From assembly GCA_963612485.1 (NCBI GenBank), contig CAVDWI010000001.1, positions 1 to 39,079 of the forward strand: 39,079 bases of DNA, written 5' to 3'. Under the pieces are notes generated by a model that worked only from the letters and a program-made list of their open reading frames with translations, did not search any database and had not been told where the DNA came from. Source of the stretch: Barnesiella intestinihominis. GTDB lineage: Bacteria; Verrucomicrobiota; Kiritimatiellia; RFP12; UBA1067. Position 1 is the stretch's first letter. Each line of letters opens with the position of its first letter. This document shows, piece after piece, positions 1 through 39,079 of the stretch. Made by a program: the position numbers and the translations under genes.

Positions 1-91
1 CCACCATCGCCTTAATCGAGGTCAGCGCGGCCATCTTGTTGTCAATGTTCACGCCTGCCTTTGCGTACGCGGAAACTTTCTTGTCGGACAT
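1..91 (-). CDS. purM: Phosphoribosylformylglycinamidine cyclo-ligase (AIR synthase, PurM). Only the N-terminal ~30 codons are present; the gene runs off the left edge.
   Basis: The reverse complement of 1..91 reads ATG TCC GAC AAG..., giving MSDKKVSAYAKAGVNIDNKMAALTSIKAMV. The pattern S-x-Y-x-x-AGV-[DN]-ID...IK matches the conserved PurM N-terminus (E. coli ...[24 protein letters not shown], recalled from memory). It is absent from the ORF track because it is truncated. Confidence 0.6.
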   Translation of the reverse strand, partial: MSDKKVSAYAKAGVNIDNKMAALTSIKAMV

Positions 92-162
92 TTGAAAACC
101 TTTCTTTCTCTCGCCCCCACCACACCCGCGCCTCGCACGGGACGACATTCGAATCGAATACA

Positions 163-196
163 CGAGGGGCGCGTGTCCATTTCCACGCGCCCCTCG
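163..196 (-). terminator. GC-rich hairpin between the fba stop and the purM start; possible terminator or attenuator.
   Basis: A perfect 13-bp stem, cgaggggcgcgtg (163..175) pairing with cacgcgcccctcg (184..196), encloses an 8-nt loop. On the minus strand it is followed by GTGTATTCGATTCG, which is only moderately U-rich, so the terminator call is weak. Confidence 0.35.
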
Positions 197-206
197 GTCG
201 TTCGCC

Positions 207-1211
207 TTAGAGTTTGTTGTTCGAACCGAGAACCTTCACAATCTTGTGGATGTAGAGTTTCTTCATCTCCTCGCGCGCCGGCGTCAGGTACTGGCGCGGG
301 TCGAAGTGCTCGGGATGTTCCGCGAAGTGCTGGCGAATCGCCGCCGTCATCGCGAGACGCGAGTCGCTGTCGATGTTGATCTTGCACACCGCGCTCTTCG
401 CCGCCTTGCGAAGCTGCTCCTCGGGGATGCCGACCGCATCGGGAAGCTTGCCGCCGTTGGCGTTGATGATATCGACGTATTCCTGCGGGACGCTGGACGA
501 GCCGTGCAGGACAATCGGGAAGCCCGGGAGCTTCTTCTCGACGGCCTTGAGCACGTCGAATGCGAGCGGCGGCGGAATCAGCTTGCCCGTCTTCGGATCG
601 CGGGTGCACTGCTCGGGCTTGAACTTGTAGGCGCCGTGCGACGTGCCAATCGAAATCGCGAGCGAGTCGCAACCCGTCTTCGTCGCAAACTCAATCACTT
701 CCTCGGGTTTCGTGTAGTGCGATTCCTCCGCCGCAACCTCGTCCTCAACGCCCGCGAGAACGCCGAGTTCGGCCTCGACCGTCACGTCGTACTTGTGCGC
801 GTAGGCGACGACCTTCTTCGTGAGCTTGATGTTCTCCTCGAACGGAAGTGACGAACCGTCAATCATGACGGACGAGAAACCGCTGTCGATGCAGCTCTTG
901 CAGGTCTCGAAACTGTCGCCGTGGTCGAGGTGAAGAACGATCTGGGGCTTCTTGCAGCCGAGTTCCTTGGCGTATTCAACCGCACCCTGCGCCATGTAGC
1001 GGAGAATCGTCGGGTTCGCATACTTGCGCGCACCCTTGGAAACCTGCATGATGACCGGCGACTTGGTCTCGACGGCGGCCTGGACAATGGCCTGCATCTG
1101 CTCCATCGTGTTGAAGTTGAACGCCGGAATCGCGTATCCGCCCTTGACGGCCTTGGCGAACATCTTCTTGGTGTTGACAAGTCCGAGATCCTTGTAACTG
1201 GTCTTCTTCAT
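207..1211 (-). CDS. fba: Class II fructose-1,6-bisphosphate aldolase
   Basis: The 334-aa ORF has class II FBA hallmarks: N-terminal GGYAIPAFNFNTMEQ, PVIMQVS, the metal-binding LHLDHG, VEAELG, IGTSHGAYKF and LHGSSSVP. A GGAG ribosome-binding site lies 8 nt upstream of the ATG. Confidence 0.92.
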   Translation of the reverse strand: MKKTSYKDLGLVNTKKMFAKAVKGGYAIPAFNFNTMEQMQAIVQAAVETKSPVIMQVSKGARKYANPTILRYMAQGAVEYAKELGCKKPQIVLHLDHGDSFETCKSCIDSGFSSVMIDGSSLPFEENIKLTKKVVAYAHKYDVTVEAELGVLAGVEDEVAAEESHYTKPEEVIEFATKTGCDSLAISIGTSHGAYKFKPEQCTRDPKTGKLIPPPLAFDVLKAVEKKLPGFPIVLHGSSSVPQEYVDIINANGGKLPDAVGIPEEQLRKAAKSAVCKINIDSDSRLAMTAAIRQHFAEHPEHFDPRQYLTPAREEMKKLYIHKIVKVLGSNNKL

Positions 1212-1322
1212 TACTGTTTACTCCATTATTTATTGGATGTACCTGTTGGACTTCCGGCCCGTCACCCCCGACGCACCTTCGCGAGGCGGATGAACAGGCG
1301 TTTCTATCCGAAAAGTGCGCAT

Positions 1323-1352
1323 ATTCTACCACAATCAGCCGCTTTCGGTCAA
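1323..1352 (-). promoter_or_regulatory. Sigma70-like promoter for fba (TTGACC, 18-nt spacer, TGgTAGAAT)
   Basis: On the minus strand the -35 is TTGACC (1347..1352) and the -10 is TAGAAT (1323..1328), separated by 18 nt. The -10 is preceded by a TGn extended element. The predicted leader is about 105 nt. Confidence 0.4.
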
Positions 1353-1373
1353 GCCCCCCCCCCTTCGGGAACT

Positions 1374-1452
1374 CCTTTACTGACTGGGGGGACAAACATC
1401 AGTGCACTTTGGGTCAAACATCAGTGATGTTTGCTCCGCCTGTCAGTAAAGG
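1374..1452. repeat. Nested palindromic element upstream of the fba promoter
   Basis: The outer arms are an 11-bp perfect inverted repeat: cctttactgac (1374..1384) and gtcagtaaagg (1442..1452). Inside lies a 19-bp perfect palindrome, caaacatca-g-tgatgtttg (1415..1433). An extra direct copy of the half-site, caaacatcagtg, sits at 1393..1404. Confidence 0.6.
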
Positions 1453-1475
1453 GGTGTCGATCCATCTGCCGTTTT

Positions 1476-1607
1476 CAGGTTCAAAGCAAAGAACGCAAAG
1501 GTTTTGACGCAAAGGGGACGCAAAGGCTTTGCGTTCTCCGCGTCAACATCCTTTGCGAACTTTGCGTCAAAAACAACCGACCCCCAAAATCCTGTCAATC
1601 CTGTCTA
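1476..1607 (+). repeat. ~130-bp GCAAAG-motif repeat, copy A; its inverted partner is at 35229..35367
   Basis: The reverse complement of 35229..35367 aligns along the whole segment. The alignment includes a 40-nt identical core, cgcaaaggttttgacgcaaaggggacgcaaaggctttgcg, and the tail tcctgtcaatcctgtc. The segment contains three forward and three reverse ACGCAAAG(G) motifs and the 17-nt perfect palindrome acgcaaaggctttgcgt (1518..1534). Confidence 0.8.
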
Positions 1608-1676
1608 AAAACTACCTCCACACCTCTGTGTTAAAATCCAGCTGAAGTTTTCAGGTTGGACGCAGTATAAGTGCAT

Positions 1677-1728
1677 GAAAAAGGGGACTGTCCTTGCAAA
1701 AAGCTCATAAAAGCAAGGACGAGTCCCC
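1677..1728 (-). terminator. Rho-independent terminator ending the secretin gene and the large minus-strand block
   Basis: The minus-strand transcript reads GGGGACUCGUCCUUGC, a 15-nt loop, GCAAGGACAGUCCCC, then UUUUUC. This is a 15-bp stem with one bulge. It lies 22 nt after the TAA stop at 1750..1752. Confidence 0.8.
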
Positions 1729-1749
1729 GGGGGAGAGATTGCTCTAAAA

Positions 1750-4700
1750 TTATTTGACCTGCGGGGCTTCCTTCACCTCGGCGGTGGATTCGACTCCGCT
1801 CGCGCCCATCGAGACCTCACGGCCGCGAACGTCGACCAGACGCGTAGTGACAAAAATCAGCAGGTTGCGCTTCGTCGTCTGCTCGGCGTGGCTGCGGAAG
1901 AGACGCCCGATGAAGGGAAGGTCGCCGAGGAACGGAACCTTGTCATCCATCGCCTTACGCGCCTCGGTGATGAGCCCGCCCATCACAATCGTCGCGCCCG
2001 GATAAATCGAAACCGACGAATCGACCGATCGCACGTGGAAGAACGGCTGTTCCATCGGCGCATCATAGTAGGTGATGTTGTCCTTGCCAGTCAGATTGCC
2101 CATGGCCGATGTCGCGGAATCCATCAACTGTTCGGTAAACGTCGCCTTCACGGTGTCGGTCAGCGTCGCGCCAATCGTCGTCAGCGCCGCACTCAGACCC
2201 GTGAAGATGTCGCCGATACCCTCGAAACTCTGCATCGAACTGTTGCCGGTGAACGGAATGCGCATACCGTAGTTCTTCCAGGTCGGCTCGTCGACGACCT
2301 GCGTGTTGAGCTTGAGGTCGATTAGGTTGCCGTCGTCCGTCAGCGTCGGGGTGACATCGAGGATAACACCGACTTCGCGCGTGACGAAGCTCTGCGGTTC
2401 AACGACCGCGAGAATCGCGCTCTGTCCGCCGCTGCTGCTGCCCGAACTTGAGGAGGAACTCGACTGCAACTGCACGTCGTAGTCCGTCGGGTAGATGTAT
2501 TCGGTGACGACCTTGATGACGGCCTCTTCGCCCGGACGCGTGAGCACCTTCGGCGCGGAGAGGAGGTCGGTGTCGCTCCGCTGGGAGAGCATATGGAGAA
2601 TCATCGAGAGATCCGCACTGCCGAGGAAGGCGTTCATCCGCATGAACTGGTCGTTCGTGGAACTCTCACTGCCCGAGATGTGGTTGCCGACCGTCGAAAG
2701 ATAGCGATTGCCGTTGCCATAGTCCGAGGAGGACCCGCCGAAGGCGTTGATGCCGATGTTGCTCTTCATCGCGCCCTGACCGCGCGTCCAGTTCGCATTC
2801 TGGCTACGCGAATAGTAGGTCGTCGAACTCTTCCCGGTTGTCTGCGACACCGTCTTCGTCGTAGTTCCGCCCGTGGACCCCGTCTCCACGCTCGATTCGG
2901 AATCAATGGTGGTCGAACTGCTGCTCGTACCCCACGCGCCGTCCTTCACGCCGAGCCACTTGCCGAAACCGCCCATATTGAGGCTGTAGTCGCTGTTGAG
3001 AATCCACTCGAAACCGAGGGAGTTCAGGTCTTCCTGACAGACCTCGACGAAGCGGGCCTCAATCTCAATCAACTTCTGGTCAACGTTGAGTTCGGTGAGG
3101 GCCTTTTCAAGCTCGGCAAGGTTCTCGTAGGTGTTCTTGACGCGGAGTTTGCCAAGGGTCTTGATATAGAGAATCGAGCTGCCCTCCGGCCACTGAACGC
3201 CCATCAGGGAGAAGAACTCCTTCCAGTCACGCTCCTGATTCTCCTCGCCCTCATCGCTTCGGGAGGAACTGCTGCTGCCGAAACTGCTCGACGTCTTCAG
3301 TTCCTTGATGTCGGAAGTCGCGCTGCCGATACGTTCGAGGAACGCCGCGACGACGGGGTAACTGCGCGTCACCATCTCGTCCGTGGACATGTTCTTCGGC
3401 ATGACCATGACAATCGGACCCTGAACCTTGAACTTGTATTCAACCGATTCGCAGACGAGTTTCAGCGCATCGTAGAACGTGATGTTGCTCGCGGTAATCA
3501 TCGGGATCACGGGAACGCCCGACTGACTGGACTGCGCACTGTCATCGACATCGGAACCGAAGCCCGAATCGTCCGTCGTCGCTTCGGCGACCTTCGCGTG
3601 CAGGGTGTTGGGGGTCTTCAGGACGAAGTTGAAGCCGCGCTGGTCAAGGGGAAGGTCGGGGCGGTCGAAGTCCTTCGACGCGCCGCGGAAGTATTCCACC
3701 GCGTCGATAATCGTCGCTGGCGGCTTGAAGGAAATCGTCGGCAGGCTCATCTCGCGCATCCGCTGGATGATGCTCTGTTCGAGCGAACGTTCCGGATCGT
3801 CGCCAAGGCTCTTCTTGACGGTCGTGCCGACAACATCGTCAATCTGCCGCGCATTGGGAGCGTAGACGGGCCGCCAGGCCTTCGTGACATCCGCAATGTA
3901 GCCGTCGCGCGTCGAATCGAACTCCTGCTTCAGGATCGTCTGGCGCTTCTTCTGAATCGCATTGCGCAGGAGAATCGCCTCCTGATTGTAGGGGTCGCTC
4001 ACGAGGACGAGTTCGCACTCGTCGAGCGCACGGTCGATTTCGCGGGTCGAAAGCAACTGCCGCGCACGGCGCAGGTGGGAATGGATTTTCTCGCGGGCGG
4101 CCTTGTAGTCATCCTCATTGCGACGGTGCGTGATTTCCGAGACATCCGTCTTCTGGGCGGAGGGGTCACCTTCCTTCAGCCACGCCTCGAGCTGGCGGCG
4201 CGCCTTCGGATGGCGCATGTCAATCGCCTGTTCAATCAATTCAATCGCCTTCGTGCGCCGACCCGTCTTCTCTTCCTGAAGCGCCGCACGATAAAGGGCC
4301 TCGGCCATTCCCTGTTCACATTCGCGGCGAAGTTTCGCCGAGCCCGGACGGTCGTTCAACAGGCGATAGGCATGACGGTAGTGCTTCTCGGCATCCACGT
4401 ATTCGTCGGACTCCATGCACTGCCGCGCCTCGGCGACCTCGCGACGCGCCTGGGAATCAAACGCCTTGCGGCGCAATTGCTCCATCGCGCTGATATCCGC
4501 CAGCAACTCGGCATCCTTCGACACCGCCGCCGGCTTCTCGACCTTCGCCTCTTCAGCCTTCGCCTCCTCAACAACGGGTGCGGGGACAGGTTCTTCGGCC
4601 TTCACCTCTTCGACCGACTGTTCGGCAACGACAGGCTTCTCGGCTTCCGGCTCTTCGGCAGGTTTCTCTTCGGCGGGTTCCGCAGCCTTCGGCTCTTCGG

Positions 4701-4953
4701 CAACCTCGGCGGGCGCATCGGCCTTCGCCTCCTCTGCCTGTTCGGCCGCGGCGGGTTCGGCCACCGCGACGGGCCCGACCGGCTCGGCGGGCGCTGCCTC
4801 GGCGGGCTTCGGGGCTTCGGTCTGCTCGGTCATCACGTCGCTCTCGAGATCCTTCAAAAGGTCGTCAAGATCATCCTGCGCGAACGCAGAAGAACCAACG
4901 GCCACGAGAGCCACGGTCGCACCGATTGCTGTCAAAGTTTTCAAGTTCGTCAT
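1750..4953 (-). CDS. Secretin-family outer-membrane channel (PilQ/GspD superfamily, occupying the Amuc_1098 position) with atypical extensions
   Basis: The signal peptide is MTNLKTLTAIGATVALVAVGSSAFA|QD. It is followed by a ~130-aa Ala/Glu/Pro/Lys low-complexity spacer and a helical, TPR-like segment. The secretin core motifs are LIEIEARFVEV, LLSAPKVLTRPGEEA and VGVILDVTPTLTDDGNLIDL. The diagnostic C-terminus is KVPFLGDLPFIGRLFRS...RNLLIFVTTRLV. Confidence 0.9.
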   Translation of the reverse strand: MTNLKTLTAIGATVALVAVGSSAFAQDDLDDLLKDLESDVMTEQTEAPKPAEAAPAEPVGPVAVAEPAAAEQAEEAKADAPAEVAEEPKAAEPAEEKPAEEPEAEKPVVAEQSVEEVKAEEPVPAPVVEEAKAEEAKVEKPAAVSKDAELLADISAMEQLRRKAFDSQARREVAEARQCMESDEYVDAEKHYRHAYRLLNDRPGSAKLRRECEQGMAEALYRAALQEEKTGRRTKAIELIEQAIDMRHPKARRQLEAWLKEGDPSAQKTDVSEITHRRNEDDYKAAREKIHSHLRRARQLLSTREIDRALDECELVLVSDPYNQEAILLRNAIQKKRQTILKQEFDSTRDGYIADVTKAWRPVYAPNARQIDDVVGTTVKKSLGDDPERSLEQSIIQRMREMSLPTISFKPPATIIDAVEYFRGASKDFDRPDLPLDQRGFNFVLKTPNTLHAKVAEATTDDSGFGSDVDDSAQSSQSGVPVIPMITASNITFYDALKLVCESVEYKFKVQGPIVMVMPKNMSTDEMVTRSYPVVAAFLERIGSATSDIKELKTSSSFGSSSSSRSDEGEENQERDWKEFFSLMGVQWPEGSSILYIKTLGKLRVKNTYENLAELEKALTELNVDQKLIEIEARFVEVCQEDLNSLGFEWILNSDYSLNMGGFGKWLGVKDGAWGTSSSSTTIDSESSVETGSTGGTTTKTVSQTTGKSSTTYYSRSQNANWTRGQGAMKSNIGINAFGGSSSDYGNGNRYLSTVGNHISGSESSTNDQFMRMNAFLGSADLSMILHMLSQRSDTDLLSAPKVLTRPGEEAVIKVVTEYIYPTDYDVQLQSSSSSSSGSSSGGQSAILAVVEPQSFVTREVGVILDVTPTLTDDGNLIDLKLNTQVVDEPTWKNYGMRIPFTGNSSMQSFEGIGDIFTGLSAALTTIGATLTDTVKATFTEQLMDSATSAMGNLTGKDNITYYDAPMEQPFFHVRSVDSSVSIYPGATIVMGGLITEARKAMDDKVPFLGDLPFIGRLFRSHAEQTTKRNLLIFVTTRLVDVRGREVSMGASGVESTAEVKEAPQVK

Positions 4954-4986
4954 ATCGAAACCTATTCCTTAGATTTTCAGTTGTGT

Positions 4987-5015
4987 ATTATATCCTAATT
5001 CCGCTCACGGTTCAA
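4987..5015 (-). promoter_or_regulatory. Candidate internal sigma70-like promoter in front of the secretin gene (TTGAAC, 17-nt spacer, TATAAT)
   Basis: On the minus strand the -35 is TTGAAC (5010..5015) and the -10 is a perfect TATAAT (4987..4992), separated by 17 nt. The site lies in the AT-rich 51-nt gap and is followed by an AAGGAA ribosome-binding site before the ATG at 4953. Confidence 0.4.
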
Positions 5016-6102
5016 GTGCTTCAAGTGTGCGGGTCTTGCCGCCTTCGGTTTGCTCCAGCGTCACCGCCGCACCTTTCCCCTTGCCACGAATCGCCTTGAC
5101 GACGTATTTCTCGCCATAGAGGGAAATCGTATCGCCCGGCACGACCGTGAACTCCTCGACCCGCGTGTTGCGCGTGAAGACGAGTTTCGCCTGAATGTCC
5201 ACCGGCTTGCGCTGCTCGTCCTTCTGCAGGAGAATCTCCTTCTTGTCCGACTGGCGCATGAGCTGGACGACCGAGACGTCAACCGACTTCTCCATACCGG
5301 CGCCGCCGCCGCTGATTTTCTGCTTCTTGACCTTGTGCTCGTATTTTTTCGCGACGAAGCCCGTGTCGCCGATGACCGCGCCCTCCATCACCGAATAGCG
5401 GTAGCCCGGCGTGCCGTAGTCGTTCTTCCGCTTCGGGTCGTAGAACTCGAGGCGCATGCCGTTCGGCGTCTTCGTCGCCGTGCGGAAGTAGAACGGCAGG
5501 CACGTCTCCTTCAGCGGCAGTTCAATCTTCAGCGAGTCGAGGTAGTCGGGGTGGCTCTTCGCATCCGTCGGATCCGTGCCCGCCTGATACTCCTCAAGGT
5601 TGGTGAAGCCGTCGCCGTCCTTGTCGAGATTCGCATCGCCCGCGTCGTCGGGATTCAGCCCGTAGCGCTTCTCCCATTCGTCCGGCATGCCGTCGCCATC
5701 CGAATCCAGCACGACGACCTTCTCCTCGGGCTGCACCTTCTTGCAGTCCCAGCAGGTCTTCGCGCCAAACGGGATCGGTTCGAGGCAGAACCGACAGGCG
5801 ACGCGCTTTTCCGCCGCGAGAAAACTCGCCTCCGTCCCCTTGATTTCCCTGACCAGCGCCTTGTTGGGCGAGCGGACGAACTCCGCCGCGAGGTTGTATT
5901 CCCGCAGTTCGACGGGGGTCACGCCCTTGCCGTCGCGATTCCGAACGTCCAGGCGCTGGACGGCTTCCGCCGCCGCCGCGTCCGGCTCGACGCCGAATTC
6001 GCCGGCGAAATAGACGATTGCCGCGACGAGCGCGAGAACAGCCCCGCCGACGGCCAGCCACTCGTAGTGGGCGGTGAAGAAATTACCATTCCTTGACTTC
6101 AT
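5005..6102 (-). CDS. Membrane-anchored pilus-system protein (occupying the Amuc_1099 position) with a zinc ribbon and thrombospondin-type-3-like Ca-binding repeats
   Basis: An N-terminal TM helix is present (WLAVGGAVLALVAAIVYFAG). The CxxC...CxxC zinc ribbon is CRFCLEPIPFGAKTCWDC (about 5738..5800). Two DxDxDG repeats, DSDGDGMPDEWEKRYGLNPDD and DKDGDGFTNLEEYQAGTDPTD, map to about 5555..5712. The start overlaps the stop of the upstream gene by 4 nt. Confidence 0.65.
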   Translation of the reverse strand: MKSRNGNFFTAHYEWLAVGGAVLALVAAIVYFAGEFGVEPDAAAAEAVQRLDVRNRDGKGVTPVELREYNLAAEFVRSPNKALVREIKGTEASFLAAEKRVACRFCLEPIPFGAKTCWDCKKVQPEEKVVVLDSDGDGMPDEWEKRYGLNPDDAGDANLDKDGDGFTNLEEYQAGTDPTDAKSHPDYLDSLKIELPLKETCLPFYFRTATKTPNGMRLEFYDPKRKNDYGTPGYRYSVMEGAVIGDTGFVAKKYEHKVKKQKISGGGAGMEKSVDVSVVQLMRQSDKKEILLQKDEQRKPVDIQAKLVFTRNTRVEEFTVVPGDTISLYGEKYVVKAIRGKGKGAAVTLEQTEGGKTRTLEALEP

Positions 6103-7103
6103 TTTCCTTCTCCCTTCCCGTTCTCATCCGGACTTGCGCCCTGCTTCGTGCGGAAGTCGTAGACGGAGAATTTCATCGACACCTTCAGGAGCGAAGCCCG
6201 CGCCGGGTCGGTGACGAGACCTCCCGCAACAAGCCCCTTCCGCTGCGCGGCGTCTTCGTCCGCCGCGTCAGCCCCCCTGTTCCGCCGACGCGAGGAACGG
6301 CGTGCCGGCGCCTCATCCTTCTTCGTCCCCCCGCTCAGCAGGTTCGCGAGCGCGTCCTCTTCGCGGGCGAAACTCATCTCGTCCACCACGATGAAGCGGC
6401 TTGAGGAGACGATTGCGTTGACGGCGTTCACGAGCCCCTGCGGCTTCGCTCGGAAGACGACGGTGAAGGTCGAGACAAGCGGGGCTTTCGCGGCGGCGTC
6501 TTCCTCGGCCTTCGCATTCCGCCGCTTCTTGTTCTTTCGCGCGGCGGCATCCTGCTCTTCCGGGGCGGTGGCCTTCACCTGTCGCACGACGTCCGCGACC
6601 TCGACGACACCCGTCACGGCGAGGGCCTTGATGACGGTCGAGATGTCGTACCACTCACGCTGAAGGGTCGCGAGGTCGGCGTCGGCCGGCATCTTGTCCT
6701 CGGTGATGTACGTACTGAAACCGAAGGCGAAGCCCGGCTTGACGAGCTTGCCGTCGACGCCGCCCGGCAATTCGGCGAGACGGTGCGCATCCTCGACGAG
6801 GAACGACTTGAACGCGGGCGCGGTCGTCTTCTCAAACGAACAGTCACCCTGCGCGGCGAGTTCGTGCGCGGAGGCGCTCCATGTCGCGTATTCCACGCGG
6901 TTCGATTCCAGCGCCTTCACGCCCTTCGGGCCGGGATAGACCGGCTTCGCCATCAGCGTGTTGGCGGAGGCAGTCGCCGCGTTCAGGTCGTCGATCTTCT
7001 CCGACCGATCCGACGCCGCGCTCCAAATCAGGATTCCGAGCGCCAGGGATACCAGCACAATCGCTCCGCCAACGGCGGCCAGGATAATCTTCGGCTTGCT
7101 CAT
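6099..7103 (-). CDS. Amuc_1100-like pilus-associated membrane protein (in the PilO position)
   Basis: The N-terminal TM anchor is IILAAVGGAIVLVSLALGILIW. By eye it is collinear with A. muciniphila Amuc_1100, whose sequence I recalled from memory. Matching pairs are TAPAFKSFLVEDAHRL vs TPTAFQNELKTFRDSL, ATLQREWYDISTVIKALAVTGV vs STLGFELKAINSLVNKLAECGL, FTVVFRAKPQGLVNAVNAI vs LEIAFQGDRESVLKAMNAI, and KVSMKFSVYDF vs QVSLNLVHFN. Synteny also supports the call: the gene sits between the PilM-like gene and the Amuc_1099-like gene. Confidence 0.65.
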   Translation of the reverse strand: MSKPKIILAAVGGAIVLVSLALGILIWSAASDRSEKIDDLNAATASANTLMAKPVYPGPKGVKALESNRVEYATWSASAHELAAQGDCSFEKTTAPAFKSFLVEDAHRLAELPGGVDGKLVKPGFAFGFSTYITEDKMPADADLATLQREWYDISTVIKALAVTGVVEVADVVRQVKATAPEEQDAAARKNKKRRNAKAEEDAAAKAPLVSTFTVVFRAKPQGLVNAVNAIVSSSRFIVVDEMSFAREEDALANLLSGGTKKDEAPARRSSRRRNRGADAADEDAAQRKGLVAGGLVTDPARASLLKVSMKFSVYDFRTKQGASPDENGKGEGK

Positions 7104-8713
7104 TTGAACTTCAACTCCACTGTGAATTGTTCAACGCTCTTCCCGATCGTCTTCATTCCGGAAATCTTGACGCTTTCCGAATCGACGAACGGGGAGTTCT
7201 TCAGACGGTTGGCAACGAGTTCGGAGGCGATGGCCTGCGCACCGCCCTGCTTCTTCTCGAACTCCTGAATACTATCCTTCCAGCCGCGGACGGTGATGCG
7301 CCCCGGCTCCCACTTCTCAATCCACATTCCCGGTGCAAGCGCACGGGAGACCGCGTTCAGGCGAAGCGCGACGGACGAACGGGCCGCCAGCAGCTTCCGG
7401 TAGTTCTCCGCCTCGGCGGACGACTTCTCGATTTCCGCCGTGACCGTCTTGACCTTGCCGTCGAACGAACGGATTGACTGAACCTTTGCGTTGACACGGT
7501 CGAAGACGACCTGCGACACGTCCGACGCATGCCGGACACCGAGGAGACCGAGGACAAGGGCGACGACCAGCACGACGCCCGCACCGGCGACGACGGGAAT
7601 CTTCGCCTTCTCGGCGCGTTCGGCGATAATCGCGGGCGGCAGGAGGTTGATGGCGAAACGCGCCGCGCCGGAAAGGTGGAGCGCAACGCCCGCCGTTGCG
7701 GCGAGAAGCGCACCGTCCGACCCGAACGCCTCGGCGTCAATCGACGGGGCGACGCCAATCGCGCCAAACGGATTGAAGAACTCGACCTCAAGGCGGAGGT
7801 TCTCCGCGAAGAACTCGTCCAGACGCGGCAGAAGCGCCGTACCGCCCGTCAGGTAGAGGCGAACCGGCGCGGAGCCGCCCTGCTGCGAGCGGTAGAAGTT
7901 GATGCTGCGCGAAATCTCCGCCTGAAGGCGCGTCATCACGGCGCGGCAGACCTTCGACACGCGGTCGACCGTCGGGTCTTCGTCCTCCGCCACGCCACCG
8001 GCGGCGACATACGCCCGCTCGCGCTTGATGGTCTCGGCCTCCTCCGGGGAACACCCGAGCGCCTGTGCAATCTCGCGCGTGATGTTGTTGCCCGCAATCG
8101 GAATCGACCGGTTGTAAACCTTGTCGCCCTCGACGATGACGAGCGACGTCGTCTTCGCCCCGATGTCCAGAAGGACGACGCAGGAAGAATCATCCGGACT
8201 GGCGAACTTCAGCGCATTCGTCAGGGCGATGGGCGCGACGTCCACGAGTTCGGGACGGAAGCCCGCCGATGCAACGGCCGTCGTGATCGACTCAATCTGG
8301 TCAATCTTCGCCGAGACGATCATCACGGACTTGTCACCGCCCTCCGTCTCGCCGAGCACCTGCCGGTCGCTCACCATCTCGTCGATGGGGAACGGCACGT
8401 TCTGCTCGATCTCGTAGCGGACGAGCTGCTCGAACTTCTCATCGCCGCCCGCGGCGGGAATCGCGGCAAAGCGGTAGAACGCCATCTGCCCCGAAACGGA
8501 AATCGCCACGGGACCGGGCTTGATGCCCGCCGTCCGCGCACATTCCATCAGCGCCGGGACGAGAATCGTCTGCGCGTCGCCCGAATCGAGCGAGGCCGCC
8601 AGCGGCGCACAGCCGTAGCGGACGAGCGTGAGGCCGCCCCCCGTCCCCGCCTCATACTCGGCGAGGGCGACGTTCGCCGCCCCAATGTCAAGCGCCAGAA
8701 ACTTCTTAGCCAT
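7100..8713 (-). CDS. pilM: PilM-PilN fusion: an actin-like pilus assembly ATPase-fold protein fused to a TM segment and a PilN-like domain (occupying the Amuc_1101 position)
   Basis: The N-terminus FLALDIGAANVALAEY is the PilM/FtsA-type phosphate-1 motif, and LLDIGAKTTSLVI and LYLTGGTALLPRL are further actin-fold motifs. These are followed by the PilN signature INLLPP, a TM helix (IPVVAGAGVVLVVALVLGLLGV) and a ~150-aa periplasmic domain. The start forms a TAATG overlap with the upstream gene at 8713. Confidence 0.85.
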   Translation of the reverse strand: MAKKFLALDIGAANVALAEYEAGTGGGLTLVRYGCAPLAASLDSGDAQTILVPALMECARTAGIKPGPVAISVSGQMAFYRFAAIPAAGGDEKFEQLVRYEIEQNVPFPIDEMVSDRQVLGETEGGDKSVMIVSAKIDQIESITTAVASAGFRPELVDVAPIALTNALKFASPDDSSCVVLLDIGAKTTSLVIVEGDKVYNRSIPIAGNNITREIAQALGCSPEEAETIKRERAYVAAGGVAEDEDPTVDRVSKVCRAVMTRLQAEISRSINFYRSQQGGSAPVRLYLTGGTALLPRLDEFFAENLRLEVEFFNPFGAIGVAPSIDAEAFGSDGALLAATAGVALHLSGAARFAINLLPPAIIAERAEKAKIPVVAGAGVVLVVALVLGLLGVRHASDVSQVVFDRVNAKVQSIRSFDGKVKTVTAEIEKSSAEAENYRKLLAARSSVALRLNAVSRALAPGMWIEKWEPGRITVRGWKDSIQEFEKKQGGAQAIASELVANRLKNSPFVDSESVKISGMKTIGKSVEQFTVELKFK

Positions 8714-9438
8714 TACTGCACCACCATTTCGTAGTCATTCGGGTTCACAAGCGACCAAATCGTCTTCGAGCGATCCTGCAGCCCCTGACGACGCTCAATC
8801 ATCGGCTCGCCGCCCTGCGTCGTGGCGTTCATGATGTTGTTGTTGTTCCAGAACGCCTGGTCAAGCGTCTTCGGATGGGTCGGGATGCCCTTGATCTCGC
8901 TCTCGCAGTCACCCGCCAGAACCGTGCCCTCCTTGTTCGCAATCACAAGACCGATCGCCTTCGGCTCGCCGTAGCGCTCAAGGTAGGAGGGATGCAAACA
9001 GACGCTCGCCGCGTGAGACCCCTTCGGGATGTTCGCGTAGGTGACGGAGGTCGAGAAATACGAATAGGGAGGGAGCTTATCCGTCTTGTCCTTTTCCGTT
9101 GCGCTCTTCGTTTCGAGCAGCACGTGCCAGGTGAAGGTCAGCTGATCCTGCCAACGGGCGTAGGTCGTGTATTTCGACTCAAGCACGATCCACTTGCGCG
9201 GCTTCGTGAAGCACTGGCCGATGATCGTCGCACCCGAGAGGGACGGGGCCATCAGCGTCGAGGCGCGTCCCGTCTTCGGGAACTGGTCAATCGTAATCTT
9301 CGCATCGACGCCCGAAACCGGCGCCTCTTCCGCCGAGGCATCCGCCTTCGCATTGCGCGCGGCTTTCCGCGTCGGCGCGGCAACGACCGCAGCCACCGAG
9401 AGAACTGTTGTCAGGAGTATCATCTGTTTCGCGTTCAT
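8713..9438 (-). CDS. Secreted protein of unknown function occupying the Amuc_1102 position of the pilus-like cluster
   Basis: The signal peptide is MNAKQMILLTTVLSVAAVVAAP, and an AAGGA ribosome-binding site lies upstream. The assignment to the Amuc_1102 family rests on gene order and size only (241 aa, directly upstream of the PilM-like gene). Confidence 0.45.
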   Translation of the reverse strand: MNAKQMILLTTVLSVAAVVAAPTRKAARNAKADASAEEAPVSGVDAKITIDQFPKTGRASTLMAPSLSGATIIGQCFTKPRKWIVLESKYTTYARWQDQLTFTWHVLLETKSATEKDKTDKLPPYSYFSTSVTYANIPKGSHAASVCLHPSYLERYGEPKAIGLVIANKEGTVLAGDCESEIKGIPTHPKTLDQAFWNNNNIMNATTQGGEPMIERRQGLQDRSKTIWSLVNPNDYEMVVQ

Positions 9439-9456
9439 GCTTCGATCCTTTCTTTT

Positions 9457-10446
9457 TTAGAGAACCTTCATTTTGGGCAAATCCTGAATATCGACGAGAC
9501 CGACGACGCGACCGAGCGCATCGCATACGGGAAGGTCGTCGATGCGCTTGCGCTCGAAGACCTTCAGCAGTTCCGCCGCATAGGCGTCGTCGCGGACAAA
9601 CATCGGCTCGCGTGTCATGTGCGCCTCGATCCTGTCGCCGAGCACGCCCGAACGGTCCGTCGCCTGCGCCATAATCCGGCGGAAGTCGCCGTCCGTGAAG
9701 ATGCCGAGCAGACGGCCCTCCGCATCCGCAACGACGGCCGAGCCGGACTGCGCCTTCGTCATGGCGAGCAGGGCTTCCATCACCGTCGCCGTCGGCGCGA
9801 CGCGCGCGAGCCGCTCGCCCGTGCGCATCACGTCCGGCACCTTCATGACGAGCGCACGGCCAATCGCACCCGCCGGGTGGTTCATCGCGTAGTCCTCAAT
9901 CGGGAACTTCTGCGCATCGATCATCACCATCGCCAGGGCATCGCCCATCGCCATCGTCGCCGTCGTCGAATTCGTGGGGGCCATGCCGAACGGACACGCC
10001 TCGCGGCCGCACGGGATCTCCACGTGGACGTCGCTCATCTTCGCCAGCGTCGAATTGGGATTGCCCGTCAGCGAGACGACCTTCAGCCCATGGCGGCGAA
10101 TCGCCGGTATGAGGCGGATGACCTCGTCCGACTCGCCGCTGAACGAAAGGGCCAGCAGCAGGTCACGCGGCGAAACCATCCCAAGGTCGCCGTGCATCGC
10201 CTGAACGGGGTTCAGTACGATCGAGCGCGTTCCCGTCGAGGCGAAAATCGCGCTCATCTTCTCGGCGATGTGAAGATTCTTGCCGACGCCCGTGACGACG
10301 ACGATGCCCTCGTTCGAGACGACCTTCAGCATCAGTTCGACCGCATCGGTGAAACTCTTCCCGATGGAGTCGCGTGTCCGCCGAAGTCCCTCGATTTCAA
10401 CGTCGAAGACTTCCTGCGCCCGCCTGATCTGTTCGTTCGTCGTCAT
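9457..10446 (-). CDS. kdsD: Arabinose-5-phosphate isomerase (KpsF/GutQ/KdsD family; SIS domain plus two CBS domains)
   Basis: The motifs VVVTGVGKNLHIAEKMSAIFASTGT, AMHGDLGMV, SFSGESDE, EACPFGMAPTNSTTATMAMGDALA, NHPAGAIGR and GIFTDGDFRR are collinear with E. coli KdsD. Confidence 0.93.
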   Translation of the reverse strand: MTTNEQIRRAQEVFDVEIEGLRRTRDSIGKSFTDAVELMLKVVSNEGIVVVTGVGKNLHIAEKMSAIFASTGTRSIVLNPVQAMHGDLGMVSPRDLLLALSFSGESDEVIRLIPAIRRHGLKVVSLTGNPNSTLAKMSDVHVEIPCGREACPFGMAPTNSTTATMAMGDALAMVMIDAQKFPIEDYAMNHPAGAIGRALVMKVPDVMRTGERLARVAPTATVMEALLAMTKAQSGSAVVADAEGRLLGIFTDGDFRRIMAQATDRSGVLGDRIEAHMTREPMFVRDDAYAAELLKVFERKRIDDLPVCDALGRVVGLVDIQDLPKMKVL

Positions 10447-10458
10447 TCGTTCTGTTGC

Positions 10459-11496
10459 CTATTTCGTCGTGCTCTGGAGGAGGGTGACGCAAATCGTGCC
10501 GACGATGTCCTCGGCATAGCACCCCCGCGAGAGGTCGTTCATCGCCTTGGCGAGACCCTGCAGGTTCGGGCCGATTGCCGTCGCACCGCCGAGACGCTGG
10601 GCGATCTTGTAGCCGATATTGCCCGCCTGGAGGTCGGGGAAGATGAAGACGTTCGCATTGCCCTGAATCGTGCCGTCGGGATTCTTCAGGCGACCGACGG
10701 CGGGGGCGATCGCCGCGTCGAACTGCAGTTCGCCGTCCATCGGAATGCCCTTCTCGGCGAAGCGTGGCTTCGCGAGTTCGACGGCCTTCTGAACCTTCTC
10801 GACGAGTTCGCCCGCCGCGCTCCCCTTCGTCGAGAAACTCAAGTAGGCGACGCGAGGTTCGCATCCCGTCAGTTCGCGGTAGGTCTGCGCCGTGGCAAGA
10901 CCGATATCCACGAGCTGCTCCGCCGTCGGATTGGGTATGACGGCGCAGTCGCCGAACGCCAGCACGCTGTCGCCCGACGGCGTGGGGTTCTTGAGGTCGA
11001 GCAGGAAGCAGGAACTCGCCGTCTTCACGCCCTTCTGCGTCCCCAGCGTGTGGAACGCCGCCCGCAGCATGTCGCCCGTCGAGGCGATCGAACCCGCGAC
11101 GAGTCCGTTGACCCGCCCGAGTTTCACCATCATGCCGCCGAAGTAGATGCGTTTCGTGCGCAGCGTCTTCTGCGCCCCCGCGAGGTCGATGATCTTCTGC
11201 TTCTCGGCGGGCTTGCGCGACTCCTTCGCGTTCCACGCGGCGAGATACGCTGCCTCGAGTTCCGCATCGCCCTTCGTGTAGTCAATCGTCTGGATGGCGC
11301 GGTCGGCGAGGTGCAGACCCGCCTTTTCCTCCGCAGCGGCGATTTCCTCCGCCGTGCCGAGCACGACGGGTGTGCAGATGTGCCTGTCCACGCAGGCACA
11401 GGCCGCCGTGATGACGCGGGGATCCATGCCCTCCGGCAGAACGACCGTGCCGTTCAACTTCGACGCCCGCTTGATGATGTCCGCTATTGCACTCAC
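10459..11496 (-). CDS. pta: Phosphate acetyltransferase (short form)
   Basis: The motifs are VVLPEGMDPRVI, VAGSIASTGDMLRAA and the C-terminal IGPNLQGLAKAMNDLSRGC..DIV. The start codon is GTG, with an AAGGAG ribosome-binding site about 10 nt upstream. Confidence 0.9.
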   Translation of the reverse strand: MSAIADIIKRASKLNGTVVLPEGMDPRVITAACACVDRHICTPVVLGTAEEIAAAEEKAGLHLADRAIQTIDYTKGDAELEAAYLAAWNAKESRKPAEKQKIIDLAGAQKTLRTKRIYFGGMMVKLGRVNGLVAGSIASTGDMLRAAFHTLGTQKGVKTASSCFLLDLKNPTPSGDSVLAFGDCAVIPNPTAEQLVDIGLATAQTYRELTGCEPRVAYLSFSTKGSAAGELVEKVQKAVELAKPRFAEKGIPMDGELQFDAAIAPAVGRLKNPDGTIQGNANVFIFPDLQAGNIGYKIAQRLGGATAIGPNLQGLAKAMNDLSRGCYAEDIVGTICVTLLQSTTK

Positions 11497-11514
11497 TTCT
11501 GAGAATCTCCTTTG

Positions 11515-12660
11515 TTACTTCGAGAGCACGCGCACCGTGTCGCGCGCAATCATCAGTTCCTCGTTCGTCGGCAGAACGACGACGGGAATCTTCGAGTCCT
11601 TCGTCGAGAGGACGGCGGTCACGCCGTGCGACTTGGCATTCGCCCGACGATCCAACTTGATGCCGAGAGCCCCGAGGCGGCTGATGATCCGCGCCCGCGC
11701 CTCGGACGAGTTCTCGCCGATGCCGCCCGTCATGATAATCGCGTCCGCGCCGCCCACGACCGTGTTGTACGCCCCGATGTAGAGGGCGGTGCGGTAGGCC
11801 AGCATCTCAAGCGCGAGCTCCGCCGCACGGTCGCCCTTCGCCGCCCGTGCGCAGATGTCGCGGCAGTCGCCGCCCGCCACGCCCGAAACGGCCTGAAGAC
11901 CGGACTTCTTGTTGAGAATCGTATCCATCTCGGCGGGGGAAAGTTTTTCCGCCTCCATGATGGCGAGCACCGCCGCCGCGTCGATGTCGCCGCAGCGCGT
12001 CCCCATCACAAGCCCCGCGAGCGGCGTCAGCCCCATCGTCGTATCCACGACTTCGCCGTTCTTGATCGCCGCAAGCGACGATCCGTTGCCCAGGTGACAG
12101 GTGACGAGGTTCACCTTCGCGAGCGGCTTGCCGAGATAGTCCGCCGCCGCACGGGTGACGAACTTGTGCGACGTGCCGTGGAAGCCGTATTTGCGAATCC
12201 CGTACTTCTTGTAATACTTCGGGTCGATTGCGTAGAGCGCCGCGCAGTCGGGCATCGTCTGGTGAAAGGCCGTGTCGAAGACCCCGACGTTCGGAACTCC
12301 CTTGAAGATCTTCTCGCAGGCCTCGACGCCGCCGAGGTTCGCCGGCATGTGCAGGGGACCGAACTTGACGAGCTTGCGGGTCTTCGCCAGGTTCGCCTTG
12401 TTCAGCAGAACCGAGTCCTTGAAGACCTCCGCCCCGTGCAGAATCCGATGGCCGATCGCATCGATGTCGGTCGGGTTGCCGAGGTCGGCAACGACCTTCG
12501 CGAGCGCCTCGGCGTGGTTGGCGGGGCCGCCCGCGCCGATTCGCTCGACGAGCCCCTTGGCGAGCCGCGTCTCAGTCTTCATGTCGAAGAGCTGATACTT
12601 GAGCGAACTCGAACCCGAGTTGACAACAAGAACTTTCCTGATTTCCTTCTTCATTTTCAT
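11515..12660 (-). CDS. ackA: Acetate kinase
   Basis: The motifs are VLVVNSGSSSLKYQLFD, GHRILHG, FDTAFHQTMP, FHGTSH, CHLGNGSSLAAIKNG..VDTTMG and GTRCGDID. The ATG at 12658..12660 overlaps the TGA of the 4,010-aa ORF as ATGA. An alternative start lies two codons downstream. Confidence 0.92.
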   Translation of the reverse strand: MKMKKEIRKVLVVNSGSSSLKYQLFDMKTETRLAKGLVERIGAGGPANHAEALAKVVADLGNPTDIDAIGHRILHGAEVFKDSVLLNKANLAKTRKLVKFGPLHMPANLGGVEACEKIFKGVPNVGVFDTAFHQTMPDCAALYAIDPKYYKKYGIRKYGFHGTSHKFVTRAAADYLGKPLAKVNLVTCHLGNGSSLAAIKNGEVVDTTMGLTPLAGLVMGTRCGDIDAAAVLAIMEAEKLSPAEMDTILNKKSGLQAVSGVAGGDCRDICARAAKGDRAAELALEMLAYRTALYIGAYNTVVGGADAIIMTGGIGENSSEARARIISRLGALGIKLDRRANAKSHGVTAVLSTKDSKIPVVVLPTNEELMIARDTVRVLSK

Positions 12661-15600
12661 TCTTCCACAATCGCAATCCGGTAGAATCCGCTGGTGAGGT
12701 CGATGTTCGGGTCGAGCGCAACCTCGACGACGGACTGCCCGTTGCCGACCTCCACGCCCGTCACCGTCGTCTTCAGCGTCCAGTCGGCGGCGGCAAGGGT
12801 CGCCTTTTCATAGACATTCACCGAGACGGTCTTGGACGAAACCGAGATGCCGTAGACCTGGCTCACCATCTGGCCAGCGACGGAAGGCTGGACGTCCGCC
12901 GCGACCGTCAGCACGATGCGTTTCGCCTCGGTATCCAGCGTCATCGACGTGATCTTCAGCGAATTCTCGTCAATCGTCGCCTGGCTGCGAACCGCCGCGA
13001 CCAGCGTCTCCGCCGTCAGGCTGCCGCCCGAGAGGCCGAGCAGGATCTTCGCATACGAACCGTTCTGGAAGATTGTATACGGAATGCCGGAGAGACCGGC
13101 GGAAAGCCCGCCGCGATCGGTGATGAACGCCTCGATGTCGATGAGCACCTTCTCGTCGCCCGTGACGTCCGCCTGAATCTTGTCCTTCACGGACTCCCAC
13201 GAACCCGTCCAGCCCGCCTTGGCGTACTCATACGCATCCGGAATCCAGTCGCCGTCTATGTCGGCGTCCTCGATATAGACGTTCACGACCGGGGCGGTGA
13301 CGTCCGTATCCGTCAGCACGACGGCATCCGCCGCACAACCCCACGATTCCCATGCGCTGTGCTGGAAGTCGCCGTCCGAGTCGATGTAGGCGCGGATGTA
13401 GTAGGTTCCGTTCGCCGGCAGACCCGTCAGGCGCGCGTTGGGCTGGGTGAGCGTCATGTCCGTGATGGACGAGCCGACCACGTTTGTAACGAACGTCTGG
13501 GCGAGCGGTTCGCCCGAGAAGTCCGCCGTCGGGAACGCCTGGACGCGGATGATGCCGTTCGTCTGGCTCAGGTTGTACACGCGGTCGAGCACGCACGTGG
13601 GCCCCGCATATTTCACGAGCACGTCGATGGACGAGTAGCTGTGGTCGTTCATTGCGCGGGCGGAATTGACCGACGCGGCGAAGTTGACCGTCTTCGACCA
13701 GGACGTGCTGCGGAACTTCGCGTTGTACATCGCCACGCGGCACTTGTAGTTGCCACGGCGCGACAGGATCTTGCGCTGCGGCGTCTGGTCGCCGAACGCG
13801 CAGTCTGCCGTCCACTGGTAGTTCCCGTTCCTATCCATCCTCGGCGCACGGCGGACGCCCGAATCGTAGATGACCTCCTTCCCGTCTTCCGACAGGATCT
13901 GCAGCTGGAAGGCGGTGTAGGAGTTGTAGCCGCCCGTCGTCCACGTGAACGTCGGCCGGGCGTTGTAGTAGATGCCCTCGACGCCGCATCCCGTAATCGT
14001 CGGAATCGTGCGCAACTGCGTCGCGTCAAAAGTCCGCGAGACGTTCATGAGGAAGAGGCGGTTCGTTGTCGTCGGGGAAATCGTGCCGTCGCCCAGGACG
14101 ATGCGATACATCACGTTCGTCGGGTCGAGCAGCCAGTTCCCGTTGTCATCGTAGAGGTTGAGCGCCTCACTGTTGTAGACCTCCGCGTTGAAGTGCGACC
14201 AGTCGATGTCGAGTTCGCCGTCCGTCAGGAAGTCGCCCTCGTGCAGGTAGTGCCGCACGTTGAGGTCGAACGTCTTGTCCAGGACAACGCGGTTCTCGAT
14301 GGCGAGGAAGTTGGAGTCGTACTTGTTGAGGCCGTAGCCGTTCACCGCCGTGCGGACGACGCGAATGCGTTCCTTCGACATGCTGGAGTCCAGCACGATT
14401 CCCAGGTCGTTCGTCGTCAGGCCGCTGTTGGCGGGGTTGTACTTCGCACGATCCGAATCGCCCGAGAAAAGGTCGATGCGGGCGAAGACGGGATGCGTCT
14501 TCGTCAGTTCGACGGTGAACCGGGCGCCGTCCCAGCCCACGTCGACGTTATCGACGAAGCCGAACGGCTCACCGGGCGTGTACTCGCCGTCGCCGTCGTT
14601 ATCCACGAACACGATGAACTTGTTCAGACCCTCGCGGACGTAGCCGCGGTGTTCGAGGTCGCCAGCCCCGTTGGCCTCCCACAGGTGGTAGGTGCCCGAA
14701 GCGTCGGGTCCCGCCGCCTCGTCCGACCACGAAATGTAGGCGTAGCTGCCGGCGAGATTGAACTTGTCATACCAGACCGCGCTCAGCGAAGCCGCCCCTT
14801 CAGGGACTTCTTCCGTCGCAAAATAGGCGTCGCCCGTCAGCGTATCGCTCGAGAAGTCGATCGTCATCTCGCCCGTCGTGTAGTTAATCGAGCCGACCTC
14901 GGTTTCCTTTGTCGAACCCAGCGACGTGATGATTGTCGCGTAGAGCATGCCGATGCCGTTGTTGTTGGGATTCCGGTCGCTCACGACAACTTGCCAGGTG
15001 GCGTTCGCGGGCTCCCCGTGATAGGTCAGGTAATCGTAGCCGTTCAGAACCGACACGAGGCGGTAGCCCAAGTCGCGGAAGTAAATCTTCACCGTTCCCG
15101 GTATCACCATGCCGGTGCCAAGCGTGTAGGTCGCCTCTTTCGCCGGATTCATGCCGAGATACCGCGTGTGGGCGGACTTCGAGACGTTCGAACTGACGTT
15201 CGCAACCGTCCAGATTGCATCCGGAACGGTGGTCATGCCGGGATCCGTCTTCTTGCTCCACGCCTTGAACACAATCGGCGCACTGATGACGTCCGATTCG
15301 TTGTAGACGATGGTCGCCTCAATCGTGGGAACCGGATATTCACGGATGTAATACCCGTCGCCCGTGCCGGCGGACCTCGACTTGGTCGGGTTCGTGCCGA
15401 CCTTCGCCTCCGCGAAGTTCGACCAGCCGTCGTTATCCAAGTCCTTCAGCGGATCGTGGACAAACTGGTTCGCATACACGACGCCATTCGCATCGGGTGT
15501 CGCATACTGGCGCTCCCACTGGTCGCTGACTTGGTCGAAGTCGGTGAAAATCTCGCCGAAGTAGAGGTCGCCGACGCGGCGGAAGTAGTCGGGGCACGAA

Positions 15601-18600
15601 CCATCCGTCTTTGCGAGCGTCGGGTTCAGGCGGGCGAACTTGAAGACCTCGCTGATGAGGTATTCCGTGTAATTCGAGAGTCCGTCGCCATCCGCATCGG
15701 CGAACTGGTCTTCCGCGCTTCCGGTGTCGATGCCGTAGATTTCCTCCCACCAGTCGGGGATGCGGTCGCCGTCAACGTCACGCGTGTCGGTGTACTCGGG
15801 GTGGTATTCGCCGTCGGGCAGCATGCCGCGCGCCAGGTCGCGGAGATACGCTTCCCACGCCGTCATGCGAAGGCCATCGTAATCGACCATCGTATCCCAG
15901 GTAATAGTCGACGACGGGTCGGAGACGTAGTTGCCCCTGGCATACGCCGTCCACCAGTCGGGCAGACCGCGGTTGTTCCGGTCGTCGCCCGTCTGCGCCC
16001 AGGCATCCGCCGCGCCCTGGTCATCCCACATGCCGCCCTCGGCGGAGGAAATGCGCTTCGGATACGCGCCGCCCATCGGCAGCAGGTCATCGCCGAGTAC
16101 GTTGCGGTCGCGGAGGGCGAAACGGAAAGCCTCCTTCTGCGTAGCGTTCGTCGAGACGAGATTCCAGCGCGTCGGGGTCGTCTTGATTCCCGTGTTCTCC
16201 TGGTAGTAGAGAACCTGCGTCCAGCGGCTGTAGACTTCAGCCGAGCACGGGAACGTGAAGGACGGATAGCCCGAATCCACCGCCGAAACCGCCCCGGCGT
16301 AGTTGGTGCTCCAGTAGACCGAATCGAGCGTCGTTCCGTCAAGTCGCGGCAGGTGCGAGACGGTATTGTTGATCCACGGCACATACGCGGCATCGTCGTA
16401 GACCGTCGAGCGCACCGCAATATCCGCCCACCACGGGCATTCCCAGTCCTCGGGCCGCACCCAGACGGCCTTCGCGTCTGTAATCGTTCCCTTCGTCGAG
16501 AATCCAGTCGGCGTCGTCATCACGTCGCCCGTCTCGACCGCACCCGGCAGATGGTCGAACGACCAGTGGAACTTCAGTTCCGCCGGGAGCTGACGGACGC
16601 TGCCACTCATGCGCGACCCACCTTCGCACCAGGACTCGTAGACCGCCTGACGGTTCGCGAGAGCCAGCGCGGGCGTGTAGCGCGTACGGTTCTGCACGTC
16701 CGCCGCGATGTCCGCCGCACTCCGTGCGCCGTCCCAGATGCGGACTTCGTCGATGTAGCCCTTGTAGTAGTTACCGTAGTCGTCGAATGTCGGGTTCGCG
16801 AGATCCGGTTGACGCTGGCCGAGGTCGAAGTAGACGGCGAACATGTCGAGCGCCGAAGCGCCGACCAGGTAGGAGATGGACTCATACCTCGTGTAACTGC
16901 CGATCTCGATTGCATTCCGCGAGGCGATGCCGTGTTCAGGAGAGACACTCGTCTCCTTCGACATCCCCGAGTTGCACTCGCCGTTCACGTACAACCTGAG
17001 GGCCTTGCCGTCGTAGGTCGCCGCCACGTGCGTCCAGTTCGTCGTCGCCACGGGACCTTCCGTAATCTCGACGGGCTGCAGCTGGTCCGTTCCGGCGGAG
17101 TCGTATTTCGTATACCACTTGCCGTTCTTGATGCCGATCAGGAAGTTCTTGCGCAGGTACTTCGCGTCGGCGGGACCCGAGGCCGACGTCCAGATGGCGC
17201 GTTCCACCAGCGTCCGCAACTCGTTCGACCCGAGAATCGACCCGTCGGGCTTCGCCCAGCACTCCACCGTGTAGTAGAGGAAGTTCTCGCGGAATTCGGA
17301 GTTCGACTCGGTGACCGGCGTCTCCTCCTCGGTGCAGACGTGGGACTGGAGGAAGGACTTGTCCTCGTCACCGCCGAACCACATCGCCTGACGGCGCAGG
17401 GGGTCGTTGGAATCCTGCGGGTCGGAGGCCTTCTTCGTCCGCGCACGGGCTTCCTCGTAGTCGCTCAGGAAGTCGTGGTCGGAATCGTAGCCCTCGTTCT
17501 CCTCGAAACTGAAGAAGTAGTCGCTCTTCACGTTCCAGTTGTTGAGCGTGTAGACGTCGAAGATGCCATTGAAGTAGACCATGGCGTTCTTCGCATCCCA
17601 CCGGAAGCCCGGGAAGGAATCGAAGCGATAGACCTGGCCGTTGTAGGTGAACGTCCCCGTTGCGCTGGGGAATGACGTCGCGCCCGACGGCGGCATGTAG
17701 AAGCGCCGCGTGAAGCTTCCCTCATAGCTCGTATCGGTCATCCACAGCGGGGTCGGGTCGGTGTGGAGATAGTTCGAGGCGGCCTGGATCTGCGGCATGA
17801 TCGCCTCGTCGGCGTTGCGGATGTTGTCGCCGTCGGGGTCGGCCGCCGCAAGGCCCGTCAGCCACGGGAACGCCTCGAAGTCCCACGCCGCGCCGCCGCC
17901 GACCGTCTCGTCGCGGCTCGGCTTGAACCGCGCCGGCCGATGGAGATCGGCCTCGTCGTCGCTCGGATACCAGTAGTTCTCGCACGCGCTCCACGCGACA
18001 TTCTTCACATCCTGCGAGTCGTCATACGCCTCAAACACAATGTCGCGGTTGCTGCCCCTGCCACGCGACTTCTGAAGACCCAACAGCGGGTTCATACCGT
18101 GGAAAATCTCGTAGTAATCGTCCATGCCGTCGCCGTCCGTATCCGGCATGCGCGGATCGCACGTAATGTATTTCGCCGGATACAGCCCCTCGAGATTGGC
18201 GAATGCGTGGGGCGACGTCCAGTCGGTCGCCGTCGCCGCCTTGTAGGTAAAGCGGTTGAACTGCTTGTCGCCCACCGTATACTTGCCCGCCGGCGGCGTC
18301 TTCAGGTCGTGGTAGACGCCGTCCCTGAACATGTAGTACTTGCCGTAGCCCGTGTGATCCCACGCATTCGTGCAGAGGGAGAAGTAGGAGCCGCCGTCGA
18401 ACGTCCCCGCCACGAGGTGCGGGTTGAACAGCCCCTCGGTGTCCTCATCGTCATCGTCCACCGTGTTCTGCTCGTCCGCGAGCACACGATACCAGAACTT
18501 ACCCCAGTCCTCCGAGGTCTCGTCGGCCGGGATCGCCTCGAAGTCAAACGCGTGGCTCGTCCAGCGGGAAACCGTGTCGTCGTAGCGCCAGCACCGCATC

Positions 18601-21600
18601 GCGCCGACCATGTATTCCTGCCAGTTGAGGAGGCCGTCGTTGTCGTAGTCGAGCATCGCGTCGTTCACCGTGCCGTCCATGCCGTCGTTGTTCCACCCGG
18701 CGCTGGCGGTCTCGGTCGTGTTCGTCGAGTCGCTGGAGGTCGTGCTGTCCGAATGCGTACCCGCGAACTCGAGTTCCCACGGGTCGGGCAGGCCGTCGCC
18801 GTCGGTATCCCACGAAAGCGGGTTCAGGCCGCCGCCGGCAACGCCCGAATCCCCGTAGATGAAGACCTCCGCGTATTCGGCGCCGTCATTGATGCCGTCG
18901 CCGTCACTATCCTCGTTCCACGGGTCGGTCGCCCACAGCTTGTTGCGCCACTTCACCTGCTTCTCGTTGAGTTCGGGAATCGTGCAGTAGTCGCTCGCGG
19001 GGTAGAGAGCGGTCGAAAGGTAGCCCGCGAACTCCTCCGCGAACGAAAGCCCATCGTTGTCGGGATCGGGGAAACCCACTGCACTCACGACCGGACAGGC
19101 CGCCGCGAGCGTGGAGATGGTGCGGCCTTCGGACGCGAGGCCCTTGGGCGCACTATCTGGCGCGTAGAACGTGTAGAGTTCCCAGCCGTCGGGAATGTCG
19201 TGCCCGAAGGAGTCCGCCTTGAGCGGGTTCGTGGTGAACTTCTGCCAGATTGTCTCCATCGGCACCGCCGTCGTCGGCACGAGATCCTCATCCGCAATCA
19301 GCCCCTGATGGTAGAGGAAGGTCATCAGCATGTATTCGTCGTAGTTGGTGAACGGCTTCGTGTTCACCGCCGCCCACGAATCGGGCAGTTTCCAGTGGGT
19401 CGCCGTCAGCGGATTGTAGCCCAGCTTCTGGTAGACCTGGAAGTGGATGAACGTGAGGTTCGTCGTCGCGCTGAGCGCAACCGTCCGGTTGAGGAGATCC
19501 TTGAGGTCGTCCGAGCCGCACGCGACGCCGGCGATGCGCGTCCCCGCGCCGTCATAGTCCCACGCCTGGTAGATGTTGCCCGACCCGAGTTCCGTCGGGT
19601 TCGTGTAGTCGAGTTCCAGTCCGTTCAGGTCAACGATTGCCGATGCCTCGCCCGGATAGTAGAAGGTCGTCTTGTCGACCGTCCCCGTCGCCCACGACGA
19701 ATACGCATTGATCGACGCGGTCACCGTCGCCGTCTTCGCCTCGTCATCCTTCTTGTATTCGACGATGCCATCGGTGACGAGATAGCGCGTTCCGTCCGTG
19801 CCGTTCACGAAGTAGCAGACCTTCGGGTCTGCGCCGGTCGCGTCCGCCGAGAAGAGCGACCACGCGCCGTCGCTGAACCAGTATTCCGAAACCTCGTCCG
19901 AGTCTTCCTCGGCGAAACCGAGCATCGGCAGCTGCACGGTGTAGAACGCCATCGCGTCGCCATCCGGGTTCGCAAGGCCGTCCGCCTCGGAAGTCGTCCC
20001 GCCCGACACGACCTTCAGGGGGTCTGTCATGGAAATCGTGAGTTCATAGCCGTCCGGCAGGCCGTCGCCATCCGTGTCGAAATCGAACGGATTCGTGCCG
20101 AGCGCGAGTTCGACGAGATCCGTAAGGCCGTCGTTATCCGTGTCGGTCGTGGGCCCGGGGCTTGCCGCGCCCGACAGGTCGTGACGCGGGTCGTAGAGCG
20201 AAGCGATTTCCTCCGACGTGATGATTTCGGGGTGCATCGGGTCCTTCGGGTTGTACCGCCGCCCCGTCAGCTTCGTGTATTCGCCGTTCGCGCCGGTGTA
20301 GCCGACATGCGCACGGTACCAGATGTAGTATTCGTAGCCGTCCGGGAAACCGTCCTTGTCCGTATCGGGGAGCGTGGGGTCGGTCGGCCGTTCGGGCGAC
20401 CACGCGAGGGCATCCGAACCGCCCGCCCAGATCGTGGTATCGTCCGGGGTGCGCTCGATCTTCGCGCAGTAGTTCGTGAACGCCCACCATTCGATGGCCG
20501 AGAGGGTCGAGTCGCTGTCCGTCGCCGGGTCGGTGAACTTGACGACCGAGGTGAAGTTCCGGTCAAGGCCGAGCTGCTGCGCCGCGTCGTTCAGGGCGGG
20601 GGAGGCCTCGCCGCCGTTCGCATACCAGCCGCGAATCTCGAAACGCGCCTCGAACGGCGTACCCGCCGTCACCCACGTGTTGGAGAGACCGGGGATGAAC
20701 GAGGCGATCGACGACGTATCCGTATTCGGGAAGTAGTCCGCATCATTGTTCCAGTCCGAGATGTCCTCAAGGTCGTCACCCGACTTCGTCAGATTCGCAT
20801 CAAAGATCCCGAAGCCGGGGTAGGCCGTCACGATGATGTCCGGGATGCCGTCGGCGTTGATGTCGCCGCAGTTGTCGCTCGTGAGCCATTCCCTTGAGAA
20901 GACGGCTTCCCAGTATTGCGTGTCGTAGGTCGATTTATCCGCATCGTAGGGCTGCAGGGGAATTGCGAACGTATTCGCCTTCGCCGGACCGATCATGATG
21001 TCTGTCTCAAGGTCGAGACCATCGGACGTCGCCGAGTTGTTGCAGACCCAGGCGTAGAAGAAACTGTCGTAGCCTTTCGCGCCGCGTGAGTCATTGAGAT
21101 AGGAGTAGGCCGCGTCACCCGCCGTGCGCGGATACTGTCCGAGCGAACTGATCTGGTCGTTCACCGGATTCGCCACCTGATAGCCCGTCGCAATCACGGG
21201 GAAAGAGGAGTCCGTGACCGCGAGGGAGAAGGTCGAGACCCAGCTTGCGACCTTCTGCGGATTGACCGATTCGCCATCCACGCGACCCGCGCCAAGACCC
21301 TTGGCCTTGTTGCCGTAGCGGACGGAATGCTGGTTCGAGGAACTGCGGGACAAAGCCGGGTCGTGCGCCGAGACAACGACTGTCTTCGTCTCCATCACGT
21401 TGTAGTAAAACGTGCTGACCGTAGAGTTCTCGTCCTTATCCGTGAAGGTGACCTTGACCGTCTTCAGACCGGGCGAGGTGAAGGTGACGGGCGTCGCGAA
21501 CGTGTACTGCGTCGTATTCGTCACGGTCGCGGAGTTGATTTCATCGCCGTCCACTTCGAGCGTCACCGTGATGCCTTCGGCGAGGTCGGCCGCCACGTCG

Positions 21601-24600
21601 TTGCTCACCTTGTATTTCACGGTGTAGTCGGTGTAGACCTTGGCGGTCGTGTTCGTCGTGCCGTCCGACGGGGTCGTCACGCCCTCCGGGGCGACATTCA
21701 CGACCTTCAGCGACGGCGCAAGAACCGATGCCGCCTCGTAGTATTCGTTCCATGGCTTCCCGTAGCCGGAATCGTCCGTCGTGATGACGAACGCCTCGAG
21801 GTCGATGCCCGCCGACGAATCAGAGGTGCCGTCCATTTCAATCGCCGTCAGCGCCACCGAAGTCGTGCCAACCGGGAACCTGACGATGTAGCAGTCCTCA
21901 TTTTCGGTGTCTTCCCAGACGCTGTTCGTGCGCGTCCTGAACTTCACGTAGCCACCGTCATCGGCCTTCGGGACCTTGACGCGAACCTGAATGTCGGCCG
22001 TCGCCGCCTGCGAAAGCCCGACCACAATGCCGTGGCCGGTCTTATCGTTTTCGTACCAGTAGCCCGTATCGTCGGTGTTCTCGTAGGCGAGCGTCACGCG
22101 CGGCGTCTTGGCGACCGGGACGCGGAACGACCAGTTGGCCGTGGAGGGATAGTCCGCCATGTCCTTGTCCTTCAGGAACACCTGCACGAGCGCACCCTCC
22201 GCGCCAACCGTGTCGTTCCTGAACATGTGCGTGACGGTCACGCCATTCGGATTCCCGTTCGTCACGATGGTCGCCGCCGTGCCGTCGTAAATCACCCACT
22301 TCGTCAGGAACGTGCCGTTGCCGTCTGCGTCAACGGCGTTCAAGTCCGCCGCGACATCCGTCGCCGAGAGCTGGAACAGCGTGTTGACGCCCTTCGGGAC
22401 GCTCCGCGCCGTGCCGCCGTTCTCGACGGGCATCCCGCCCGCCGTCACGCCCGTCACGACGGGCTCGATGTTCGTCACGACGACGTAGAGCGTGCCATCC
22501 TCGAAGCCCGCCTGTTTCTTGTATTCCTCCTGCTTGGACGAAAGCTTCACCGTGAACTCGCACGCGCTCGCCGTGCCGTCGATGAACGAGACGTTGGGCT
22601 GGAACGACGCATTGTAGGTGCCCTTCGGAATCGCCACGCCCGTCTTGAACGGCGCAACCGTCAAATTGACCGCGTTCGAACTCGCCGCGTTGAGCGGTTC
22701 GAGGAAGGCGTAGGTCGTTGCGTTCGCCGTGCCACCCTCCAGGGTGAACGTCACGGGCAGGGACGTGCCTTCGGCGACATACCACGGCGACTCGCCCGGC
22801 AGTGTCGCCGTAATCTGCTTCGCCTTGCCGACCTCAAGTTCAAAACTAACGGTTTCGGACGAAGCACTGTTGAACGGTGCGATCGCACGAAGCGAAATCG
22901 TCTTCGTGCCGGCCTGCACGAACGTCTGGTCGAGCGTGAAATAATCATCCTCCTCCGTGATGCCCTCGGAGTCCGTCAGTTCTTCACCGTCGGTCGACGT
23001 CCACTTGAACGTGTATCCGTTGTTCTCATCCATGATGTTCCGGTAGCAGTCGGCGAGCGTGACGCGGAACGTGGTCGGGACGCCGCCGACCGCCGTCGCC
23101 GTGCCGGTCGGATAGCCGGGATCGATGCTGAGGATTGTCGGATTCACTCTGTTTACGAACAGGATGCAACCCGCCGTCGATGCCGAAACCTCGGAATCTA
23201 CAATCGTCATGCCTTCGTTCGTGTAGACCGTGCCGGGCTTGAATACGATGCCCGTTGATGAACTGCCCGTCTTGCCCGTCCAGCCGAGCGAATAGAGATA
23301 GAGCTGAACGGTGCTGTAGCCCGACGGAATCTTGACTTTCGTCGTCCGCCCCGCGTAGGCGTCGCCACCGTCGTTCTCGCTGATGCCGAGAAGCGTCGCG
23401 TCGTAGATGTCCGAGAGGTCGCCGGTATCCGCCAAGGTCGCCCCGATTTCGACCCACACGTCGTGATCGACGGCGGGCGTGAGGTTCACGGTCAGCTGCG
23501 CCACGTGGTCGTAGTAATTGGTCGTCGGGCAGGTGACGGTGGCGCGGTCGTCCTCGCCGTTCAGGCGGAAGGTGACCGTCGGCGAGGGCGCGGCATGCAT
23601 CCGCACCGTCCGCGAAACCGCCGAACTGTCAATCACGTCGCCGACGTCGTTGAAGGCCTGCGACGTTGTGGAACTCATGTAAATCTTGCAAGTCGTGCCT
23701 TCCGGCGCACTTCCGCCGCGCATCCTGAACGACGCGGACGATTCGCCGCTGCCGATCGTGACGGGCAGGACGGTCTTGCCATCGACGGTGATCGTGTTGT
23801 CGCCGACCGGCACGAACACGGTTTCGTCCCCCGACCAGACATAAACCGTCGCGGGACCCGCACCGGTCAGGCGCGGCGTATTGAGCACGGCGGTCGAGAG
23901 ACCGGGATAGACGTCGCGCCACACGTCATTCGCCTCGTCATCGTAGGTCGTGTCGAACTTGACCGTCTGCACGTAGATGCCCTCAGTCGCAAGCGAAGCA
24001 TCCGTGCGCGGCGCGGTGTGCGGGGTTTTAGGATAGTCAACATTGTAATCCAGAAGAGCATCCTCATTCACGAACCTCAACACCGCCAGACGCGGCGATG
24101 AACTGTTGTTCGTCAAGTCCCACTCGTTGAAGGTTTCATCCCCCGTGTTGACGTTGACCATCCATACTTCCGACGAACTGCTACCGACCTGACCGTCCTT
24201 GCCGAGCAGTTTCACGGGAAGGCCGAGTTCACCCGCCCCCACGGTGTACTTGAAGTAGAAGTCGGTGTGGTAGCCGAACCTGCCGTTGGAGTCCCTCACC
24301 CGATTGAGGCCGCTCAGTTCGCCGTTCGGGCCTGTCGATGAATAGGTTGCGTAGGCGAGTTTGCCGCCGATGGAGAGGGCGAGCATCGGTCGGTTGACGC
24401 TCTCGACGAGACTCGTCGAACCGGTCGTCAACGATTTGAAATACCACGGGTTGTGCGTTGTGCCATCCTGAACCGTCGTGAGGTAATCCTGGTTCAGCAG
24501 GCGCACGAGGATGTAGAACGACTGCCCCGCGTTCAGGGGAGCTGAATCGTTCGGGTAGGTTGTCGTCGAATCGCTCACCGCGTCGATTGACCGGATGTCG

Positions 24601-24689
24601 CCAACATCCGCCGCCACAGCCGAAATGCCGGCGAACGCCGCCGCCGCGCACGAAAGAACGAACTTTTTCATCATAATCAGGTTCCTCAT
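12657..24689 (-). CDS. Giant secreted protein (4,010 aa) with many thrombospondin-type-3-like Ca-binding repeats, an FG-GAP-like repeat, a LamG/concanavalin-A-like domain and Ig-like beta-sandwich arrays
   Basis: An uninterrupted ORF. The signal peptide is MMKKFVLSCAAAAFAGISAVA|AD, and the more likely start is the ATG at 24674 or 24671, after a GAGGA ribosome-binding site. At least 12 D-x-D-x-D-G-x-x-D-x-x-E repeats are present, including DTDKDGFPDGYEY, DTDNDGLTDLVE, DTDGDGLPDGYEL, DSDGDGINDGAEY, DTDGDGLPDPWELE, DYDNDGLLNWQEY, DTDGDGMDDYYE, DVDGDRIPDWWEE, DADGDGLSNYTEY and DLDNDGWSNFAE. CGDINADGIPDIIV is FG-GAP-like. The LamG region is annotated separately. Confidence 0.9.
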   Translation of the reverse strand: MRNLIMMKKFVLSCAAAAFAGISAVAADVGDIRSIDAVSDSTTTYPNDSAPLNAGQSFYILVRLLNQDYLTTVQDGTTHNPWYFKSLTTGSTSLVESVNRPMLALSIGGKLAYATYSSTGPNGELSGLNRVRDSNGRFGYHTDFYFKYTVGAGELGLPVKLLGKDGQVGSSSSEVWMVNVNTGDETFNEWDLTNNSSSPRLAVLRFVNEDALLDYNVDYPKTPHTAPRTDASLATEGIYVQTVKFDTTYDDEANDVWRDVYPGLSTAVLNTPRLTGAGPATVYVWSGDETVFVPVGDNTITVDGKTVLPVTIGSGESSASFRMRGGSAPEGTTCKIYMSSTTSQAFNDVGDVIDSSAVSRTVRMHAAPSPTVTFRLNGEDDRATVTCPTTNYYDHVAQLTVNLTPAVDHDVWVEIGATLADTGDLSDIYDATLLGISENDGGDAYAGRTTKVKIPSGYSTVQLYLYSLGWTGKTGSSSTGIVFKPGTVYTNEGMTIVDSEVSASTAGCILFVNRVNPTILSIDPGYPTGTATAVGGVPTTFRVTLADCYRNIMDENNGYTFKWTSTDGEELTDSEGITEEDDYFTLDQTFVQAGTKTISLRAIAPFNSASSETVSFELEVGKAKQITATLPGESPWYVAEGTSLPVTFTLEGGTANATTYAFLEPLNAASSNAVNLTVAPFKTGVAIPKGTYNASFQPNVSFIDGTASACEFTVKLSSKQEEYKKQAGFEDGTLYVVVTNIEPVVTGVTAGGMPVENGGTARSVPKGVNTLFQLSATDVAADLNAVDADGNGTFLTKWVIYDGTAATIVTNGNPNGVTVTHMFRNDTVGAEGALVQVFLKDKDMADYPSTANWSFRVPVAKTPRVTLAYENTDDTGYWYENDKTGHGIVVGLSQAATADIQVRVKVPKADDGGYVKFRTRTNSVWEDTENEDCYIVRFPVGTTSVALTAIEMDGTSDSSAGIDLEAFVITTDDSGYGKPWNEYYEAASVLAPSLKVVNVAPEGVTTPSDGTTNTTAKVYTDYTVKYKVSNDVAADLAEGITVTLEVDGDEINSATVTNTTQYTFATPVTFTSPGLKTVKVTFTDKDENSTVSTFYYNVMETKTVVVSAHDPALSRSSSNQHSVRYGNKAKGLGAGRVDGESVNPQKVASWVSTFSLAVTDSSFPVIATGYQVANPVNDQISSLGQYPRTAGDAAYSYLNDSRGAKGYDSFFYAWVCNNSATSDGLDLETDIMIGPAKANTFAIPLQPYDADKSTYDTQYWEAVFSREWLTSDNCGDINADGIPDIIVTAYPGFGIFDANLTKSGDDLEDISDWNNDADYFPNTDTSSIASFIPGLSNTWVTAGTPFEARFEIRGWYANGGEASPALNDAAQQLGLDRNFTSVVKFTDPATDSDSTLSAIEWWAFTNYCAKIERTPDDTTIWAGGSDALAWSPERPTDPTLPDTDKDGFPDGYEYYIWYRAHVGYTGANGEYTKLTGRRYNPKDPMHPEIITSEEIASLYDPRHDLSGAASPGPTTDTDNDGLTDLVELALGTNPFDFDTDGDGLPDGYELTISMTDPLKVVSGGTTSEADGLANPDGDAMAFYTVQLPMLGFAEEDSDEVSEYWFSDGAWSLFSADATGADPKVCYFVNGTDGTRYLVTDGIVEYKKDDEAKTATVTASINAYSSWATGTVDKTTFYYPGEASAIVDLNGLELDYTNPTELGSGNIYQAWDYDGAGTRIAGVACGSDDLKDLLNRTVALSATTNLTFIHFQVYQKLGYNPLTATHWKLPDSWAAVNTKPFTNYDEYMLMTFLYHQGLIADEDLVPTTAVPMETIWQKFTTNPLKADSFGHDIPDGWELYTFYAPDSAPKGLASEGRTISTLAAACPVVSAVGFPDPDNDGLSFAEEFAGYLSTALYPASDYCTIPELNEKQVKWRNKLWATDPWNEDSDGDGINDGAEYAEVFIYGDSGVAGGGLNPLSWDTDGDGLPDPWELEFAGTHSDSTTSSDSTNTTETASAGWNNDGMDGTVNDAMLDYDNDGLLNWQEYMVGAMRCWRYDDTVSRWTSHAFDFEAIPADETSEDWGKFWYRVLADEQNTVDDDDEDTEGLFNPHLVAGTFDGGSYFSLCTNAWDHTGYGKYYMFRDGVYHDLKTPPAGKYTVGDKQFNRFTYKAATATDWTSPHAFANLEGLYPAKYITCDPRMPDTDGDGMDDYYEIFHGMNPLLGLQKSRGRGSNRDIVFEAYDDSQDVKNVAWSACENYWYPSDDEADLHRPARFKPSRDETVGGGAAWDFEAFPWLTGLAAADPDGDNIRNADEAIMPQIQAASNYLHTDPTPLWMTDTSYEGSFTRRFYMPPSGATSFPSATGTFTYNGQVYRFDSFPGFRWDAKNAMVYFNGIFDVYTLNNWNVKSDYFFSFEENEGYDSDHDFLSDYEEARARTKKASDPQDSNDPLRRQAMWFGGDEDKSFLQSHVCTEEETPVTESNSEFRENFLYYTVECWAKPDGSILGSNELRTLVERAIWTSASGPADAKYLRKNFLIGIKNGKWYTKYDSAGTDQLQPVEITEGPVATTNWTHVAATYDGKALRLYVNGECNSGMSKETSVSPEHGIASRNAIEIGSYTRYESISYLVGASALDMFAVYFDLGQRQPDLANPTFDDYGNYYKGYIDEVRIWDGARSAADIAADVQNRTRYTPALALANRQAVYESWCEGGSRMSGSVRQLPAELKFHWSFDHLPGAVETGDVMTTPTGFSTKGTITDAKAVWVRPEDWECPWWADIAVRSTVYDDAAYVPWINNTVSHLPRLDGTTLDSVYWSTNYAGAVSAVDSGYPSFTFPCSAEVYSRWTQVLYYQENTGIKTTPTRWNLVSTNATQKEAFRFALRDRNVLGDDLLPMGGAYPKRISSAEGGMWDDQGAADAWAQTGDDRNNRGLPDWWTAYARGNYVSDPSSTITWDTMVDYDGLRMTAWEAYLRDLARGMLPDGEYHPEYTDTRDVDGDRIPDWWEEIYGIDTGSAEDQFADADGDGLSNYTEYLISEVFKFARLNPTLAKTDGSCPDYFRRVGDLYFGEIFTDFDQVSDQWERQYATPDANGVVYANQFVHDPLKDLDNDGWSNFAEAKVGTNPTKSRSAGTGDGYYIREYPVPTIEATIVYNESDVISAPIVFKAWSKKTDPGMTTVPDAIWTVANVSSNVSKSAHTRYLGMNPAKEATYTLGTGMVIPGTVKIYFRDLGYRLVSVLNGYDYLTYHGEPANATWQVVVSDRNPNNNGIGMLYATIITSLGSTKETEVGSINYTTGEMTIDFSSDTLTGDAYFATEEVPEGAASLSAVWYDKFNLAGSYAYISWSDEAAGPDASGTYHLWEANGAGDLEHRGYVREGLNKFIVFVDNDGDGEYTPGEPFGFVDNVDVGWDGARFTVELTKTHPVFARIDLFSGDSDRAKYNPANSGLTTNDLGIVLDSSMSKERIRVVRTAVNGYGLNKYDSNFLAIENRVVLDKTFDLNVRHYLHEGDFLTDGELDIDWSHFNAEVYNSEALNLYDDNGNWLLDPTNVMYRIVLGDGTISPTTTNRLFLMNVSRTFDATQLRTIPTITGCGVEGIYYNARPTFTWTTGGYNSYTAFQLQILSEDGKEVIYDSGVRRAPRMDRNGNYQWTADCAFGDQTPQRKILSRRGNYKCRVAMYNAKFRSTSWSKTVNFAASVNSARAMNDHSYSSIDVLVKYAGPTCVLDRVYNLSQTNGIIRVQAFPTADFSGEPLAQTFVTNVVGSSITDMTLTQPNARLTGLPANGTYYIRAYIDSDGDFQHSAWESWGCAADAVVLTDTDVTAPVVNVYIEDADIDGDWIPDAYEYAKAGWTGSWESVKDKIQADVTGDEKVLIDIEAFITDRGGLSAGLSGIPYTIFQNGSYAKILLGLSGGSLTAETLVAAVRSQATIDENSLKITSMTLDTEAKRIVLTVAADVQPSVAGQMVSQVYGISVSSKTVSVNVYEKATLAAADWTLKTTVTGVEVGNGQSVVEVALDPNIDLTSGFYRIAIVEE
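16695..17290 (-). other. LamG / concanavalin-A-like lectin domain inside the 4,010-aa protein
   Basis: The segment NFLYYTVECWAKPDG...WTHVAATYDGKALRLYVNGE...GYIDEVRIWDGARSAADI matches the classic Laminin_G_3 pattern (W-x-H-V-A-x-T-Y-D-G...L-Y-V-(D/N)-G...(D/I)-E-V-R-I-W). Confidence 0.75.
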
Positions 24690-24705
24690 CTTGAAATCTT
24701 TCTTC

Positions 24706-25122
24706 CTATTTTCCCGTCAGTTGCTTTCTGACAATCGACGTCGATTGCCGGCGGTTGTCCTCAATCGCCGCGTTGACGTCCACAATCCTCGCGTAAAGCG
24801 ACTTCCATTCGGGCTTTTCCTCCAGCGCGGCCTTGATCGCCGCATCGTCCGCCCCCGGTCGCGCCGTCCGTTCGGCGGCGACCATCGCCTCCATCTTCTT
24901 GGCGAGCCGACCGCGCACGGCGGTCAACCGCGTACGCTCCGCCACCTGGTCTTCGAGCCGCGCGCGGAAGGCCGGGTCGGCCTGCGAACCCACCGTCGAC
25001 GCCGCGTTCGTCGGCGCGGACGGCGCGGCGGCGGGCGGCTCGTTTTTCCCGCAATCGCACCCGGCGGCGACGATCAGAATCGCCGCCGCAAGCACCCATT
25101 TTTTCTGAAATGCCCTTTTCAT
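24706..25122 (-). CDS. Small lipoprotein of unknown function lying between the two giant genes
   Basis: MKRAFQKKWVLAAAILIVAAG|C has a lipobox-like AAGC. An AGGAAAG ribosome-binding site precedes the ATG at 25120..25122. The ORF track extends to an upstream ATG at 25149, which lacks a ribosome-binding site. The mature part is Ala/Arg/Glu-rich and probably helical. Confidence 0.7.
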   Translation of the reverse strand: MKRAFQKKWVLAAAILIVAAGCDCGKNEPPAAAPSAPTNAASTVGSQADPAFRARLEDQVAERTRLTAVRGRLAKKMEAMVAAERTARPGADDAAIKAALEEKPEWKSLYARIVDVNAAIEDNRRQSTSIVRKQLTGK

Positions 25123-25186
25123 CTTTCCTGTTTCCTTGAATTGTATCATAAACCGCCGTTCGTGCGCAAGTGTCGTATGTGTTCCC

Positions 25187-28100
25187 TTATTCCGATTCGT
25201 AGGTGTTGTTCGCCTTCAGGACGGGCACGGCGAACGGAATGAGGTCCGTGTCGATGCTCCACCTGAAGAACATGTTCGTCGTGTTCGGGTAGTTGCTCCA
25301 CCCGTAGCCGTAGCCCGGCGAGAGCGTCGAGAACGGGTCGATGATCTCGATGCGGGCGCTGAAGTTCTCGTCGAACGAACCCGGCCCGAACGTGAACTGG
25401 CGGAACGGCAGGTAGCCCTTGTTCTTCGAGCCTTCCTGACCCATGCCGTTCACGTCGAGGGCGGCGCGGACCTTGAACGTCACCGACGTCCACATATTGC
25501 CCGTGAAGGTGTCGCTCTGCTCGTTGTTGACGCCCTGCAGGCGGCAGGGCGCAGAGGCCGCACCGCCCGCGACCGCGTTCGTGATGTAGAGCGTGACGCC
25601 GACGATCCGGTTCGTCAGTTCGTGCGCAACGCCGCCGTATGTCCGCGTGATGACGTGCGTCTCACCCTGGATGTTCGACATGTCGCCGCGCAGCCACCAC
25701 TCGCGCTCGCCCGACTCGGTGACCGGCGGAATGTCGAGCCAATACATCTCCGTGAGGCCGAGATCGACCGTATCCGCCGTTGCACTGAGGCCGCGGTAGT
25801 AGGCGAGGCGAATATCCTCCGCCGTCTTGTCGGGCCAGTTCGCCCGCAGCCAGTTGAGCACGGCGGGCGTGTAGACGTTCTTCTCGTCGAGCCCGAAGTC
25901 GTTCGCGAGGCGGTTGTCGACTCCCTCGCGCGCCTCGACGATGTGGGTCTGACCCGTCGGCGTCACCGTGTGCACATACGTGCCGGGCCTGTTCACGGCG
26001 TTCGTGACGCCGTTCTCGGTGAGCACGGCGAGTTCGTACCACGGCTCGGCGGTGTAGGTGACGTTCGTCGAGATGCCCTGCGGCACGATGACGACCGCCG
26101 AACGGTTCGTCTCTCCGCCGATCGCCTGCGACAGGTGCTCGCCGATGACGTTCAGGTAGACCCAGGCGTTCGTCCCGTTCGGGCGGATGAGCCACCCCTC
26201 GGGAATCGTCTGTCCCTCGTTGATCGTGCCGGGGGTAAAGGTGAGGCCACTCTTCCACGTCCCCTTCGCACCGGGCGCGGGTTCGCCCGTCGCCGTGCCG
26301 CCCGTCACGCCCGCCGAGCCGTAGAGTTCGCCGCTCGTCCGCCGCGCCAGTTCGTCGCCCGCGTAGAACCGCAAGGGCGAAGAATCCGCCGCGTTGAGTT
26401 CGGCAACGAGATTCGTGCCGTCGAATCGGGCGCCAATATCCCAGACAGACCATATGTTCGTCCCCGACAGCACGAACTGATGCTCGATGACGCCGGAGGG
26501 ACGGATCAACTCGAACTGGTAGGGCATACTGTAACTCAGGCTGCCCTCATCCTGAGCGTTCTCGAAGAGATTGGTCGGCCACGTGCCGAGCGAGACGTCG
26601 CCCGCCGCGAGATGCGTCCAGTTGGTGACGCCGCCCGCGTCACGCGACTTCGGGCTTTGCAGAACGACGAACTCGTAGCCGCTCACCGCCTTCGTCGTCA
26701 CGGTTGTCGCCGGCACGGTGACGCCGAAGCGGGCGAGCGTCTTCTCGCCGTTCTGGTTGTTCCTCACGCGGACGCGCCAGCCGTTCATGTCCGCCCCCGA
26801 CGGGACGCAGATCTCGATGAACTGGTTCGTCTCGCACCGCACGCCATCGGTCTCACTCGCCCTGCCGTCGTTCCAGTTCACCTCGTTGATCCAGGCGCGA
26901 CCGGGGCTGACCGAGTCGAGGATCGTATACGCCGAATACCTGCTGAAGTCCTCCGAATCGTAGCCGCCCGTACCCGTGCCGTTCTTGTCGATCGGGTAGT
27001 ACCAGGTCGGCTGCGTCCAGCTCGACATCAGCGACTCGTATTCGCGGCCGCCGCGGTCGTAGTAGGTGACCTTCAGCATGAACTGCACGAACACCCCCGC
27101 CTTCACGGCGGGCGGCACAAGCTCGGCCGGCGTCGTGCCGACGCTGCGGAAGATGAGGTTCGTCGCGTCGCCGACCTGCGTGAGCTCGATATCCGTCACC
27201 GCCGACGCGAGATCCTTCCAGTTGTCGTAGCCCCACGGCGTATCGCCCGAATAGTAGGAGAGCGAAACCTTCAGGCCTCGCGAAAGATCGACTTCGTCCG
27301 CCAGCTGCTGCAACGTGAGCTGCGCCTGAACGCCCCAGCTCTCGCCCGCGAGCGGCTGTTCGTTCGCGCTCAGGATGTCCGCCACCGGGTCGGTGGACAT
27401 CAGGTTGTTGCGGAACGGCCGCGCATAGACGAACGCGAGGGTCGGCTGAACCTTCTCGCCGACGAAGATCTCGTCGAGAATCACGCGGTCGACCGGTGCC
27501 GCCGTCGGCGCGACTTTCTCATCGAGCGACGCCCCCGTTATCTCGAACTTCACCGCGTAGTACGATTCGCTCCCCGCCGTCCACGAGAAGTCCGAGAAGA
27601 CGGGACTCGTCACCGCGTTCGTGAAGATCGGCACCCACTTGCCGTAGAGCGGGTCGGTCGAGCCGTAGCCGATGACCTGGCCGCCGCCGGTCGTCTGCGC
27701 CGAATCCTCGTAGAGACGCGCACGGTAGGTCACGCTGCCGATGCCGACGCGCCCCGCGACGTTCGTCGAGAAGGTCGGCGAATACACCGCCGGATAGCCG
27801 CTCACGACCCGCGTCATGTCGTCGTCCGTCTCGAGGTCTTCCGGCCACACGCCGTTGTTGAGACCGCAGACGAGACCGTAGCCCTCGCCGCCCGTCTGCG
27901 TCATGTCGGCGAGATACATCCGATGCTCGAAGTCGAGCTCGTCGCCGACCGTCCGCATGTTCCAGCCGCGCCAGCTACGTTCCGAAATGCCCGGCTCGTC
28001 CGTCACCGTGATGCCGGTGATGGTGATGCGCCCGTAGTCGAGATTGGGCGTCGAGTTCGTCGCCGCCGCAAGCGCCGCCGTGACGACGTTCGTCGGCACG

Positions 28101-31100
28101 AGCAGGCGGAAGACGCCCCTCACGGGTCGGTCTTCGTTGTTGTGCCAGCCAAGGTAGATGACCTTCGTGCCCGTGCCGTTCGTCGCTAGCACGCTGTCCC
28201 CCTCATAGCCCGCGCTCGCGGGGCCGAACTTACGAATCGTCGTCCACTGCCCCGCACCCGTACCCTCGATGAGAGAGGAATTGAGGATGCTCATCTGCCG
28301 CGAGACGTCGTTCGTCGCGACCTGCACCCAGATTTCGGCGTTCGTATCCGCCCCGCTGTAGGTGAACGCGAACTTGCCGAGACCCGCGAGCAACGGCGAG
28401 CGCATCGACACGGGACTCGTCGTCAGCGCCCGCGACGGCTGCAGGATGACCTCGCGGACGGAACTCGTCTTCTGCGTCACCACGCCCTGCGTGTAGATGA
28501 AGTCGCTCTGGCTGTTGTAATAAGGGGTCTCGAGATTCGGGGCCTGCCACTGCGTCTGGATGATGTCGTCCACGACAACGTCCACGGACTGGTCGTCGCC
28601 CGTCTTGAGCCGCAGGTCGAACGTACCCGTGCGGTGAACCGGCACCGTCCGCTTGTCCGAGAAGGCGAAGCCCGAAACGGAGACGGCATCCTGCAGCGTC
28701 CACTGATTCGCGCCCTTCGGGCTCAGCCAGACTTCCAGGTTCTGCACGAGGTTGGTCGGCGTCCGCAGACCATACAGGGGATACGACCCAGACGTTGTGC
28801 TCACATCGTTCGTGAAGTACTCCGTCCGTCCCGGAATCTTCGACCAACGCCGCGTCGTCAAGTCGGACTGGTCGAGGCTGTAGTCGTTCAGCCCGAGGTT
28901 GACGTTCGTCTTGAATACGCCGCCGCTCGCCGCCGATCGAATGTTCGCCGCGTCCGCCAATACATGACCCGTCTCGGTGTGCGACAGCAGGACAAACCGC
29001 GCAGGGCAATCCTTCGCTCCCACGCCGAACGCGCCGCAGTCATACGGCGAGTCCGAATCCGTGTAGATCAACCCCGAATGTTCCTCCCCGGAGAAGATTG
29101 CGACATCATGATTCGAGGAATTCATAAGCTGCGGTTTGGTCGAGAGGCCGCAGATGATCTCCGTGCCGCCGTCGGTGCCGTCACCGCAGGAGATGAACGC
29201 ACCGTAAAACTTACCCGCGACATCAGTGTCCGTCCCGTCCTTCACCCACGCCGAGGAACTCACGTAGGTGTAGGCGAGCCGCGTACTCGTCGAGTTGCCG
29301 CCGGTCGCGGATTTCCACTTGTAGAGTTCGAGCAGCAGCGACGCAGACGTCCCCTTATACGGCCGCGAGATGCGGAACTCGTAGCACCCGATGCTCGGAT
29401 AGTAGTAGGCGACGAGCGAGACGGAGGCCCCGACCGCCATGTCGCCGATTTCCGTGCCGTCCATCTTGCAGCTGCGGCTCATGACGAGCGGCGCGTGGAA
29501 GACGTAGTTGTCGCTCACCATCGCGTCCATCCGGCAGCTGAACGAGTCGAACGTCATCGACTGGCCGATGCGCGTCTTGAACTGCACCTCGCCGAGCCCG
29601 GACGGCGTATTCGCCGACGTGAACTCGAGCACGCCGCTGCCATTGCCGAGCAACTTCGCCGCGAGACCGCCCGACTTGTTCACCGCGTTGGATGTGACGA
29701 GGCTCTCGCCCACCCACGAGACGTTCTGCGCCGCCCAGCCGTTCGGCGTCGTCGTGCGCTGGTAGACCACGTCCTTCGGATAATCCGGGACGGTGTAGTC
29801 CTGAAGATAGAACGTCTCGTTCCAGCCGGCGTTCGTGCTGACGTAGGTCGCCCAGTTCGAGAAGTTGTTCGTGTAGGTCTGCATCGCCGCGTAATCGACG
29901 GAGTTCGTCTCGGCGTAGTTGATCTTGAACTTCGTGCCGGCGGCGGCGTCGTTCCAGTGGTTGAAGTCCTGGTATTCCGCACGGGTGATGGCGTAGGTCT
30001 CATAGCGGTCGTTCAACTTGAACTCGAGGTAGTTCGCCACGTTGTCGGGCGTCACCCAGCCGTCGAGCGTGCCGCCCCGCACGATCTTGCCCGTGGCGGG
30101 CACGTCGTTCGTCGCCGCCGTGGCGACGCCCCACGCAATCGCCTCGGGGTCGGACGGAATCTCCGTCGCGCCGGCTTCGAGTTCGTTGAAGCCCTCGAAG
30201 TGGAAGCGCACCGTCTCGGAGGTGTTCGTCGGCACGAGCACGAGCGCCCGCCAGGTGTTGTCCGCGATCAGCTCCATGTCGTAGTCGCCCGCGATGCCGC
30301 CCGCCGTGCCGCCCTCGAGCACGACCCGCATCGACGCCCAGTTGCTCGCGCCGCGCCTGAGGCGCACGAACCAGTCCGTGCCGCCGCTCGCGAGCCGCTG
30401 GTTCCCGAGCCCCGTCAAGTCCATGCGGTTCGTCACCGCCCGCAGTTCCTCCGTGTAGTCGCCCGTCGGCTTCGCCACCCCGCACCCCGAATAGTCCTGG
30501 TACGAGTAGAACGGCGCCTGCAGCGTGAGGTCGTAGAAGAACTCGATGTCGCCCTCCGCCGCCGGGAACGCGAGCGGCTCGATTGACCGGAAGCCGTTCT
30601 CTATGTCGAGGAACACCGTCTTCCAGTTGTCCGTGTCGTCCGACCCCTTCGCCGGACTGAACCGCTGGTTCAGGTAGCGCCACCGGTAGTTGAGCCGGGC
30701 GGACGCGATGAAGTTCGTATCCGCAATCGCCACGCCCGGCGTCACCACGTTCGTCGCCGTCGCCCGCGCATACACCTCGGTATCGGACGCGGACGGGAAC
30801 GGAATCGAGAACGCGCACTCCTGGCCGAGCGTCTGCTTGCCCATCTTCGTCTCGTCGTAGTAGCCAATCGGACTCAAATCCGCATACATCGCCGGCGGCG
30901 ACGCAATGATGTTGTCGAGAAGAAGAAAATATTGATATGCGTCGTCAGCAGAAGTAGTCGAACTCGTTCGCCGAATCCTGAATCGAACGGGTCCGCGGAC
31001 GTTCACCTCCGCAATACCGCGCACGAACTTATCCGTCTTGCCGCCACCCGAAAAACCGAGCAAGTCGAGTTCCGTGCGCTTTTCCTGCGCCTCGAACTCG

Positions 31101-34015
31101 GCCGTCCCCTCGGCCGTCCCGTTCTTGACGAGCGGCAGAATGGAGACTGCCCGCCACTGATTGCGCACCTTCCAGTAAGGGTCCTCCTCACCCAGCGTAT
31201 TCGCGCCGGCGCAGTTTTCATCCGTCGGCGGCAAGCCCTCCTCCGTCTCGGTGGCGATTTCCACCACCAACTTAAAGTCCTCGGCATTGCCTCTATATCC
31301 ATTCACCGCATCGAAGTAGACAACTCCAATGCCATTCGTGTAACAGGGCGAGTAAACCGCCGCCTCCGTCGTATTCCGCAGAACGATATTGCCGACTTCC
31401 TCATTCGCATCCGTCCGCGTCGGAAACGCCTTGGTTTCGGACGAAATCGACTTTGATGTACTTGACCACGGGAGGTAGTTCGCGTAACTATACGTTTGGG
31501 GACCCCTGATGAAAATGTTACCAATCAGTCCATTGGCGATATGCCACAACCGATTTGTCTTATCCCCTTCCGCTGAATATAAGGTATGATGAATGCCGGC
31601 AAGTAAATACGCATAATTTCTGTGAGCATTATGAGTCTCACTGCTATGTTCCCAGAAGATGGAATGTCCCGTGGCGGCAGTCTGCCAGTAGCCCTGGTCG
31701 GTGATGGCGTCGCGCCCGTCGCCGCCCGTGTCGTCGTTGACGAGCAGAATGCGGCCTTCCGCCGTCGCCCCGACCGACGACACGGGCGAATGACCGAGAA
31801 TCTCGAACGCCAGCCGACGCTCGCCGCCGAGAAGCGCGTAGTCCGCGCCCATTCCCGCCATCGTCAGCACCGCCCGATAGGAGCCCCGCACCGTCGGCAT
31901 CGCGTCCAGTTCCGTCCCGCTCGGCAGCTTCTGATAAGTTACCTTGACCGACCCGACCTTCAGTTCGCCCGCCGAAATCACGCCCGCCGTCTCGCCTTCA
32001 TCCCATGTCGTCTTCGTGATGGAAGGTTCTGTCGTCCAGTAGTTGATCCACACGCCGTTGCTGCAGACGAGCCCGTAGCCCGTCGCGGCAGTTCCAGCGG
32101 AAAGACTCGCCGCGCCCGCATCGTTCGCGCTCGTCGGCTCGTCCACGCCCGCGTGCCAATACATCCGAATCGGACTCGCCGCCCCCACCCCGCTCGGCAG
32201 GAGGACGCGCATCGTCGATTCGCCCGACACGTTCCACGTCAGGTTCGAATACGGCAGAAGAATGTCGTGGAGCGGGTCTGTCGTCGGCGAATAGACGAAT
32301 CGGAAGGCGTTGTTCTTCAGCCCGTCCGTCCGGTCGTAGAGAAAGCCCGGCAGACCCGATTCCGAAACCGTGATATCGACCGCCCCCGCCGTCGCGGCGT
32401 TCGTCACGTCGATGTAGTCGGTGTATTCCGCCGACGGATTCCGCCACACGCGGAATGTCGCCGTCGCGCTCGCCCCCTCCCAGTTATCCGCCTCCGCCAG
32501 CGTGGCGCGGACGGTGTACCGTCCCGCCGCCGTCGGCGGTGTCCGCGTCCAGTCGGTGGAGGATTCGGGGCAATACTCATAGTAGATGTCGCCGATTAAG
32601 CCGTAGGTGACCGAAGAAACGGACGGCGAGGAGACGGTTGCCCCCGTCTGCCAGTCTTCAATCGACAGCCCCGTGATTGCGTTCGCCGCCTTCTTAATCG
32701 TCCAGTCGCAAGAAATCGCGTCGGTCGTCCCGTCGTCCGCCCACACGCGGTTGGTAATGCTCGCGCTGTTGCCCTTCAGAACCGCCGCACACGTGTAGTC
32801 GCCCGCGTTCGTCGCCTCGGGCGTTCCCTTGCGGTCGTAGTCGTCCGACTCTTCAAGGGCGACGCGCACCACCCCCGTCTCATAGGTGAACTCCGTTGCG
32901 AAAGTTGGGCGGGCGACAGTCTGCCGCGCAATCGACCAGTTGTAGGATCTCGGTTCGGTCGTTCCATCCGACCATTCATACCCTTCTTCGTTGAGCGTCA
33001 CGGTGAACGAATAGCTGCCCGTATCCGTCGCCTTATCCGAACCCGCCGTAACCGTATAGAACGCGCGGTTCGGATCATTCGGGTCAAATGCGGACTGCTC
33101 TTCGCCGTTGTAGACGAGATCTTCGTAGACAGTCGGGGGCGTCACGCCCGAATCGAGGTAGGCGGTAATGCGCACAATCAGGACACCGCTACCGCCCTTG
33201 CCAGCAACGGCAGTAGCATGTGTACCGCCGCCACCGCCGCCGCCACCGAGACCATCAGTGCCATTCACGAGTTCAATATCATCTGCGGAGACAGCAGTAC
33301 GGCCGCCGAGACCCTTACCGCCACCGCCCTCACCGCCGAAGCTCTTACCGGTCATCGAGGCGTAAAAATTGCCGCCGCCGCCACCACCACCGTAGAACAC
33401 GCTTTCACCGGTGATGTCGCTCGCAATGCCATCACCGCCATTGGCTCCGCTGATGGTGCTCGTTGGCGCGACACCAGCAGCCCCCGCACCGCCACCGCCG
33501 CCACCGCCGTAACGAAATGCACCGTCACCACCTTTATTTCCTTGACCAGTTGTCCCAGATCCTCCACTCTGTGCAACATCGGCAAGCATCGAACCGCCGC
33601 CGCCGCTACCGCCTTCCAAGCCCGCACATTCAGCACCACCGCCGCCGCCACCCTTGGCAACGGCAATGACCGCCGAACCGTCCTGAAGGAAAGAAGTGTC
33701 GCCGCCCGTAGTTCCCGGATTGCTGACTTTCGAGCCGTACGCACCAGCCTCGCCACCCGCGCCGACCGAAATCGTATACGTGCCGCGCAAGGATATGTTG
33801 TCCGCGATGACGACGCCACCGCCACCGCCACCGCCGCCACCGCCGGGACCGAGCGTCAATTTCGTCACGCGCCCGCCGCCGCCGCCGCCGCCAACCGCGA
33901 GAATCCGCGCCGACGCCGTCTTCGGCAATTTCAGTTTGCCGACCGTCGTCGGGTCAGAATAGGTGATGACGAGGTCGCCTTCCACCCAGTTCGTCGTGCC
34001 GCCCTCGAACACCAC
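25187..34015 (-). CDS. Giant secreted protein (at least 2,942 aa) with an N-terminal glycine-rich domain, MBG-like Ig repeats, a large beta-rich body and a lamin-tail-like domain. The true start is probably the ATT at 34123 (see findings).
   Basis: An uninterrupted ORF. The ORF-track start is GTG at 34013..34015, but the 36 in-frame codons upstream encode a textbook signal peptide. The glycine-rich domain and the lamin-tail-like (LTD) domain are annotated separately. The repeated pattern Y-x-G...G-x-Y-x-V-x-A...W-x-I resembles MBG-type repeats (for example GSYSFTVTLNEEGYEWSDG...YNWSI and AGDYTCAAVLKGN...CDWTI). Confidence 0.88.
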   Translation of the reverse strand: MVFEGGTTNWVEGDLVITYSDPTTVGKLKLPKTASARILAVGGGGGGGRVTKLTLGPGGGGGGGGGGVVIADNISLRGTYTISVGAGGEAGAYGSKVSNPGTTGGDTSFLQDGSAVIAVAKGGGGGGAECAGLEGGSGGGGSMLADVAQSGGSGTTGQGNKGGDGAFRYGGGGGGGAGAAGVAPTSTISGANGGDGIASDITGESVFYGGGGGGGNFYASMTGKSFGGEGGGGKGLGGRTAVSADDIELVNGTDGLGGGGGGGGTHATAVAGKGGSGVLIVRITAYLDSGVTPPTVYEDLVYNGEEQSAFDPNDPNRAFYTVTAGSDKATDTGSYSFTVTLNEEGYEWSDGTTEPRSYNWSIARQTVARPTFATEFTYETGVVRVALEESDDYDRKGTPEATNAGDYTCAAVLKGNSASITNRVWADDGTTDAISCDWTIKKAANAITGLSIEDWQTGATVSSPSVSSVTYGLIGDIYYEYCPESSTDWTRTPPTAAGRYTVRATLAEADNWEGASATATFRVWRNPSAEYTDYIDVTNAATAGAVDITVSESGLPGFLYDRTDGLKNNAFRFVYSPTTDPLHDILLPYSNLTWNVSGESTMRVLLPSGVGAASPIRMYWHAGVDEPTSANDAGAASLSAGTAATGYGLVCSNGVWINYWTTEPSITKTTWDEGETAGVISAGELKVGSVKVTYQKLPSGTELDAMPTVRGSYRAVLTMAGMGADYALLGGERRLAFEILGHSPVSSVGATAEGRILLVNDDTGGDGRDAITDQGYWQTAATGHSIFWEHSSETHNAHRNYAYLLAGIHHTLYSAEGDKTNRLWHIANGLIGNIFIRGPQTYSYANYLPWSSTSKSISSETKAFPTRTDANEEVGNIVLRNTTEAAVYSPCYTNGIGVVYFDAVNGYRGNAEDFKLVVEIATETEEGLPPTDENCAGANTLGEEDPYWKVRNQWRAVSILPLVKNGTAEGTAEFEAQEKRTELDLLGFSGGGKTDKFVRGIAEVNVRGPVRFRIRRTSSTTSADDAYQYFLLLDNIIASPPAMYADLSPIGYYDETKMGKQTLGQECAFSIPFPSASDTEVYARATATNVVTPGVAIADTNFIASARLNYRWRYLNQRFSPAKGSDDTDNWKTVFLDIENGFRSIEPLAFPAAEGDIEFFYDLTLQAPFYSYQDYSGCGVAKPTGDYTEELRAVTNRMDLTGLGNQRLASGGTDWFVRLRRGASNWASMRVVLEGGTAGGIAGDYDMELIADNTWRALVLVPTNTSETVRFHFEGFNELEAGATEIPSDPEAIAWGVATAATNDVPATGKIVRGGTLDGWVTPDNVANYLEFKLNDRYETYAITRAEYQDFNHWNDAAAGTKFKINYAETNSVDYAAMQTYTNNFSNWATYVSTNAGWNETFYLQDYTVPDYPKDVVYQRTTTPNGWAAQNVSWVGESLVTSNAVNKSGGLAAKLLGNGSGVLEFTSANTPSGLGEVQFKTRIGQSMTFDSFSCRMDAMVSDNYVFHAPLVMSRSCKMDGTEIGDMAVGASVSLVAYYYPSIGCYEFRISRPYKGTSASLLLELYKWKSATGGNSTSTRLAYTYVSSSAWVKDGTDTDVAGKFYGAFISCGDGTDGGTEIICGLSTKPQLMNSSNHDVAIFSGEEHSGLIYTDSDSPYDCGAFGVGAKDCPARFVLLSHTETGHVLADAANIRSAASGGVFKTNVNLGLNDYSLDQSDLTTRRWSKIPGRTEYFTNDVSTTSGSYPLYGLRTPTNLVQNLEVWLSPKGANQWTLQDAVSVSGFAFSDKRTVPVHRTGTFDLRLKTGDDQSVDVVVDDIIQTQWQAPNLETPYYNSQSDFIYTQGVVTQKTSSVREVILQPSRALTTSPVSMRSPLLAGLGKFAFTYSGADTNAEIWVQVATNDVSRQMSILNSSLIEGTGAGQWTTIRKFGPASAGYEGDSVLATNGTGTKVIYLGWHNNEDRPVRGVFRLLVPTNVVTAALAAATNSTPNLDYGRITITGITVTDEPGISERSWRGWNMRTVGDELDFEHRMYLADMTQTGGEGYGLVCGLNNGVWPEDLETDDDMTRVVSGYPAVYSPTFSTNVAGRVGIGSVTYRARLYEDSAQTTGGGQVIGYGSTDPLYGKWVPIFTNAVTSPVFSDFSWTAGSESYYAVKFEITGASLDEKVAPTAAPVDRVILDEIFVGEKVQPTLAFVYARPFRNNLMSTDPVADILSANEQPLAGESWGVQAQLTLQQLADEVDLSRGLKVSLSYYSGDTPWGYDNWKDLASAVTDIELTQVGDATNLIFRSVGTTPAELVPPAVKAGVFVQFMLKVTYYDRGGREYESLMSSWTQPTWYYPIDKNGTGTGGYDSEDFSRYSAYTILDSVSPGRAWINEVNWNDGRASETDGVRCETNQFIEICVPSGADMNGWRVRVRNNQNGEKTLARFGVTVPATTVTTKAVSGYEFVVLQSPKSRDAGGVTNWTHLAAGDVSLGTWPTNLFENAQDEGSLSYSMPYQFELIRPSGVIEHQFVLSGTNIWSVWDIGARFDGTNLVAELNAADSSPLRFYAGDELARRTSGELYGSAGVTGGTATGEPAPGAKGTWKSGLTFTPGTINEGQTIPEGWLIRPNGTNAWVYLNVIGEHLSQAIGGETNRSAVVIVPQGISTNVTYTAEPWYELAVLTENGVTNAVNRPGTYVHTVTPTGQTHIVEAREGVDNRLANDFGLDEKNVYTPAVLNWLRANWPDKTAEDIRLAYYRGLSATADTVDLGLTEMYWLDIPPVTESGEREWWLRGDMSNIQGETHVITRTYGGVAHELTNRIVGVTLYITNAVAGGAASAPCRLQGVNNEQSDTFTGNMWTSVTFKVRAALDVNGMGQEGSKNKGYLPFRQFTFGPGSFDENFSARIEIIDPFSTLSPGYGYGWSNYPNTTNMFFRWSIDTDLIPFAVPVLKANNTYESE
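26650..26900 (-). other. Lamin-tail-domain-like (LTD) segment in the 2,942-aa protein
   Basis: AWINEVNWNDG...NQFIEICVPSGADMNGWRVRV...GYEFVVLQS resembles the LTD pattern (INEV..., EFIELxN..., dLsGW..., ...yvVl). Confidence 0.5.
33165..33907 (-). other. Glycine-rich domain (runs of G6-G10) at the N-terminus of the 2,942-aa protein
   Basis: The segment runs RILAVGGGGGGGRV ... GPGGGGGGGGGGVVIADN ... AKGGGGGG ... YGGGGGGGAGAAG ... YGGGGGGGNFY ... GLGGGGGGGGTH ... GKGGSGVLIVRI. This is the layout of the glycine-rich domain found in phage fibre-like and bacterial surface proteins. It is encoded by GGN/GCC trinucleotide runs, for example a perfect (CCG)6 at about 33873..33892. Confidence 0.7.
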
Positions 34016-34118
34016 GTCTTCCGCCAGCCCGCCGGACGCGACAAGTGAAAACCCGACCGCAAACGCCGCGAACAGCGTCTGCCGGATTTTCGACGGGGCG
34101 AAAGGTTTGAAGAACTTT

Positions 34119-35120
34119 TTAATCTTTTAACTCCTTGTAGGTCTGCCCGTCAAAGGCAACGTCCTTGCCCTCGCAGAGTAGCGCCGTCAACTGGGCGGCG
34201 GATAGCCCGCCGCTCTCCACCCAGGTGATCTTCGCCGCGTGTCCGTCGGCATAGGCGACGTGACCGACGAAACTGCGCTTGCCGAGTCGGTGGTTGAAGC
34301 CGATCGATTCGGCTGTTCCGCCCCAGCTCGAGCCGTAGGTTCCGCTGTCCACCGTGGCGCGATACTGCAGGGTGCAGTCCGCCACCGCACCACTCTCATC
34401 CGACACCGGGCTCGTCGTCTGGCCCTCGATCTTCCACATCGGCAGTTCCGCGAACATCAGCGTGCGGTCGGCGCGCGAGAGGTTGCCGTAGCGGATGCCA
34501 CCGCCCACCGCGCGCGAGCCCTCCGAATAGTCGTAGCCGAACTTCGAATTCATCACGTAACTCCAGTAGGGCGCCGTCATCTTCTTGTCCTTGCGATACC
34601 GCACGTGCGTCGGACACGTGTAAATCGAGCGGTTCTTGCCCGTCGCCTCCCAGATCGCCCCGTTCGTGATGGCGAACGTCGTGTCATCCTCGTTCGCCGC
34701 GCCGTAGAACGGACAGACGTCGAACGCCTTGTAGCTCGGCTCATAGCCATTACCCGACTCCTTGTGGAACTCGGAGTCTTTCGAGAGCCAGTTGATCCAG
34801 CCCCGCGCCTCGAAGTAGCCCGTCTTCGCGCCGACGATGCCGACGTATTCGTAGGCCCCCGCCGCCGGATACCAGCCGTTGCGCATGGCGGTGGCGTTCG
34901 CGGCCTGCGCGAGGCTCTTCATGTTCGAGAGGCATTGCGCGGCGCGGGCGGACTCCGTCGCGCCGCCGAACGCGACCGCCATCACGCCGGCGAGAACGGC
35001 GATGATGCCGATCACCACGAGAAGCTCGATCAGCGTAAACGCGGCGCACGAACGGCGGCGCAATCTCGCCGCACGGTCGAAATTATTCAAGGGCATAGTC
35101 ATCCTTACTTTCATTATCAT
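34119..35120 (-). CDS. Prepilin-type N-terminal cleavage/methylation-domain protein (DUF1559/H-X9-DG-like pseudopilin)
   Basis: AFTLIELLVVIGIIAVLAGV is the class III signal / N-methylation motif. ESARAAQCLSNMKSLAQA matches the DUF1559-type helix, and the C-terminal FNH...GHVAYADGHAAKI is H-X9-DG-like. The probable start is the ATG at 35096 (MPLNNFDRAARLRRRSCA|AFTLIE), with an AAGGA ribosome-binding site 6 nt upstream. The ORF-track start at 35120 coincides with the predicted transcription start. Confidence 0.85.
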   Translation of the reverse strand: MIMKVRMTMPLNNFDRAARLRRRSCAAFTLIELLVVIGIIAVLAGVMAVAFGGATESARAAQCLSNMKSLAQAANATAMRNGWYPAAGAYEYVGIVGAKTGYFEARGWINWLSKDSEFHKESGNGYEPSYKAFDVCPFYGAANEDDTTFAITNGAIWEATGKNRSIYTCPTHVRYRKDKKMTAPYWSYVMNSKFGYDYSEGSRAVGGGIRYGNLSRADRTLMFAELPMWKIEGQTTSPVSDESGAVADCTLQYRATVDSGTYGSSWGGTAESIGFNHRLGKRSFVGHVAYADGHAAKITWVESGGLSAAQLTALLCEGKDVAFDGQTYKELKD

Positions 35121-35125
35121 TACGA

Positions 35126-35155
35126 ATTATAGCACAACCCGCCCGTCCGTTGCAA
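35126..35155 (-). promoter_or_regulatory. Strong sigma70-like promoter at the head of the 33-kb block (TTGCAA, 18-nt spacer, TGcTATAAT)
   Basis: On the minus strand the -35 is TTGCAA (35150..35155) and the -10 is a perfect TATAAT (35126..35131), separated by 18 nt. The -10 is preceded by a TGn extended element. The predicted TSS is about 35118..35120. Confidence 0.55.
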
Positions 35156-35228
35156 GCACGGAGACAGCACGGAGACGCTCCGGCGGCGAGGGCGGGTGTC
35201 GCCCGACCCGTCGCTGCGCGGCATTTTC

Positions 35229-35367
35229 AGACAGGATTGACAGGATTGACAGAATTCTGGGGTCGGTTATTTTTGACGCAAAGAGCGCAAAGGATGTTGA
35301 CGCTAAGAGCGCAAAGCCTTTGCGTCCCCTTTGCGTCAAAACCTTTGCGCTCTTTGCGTTGAAAACC
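35229..35367 (-). repeat. ~140-bp GCAAAG-motif repeat, copy B; inverted partner of 1476..1607
   Basis: See copy A. This copy carries one extra caggattga unit and seven or eight (A/G)CGCAAAG motifs in both orientations. It lies about 75-240 nt upstream of the -35 of the block promoter. Confidence 0.8.
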
Positions 35368-35473
35368 AGATACACTCCTCTCGTGCAACCCCCGCCCTCA
35401 CCGCCTACGCTTGAAAACTGGTAGACCGAAACACAAGCAATTCCCAGCGCTGACAAGCATAATTCTCTCCCGA

Positions 35474-35498
35474 TTCTCCCGATCTCCACGGCAAAGCC
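35474..35498 (+). repeat. Direct repeat, left copy (25-bp identical core), upstream of the Fic gene
   Basis: ttctcccgatctccacggcaaagcc is identical to 37220..37244. Both copies continue into a degenerate C-rich tail (tcccccctccccc vs cccccctgcccccc). Confidence 0.85.
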
Positions 35499-35511
35499 TC
35501 CCCCCTCCCCC

Positions 35512-35539
35512 AATCCGTGAAAATCCGTGAGATCCGTGG
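35512..35539 (+). repeat. Three tandem ATCCGTG(A/G) units with a 9-10 bp period
   Basis: The sequence is aatccgtga-a-aatccgtga-gatccgtgg. It lies about 90 nt upstream of the candidate Fic promoter. Confidence 0.6.
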
Positions 35540-35596
35540 TGATAACCCTCCACCCCCAAAAAATAGTACTTCAACACCTGAAAATGCGCATTTACC

Positions 35597-37201
35597 TTGA
35601 ATTTTCCTTACATTTCACCCGCCAACCTTGCAATCTCACCTTCATTCGTGATAAAATACGCATGTCTAAAAAATAGTAAATACGCAACCGTGAAACCACG
35701 CCGCTCATCTGAACTTGCAATTGCGCTCCGAGCACTGAAGAACCAGCAGGACTTCGGTGTCGGCAATGTCTTTCACGGATGCGACGCCCTCGGCGCGGTC
35801 AATACCAGGGTTCTTCTTCAGAACGGTTTTCTCGAACACGTCATCAAGGGTTGGTACATCGCCTCATCGCCGGCACATGCGGGAACGACCGTCTCCTGGT
35901 TCGCCTCCTATTGGTCGTTCGTCGCCGCCTACTGCAACAGCCGCTTTGGCGAGAACTGGTGTCTAACACCCGAAGAGTCCATTTCTGTCATGTGTGGAGC
36001 GACCGTCATTCCGCGTCAAGTCATCGTGCGAGTACGAAAAGGCTCAAATTCCATCCAGAAACTCCTGCACGAGACCTCGATTCTCAACATCACGGCACGC
36101 CTTCCCGTCCGTATGGAGAAAGACCCGACCTACGGTCTCAACGTCTATCCAATTCCCGAAGCCCTGTTGCACTGTTCAGCAGACTTCTATCTGAACCACC
36201 CGAAGGAAACGCGAGCCTGCCTCGCCGCGCTCGCCGCCAATGACGCGCTGGAGACGTCCGTGCAAAGCGTCAGCGAAGCCGCAGTCGGCCGCCTGATCGG
36301 CGCATTCAGAGCCATTGGACGAACCGATGTCGCAGAGACGATTCTCGCCCGGATGAAGACGGCCGGTCGCCGCATTGTCGTGTCCAATCCATTTGAACGG
36401 ACGCTTGAACCCCTACGCCCGCTCGAACGCTCGCCCATTGCCGCACGCCTTCGCCTCCTCTGGGCGGATATGCGCACACGCATATTGCCACACCTCGCGC
36501 ACGACGCTCCTTCGCCCGCCTTGCGTCCCCTTCGGGAAATCCTGAAGGACATCGATGACGGTTATGTCGCCGACTCCTATCACTCGCTCTCCATCGAGGG
36601 TTATCGCGTTTCCGAAGACCTCATCCGACGCATCGCCGGGGGCGACTGGCATCCTGACAGTCCGACAGACCAAGGCCACAGGGATGCGCTCGCCGCCTCC
36701 GGCTACTACCGCGCCTATCGCAAAGTCAGGGCATCCATCGAAGCCATCGTCAAAGGCGCAGACCCAGCCGAAACAATCGCAGCGGATATCGTCAACTGGC
36801 ATCGCGAACTCTTCCAGCCCTGCGTCGAGGCCGGGCTCCTTCGGGAATCCGACCTCCTCGGCTACCGCCGCGGACAAGTCTACATCGCCGGCTCGCGCTA
36901 CACGCCGCCCCCGGCCTCCGCCCTTCCCGATGCCATGGCGGCGTTTTTCGACCTCCTCCTATCCGAACGAGATTACCGCGTCCGCGCCCTGCTCGGACAC
37001 TTCTTCTTCGTCCACATCCACCCCTATGCCGACGGGAACGGACGCACGGCGCGTTTCATCATGAATGCCACGCTCGTCTCCGGCGGCGGACGATGGATTG
37101 TCATCCCGGTCGAGATGCGCAACCGCTATATGCAAAGCCTTGAGACCGCGAGCGTCAGCGGCAACATCGAAGACTTCGCCGCATTCATCAAATCTCTCTG
37201 A
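35597..37201 (+). CDS. Fic-family protein (class II, with an internal inhibitory helix) carrying a ~330-aa N-terminal domain of unknown function
   Basis: The Fic active-site motif is HPYADGNGRTAR (37019..37054), which fits HxFx[DE]GNGRxxR. The alpha-inh motif [ST]xxxE[GN] is SLSIEG (36584..36601), upstream of the core. The ORF track starts at TTG 35597. The in-frame GTG at 35690 (VKPRRSSELAIA...) is more likely, given the promoter at 35628..35657 and the AT-rich sequence upstream. Confidence 0.88.
   Translation: MNFPYISPANLAISPSFVIKYACLKNSKYATVKPRRSSELAIALRALKNQQDFGVGNVFHGCDALGAVNTRVLLQNGFLEHVIKGWYIASSPAHAGTTVSWFASYWSFVAAYCNSRFGENWCLTPEESISVMCGATVIPRQVIVRVRKGSNSIQKLLHETSILNITARLPVRMEKDPTYGLNVYPIPEALLHCSADFYLNHPKETRACLAALAANDALETSVQSVSEAAVGRLIGAFRAIGRTDVAETILARMKTAGRRIVVSNPFERTLEPLRPLERSPIAARLRLLWADMRTRILPHLAHDAPSPALRPLREILKDIDDGYVADSYHSLSIEGYRVSEDLIRRIAGGDWHPDSPTDQGHRDALAASGYYRAYRKVRASIEAIVKGADPAETIAADIVNWHRELFQPCVEAGLLRESDLLGYRRGQVYIAGSRYTPPPASALPDAMAAFFDLLLSERDYRVRALLGHFFFVHIHPYADGNGRTARFIMNATLVSGGGRWIVIPVEMRNRYMQSLETASVSGNIEDFAAFIKSL
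35628..35657 (+). promoter_or_regulatory. Sigma70-like promoter for the Fic gene (TTGCAA, 18-nt spacer, TGaTAAAAT)
   Basis: The -35 is TTGCAA (35628..35633) and the -10 is TAAAAT (35652..35657), separated by 18 nt. The -10 is preceded by a TGn element. The promoter lies inside the 5' end of the ORF-track model, which argues for the downstream GTG start at 35690. Confidence 0.45.
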
Positions 37202-37219
37202 CGCCAACCCCACTCCCAC

Positions 37220-37244
37220 TTCTCCCGATCTCCACGGCAAAGCC
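37220..37244 (+). repeat. Direct repeat, right copy (25-bp identical core), 19 nt after the Fic stop codon
   Basis: ttctcccgatctccacggcaaagcc is identical to 35474..35498. Confidence 0.85.
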
Positions 37245-37278
37245 CCCCCCTGCCCCCCGCCATCCCAAAAAACACGAA

Positions 37279-37302
37279 GGTCTGCGGCGTGTGCCGCAGA
37301 CC
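37279..37302 (-). terminator. Intrinsic terminator between the convergent genes, better oriented for the minus-strand gene
   Basis: A 10-bp perfect stem, ggtctgcggc pairing with gccgcagacc, encloses a 4-nt loop. On the minus strand it is followed by TTCGTGTTTTTTGGG. On the plus strand it is followed only by CCGCGTTTCGCCTTTC. Confidence 0.6.
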
Positions 37303-37327
37303 CCGCGTTTCGCCTTTCAGCGTCCGC

Positions 37328-38950
37328 TTATTCGTTCGCCGTCGTCGGCTTGACCGCCGTGACGCCGATCTTGTAGAAGCACTGCGTCGCGTCGCCCTTC
37401 GTCGGGAGCGTCAGCGCGAGCGTGGTGTCCGTCGCCTGCGCCCAGCCGACCACCGTGTATTCGGTCGCGGTCAGCGTCTCGGACTGAAGCACCGTGTAGT
37501 AGATGCCCGGCTGCGCCGTAATCGACACCGTGCTGTCGCCATCAAGCACACCGCTCAGCGTCGCCGCAAGCGCGTCGTTCGCCTCACCCGTCAGGGTTTC
37601 TTCCGCTTTTTGCGTCAGCGTCCACGTCGCCGTGTAGGTGCCATCTTCAGCCAGCGTCGCCGTCGCCTCGAACAACGCCGCATAGGCGGTCTTCTGCTCG
37701 TCCGTTATACCGTCGAACGGATCCTTGATACCCGCATTGTTAAGCGCGGTCGTCGCGGCTTCCGCCGTCGAGCCTGTCACCGTCTCGCCCGGCGCAACAG
37801 GGGTAGCCGTAACTTTATACTTGACATAGATGGTCGTCGCCTCCGTGATGGTCGTCTCGCCGAACACGAATTCGGTCGTGCAATCGCTGTTGCTATACCA
37901 GCCGACAAGCGTGTAGCCAGAAACCGTCGGAGCCGTCTGCTCGGCAACCGTGCCGCCGCTCGTGACCGAGAGTTCCGTCATCGCCCACGTCGTACCCTCG
38001 GCAAGTCCGACCGCCTGGAAGGAGACGGTGTAGGAAGTCGGCGCAGACCAAGCCGTGAACGAAGGCGCATCCTCATCCGACGACGCGACAATCATCAGGT
38101 CGTCAATCGCGCCCGTTCCCTCAAAACCAACGGAGGTAAGGGTCTGACCGTTATCGACATCCCCGCCGACCAAACACGGCAGAAGTTTCTTGTCTGTCCG
38201 ATAAGCCTTAGCTTCAGCATTATATTCAGTCAATTCATCCGCAAACAATGCGGTATACGCAGCATCGTCAGACACAGCAACGGCAACACCGTCCACATAA
38301 ACGACAAAACCAAGAACACCACCCCCATTGCCAGTTGCAATCGTCTTTACGGAGATACGCGCCCATGTTTCTGCAGTAACGGCTGCGTTAAGCGCAACAG
38401 TGGCCGTTATAGGATTGCCACTTTCGTCATTGGGGATACCGCCGAACGCATCAATTGTGCCGCAGGTTGCCATCAGGCTGTAGGTCGTGCCCGAATCATT
38501 CTCGGTCGACTGAAGCCAGAGGATGAACTTGTCGCCGTCATTGACGGTCGGGGCTTCGTCCGTCGCCGTGAACTTCACGAGCGTATCGACGACATAGGAG
38601 TTATCCGCGTCAACCGTAACCGCACCCGCGCTCGCCGCGAAATTGCGGCGAAGAACCACGTTGGAATCCGTTTCGAGATTGAGATACTTCGAGCCGGGAC
38701 CACCAAACGCGGCAGTGTTCGCTGTGGGATTTCCGTAGGTATACGCCGCGCCATCATCGTATGTCTTGACCGTGATGCCGCTTGTATCCGTCGGTGCGTT
38801 CCACATTCCGTCTTCGAGATTGAATGTACTCGTCTCAGTTGACGCGGCGTCCTCAAACCCCTGCGTTGTTTTTGTGTATGTTACTGTATCCGCCGCCCAA
38901 GCACCCGCCGTGAGCGCCGCCGCCATTGATGCTATCAGTAGTTTTTTCAT
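37328..38950 (-). CDS. Secreted protein with an N-terminal LamG-like region, a Listeria-Bacteroides (InlB B-type) repeat and a C-terminal beta module
   Basis: The signal peptide is MKKLLIASMAAALTAGAWA|AD, starting at the ATG at 38948..38950 after an AGGAG ribosome-binding site. The ORF-track start at 39028 lies upstream of the predicted promoter. GYTLVGWYSNSDCTTEFVFGETTITEATTIYVKY (about 37810..38035) matches the Flg_new / Listeria-Bacteroides repeat consensus GYxFxGWYxDxxxTxxFxFxTxITxDxTLYAKW. Confidence 0.75.
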   Translation of the reverse strand: MKKLLIASMAAALTAGAWAADTVTYTKTTQGFEDAASTETSTFNLEDGMWNAPTDTSGITVKTYDDGAAYTYGNPTANTAAFGGPGSKYLNLETDSNVVLRRNFAASAGAVTVDADNSYVVDTLVKFTATDEAPTVNDGDKFILWLQSTENDSGTTYSLMATCGTIDAFGGIPNDESGNPITATVALNAAVTAETWARISVKTIATGNGGGVLGFVVYVDGVAVAVSDDAAYTALFADELTEYNAEAKAYRTDKKLLPCLVGGDVDNGQTLTSVGFEGTGAIDDLMIVASSDEDAPSFTAWSAPTSYTVSFQAVGLAEGTTWAMTELSVTSGGTVAEQTAPTVSGYTLVGWYSNSDCTTEFVFGETTITEATTIYVKYKVTATPVAPGETVTGSTAEAATTALNNAGIKDPFDGITDEQKTAYAALFEATATLAEDGTYTATWTLTQKAEETLTGEANDALAATLSGVLDGDSTVSITAQPGIYYTVLQSETLTATEYTVVGWAQATDTTLALTLPTKGDATQCFYKIGVTAVKPTTANE

Positions 38951-38999
38951 AGTGTTTTCTCCTGTTTCGCCACCGACACCTCTATCGGCGGACAAGTGA

Positions 39000-39028
39000 A
39001 TCATATCAAAAACGACTTCAGGTTGCAA
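39000..39028 (-). promoter_or_regulatory. Sigma70-like promoter for the 540-aa secreted-protein gene (TTGCAA, 17-nt spacer, TATGAT)
   Basis: On the minus strand the -35 is TTGCAA (39023..39028) and the -10 is TATGAT (39000..39005), separated by 17 nt. Confidence 0.4.
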
Positions 39029-39079
39029 GGGGGCGAATGAAGTTTTTTTCGCGGCGGTTTGTGCGACCCCGTGCGAAGT

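Follow-up and report, generated by a model that had tools for sequence, protein, structure and literature searches.

The window, by which we mean the whole stretch of 39,079 nt that was analysed, belongs to a gut/rumen Kiritimatiellae genome and contains an array of four modules (A to D) arranged in one long co-directional run. All twelve minus-strand open reading frames listed by the sequence-only reading were present at their places. A base-by-base check returned the start/stop overlaps as described, namely GAATGA at 12657-12660, TAATG at 8713 and ATGA at 7100-7103 and 6099-6102, and the ATT/TAA overlap at 34121 was likewise found as ATTAA. The gap range given there, -4 to 51 nt, holds if an ATT start is accepted for the second gene, but not if that gene is counted from its GTG start, which leaves a gap of 103 nt.

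Module A is a type-IV-filament accessory unit made up of a secreted Flg_new-type protein, a prepilin-type (pseudo)pilin (g01) and a translationally coupled, Sec-exported Gly_rich_2 giant (g02) of about 2,980 aa. The g01 gene (34119..35120, minus strand) encodes 325-333 aa, and its description as a pseudopilin was borne out by matches to PF07963 (28.3 bits, cut-off 21.2) and TIGR02532 (21.4 bits, cut-off 16.3), by a canonical signal peptide of class III and by the fold of a pilin. The family signature comprises F at +1 (116/119), E at +5 (119/119) and A or G at -1, with Ala rather than Gly in half of the family. The AF2 model (pLDDT 92) shows an alpha1 helix spanning residues 30-81 that is followed by a beta-rich head, for which Foldseek matched no known pilin head fold. 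The more specific label of an H-X9-DG pilin does not apply literally: unlike the H-X9-DG prepilin-like proteins, g01 has H-x14-DG, and the PF07596 and TIGR04294 profiles did not match it, PF07596 being present on some of its homologues.

The giant encoded next (25187..34123, minus strand) matched Pfam Gly_rich_2 with E = 3.4e-15. Counted from the GTG at 34015, its reading frame covers 25187-34015 and 2,942 aa. Between the in-frame stop (34129-34127) and this GTG no ATG, GTG or TTG occurs, and the stretch encodes a good Sec signal peptide, KKFFKPFAPSKIRQTLFAAFAVGFSLVASGGLA|EDV, which is kept in orthologues that carry an ATG or TTG start at the equivalent place. Because the conserved signal peptide precedes the first canonical start and orthologues start there, we take the protein to be ~2,978 aa long, with ATT as the probable start codon. 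Both giants had been described as Ca-binding-repeat proteins; this was confirmed for the 4,010-aa g04 with its 12 DxDxDG motifs but not for g02, as a motif scan of the 2,942-aa protein found none. Being devoid of TSP3/DxDxDG repeats, g02 is therefore no Ca-binding-repeat protein. The Gly_rich_2 giant family is small: at 50% identity, only 341 clusters out of 1.84 billion representatives belong to it. Its full-length members almost all have 2,000-5,700 aa and share a C-terminal module of ~1,140 aa.

The Flg_new-type gene (37328..38950, minus strand; Pfam Flg_new, E = 1.6e-11) lies outside the region treated in the sequence-only reading. Its product starts at M27 with the signal peptide MKKLLIASMAAALTAGAWA, is 50% identical to the product of the gene upstream of the pseudopilin in locus L025, and resembles, over its N-terminal ~280 aa, the genes at the same position in L027, L028 and L029. 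These similarities make it the probable first gene of the module with pseudopilin and giant. Behind it lies a strong hairpin with a T-run (37304..37277), and in the window it is separated from g01 by a Fic-domain gene on the opposite strand (35597..37201, plus strand; Pfam Fic, E = 8e-14). The Fic gene is bracketed by 45-nt direct repeats (35467-35511 and 37213-37257, 89% identical) and is missing from the equivalent position in L025; it is probably an insertion and no part of the system.

Two copies of a 112-nt element, 1480..1591 on the left and 35252..35363 on the right, form an inverted repeat (90% complementary) that brackets the twelve genes exactly, as would be expected if the 33.7-kb block were a mobile or invertible island. 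We consider this very improbable, since the element on its own already forms a palindromic, REP/MITE-type hairpin (-45.6 kcal/mol), the Fic gene next to the block is bordered by another pair of repeats, and about 110 related loci, in none of which the element was found, have the same gene order nonetheless. Furthermore, the block holds core metabolic genes, and the window contains no transposase or recombinase gene.

Module B consists of a small lipoprotein and the 4,010-aa protein with beta-sandwich domains, TSP3 Ca-binding repeats and LamG. The lipoprotein gene g03 (24706..25149, minus strand; 147 aa) stands between both giants and is conserved at the equivalent position in L024, L025 and L026; its lipobox reads AAGC in the window and LVGC in orthologues, the C-terminal part is helical and a family search gave no match. 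The surface-type giant g04 (12657..24689, minus strand) carries a Sec signal peptide, as does g02, together with TSP3_bac and Laminin_G_3. Its C-terminal 711 aa were modelled as a chain of Ig/FN3/macroglobulin-like beta-sandwiches ending in a small alpha/beta domain, with no autotransporter barrel. Both giants lack a PEP-CTERM ending, and neither showed a signal for an alternative route of outer-membrane export. The fixed position of the g04 locus together with its fast-diverging sequence is as expected for an exposed adhesin.

Module C comprises the housekeeping genes ackA (acetate kinase, 11515..12660; PF00871, E = 3.9e-131; TIGR00016, 438.7 bits, cut-off 293), pta (phosphotransacetylase, 10459..11496; PF01515, E = 7.5e-96; NF007233, 332 bits, cut-off 310) and a kdsD/kpsF-type arabinose-5-phosphate isomerase gene (9457..10446; TIGR00393, 291 bits, cut-off 204; SIS and CBS domains), all on the minus strand. 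These genes 5-7, located between the giants and the pilus genes, are absent from the earlier reading. In the window the ackA ATG overlaps the g04 stop (ATGA, verified); in relatives the giant stop and the ackA start are 7-92 nt apart, as measured in the loci where the alignment reaches the giant C-terminus.

The five distal genes, also on the minus strand, form module D, which by its domain content is the putative envelope-spanning part of a type-IV-filament machine, with Amuc_1102-like, PilM-PilN, Amuc_1100/1099-like and secretin components. The first of them, g08 (8713..9438), encodes a protein with a signal peptide that is identical at 240 of 241 positions to an L114 protein carrying PF28178 (Amuc_1102); the sole PDB match of its family profile was 7DSZ (Amuc_1102), a weak one with E = 0.84. 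A PilM-PilN fusion of the Amuc_1101 family follows (g09, 7100..8713; PilM_2, E = 7.6e-41; TIGR01175, 158 bits, cut-off 133; Amuc_1101_fam, 396 bits, below the cut-off of 650), with an INLLP motif at residue 355, a TM segment at 368-399 and a periplasmic domain extending to residue 537. In the PilO position, g10 (6099..7103) encodes a bitopic protein with an N-terminal TM segment; the identical L114 protein carries PF28028 (Amuc_1100), NF038287 scored 66.7 bits (below its cut-off of 180) and the best PDB matches of the family profile were 6KNY and 6LAD (Amuc_1100) with E = 0.031. The PilP position is taken by g11 (5005..6102), an Amuc_1099-family protein (NF042425, 73.2 bits, cut-off 50) that is anchored by an N-terminal TM segment and has TSP3 repeats (TSP3_bac, E = 6.4e-10) with 2 DxDxDG motifs. 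The last gene, g12 (1750..4953), encodes a PilQ-like secretin of 1,067 aa with a signal peptide (Secretin, E = 1.2e-31; Amuc_1098_fam, 415 bits, below the cut-off of 750).

The five genes thus were correctly recognized as an Amuc_1102-to-1098-type cluster of the same order, although its members are distant homologues: the HMM check placed Amuc_1099 above its cut-off, but the 1098, 1100 and 1101 matches below theirs. The pili-like cluster of Akkermansia muciniphila has the same five families in the order 1102, 1101 (PilM-like), 1100, 1099 and 1098 (secretin) (PMC5332112), as defined by NCBIfam NF042912, NF042425, NF038287 and NF045709 and by Pfam PF28028 and PF28178. The pattern of signal peptides and membrane anchors is also alike, and the TSP3-type repeats of g11 lie within the stretch that the Amuc_1099 family model covers. 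Unlike in Akkermansia, the window cluster is joined in an operon with kdsD, pta, ackA and the 4,010-aa gene, and the relationship is distant (three of four NCBIfam matches below equivalog cut-offs; PDB profile E = 0.03-0.8).

The strong terminator proposed for the tail of the array (1677..1728, minus strand) was confirmed: UUUUU follows a 15-bp stem with a folding energy of -27.9 kcal/mol (z = -5.6), and none of 200 shuffles folded equally well. Upstream of g01, the proposed head promoter (35126..35155, minus strand) exists as a sigma-70-like match in 10/12 positions, with TTGCAA, an 18-nt spacer, TATAAT and an upstream TG, but such sites were no commoner than in shuffled controls (4 versus 1.8 +/- 1.5 and 5 versus 3.1 +/- 1.8). 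The internal site before the secretin gene (4987..5015, minus strand; TTGAAC, 17-nt spacer, TATAAT) also matches in 10/12 positions; it had been regarded as the single further promoter-like site, but weaker 9/12 sites occur inside genes too.

All comparative data come from relatives that form one clade. Among loci with a PilM identity of 45-79%, g08 was kept upstream of PilM in 81/81, kdsD in 67/68, pta in 55/56, ackA in 44/44 and the TSP3/LamG giant in 40/40, the giant lying directly upstream of ackA in all 40 informative loci. The order giant-ackA-pta-kdsD-pilus genes was the same in every checkable relative, and the order pseudopilin, Gly_rich_2 giant, small lipoprotein, TSP3 giant was kept in all three close relatives (L024, L025 and L026); the proposed linkage hence was not refuted in related genomes. 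The genes past the secretin vary in at least five ways, and the flanking genes fba, Fic and Flg_new of the window had no match in L001-L019. As ackA, pta and kdsD intervene and are equally strictly conserved, synteny alone argues for co-transcription and not for physical partnership.

This conservation could reflect co-expression only, in a highly expressed 'super-operon' of unrelated envelope and fermentation genes, in which the giants are ordinary Sec-dependent adhesins or periplasmic proteins that take another route and the Amuc-type genes encode a conventional pilus that does not handle them. Three unrelated housekeeping genes conserved as strictly as the giant fit such an arrangement, and so does a condensed 938-aa g04 paralogue in an unrelated context (L020/L021). 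Close to the Amuc_1098-1102 cluster of A. muciniphila lies lgt (Amuc_1104), and no giant gene was reported there (PMC6538878). The proteins of this cluster rank among the most abundant of the Akkermansia envelope (PMC5332112), which would agree with a strong promoter in common. However, co-expression would leave the coupling of the g01-type pseudopilin to the Gly_rich_2 giant unexplained, as well as the attachment of this pair to a core filament operon (see below); the flanks rearrange freely and the giant/ackA junction is never broken, and in neither giant was a signal for another outer-membrane export route seen. We regard co-expression only as a rather unlikely explanation, though one to be taken seriously.

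The coupling was seen in 7/7 contexts (the window and L024-L029) with a pseudopilin at least 47% identical to g01: each time a Gly_rich_2 giant, orthologue or paralogue, followed, the junctions being stop/start overlaps or gaps of 0-90 nt. Pseudopilin and Gly_rich_2 giant are a separate, autonomous module, and some of the seven contexts are without the pilus cluster. In two genomes (L028 and L029) a core filament operon carries the pair at its end. Their cassettes are collinear with the operons of L110-L113, in which a g01 homologue, with no giant, closes a series of PilC/GspF, ~7 prepilin-type genes and a gene for a ~1,050-aa protein, and beyond this series they go on with a Flg_new-like gene, the pseudopilin and the giant. 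The suggestion that missing machine parts act in trans is borne out by these separate platform (PilC/GspF) and pilin operons with the g01-type pseudopilin in last place; platform protein and other pilins are encoded elsewhere, as presumably are ATPase and prepilin peptidase.

Alternatively, g01 might be non-filamentous, a DUF1559-like inner-membrane chaperone or anchor for the giant, with the secretin cluster uninvolved. PVC bacteria have strongly expanded prepilin-like families of the DUF1559/H-X9-DG type, for which, to our knowledge, no fibre role has been demonstrated; this agrees with such a function in the same way as PF07596 on some g01 homologues, the head domain unmatched among known pilins and the Ala at -1. 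Yet the near-invariant E at +5 and F at +1 are features needed for pilin processing and assembly, and the g01 family stands last in operons otherwise composed of platform protein and pilins; a chaperone or anchor role thus seems improbable to us.

Known systems offer several parallels to a filament-based reading. Type IVa machines of P. aeruginosa and M. xanthus have a PilMNOPQ alignment subcomplex with secretin and a minor-pilin/PilY1 tip complex. Module D resembles them in its PilM actin-like domain, PilN INLLP and TM segment, bitopic PilO/PilP-position proteins and secretin, and in having its genes separate from those for pilins, platform and ATPase; a large non-pilin protein with genetic links to minor pilins is shared as well. 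In contrast to type IVa systems, PilM and PilN make up a single fusion protein, an Amuc_1102-type protein comes in addition, and the PilO and PilP Pfam profiles had no match in the window cluster; the giant, roughly three times as large as PilY1, lacks the beta-propeller domain of PilY1/PilC. In CofB-CofJ (ETEC), TcpB-TcpF (V. cholerae) and the T2SS pseudopilus tip with its cargo, release or display needs a filament machine and a secretin. The adjacency of a dedicated (pseudo)pilin gene and a Sec-exported non-pilin gene is similar in the window, where a like dependence may exist, but CofJ/TcpF-type cargo has 30-40 kDa and T2SS cargo up to ~150 kDa, whereas the window giants have ~300-430 kDa and no sequence or fold similarity to them. 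Like the Verru_Chthon cassette of the PVC lineage (TIGR02596, TIGR02598, TIGR02599, TIGR02600), the relatives combine several prepilin-type genes with a large protein; matches to cassette proteins B, C and D were weak, far below cut-offs and confined to the N-terminal helix, and the giant partner (Gly_rich_2) is not cassette protein A. Size, beta-sandwich repeats, Ca-binding repeats (g04) and rapid divergence recall T1SS RTX adhesins (LapA) and T9SS SprB; unlike these, both window giants have N-terminal Sec signal peptides, no RTX/T1SS C-terminal signal or T9SS C-terminal domain was seen on them, and no T1SS genes are nearby.

We propose, at roughly even chances, that a filament machine composed of the trans-encoded platform and module D handles g01 and the Gly_rich_2 giant. 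In this scheme, g01 would undergo pilin-like processing, and the trans-encoded platform, together with module D, would insert it into a short filament, probably at the tip. The Gly_rich_2 giant would enter the periplasm via Sec, dock on its cognate pseudopilin and then either pass through the secretin or be presented there, much as in the tip complex of minor pilins and PilY1 or in the pairs CofB-CofJ and TcpB-TcpF. The TSP3 giant, co-expressed with module D, might be a second passenger of the same secretin or merely a co-regulated surface protein. The link to a filament has good support in the case of the 2,942-aa giant; in that of the 4,010-aa giant, only operon membership supports a putative link. 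Export of the giants would take place via the secretin. Several observations speak against filament handling: the T2SS cargo and pilus tip proteins known to date are smaller by a factor of 5-20, module A is also found at a distance from any Amuc-type cluster (L027, L029), and members of the g01 family can stand without a giant (L110-L113).

Altogether, gut/rumen Kiritimatiellae keep part of a pilus/secretion-type machine, genes for acetate fermentation and the gene for a 4,010-aa surface protein together in a conserved operon, and a pilin-like gene recurs in coupling with a second protein of ~3,000 aa, which suggests that their pilus-type machines may display giant proteins.

All twelve genes that the sequence-only reading had placed on the minus strand between 35120 and 1750 (g01 to g12, in transcription order) were found as open reading frames, and the start/stop overlaps it had listed were exact (GAATGA at 12657-12660, TAATG at 8713, ATGA at 7100-7103 and at 6099-6102). 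The terminator it had seen at the tail (1677-1728) proved a convincing intrinsic hairpin with a 15-bp stem (-27.9 kcal/mol, z = -5.6) followed by a U-run. Its two promoter sites were present at 35155..35126 and 5015..4987, each agreeing with the consensus at 10/12 positions, but the number of such matches did not exceed that in shuffled controls, and the consensus promoter scan thus gave the promoters no statistical support. Rfam families and tRNAs were not found in the window.

Outside the twelve-gene block are genes for a class II fructose-bisphosphate aldolase (207-1211), for a Fic-domain protein on the plus strand, opposite to the block (35597-37201), and for a Flg_new-repeat protein on the same strand as the block (37328-39028); a 12-bp GC-rich hairpin with a T-run lies on the 3' side of this last gene (37304..37277). 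The Fic gene separates the Flg_new gene from the pseudopilin gene g01 and is bracketed by 45-nt direct repeats that are 89% identical (35467-35511 and 37213-37257). Since the Flg_new and pseudopilin genes directly adjoin in one related locus (L025), the Fic gene looks like an insertion. The whole block is in turn bracketed by a 112-nt inverted repeat with 90% complementarity (1480-1591 and 35252-35363). Either copy alone folds into a strong palindromic hairpin (-45.6 kcal/mol) and contains GCAAAG/CTTTGC units and a AATCCTGTCAATCCTGTCT tail; the element resembles a REP/MITE element and is absent from all of the approximately 110 related loci, and for these reasons a mobile island was rejected as an explanation of the flanking repeats.

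The five distal genes had been said to reproduce the order of the Akkermansia muciniphila pilus-like cluster, and this was borne out: g08 to g12 correspond to Amuc_1102, 1101, 1100, 1099 and 1098, all on one strand, their junctions being overlaps of 1 or 4 nt and, once, a 51-nt gap. The family assignments held in part. The g11 protein passed the cut-off of the Amuc_1099 family NF042425 (73.2 bits, cut-off 50), whereas g12 stayed below the equivalog cut-off of Amuc_1098_fam (415 bits, cut-off 750, E = 1e-124), g09 below that of Amuc_1101_fam (396 bits, cut-off 650, E = 4e-118) and g10, with a weak match, below that of Amuc_1100_fam (66.7 bits, cut-off 180, E = 2e-18). For these three, the E-values therefore speak for homology and not for equivalog status. 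In a second assembly of the same locus (L114), a protein with the same sequence as g10 has a precomputed Pfam annotation as PF28028 (Amuc_1100), and one with 240/241 identity to g08 as PF28178 (Amuc_1102); a direct search of the window's g08 and g10 with a local Pfam copy gave no Amuc_1102 or Amuc_1100 match. When profiles of homologues were run against the PDB, the g10 family had the Akkermansia crystal structures 6KNY and 6LAD as its top matches (E = 0.031), and 7DSZ, another Akkermansia crystal structure, was the sole, weak match of the g08 family (E = 0.84). Single-sequence PDB searches with g08, g10, g11 and both giant proteins of the locus (g02 and g04) returned nothing useful.

In g09 the PilM actin-like domain was recognized by PF11104 (PilM_2, E = 7.6e-41) and TIGR01175 (158 bits, cut-off 133), and a PilN part is fused to this domain, with an INLLP motif at residue 355, a transmembrane segment at 368-399 and a periplasmic domain reaching to residue 537; the LLPP motif was invariant in the PilM-PilN alignment. 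The g12 protein carries a Secretin domain (PF00263, E = 1.2e-31) with the PilQ and GspD equivalog models below their cut-offs, and both g08 and g12 have signal peptides. PilO and PilP models of Pfam and NCBIfam did not match g10 or g11, which share with PilO/PilP only their position and an N-terminal membrane anchor. Between this anchor and its TSP3 repeats, g11 has a zinc-ribbon-like CxxC...CxxC stretch at residues ~100-125 (CRFCLEPIPFGAKTCWDCKK). Functionally, g08-g12 thus read as a PilM-N, O-position, P-position and secretin set together with an Amuc_1102-type protein, and as judged from these matches they are distantly homologous to the Akkermansia cluster without being its equivalog. For the Akkermansia cluster, published descriptions go no further than 'pili-like' and a very high abundance in the envelope (PMC5332112; PMC10688800), and in A. 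muciniphila lgt lies near Amuc_1102 (PMC6538878).

As the sequence-only reading had noted, the window encodes no extension ATPase, PilC/GspF platform protein or prepilin peptidase among all ORFs of at least 100 aa, and neither an extension ATPase nor a prepilin peptidase was seen in any related locus fetched. The platform protein of the relatives scores equally as PilC and as GspF. A type II secretion system was not supported: the GspD score (123 bits) fell short of its cut-off (351), the inner-membrane components belong to the PilM/PilN type, unlike GspL/GspM, and GspG/GspH matches were confined to the N-terminal helix, with no pseudopilin above the cut-off.

Upstream of the pilus-like genes stand three genes that the earlier reading did not mention and that change how its link between giant and pilus genes should be read: g05, acetate kinase (ackA), g06, phosphotransacetylase (pta), and g07, a KdsD/KpsF sugar-phosphate isomerase (kdsD), each above its curated cut-off. 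The stop codon of g04, the giant gene that precedes them, overlaps the ackA start (ATGA, 12657-12660), an unusual translational coupling of a giant adhesin-like gene to a core fermentation gene. Where alignments of relatives extend to the C-terminus of the giant, the gap to ackA is 7-92 nt.

The conservation of this block was followed in 19 species-level loci from a genome scan (L001-L019, all from gut/rumen Kiritimatiellae/Verrucomicrobiota MAGs), in 80 more from a metagenome scan with a divergent PilM alignment as query (mostly the same clade, PilM identity 50-73%) and in two further loci reached via the g04 C-terminus (L022 and L023), so that the comparison covers one gut/rumen clade. Apart from three exceptions the order was kept in every locus compared, down to a PilM identity of 45% (L022), and where enough upstream sequence was available g08 was present in 81/81 loci, kdsD in 67/68, pta in 55/56, ackA in 44/44 and a g04 homologue in 40/40. 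The exceptions were L022, with an H+-pyrophosphatase gene inserted between pta and kdsD (13670-15943), L107, which has lost kdsD and retained giant-ackA-pta, and L104, where about 1.4 kb on the upstream side of kdsD is unmatched and pta had no match. The block is conserved beyond background, because the window's own flanking genes had no match in L001-L019 and what follows the secretin gene varies among these loci in at least five ways. Throughout the clade, then, the genes of the envelope conduit appear to be locked in one operon with those for fermentation, for Kdo precursors and for a giant surface protein, which from these comparisons would be a new arrangement.

The sequence-only reading had spoken of two giants with Ca-binding repeats; this holds for g04, with TSP3_bac repeats and 12 DxDxDG motifs, but not for g02, which has an N-terminal Gly_rich_2 domain and no such repeats. 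The g04 protein (4,010 aa) further has a Sec signal peptide and a Laminin_G_3 domain. Homologues were sought with its C-terminal 711 aa, and the matches returned were fragments of up to 1,243 aa. In its fixed position the sequence is hypervariable, with a median C-terminal identity of 32%, where PilM has 60% and ackA 82%; the identity of the giant was not correlated with that of PilM. The conserved C-terminal 711 aa were modelled as a chain of Ig/FN3/macroglobulin-like beta-sandwiches (pLDDT 82), and the model points to an adhesin or stalk architecture with no enzyme fold. Self-BLAST found no internal sequence repeats in g02 or g04. Two loci contain a 938-aa 'condensed' paralogue of g04 (L020, 10001-12817; L021, 4220-7036) that aligns at about 45% identity with residues 1666-1967, 2903-3162 and 3326-3834 and sits in unrelated surroundings, among small unannotated genes beside a 2,681-aa LPD38-domain protein. 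A phage origin of this context in L020 was not accepted, the weak tail-fibre PHROG matches being limited to one neighbour.

What would tie g04 to the secretin is its strict operon membership and the TSP3 repeat type that it has in common with g11. The membership is shared with ackA, pta and kdsD, and the main rival explanation is co-expression without any physical coupling. That g04 is a passenger of the g12 secretin is on these grounds a tentative proposal, and we consider it rather doubtful.

At the head of the locus, in g01 (34119-35120), the prepilin N-methylation domain claimed earlier was confirmed by PF07963 and TIGR02532, both above cut-offs, and this prepilin motif was the sole family match. 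The protein has the features of a class III signal peptide, with A at -1; in an alignment of 119 sequences of its family, F occupies +1 in 116/119 and E +5 in 119/119, and position -1 is A in 63 and G in 56, so that about half of the family has Ala and not the canonical Gly there. The predicted leaders range from 4 to about 50 residues. An AF2 model (pLDDT 92, pTM 0.84) showed the pilin fold, a 52-residue alpha1 helix (residues 30-81) and a beta-rich head; Foldseek against the PDB gave no significant match for this confidently modelled head. The proposal that g01 is an H-X9-DG pilin was not supported, as PF07596 and TIGR04294 did not match at E < 0.01 and the motif is NH-x14-DG or H-x4-DG. Because some g01 homologues carry PF07596, the DUF1559/H-X9-DG family is related to that of g01, but g01 itself is no clear DUF1559 member.

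An ATT/TAA overlap at the start of g02 had also been remarked upon, correctly: from the in-frame stop at 34129 to the GTG at 34015 no canonical start codon occurs. The stretch between them (34129-34015) encodes a good signal peptide that gene callers missed. Because the peptide is also conserved in orthologues whose start codon at the corresponding site is ATG (L026) or TTG (L025), g02 is probably about 2,978 aa long rather than 2,942, starting from a non-canonical ATT (34123) that overlaps the pseudopilin stop, and translationally coupled to g01. The same ATTAA overlap as at 34121-34123 was found in L024 (at about 2870).

Orthologues of g01 share 68-87% identity and stand apart from a large cloud of paralogues at 55% or less. 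In three orthologue contexts, and the region upstream of the TSP3 giant was seen in these three close relatives only, the pseudopilin gene is followed by a Gly_rich_2 giant (2,973-3,052 aa), a lipoprotein of ~142 aa (147 aa and without family match in the window, g03) and a TSP3/LamG giant of about 4,000 aa, while the gene 5' of the pseudopilin varies. Three more distant homologues (47-51% identity) also directly precede Gly_rich_2 giants, of 3,261-3,366 aa; unrelated genes (FTHFS, guanylate kinase) come next after the giant in L027 and L029, where neither a TSP3 giant nor a pilus cluster lies nearby, and in L028 the giant runs past the end of the fetched locus. The giant family is small and specific, with 341 clusters at 50% identity among 1.84 billion representatives; full-length members are nearly all 2,000-5,700 aa long, and all share a module of ~1,140 aa at the extreme C-terminus.

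In two other cases a g01 homologue (40% and 46% identity, respectively) closes a filament operon, with no giant following. This operon encodes a PilC/GspF platform protein, about seven prepilin-type proteins and a conserved protein of ~1,050 aa. The cassettes 5' of the pseudopilin-giant pairs in L028 and L029 are collinear with it gene for gene, and therefore the core filament operon of these genomes reads on directly into the Flg_new-like gene, pseudopilin and giant. In L025, L027 and the window, too, the pseudopilin has a Flg_new-type gene before it. The ~1,050-aa protein always lies between the minor-pilin genes and the terminal pseudopilin (L112, 6866-9994; L110, 6776-9982; L029, 2983-6057; L028, 1779-5003), a PilY1-like position without PilY1 similarity, and it had no Pfam or NCBIfam match.

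Known partners of (pseudo)pilins are found in the minor-pilin/PilY1 complex and in the CofB-CofJ and TcpB-TcpF pairs, and the pairing proposed here for g01 and its giant would be analogous to these. By Pfam and NCBIfam both g02 and g04 lack the C-terminal beta-propeller of PilY1/PilC tip adhesins, and their sole resemblance to these is genetic coupling to a (pseudo)pilin. Starting from the gene identities, couplings and conservation observed here, we propose that g01 would be a subunit, probably a tip or minor one, of a type-IV-filament machine whose platform and pilins would be encoded elsewhere and whose envelope conduit would be formed by g08-g12. After export by Sec, the Gly_rich_2 giant would dock on the cognate pseudopilin, to be carried to, or displayed at, the secretin. 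We give this part of the model an even chance. The more general proposal, that gut/rumen Kiritimatiellae export or display proteins of 300-430 kDa via a filament/secretin machine, with interchangeable pseudopilins and Gly_rich_2 giants as adaptor-passenger pairs and the TSP3/LamG giant hard-wired into the PilMN/O/P/secretin conduit operon, is possible, though we consider it less likely than not.

In the literature searched there was no earlier description of pseudopilin/giant pairs or of a giant-ackA-pta-kdsD-pilus operon. From the comparisons made, the pilus-like genes appear to be a new, distant member of the Amuc_1098-1102/PilMNOPQ kind, and what also appears new is the recurrent, tight coupling of an uncharacterised giant family to a pseudopilin family that ends a core filament operon. 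The whole is best placed among the type IV filament systems that have tip or passenger proteins and does not call for a category of its own.

The Amuc_1098-1102 proteins are under development as therapeutics, and we know of no function assigned to the hundreds of prepilin-like genes in PVC genomes. The locus bears on how diderms without T1SS, T5SS or T9SS signals place giant proteins on their surface, and it yields a specific, testable genetic hypothesis, in which pseudopilin and giant are coupled and the conduit genes stand in an operon with another giant. If the proposal were refuted, a clear and strictly conserved operon mixing fermentation, LPS-precursor and pilus genes would remain. If true, it would define a class of passengers roughly ten times the size of any T2SS- or T4P-dependent protein known so far and would give the expanded prepilin-like families of PVC bacteria their first concrete function. 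Its confirmation would widen the range of cargo known for secretin-based machines and point to proteins by which abundant uncultured bacteria of rumen and gut probably adhere to host or fibre.

Follow-up and report, generated by a model that had tools for sequence, protein, structure and literature searches.

A giant protein of gut and rumen Kiritimatiellae with conserved, dispersed thrombospondin-type-3-like loops and a possible role as an adhesin-like arm of the cell envelope

The analysed window, a stretch of 39,079 nucleotides, carries on its minus strand (12657..24689) a gene for a protein of 4,010 residues, for which the chances are in our judgement about even that it is an envelope-tethered, calcium-dependent and glycan-binding adhesin-like arm and not an enzyme. 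This reading is supported by calcium motifs far more frequent than expected by chance, aspartates that are invariant among homologues, a LamG domain, repeated PKD-like modules, predicted beta-sandwiches, a constant lipoprotein partner, a C-terminal tail shared with other proteins and the lack of a catalytic motif. After export by the Sec pathway, a core of ~1,850 residues would fold around upwards of twelve calcium ions bound in invariant TSP3-type loops, with PKD-like N-terminal and MG/FN3-like C-terminal modules acting as spacers and the LamG domain offering a carbohydrate- or ligand-binding face. The conserved C-terminal tail, the coiled-coil lipoprotein encoded upstream, or both would hold the giant at the cell envelope, where calcium would stiffen it into an elongated adhesin or an arm for the capture of glycans.

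The stop codon of the giant gene overlaps the start codon of ackA by 4 nt, and the copy found in the database has 4,005 residues, starting five residues further in. As the family consensus also opens with MKK..., translation probably begins at M6 (position 24674). The mature protein has a mass of 436 kDa and a pI of 4.35, and 30 cysteines are present in the giant. The window is the entire contig of a fragmented MAG (210 contigs, 81% completeness), which raises the concern of an artefactual ORF, created during assembly or annotation for example by collapsed repeats or the fusion of genes. However, the gene contains neither tandem nor long direct DNA repeats, and collinear orthologues of 3,986 to 4,028 residues with 64-87% identity are found in independent assemblies, together with hundreds of more distant ones. 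Collinear full-length orthologues in so many independent assemblies make an artefact unlikely, and we regard its probability as negligible. The search for orthologues had been suggested in a reading made from the DNA sequence without database searches (below, the sequence-only reading), which had also named an assembly error as a finding that would speak against it; the single uninterrupted ORF that it described is indeed intact.

The same reading had assigned a Sec signal, and a Sec-type signal peptide can be placed at residues 1-26 (24612..24689, minus strand) by hydrophobicity, inspection of the sequence and the family consensus. The stretch MMKKFVLSCAAAAFAGISAVA, which is followed by AD, is the sole hydrophobic stretch of the giant, and its fit to a Sec signal was judged by eye. 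A lipoprotein signal on the giant itself was considered and rejected, since too few hydrophobic residues precede Cys14 and lysines interrupt them. Neither an HExxH, LPxTG or PEP motif nor a transmembrane segment occurs anywhere in the giant.

The calcium motifs are the feature that occurs most clearly above chance. The giant contains 13 DxDxDG motifs, compared to a mean of 0.25 and a maximum of 3 in 2,000 shuffled sequences. The strict form DxDxDGxxDxxE is found at six sites. Under relaxed definitions the stretch from residue 1276 to residue 3094 (window ~15408..20864) has 13 to 16, with additional ones at residues 3363 and 3808. This range agrees with the earlier count of at least a dozen motifs at ~15380..20900 and a C-terminal one, DADIDGDWIPDAYEY, at ~13228..13272. 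The Pfam family TSP3_bac (PF18884) matches the whole giant with 53.9 bits (E 1.6e-14) against a gathering cut-off of 25 bits and is detected in four separate tiles, which removes the reservation, made together with that count, that the motifs might lie outside the TSP3 family. The loops are spaced 22 to 570 residues apart, and only two tandem pairs are present. Of the 13 motifs, only 3 or 4 are directly followed by a G-x-N/D-P linker, and the earlier statement that many of them carry it was thus overstated. Of the two examples given for it, LGTNPFDFD is present in the giant (residue 1530) and YGLNPDD is located in the Amuc_1099-like protein of the same locus, which does share the linker, as had been claimed, and matches TSP3_bac with E 6.4e-10.

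Most of these loops fall into a conserved core of ~1,850 residues (residues ~1250-3100; 15390..20942, minus strand), which was delimited by the motifs, TSP3_bac matches, a family alignment and AlphaFold. Not one aspartate of the core calcium loops varies among 35 to 52 homologues with 28-45% identity, and a variable beta-domain appears to be inserted at residues ~1579-1748 (19446..19955, minus strand), as indicated by the family alignment and the model. The AlphaFold model of residues 1241-2440 (pTM 0.73) consists mostly of coil and short helices, and a Foldseek search of the PDB with it returned no match at E<0.5; the role of the core is thus deduced from its motifs alone. The core may therewith represent a calcium-laced fold that is confidently predicted over the modelled residues and has no counterpart in the PDB. 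An FG-GAP-like repeat had also been proposed, and this did not hold: the loop GDINADGIPD (residues ~1275-1292; 20814..20867, minus strand) gives the single FG-GAP match in Pfam, at residue ~1275 and with a score of 16.9 bits, which is below the cut-off of 22.1 bits, and residues 1275-1290 are modelled as coil with no blade-like strands and no propeller. An integrin-alpha-type propeller was therefore discarded, and the stretch is, judging from the model, best taken for a further calcium loop.

The resemblance to thrombospondin needs to be qualified. Both the thrombospondin signature domain and the giant would combine the DxDxDGxxDxxD/E loop chemistry with a concanavalin-A-like jelly-roll and a core that is, as far as it is modelled, mainly coil wound around calcium sites. 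In thrombospondin ~13 repeats form a contiguous disulfide-bonded array, whereas the loops of the giant are dispersed and not part of disulfide-bonded repeats. Neither TSP_3 (PF02412) nor TSP_C (PF05735) matched the giant in Pfam at E<=1, and Foldseek gave no match for the core model; the giant resembles thrombospondin in its chemistry and is not a member of the family. Partial NCBIfam matches to CglD (E 1.7e-13, residues 1815-2016) and MtsD likewise arise through the TSP3 repeats. These Myxococcus proteins are envelope proteins with calcium-binding repeats that are linked to surface machines and serve gliding adhesion or cell cohesion, but the scores of 49 and 22 bits fall well short of the equivalog cut-offs of 400 and 800 bits, the giant lacks a VWA domain and is four times their size, and the repeats alone are common.

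The regions on both sides of the calcium loops are consistent with an extended extracellular architecture. The N-terminal third (residues 27-1240; 20970..24611, minus strand) appears to be built from repeated beta-rich modules, as PKD-like units at residues 525-628, 738-861 and 995-1100 cross-match at E 2e-5 to 6e-10 when module profiles are used, and the profile of residues 370-520 matches residues 870-968 with E 1.4e-7, defining a second pair of related units at residues 370-520 and 862-988. PKD itself gives a weak Pfam match in the giant and significant ones in a homologue. The proposal of Ig-like modules in this third is thereby sustained as regards their repetition, with PKD-like units as the probable fold according to the profiles. 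A LamG, or concanavalin-A-like lectin, domain is located at residues 2473-2619 (16833..17273, minus strand), inside the interval 16695..17290 to which it had earlier been assigned; Laminin_G_3 (PF13385) matches there with E 3.5e-15 and scores 56.9 bits with the whole giant and 65.8 bits with a tile, its gathering cut-off being 27.6 bits. When the whole giant and profiles of residues 1241-2440 and 2811-4010 were compared with the PDB, the sole sequence match was the LamG domain of pappalysin-2. Structure prediction in tiles had been recommended along with the domain assignments, and besides the coil-rich model of residues 1241-2440 it yielded a model of the C-terminal third (pLDDT 79, pTM 0.76) with at least five predicted beta-sandwich (MG/FN3/Ig-like) domains at residues ~3105-3810 (13260..15377, minus strand).

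The C-terminal model gives Foldseek matches to the MG arrays of complement and alpha-2-macroglobulin, to Bap, to FN3 arrays and to the calcium-stabilised adhesin MpIBP, at E 1e-8 to 1e-5. A relationship to alpha-2-macroglobulin or complement C3 was rejected: the TM-scores are only 0.05 to 0.10, so that the resemblance reflects tandem beta-sandwiches alone, no A2M family is matched in Pfam, and no thioester motif CGEQ is found among the 30 cysteines. The C-terminal beta-propeller of the type IV pilus tip adhesins PilY1/PilC (PF05567) has no Pfam match, and the C-terminal third is predicted to consist of beta-sandwiches and an alpha/beta tail. MpIBP (PDB 4p99) and Bap (PDB 7c7u), both matched by the C-terminal third, are grouped here with the LapA/SiiE type as giant calcium-stabilised fibrillar adhesins of Gram-negative bacteria. 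Like the giant, these are very large and acidic, contain runs of Ig/FN3-like beta-sandwich spacers, numerous calcium sites and a lectin-type domain for ligand binding, and lack enzyme domains. In these adhesins, however, calcium lies between identical tandem Ig domains, whereas the giant has TSP3-type loops scattered in a large non-repetitive core, and they carry a C-terminal T1SS signal where the giant has a Sec signal peptide. As the giant has no RTX nonapeptide repeats and no HemolysinCabind match in Pfam and the window contains no ABC, MFP or TolC genes of a T1SS, we do not consider it to be a T1SS or RTX adhesin.

The C-terminus of the giant consists of a helical segment (residues 3818-3902) and an alpha/beta tail domain (together 12660..13238, minus strand), as suggested by alignment and model. 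The tail ends with SGFYRIAIVEE, in agreement with the family consensus G-F-[YF]-[KR]-V-x-V, and the same kind of tail is found on C10 and S8 peptidases and on Flg_new proteins. When a profile was built from those peptidases and Flg_new proteins alone, 22 of the 25 best matches were to the extreme C-terminus of giants, with individual E-values that are weak (0.004 to 2). Pfam searches with the last 410 residues and NCBIfam searches with the last 120 residues gave no sorting domain at E<=1. The statement of the sequence-only reading that the protein has no enzymatic motif and no sorting signal therefore stands for HExxH, LPxTG, PEP and Por_Secre_tail, but the conserved tail had been missed. A giant surface adhesin with a short, conserved C-terminal domain whose G-x-Y/F-x-V strand is common to many secreted proteins of one organism is reminiscent of Flavobacterium SprB and other T9SS cargo, but in the giant the motif lies at the very C-terminus, unlike in T9SS cargo. 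In addition, Por_Secre_tail (PF18962 / TIGR04183) did not match the tail in Pfam or NCBIfam, and we know of no T9SS in Verrucomicrobiota. That the giant and secreted peptidases have a tail in common hints at an undescribed route of protein sorting. A bolder proposal, which we hold to be rather improbable, takes the tail (...W/Y-Y-x-L...G-F-[YF]-[KR]-V-x-V) for a so far unrecognised tag by which this lineage would sort or anchor a small set of Kiritimatiellia exoproteins, namely the giant, the C10 and S8 peptidases and the Flg_new proteins, and the giant with its lipoprotein for the tethered glycan-capture arm of a secretin/pilus-based, MUL2-like polysaccharide acquisition system.

The genes upstream of the giant bear on how it may be held at the cell. 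A coiled-coil lipoprotein of 147 residues (24706..25149, minus strand), for which Pfam and NCBIfam list no family, is encoded immediately upstream at 53 of 62 loci, one of which is unlinked to MUL2, and it is the sole constant partner of the giant. The next gene further upstream encodes a second giant of 2,942 residues with a Gly_rich_2 domain (25187..34015, minus strand), whose position is taken in other loci by C10 peptidases or Flg_new proteins. As the neighbours vary yet are always secreted (Peptidase_C10, Peptidase_M4, GH18, Flg_new or the Gly-rich giant) and several share the C-terminal tail of the giant, the latter could gather tail-bearing secreted enzymes and repeat proteins into a cell-bound complex like a cellulosome or mucinolysome, with its calcium loops, EF-hand-like as those in dockerins, as docking elements. 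We think that this is very improbable, because cohesin and dockerin matches are absent in Pfam, the calcium loops are located in the scaffold and not in the enzymes, and a tail found on scaffold and enzymes alike is more in keeping with a common sorting tag than with a docking pair.

Downstream of the giant follow ackA, pta and kdsD (9457..12660, minus strand), and these separate it from a MUL2-like, pilus-like cluster (1750..9438, minus strand) that encodes Amuc_1102-like, PilM/Amuc_1101-like, Amuc_1100-like and Amuc_1099-like proteins, the latter with TSP3 repeats, and a secretin of the Amuc_1098 type. The five genes are the Kiritimatiellia counterparts of Akkermansia MUL2 (Amuc_1098-1102), a system for which a function in attaching to complex glycans and taking them up has been proposed (PMC13174399; PMC5332112); the giant is not a described component of it and matched none of the Amuc_1098 to Amuc_1102 families in Pfam and NCBIfam. 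The order giant, ackA, pta, kdsD, Amuc_1102, PilM, Amuc_1100, Amuc_1099 and secretin is retained in ~55 of 62 informative loci despite a giant identity of 28-45%, and the overlap of the giant stop and ackA start codons makes it probable that both are co-transcribed. Together with the TSP3 repeats of the Amuc_1099-like protein and the link of MUL2 in Akkermansiaceae to the attachment and uptake of glycans (PMC13174399), this could mean that the giant serves the adjacent PilM/secretin machine as a dedicated substrate or as an arm that points outward, exported through or mounted on the secretin or pilus, and that both jointly capture polysaccharide for uptake, as has been proposed for MUL2 and mucin in Akkermansia.

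We nevertheless regard such a dedicated link as fairly unlikely. The synteny that is seen in most close relatives is lost in more distant ones: in G197, which belongs to the same family, 360 kb lie between the giant and MUL2, and in the sister family f3 the two are separated by 208 kb or placed on different contigs. In an Akkermansia-like genome the MUL2 cluster occurs, but neither the giant nor the adjoining ackA-pta-kdsD, and an ancestral arrangement of ackA-pta-kdsD with MUL2 could be dismissed, since that genome, f3 and a further family of the class all lack it. MUL2-type PilM is encoded in 177 of 201 Verrucomicrobiota genomes, whereas the giant is restricted to one class, three housekeeping genes stand between giant and machine, and the source genome encodes four secretins besides that of the Amuc_1098 type, five in total, as well as seven T2SS-type ATPase matches. 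With five secretins and a broken synteny, delivery by the adjacent machine is only a possibility; of the earlier proposal of an adhesin, a fibre or a calcium-rigidified stalk delivered by that machine, the architecture is borne out and the delivery is not established. If the link were true, it would provide a concrete handle on how this poorly understood pilus-like system engages glycans.

The protein family of the giant, whose members are Sec-exported, very acidic and 3.5 to 9 thousand residues long, comprises 2,677 or more clusters when grouped at 50% identity. The giant was found in 39 of 301 genomes surveyed, with 12 of 13 genomes of its own taxonomic family and 19 of 21 of its order having it, and not in other classes of the Verrucomicrobiota, so that the family is confined to gut and rumen Kiritimatiellae (class Kiritimatiellia). 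No paralogue was detected in the 81%-complete source genome. Host-facing adhesins are usually variable, and a single-copy protein with an invariant core that almost every genome of the order encodes would fit a structural component of the envelope equally well. The giant might accordingly be a periplasmic or envelope-spanning scaffold that is not exposed at the surface, a calcium-dependent housekeeping component of the Kiritimatiellia envelope. Its probable transcription unit with kdsD (LPS synthesis) and ackA-pta and its lipoprotein partner are compatible with this, and the presence of TSP3_bac on the inner-membrane-anchored Amuc_1099-like protein indicates that such repeats need not be extracellular. 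We still consider a purely internal scaffold to be quite doubtful, as 436 kDa with PKD, FN3 and MG-like spacers and a LamG domain is a typical extracellular pattern and as the tail is common to secreted peptidases that presumably act outside the cell.

Gut and rumen Kiritimatiellia are uncultured polysaccharide degraders whose cell surface has, to our knowledge, hardly been described, and a literature search on giant proteins of Kiritimatiellae returned nothing relevant. The gene alone accounts for ~0.6% of the assembly that was recovered, and nearly all genomes of the order have retained it, which makes it likely that the giant is central to how the cells meet their substrates or hosts.

The 4,010-residue protein encoded on the minus strand at 12657..24689, here called the giant, is best interpreted as a Sec-exported, calcium-dependent and non-enzymatic protein that would act as a long arm binding a glycan or another ligand at the envelope, where it may be held by its C-terminal tail and/or by a lipoprotein partner. 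The analysis established the gene, its domains, the invariance of the calcium loops, the partner gene and conservation across the clade; that the protein is exposed at the surface, stiffened by calcium, glycan-binding and tethered is what we infer from them. The gene is an uninterrupted open reading frame of about 12 kb without any break, as the sequence-only reading had stated. An identical database protein comprises 4,005 residues and the family consensus starts with MKK..., so that the sixth codon is the probable true start. The proposed Sec signal peptide agrees with the sole hydrophobic segment being N-terminal, with a cleavage site after AVA as judged by inspection. A scan of the giant sequence gave no transmembrane segment, and the mature protein has a mass of 436 kDa and a pI of 4.35. 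HExxH, LPxTG and PEP motifs are absent. An assembly artefact as origin of the frame is unlikely, because neither tandem repeats nor long direct repeats were found in the gene, and because orthologues are collinear with it in many independent assemblies. The giant gene and ackA overlap at ATGA (12657-12660), with the stop codon of the former running into the start codon of the latter, an arrangement that suggests a translational coupling to acetate kinase; at other loci there is a gap of at least 70 nt between the two genes, or a Flg_new gene lies between them (L001, L002).

At least a dozen calcium motifs had been claimed for the giant, and 13 copies of DxDxDG were counted, compared to a mean of 0.25 and a maximum of 3 in 2,000 shuffled sequences. 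Six copies of the strict 12-residue motif occur; when relaxed forms are allowed, 13 to 16 sites are counted at aa 1276-3094, with further sites at aa 3363 and aa 3808. The fit to the TSP3 family was confirmed with Pfam TSP3_bac (53.9 bits, cut-off 25), and every one of the calcium-loop aspartates is invariant across 35 to 52 homologues. A G-x-N/D-P linker does follow some of the motifs, but only three or four of them and not many, and YGLNPDD, which had been given as an example, belongs to the Amuc_1099-like protein instead. The LamG domain was recovered as Laminin_G_3 (aa 2473-2619, E 3.5e-15); the supposed FG-GAP repeat is not supported, as its Pfam match of 16.9 bits lies under the cut-off of 22.1.

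In the N-terminal third, profiles made from family sub-alignments revealed three related PKD-like modules (aa 525-628, 738-861 and 995-1100; cross-hits with E 2e-5 to 6e-10) and a second related pair, in which the profile of aa 370-520 matches aa 870-968 (E 1.4e-7). PKD matches are significant in the same N-terminal region of one homologue. Conservation along the giant is maximal at aa ~1250-3100 and then at aa 3350-3850. The AlphaFold model of the core (aa 1241-2440; pLDDT 71.6, pTM 0.73) is predicted to be dominated by coil and short helices, into which a single beta-domain is inserted at aa ~1579-1748, and a Foldseek search of this model against the PDB gave no match (best E 0.56). Sequence and profile searches of the PDB yielded the match of LamG to pappalysin-2 and nothing else. 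For aa 2811-4010 (pLDDT 79.2, pTM 0.76), the model contains five or more beta-sandwich domains together with a helical segment and an alpha/beta tail domain. Foldseek matched this C-terminal third to tandem MG/FN3/Ig arrays (E 1e-8 to 1e-5), among them complement C3, C5, alpha-2-macroglobulin, Bap and the calcium-stabilised adhesin MpIBP; as the TM-scores are low, this likeness concerns the domain type only.

In its manner of working, as known here from sequence and models, the giant may be likened to the giant calcium-stabilised fibrillar adhesins, but it lacks their defining RTX repeats, T1SS and T9SS C-terminal domain. The thrombospondin signature domain has the same loop chemistry and likewise includes a lectin-type domain, but the giant does not belong to that family. 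The giant family is uncharacterised; its core lacks a solved-fold match, its lipoprotein partner is fixed and its tail is shared with other proteins.

The partner is a 147-aa lipoprotein (24706-25149, minus strand) with the lipobox LIVAAGC and a coiled-coil body, for which Pfam and NCBIfam models gave no family match. An iterated profile search detected a homologue directly upstream of the giant in 53/62 loci, which makes it the one constant partner gene; these loci include that of a genome of the same family (G197), where the giant is unlinked to the MUL2-like cluster. The large gene upstream of this pair varies and encodes a Gly_rich_2 giant, a Peptidase_C10 protein (~1,100 aa) or a Flg_new repeat protein (25187-34015 in the window, minus strand; loci L025, L035, L038, L041 and L053), and the slot resembles a site at which secreted proteins are exchanged. 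In the window it is occupied by the Gly-rich giant of 2,942 aa, followed upstream by a prepilin-like gene (34119-35120, minus strand). Called from its first GTG (34015), the Gly-rich giant has no signal peptide, and translation probably begins further upstream or at a non-canonical codon. The sole sizeable plus-strand gene (35597-37201, 534 aa) breaks the minus-strand block.

Downstream of the giant follow ackA, pta and kdsD (9457-12660, minus strand) and then five genes (1750-9438, minus strand) for Amuc_1102-like, PilM/Amuc_1101-like, Amuc_1100-like and Amuc_1099-like (TSP3 repeats) proteins and an Amuc_1098-type secretin. These five are counterparts of the Akkermansia MUL2 or "pili-like" cluster, which is abundant in the envelope proteome (PMC5332112) and has been proposed to function in complex glycan attachment and uptake (PMC13174399). 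The order giant-ackA-pta-kdsD-MUL2 is found in ~55/62 informative loci. The delivery of the giant by the adjacent machine, which had been suggested earlier, is a possibility based on this synteny, which could also reflect inheritance within one clade. The link is weakened by the occurrence of MUL2-type PilM in 177/201 genomes of the phylum and of the cluster without giant or ackA-pta-kdsD in one genome each of an Akkermansia-like lineage, another family of the same class and the sister family f3. It is further weakened by the separation of both loci, which lie 360 kb apart in G197 and on separate contigs or far apart in f3. At MUL2-unlinked loci, an M4 metallopeptidase or a GH18 protein is encoded downstream of the giant. 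Other secretins would also be available for export, as the window's genome (81% complete) contains five, including four beyond that of the window, and seven T2SS/T4P-type ATPase matches. The additional secretins and ATPases are located on contigs C9, C15, C17, C41, C73, C106 and C121, with three ATPase genes in tandem on C73 and ATPase matches ~3 kb from a secretin on C9.

All giants end with ...G-F-[YF]-[KR]-[VIL]-x-[VIL] at most 10 residues from the C-terminus. The same type of ending is present in neighbouring C10 peptidases and Flg_new proteins, in an S8 subtilase near the MUL2 locus of G197, in the window's 540-aa Flg_new protein and in two further signal-peptide proteins of its genome; in the non-giant proteins a W/Y-Y-x-L...L-x-G strand precedes it. 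A profile built from non-giant tails only hit the extreme C-terminus of giants in 22/25 best domain hits, with individually weak matches (E 0.004 to 2), and found a fifth protein in the window's genome (E 2.6e-4). The shared tail, [G/C]-F-[YF]-[KR]-[IV], lies at 12660-12900 in the giant and 37328-37560 in the 540-aa protein (both minus strand), and belongs to three other signal-peptide proteins of the genome at C16:15548-18148, C34:7713-10835 and C29:1411-5886. The tail is matched by no model of Pfam or NCBIfam, and the giant thus carries no known C-terminal sorting signal, as had been proposed. Judged from these sequences, its tail is probably an undescribed shared domain, which is a candidate for sorting or anchoring.

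The family is conserved throughout its clade. Among 301 evenly drawn Verrucomicrobiota genomes, it is present in 12/13 of the window's family, 19/21 of the order and 8 further genomes within the class, and in 0 genomes outside the class. No paralogue was found in the 81% complete genome of the window. That no second copy of a near-universal family was found there makes a periplasmic or envelope scaffold a serious rival to the binding arm. With a word-indexed search, over 272 homologues with lengths of 3.6 to 6.6 thousand residues were identified, whose few named sources are Kiritimatiellae MAGs. The core profile matched at least 2,677 representative clusters (E<=1e-30); in the best 150 of these the core typically starts at residue ~1,200 to 1,400, and shorter matches, in which it starts earlier, are probably truncated homologues. 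Among the GTDB species genomes, a relative is encoded in 397 stretches, of which almost all derive from gut MAGs of humans, ruminants, chickens or other sources. Some homologous frames are far longer, with 9,264 aa (L013:9884-37676) and 8,801 and 7,972 aa (among the L013/L064/L078 group), and some homologues stop matching at the equivalent of aa ~3,820 and continue with other C-terminal extensions. Several locus contigs (L003, L004, L006, L016, L029, L034, L040, L014/L063) were deposited under unrelated names, namely Faecalibacterium sp. CAG:74, Gemmiger sp., Alistipes onderdonkii, Anaerovoracaceae, Clostridiales bacterium CCNA10, Lachnospira hominis, Muribaculaceae and Methanomethylophilaceae archaeon, which probably points to mislabelling or contamination of the bins.

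Follow-up and report, generated by a model that had tools for sequence, protein, structure and literature searches.

A conserved AUU codon overlapping the stop of a pseudopilin-like gene is the probable start of a giant, predicted secreted protein in a gut Kiritimatiellota bacterium

A giant Gly_rich_2 protein of an uncultured gut Kiritimatiellota bacterium, which is known as a MAG, is in our assessment (a probability of roughly 85%) translated from an AUU codon at positions 34123-34121 and not from the GTG at 34015, which gives the 2,942-aa version reported by ORF callers. The assessment derives from comparative analysis of a 39,079-nucleotide stretch of DNA, hereafter called the window, and of orthologous loci. 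Rare ATT starts are already known, and the closest precedent is that of the ebpA gene of Enterococcus faecalis.

Results

The features of the locus are collected in Table 1. On the minus strand, the frame of the giant protein is closed by a TAA, which is followed by AAG (34126-34124), by the ATT and then by AAA AAG TTC TTC. The ATT has one T in common with the pilin stop codon (TAA, 34121-34119), and in gene coordinates the two genes overlap by 5 nt (ATTAA). Re-reading the sequence and checking the coordinates bore out the original prediction on each of these points: the frame stays open for 36 further codons upstream of GTG 34015 without an ATG, GTG or TTG, AAG and ATT come directly after the in-frame TAA, a perfect AAGGAG is found at 34136-34131, exactly 7 nt before the ATT, and the ATT overlaps the pilin TAA by a single nucleotide. 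In the window sequence, the 35 codons from the ATT to GTG 34015 contain no ATG, GTG or TTG, and the sole other near-cognate codon is an ATC at residue 13. On its own, a run of 36 codons that lacks canonical starts is not unusual, its chance being roughly 0.16 by an estimate that assumes that about 5% of codons are ATG, GTG or TTG. The frequency of AAGGAG in the genome is 3.9e-4 per position, and the chance of one lying 5-9 nt before a given codon is therefore about 0.002.

Table 1. Features of the pilin-giant junction and of the genes on either side (window coordinates).
Feature	Position	Strand	Basis or remark
Giant secreted-protein gene, corrected extent (predicted)	25187..34123	minus	2,978 codons from ATT 34123, plus stop; ORF list, translation
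Gly_rich_2 domain, giant protein residues 67-319			Pfam PF21722, E 3.5e-15
GTG taken as start by ORF callers	34013..34015	minus	Residue 37 counted from ATT; rejected as true start
Predicted Sec signal peptide remainder, residues 2-34, KKFFKPFAPSKIRQTLFAAFAVGFSLVASGGLA	34022..34120	minus	Charge/hydrophobicity calculation and conservation of h- and c-regions
Proposed ATT (AUU) initiation codon	34121..34123	minus	Kept in nine independent assemblies; aligns with sister-clade Met
In-frame TAA closing the giant frame, two codons before ATT	34127..34129	minus	Pilin Leu codon TTA plus next A
Shine-Dalgarno AAGGAG	34131..34136	minus	7 nt before ATT; within pilin codons Lys-Glu
Pseudopilin-like gene, upstream of giant gene	34119..35120	minus	Prepilin-type N-terminal methylation motif; Pfam N_methyl, E 1.2e-6
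Promoter-like site TTGCAA, 18-nt spacer, TG-n-TATAAT	35126..35155	minus	Upstream of pilin gene; consensus scan only

The pilin-like gene lies directly upstream of the giant gene in all clade members, and its protein gave N-terminal matches to GspG and GspH of NCBIfam that fell under their cut-offs. A consensus scan placed a promoter-like site only upstream of the pilin gene and revealed no minus-strand terminator-like site between the two genes.

The extension upstream of the GTG reads IKKFFKPFAPSKIRQTLFAAFAVGFSLVASGGLA followed by EDVV, and the predicted cleavage falls before Glu35, after SGGLA. A hand-made heuristic calculation agreed with a Sec signal peptide in all three of its parts: (i) the n-region is positively charged, the net charge being +5 over the first 15 residues of the extension, (ii) the h-region is a 15-residue hydrophobic core, LFAAFAVGFSLVASG, with a mean Kyte-Doolittle value of 1.95, and (iii) small residues occupy positions -3 and -1, with G-L-A ahead of the predicted cut. 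The extension has no Cys and is therefore no lipoprotein signal. All of the signal peptide is encoded upstream of GTG 34015, and by calculation a protein begun at that codon has no hydrophobic N-terminus; the original prediction, which had described the extension as a Sec signal peptide and the GTG-start protein as devoid of one, is thus supported on both counts.

The relatives used for comparison were gut Kiritimatiellota/Verrucomicrobiota MAGs; no relatives were found in JGI metagenomes. The arrangement stop-AAG-ATT, with AAGGAG at 7 nt, is common to nine independent assemblies, which represent about five species within the same genus and, for conservation at the ATT site, an effective sample of only about four lineages. 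A sequencing error was also considered, and was ruled out by the nine independent assemblies. The next five codons vary (AAA AAG TTC TTC AAA; AAC AAT TTT CTA AAA; ACT AAC ATT TTG AAG; AAC AAT TTT CCG AGA), and with them the residues, which read IKKFFK, INNFLK, ITNILK or INNFPR from the ATT onwards. The hydrophobic core is retained in the relatives, together with SGGLA and ED on the two sides of the cut, and the n/h/c architecture of the extension is kept with zero indels or stops. Its dN/dS ranged from 0.12 to 0.71 in 14 of 15 pairs and was 1.33 in the remaining pair; the third-position bias is modest, with 8, 10 and 13 variable columns at codon positions 1, 2 and 3. The alignment of orthologues proposed in the original prediction favoured that prediction: the ATT, the preceding stop and AAGGAG are kept, and the downstream codons diverge while the character of the peptide persists. 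Part of the conservation of AAGGAG and ATT could reflect the pilin protein, because both sit inside or across pilin codons (Lys-Glu and Asp-stop).

These comparisons bear on the annotated start. It is very unlikely that translation begins at GTG 34015, the first of the canonical codons, or at the GTG next to it, and yields a cytoplasmic protein of 2,942 aa behind 36 codons of untranslated spacer. ORF callers do give that start, P0001 was called likewise, and open frames are cheap in DNA of 62% GC; however, GTG 34015 is GTT in G115, G098, G129 and L055, and in G129 neither GTG is left, both being replaced by GTT-AAG. An SD-like motif is absent before GTG 34015, and the peptide upstream of it retains its signal-peptide architecture in all relatives. 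In the sister clade and in more distant orthologues, an ATG and a signal peptide stand just before the motif (F/V)(E/D)GG(T/E)TNW, the signal peptide being present in every one of the more distant orthologues, and the initiator Met of the sister clade aligns with the window ATT. The case foreseen as adverse in the original prediction, a canonical downstream start with an unconserved upstream peptide, is thus the reverse of what the relatives display: the GTG is lost and the signal-peptide architecture stays.

Canonical or near-cognate codons inside the extension were weighed as lineage-specific starts (ATC at codon 13 in the window, TTG at codon 6 in the G115/G098 group only, ATG at codon 17 in G129 only), with the ATT kept merely as pilin Asp plus stop. 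Each would leave a hydrophobic N-terminus, and gene callers chose the TTG and the ATG in P0002, P0004 and P0006, but we regard such starts as unlikely. An SD at a workable distance is missing for all of them, the TTG lying 19 nt from AAGGAG. No canonical start is shared between lineages of the ATT clade, the ATC is ACC in the other relatives, and in the window, G015 and L056 the stretch from the in-frame stop to residue 37 offers no canonical start codon. Further evidence against them comes from the pilin Asp codon, which all ATT lineages keep as GAT, a minority codon with 20% usage, and which is GAC only in the ATG-bearing L055, while nearby pilin Asp codons switch between GAC and GAT.

That the giant gene is a decaying, untranslated pseudogene left by loss of an ATG is highly improbable. 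The absence of a canonical start before the signal peptide would fit such a history, but the orthologues (2,973-3,089 aa) are intact, an ORF of roughly 2,980-3,060 codons runs without a break through every full-length copy over a protein divergence of about 0.6 changes per site, and relatives maintain the gene order pilin - giant - 140 aa - 4,010 aa.

One lineage, P0003/L055, has a true ATG in place of the AAG, one codon upstream, giving MTTNFPKPFAPSK... with the same signal peptide. Its Shine-Dalgarno sequence has decayed to AAAGAA and the junction has been rewritten to AAT GAC GAC TAA. A full-length protein tree placed P0003/L055 as sister to P0002+P0004, within the ATT clade, and a tree grouping all ATT rows together was rejected (p-AU 1.9e-8). 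This nesting argues that the ATG of P0003/L055 is derived and that the ATT is ancestral and stably maintained.

The genome in which the ATT resides uses Shine-Dalgarno sequences at this spacing. The 3' end of its 16S rRNA, GGATCACCTCCTTTCT, is a canonical anti-SD, and SD cores across the genome peak at -12/-11 before ATG, which is the exact placement of AAGGAG before the ATT. The junction is the sole instance of this kind in the genome. The predicted RNA accessibility of the start site was 0.50 against a background of 0.32, which is higher than the background and within its range. The last pilin codons, TTA, AAA and GAT, make up 0.2%, 15% and 20% of their respective codon families, and these rare codons coincide precisely with the spacer and the ATT, a pattern that suggests selection by an overlapping initiation site.

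The same three codons ahead of the pilin stop could be cited for a programmed +1 frameshift near the pilin end (at AAA-G or GAT-TAA), which would fuse the pilin to the giant protein and make the signal peptide an internal hydrophobic segment. As in prfB, the downstream frame is +1 and an in-frame stop is preceded at a short distance by an SD-like sequence. Stimulation of the prfB type needs an SD spacing of about 3 nt, whereas the spacing from SD to P site is here 6-7 nt, which is optimal for initiation. The tRNA-Asp on GAU would be unable to re-pair on AUU. The giant frame has a stop two codons ahead of the ATT (TAA, or TGA in the G115/G098 group, whose pilin Leu codon is CTG), which leaves at most two codons for a shift. 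No slippery motif is kept across the relatives: in G115/G098 the pilin stop is moved by 3 nt (GAT TAC TAA), and in L055 the site is rewritten. The prfB type is marked by a conserved slippery codon that can re-pair in +1, combined with an SD some 3 nt ahead of it and a stop in frame 0, and the pilin-giant junction lacks this combination. In addition, orthologues with a 20-40 nt spacer or without an upstream pilin gene are free-standing, each with its own ATG and signal peptide. We find a frameshift scarcely credible.

Discussion

Initiation at the AUU could proceed as follows. The pilin-like and giant genes would be transcribed together, and a ribosome held at the AAGGAG in the last pilin codons would set initiator tRNA on the AUU, 7 nt downstream. 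Initiation might fall to a newly recruited 30S subunit or to a ribosome coming straight from termination at the pilin TAA, the first base of which also belongs to the AUU. Translation would yield a product that begins fMet-KKFFK... and carries a 34-residue Sec signal peptide that is cut after SGGLA, and we propose that it is exported on the strength of that signal. Because AUU is a poor start that is discriminated against by IF3, output of the giant protein is probably low and tied to translation of the pilin. This suggestion of coupling and dosage, which the original prediction had also made, draws on the geometry of the overlap and on ebpA, a precedent that has been examined by experiment (PMC4447247).

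The ebpA gene of E. faecalis, which encodes a pilus tip adhesin, was proven by mutagenesis to start at an ATT that lies 120 bp upstream of the annotated ATG (Montealegre et al., 2015, PMC4447247). In lacZ fusions, expression from the ATT was about 3.5-fold below that from ATG, and the codon, which is present in all strains, was suggested to determine how much of the minor protein is made relative to the major pilin (PMC4447247). The two genes resemble each other in that both specify large surface proteins within a pilus-type gene cluster (the surface location being predicted here), both have a conserved ATT, and in both an annotated canonical start some 110-120 bp downstream would delete the signal peptide. 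They differ in several respects. The ebpA product belongs to a Gram-positive sortase pilus, whereas the gene described here comes from a diderm bacterium of the PVC group and follows a type IV/T2SS-like pseudopilin gene; its ATT overlaps the stop of the upstream gene, with the SD inside that gene; its start is proposed from comparative sequence, and that of ebpA is proven by mutagenesis; and the two proteins are not homologous.

In Escherichia coli, infC and pcnB start at AUU, and IF3 discriminates against AUU and AUC (PMC5499595, PMC2268962). The giant gene shares with them a non-canonical AUH start with an SD, conservation across species and an expected sensitivity to the level of IF3, and, as in AUU-start genes, its conserved N-terminus has no canonical start and its conserved ATT lies at a functional spacing from the SD. 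The infC codon autoregulates the very factor that reads it, a feedback logic that does not apply to a secreted giant protein. The infC gene of the genome studied here apparently starts at ATC, with AAGAGG 6 nt upstream. The efficiency of ATT in E. coli is very low, about 0.3% of that of ATG (Hecht, 2017, as cited in PMC10666635).

Pairs of genes joined by termination-reinitiation likewise have same-strand overlaps of a few nucleotides, a start beside the stop and an SD inside the upstream gene (PMC10666635). The overlaps found here, 5 nt in the window, 8 nt in G115/G098 and 11 nt in L055, are within the spacing of such coupled pairs. With canonical starts, the usual overlaps are those of -4 (ATGA) and -1 (TAATG), in contrast to the 5 nt with ATT seen here. 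According to Huber et al. (2023, PMC10666635), overlaps of -5 nt are possible only with ATT (ATTAA, ATTAG, ATTGA), and annotated instances stem from wrong annotation, from rare non-canonical starts or from both. On sequence evidence, the pilin-giant junction appears to be an instance of the 5-nt ATTAA overlap that has phylogenetic support.

If the AUU is the start, gene finders miss it, and the export signal is thereby cut off from the predicted protein. A bolder and rather doubtful possibility is that the ATTAA junction is a selected, obligatory coupling device, in which ribosomes that finish the pilin re-initiate in place on the AUU, aided by the strong SD, and thereby fix a very low giant:pilin ratio. 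Only ATT permits this geometry, because no stop codon can begin with the final base of a canonical start. Were this so, its signature in evolution would be the compensatory pairing of ATT with a perfect SD as opposed to ATG with a decayed one, the junction would rank as the first natural 'forbidden' -5 overlap to be both documented phylogenetically and explained functionally, and there would be essentially no independent initiation of the giant protein, which might be supplied, for example, as one tip or anchor protein per fibre.

A probable ATT start at the junction of the pilin and giant genes

The original prediction was that the giant ORF begins at an ATT codon overlapping the stop of the upstream pseudopilin-like (pilin) gene and not at the GTG at 34015. 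Re-reading of the sequence and its translation confirmed what had been said of the frame, the ATT, the TAA, the AAGGAG and the overlap. On the minus strand, the pilin frame (a 333-aa ORF) ends with TAC AAG GAG TTA AAA GAT TAA, and the giant frame reads TAA(34129-27) AAG ATT(34123-21) AAA AAG TTC TTC AAA CCT ... GCG GAA GAC GTG(34015-13) GTG TTC GAG; between the in-frame TAA and GTG 34015 the giant frame of the window is devoid of any ATG, GTG or TTG. Translation from the ATT would give a protein of 2,978 residues whose N-terminus is (M/I)KKFFKPFAPSKIRQTLFAAFAVGFSLVASGGLA|EDVVFEGGTTNW. This N-terminus, a predicted signal peptide, carries a net charge of +5 over its first 15 residues and a hydrophobic core of 15 residues (mean Kyte-Doolittle 1.95), with G-L-A preceding the likely cut. 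By charge and hydrophobicity calculation, a hydrophobic N-terminus is absent from the GTG-start protein. Predicted RNA accessibility of the start region was mildly over background and is given no weight in the argument for the ATT, and the junction matched no known RNA family in Rfam.

Features of the pilin-giant junction and the encoded proteins
Feature	Position	Strand	Remark
Pilin gene	34119..35120	minus	Pfam N_methyl, prepilin-type N-terminal methylation motif, E 1.2e-6
Giant gene	25187..34123	minus	Counted from the proposed ATT start
AAGGAG, Shine-Dalgarno sequence (SD)	34136-34131	minus	7 nt between its end and ATT
ATT, proposed start	34123-34121	minus	Last T shared with pilin TAA
GTG, start in ORF list	34015-34013	minus	Product 2,942 aa
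Gly_rich_2 domain (PF21722)	giant-protein residues 67-319

The 3' end of the 16S rRNA is GGATCACCTCCTTTCT. Ahead of ATG in long, high-GC3 ORFs of this genome, SD cores peak at -12/-11, exactly where the giant-gene SD sits; AAGGAG itself occurs at a frequency of 3.9e-4 per position. The pilin gene ends, ahead of its stop, in three sense codons (34122-34130, minus strand) that are rare in this genome (TTA, 0.2% of Leu; AAA, 15% of Lys; GAT, 20% of Asp). They occupy precisely the stretch made up of the ATT and of the spacer between it and the SD, which suggests that the overlapping initiation site shapes the 3' end of the pilin gene. In the group formed by the related genomes G115 and G098 the pilin Leu codon is CTG, and the giant frame still receives a stop (TGA).

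Conservation of the junction among relatives

The search for relatives covered 117 same-genus genomes, a 5.8-billion-protein collection and the contigs behind those proteins; protein-pattern and DNA-pattern scans of JGI metagenomes found no relative. The orthologous junction was recovered from 10 independent assemblies, nine of which have ATT: the window, G015/CAVFWY01, ERZ15610001, G129/CAVAHB01, G115/CAKTUI01, G098/JBNMKZ01, ERZ15610064, ERR10690082 and ERZ4561846. Each of the nine reads TACAAGGAG-YTR-AAAG-ATT, and in each a TAA or TGA stop closes the giant frame two codons ahead of the ATT. Sequencing error is excluded as the source of the ATT. The residues just after it have diverged, reading IKKFFKPF in the window and G015, INNFLKPF in ERZ15610001, ITNILKPF in the G115/G098 group and INNFPRLF in G129, while FAPSK and SLVASGGLAED are conserved, as is the hydrophobic core, and neither indels nor stops occur. 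Over 34 codons, dN/dS was 0.12-0.71 in 14 of 15 pairs (1.33 in the remaining one), and third-position bias of the extension was modest. Such conservation, together with the dN/dS pattern, is how a signal peptide would be expected to evolve.

No canonical start common to the ATT lineages was found. The GTG at 34015 has become GTT in several relatives, and G129 lacks both GTGs; initiation at GTG 34015 is contradicted by this lack of conservation and by the signal peptide, which is conserved. Internal starts specific to a lineage are present, namely a TTG at codon 6 in the G115/G098 group only and an ATG at codon 17 in G129 only; these are without an SD and are unavailable to the window's own lineage. 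Fusion of the two proteins by a prfB-like +1 frameshift was rejected as well, as the giant frame that it would enter carries a stop two codons upstream, re-pairing is not possible at any codon, the SD spacing is of the initiation type and the site is rewritten in relatives. That the gene is a pseudogene is likewise contradicted by intact ORFs of ~3,000 codons in all full-length copies. The aligned orthologues thus support the ATT start originally proposed, since they retain ATT, SD and signal-peptide architecture and do not conserve GTG 34015. The reading best supported by the comparative sequence data is that the SD within the pilin gene directs initiation at AUU.

Exchange of ATT for ATG in one lineage

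The single exception is protein P0003 (Logan ERR10140887, locus L055), whose junction reads TAT AAA GAA CTA A|ATG ACG ACT AAT TTT CCG AAA CCT TTC, translated as MTTNFPKPFAPSK. Its ATG takes the place of the AAG found in all others, one codon ahead of the ATT position and directly past the in-frame TAA, and the ATT position itself is ACG. The SD has changed from AAGGAG to AAAGAA through substitutions that are silent in the pilin frame (L055 1085-1115), and the pilin is two codons longer (N-D-D-stop), giving an 11-nt overlap. In the full-length protein tree, the L055 protein is sister to P0002 and P0004 within the ATT-bearing clade, and a tree grouping the ATT rows together was rejected (p-AU 1.9e-8). 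ATT is therefore ancestral in the clade; it persisted while the proteins diverged by about 0.6 changes per site and was swapped once for a neighboring ATG. A perfect SD accompanies ATT in every lineage, versus a decayed SD with ATG in the sole exception; this contrast, although a single event, fits the prediction that start strength and SD strength compensate for each other.

Origin and surroundings of the overlap

A sister clade (MKTKLIEIL...) and more distant members of the genus possess an ATG and a predicted signal peptide, which just precedes (F/V)(E/D)GG(T/E)TNW-V-(D/E)G-(D/E)L, the same motif as in the window; the ATT of the window aligns with their Met. Two more distant species, represented by G016 (L042/L010) and G022 (L006), have a pilin homolog (52% identity) directly upstream of a Gly_rich_2 giant gene, and in G016, for which the start was worked out, a spacer of 20-40 nt is followed by ATG. 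The ATT overlap is thus derived and arose when an older pilin-giant pair was compacted.

The N-terminus of the pilin ORF also matched those of GspG/GspH, under their cut-offs. Scans placed a promoter-like site just upstream of the pilin gene and revealed no terminator-like site on the minus strand in the pilin-giant interval. Downstream of the giant gene come an ORF of ~147 aa and the gene for a 4,010-aa protein that carries TSP3 repeats as well as a LamG domain, and relatives keep the order pilin, giant, ~140 aa and ~4,000 aa. This four-gene block (pseudopilin, ~3,000-aa Gly_rich_2, ~140-aa and ~4,000-aa TSP3/LamG proteins) is kept across species in L057, L058, L059 and the window (12657-35120), with a Flg_new-domain protein ahead of it in L057 and L059. 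Paralogous Gly_rich_2 giants are numerous in other members of the genus, where a single genome can have as many as about 20 matches. Upstream of the pilin promoter, a long palindromic stretch (window 35279-35356) matched microRNA precursor models on both strands, with scores well short of their gathering scores (33.7 bits versus 80 for mir-8186); the palindrome is simply a strong inverted repeat. Two MAGs labelled 'Faecalibacterium sp. CAG:74' and 'Gemmiger sp.' (L052, CAVAHB010000061.1; L053, CAVFWY010000011.1) carry the Kiritimatiellota-type pilin/giant locus; their organism labels look wrong, as a genome search puts both in the window's genus.

Non-canonical starts elsewhere in the genome

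SD-preceded ATT was not enriched in ORF leaders genome-wide (1.8% vs 2.5% background; 9% vs 8% with a laxer SD definition), nor was ATT enriched among the NNT-stop 5-nt overlaps of the genome, where in each of the five other ATT cases a canonical start lies 2-5 codons further on. The giant-gene ATT is therefore a one-off within its own genome and not a lineage-wide habit. The sole other credible non-canonical start that we noticed belongs to infC (IF3; TIGR00168, 203 bits; C69:7709-8228, plus strand, L060), in which no ATG, GTG or TTG lies ahead of the conserved N-terminal domain and the first canonical codon (GTG) falls within the conserved IRVPQVRVL segment. An ATC at C69:7722, with AAGAGG 6 nt upstream, is the likely start, an arrangement matching the classical non-canonical start of IF3 autoregulation (PMC5499595).

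Discussion

A ribosome terminating on the pilin gene would already be placed over the SD and the AUU, because the pilin stop and the giant start share a base, and this positioning makes termination-reinitiation plausible. Such coupling requires overlaps or very short distances (PMC10666635), and an SD reduces the inhibition of re-initiation by IF3 (PMC2268962). The strength of AUU in E. coli is about 0.3% of that of ATG (Hecht 2017, cited in PMC10666635), and in the context of ebpA it was 3.5-fold below ATG (PMC4447247). It is a reasonable inference that the giant protein is made at a low ratio to the pilin and that its synthesis is tied to pilin translation.

AUU initiation is already known, and the giant gene would add a case without a new mechanism. 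The classical AUU genes are infC and pcnB of E. coli. The closest precedent is Enterococcus faecalis ebpA, the gene for a large surface protein associated with the pilus, in which the ATT start is conserved; its annotated ATG lies 120 bp downstream of the ATT, and attenuation has been proven (PMC4447247). Huber et al. noted that 5-nt overlaps are possible solely with ATT and ascribed the annotated ones to mistakes in annotation, to rare non-canonical starts, or to both (PMC10666635); judging from the aligned loci, the pilin-giant junction appears to be a conserved, real example of the 5-nt ATTAA overlap.

Gene callers restricted to ATG/GTG/TTG shorten the giant protein. With no common canonical start and with GTG 34015 lost, they consequently gave the orthologs three different wrong N-termini in database entries (MVFEGG..., MKPFAPSK... 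and MLFAAAAV...), two of which lose the signal peptide wholly or partly. The switch to ATG with loss of the SD is a natural 'experiment' that fits a trade-off in strength between start codon and SD. The giant gene would add a well-supported AUU case from a non-model bacterium, maintained over several species, and where its start is mis-called, an exported surface protein of 3,000 residues from a gut bacterium may pass for a cytoplasmic one.
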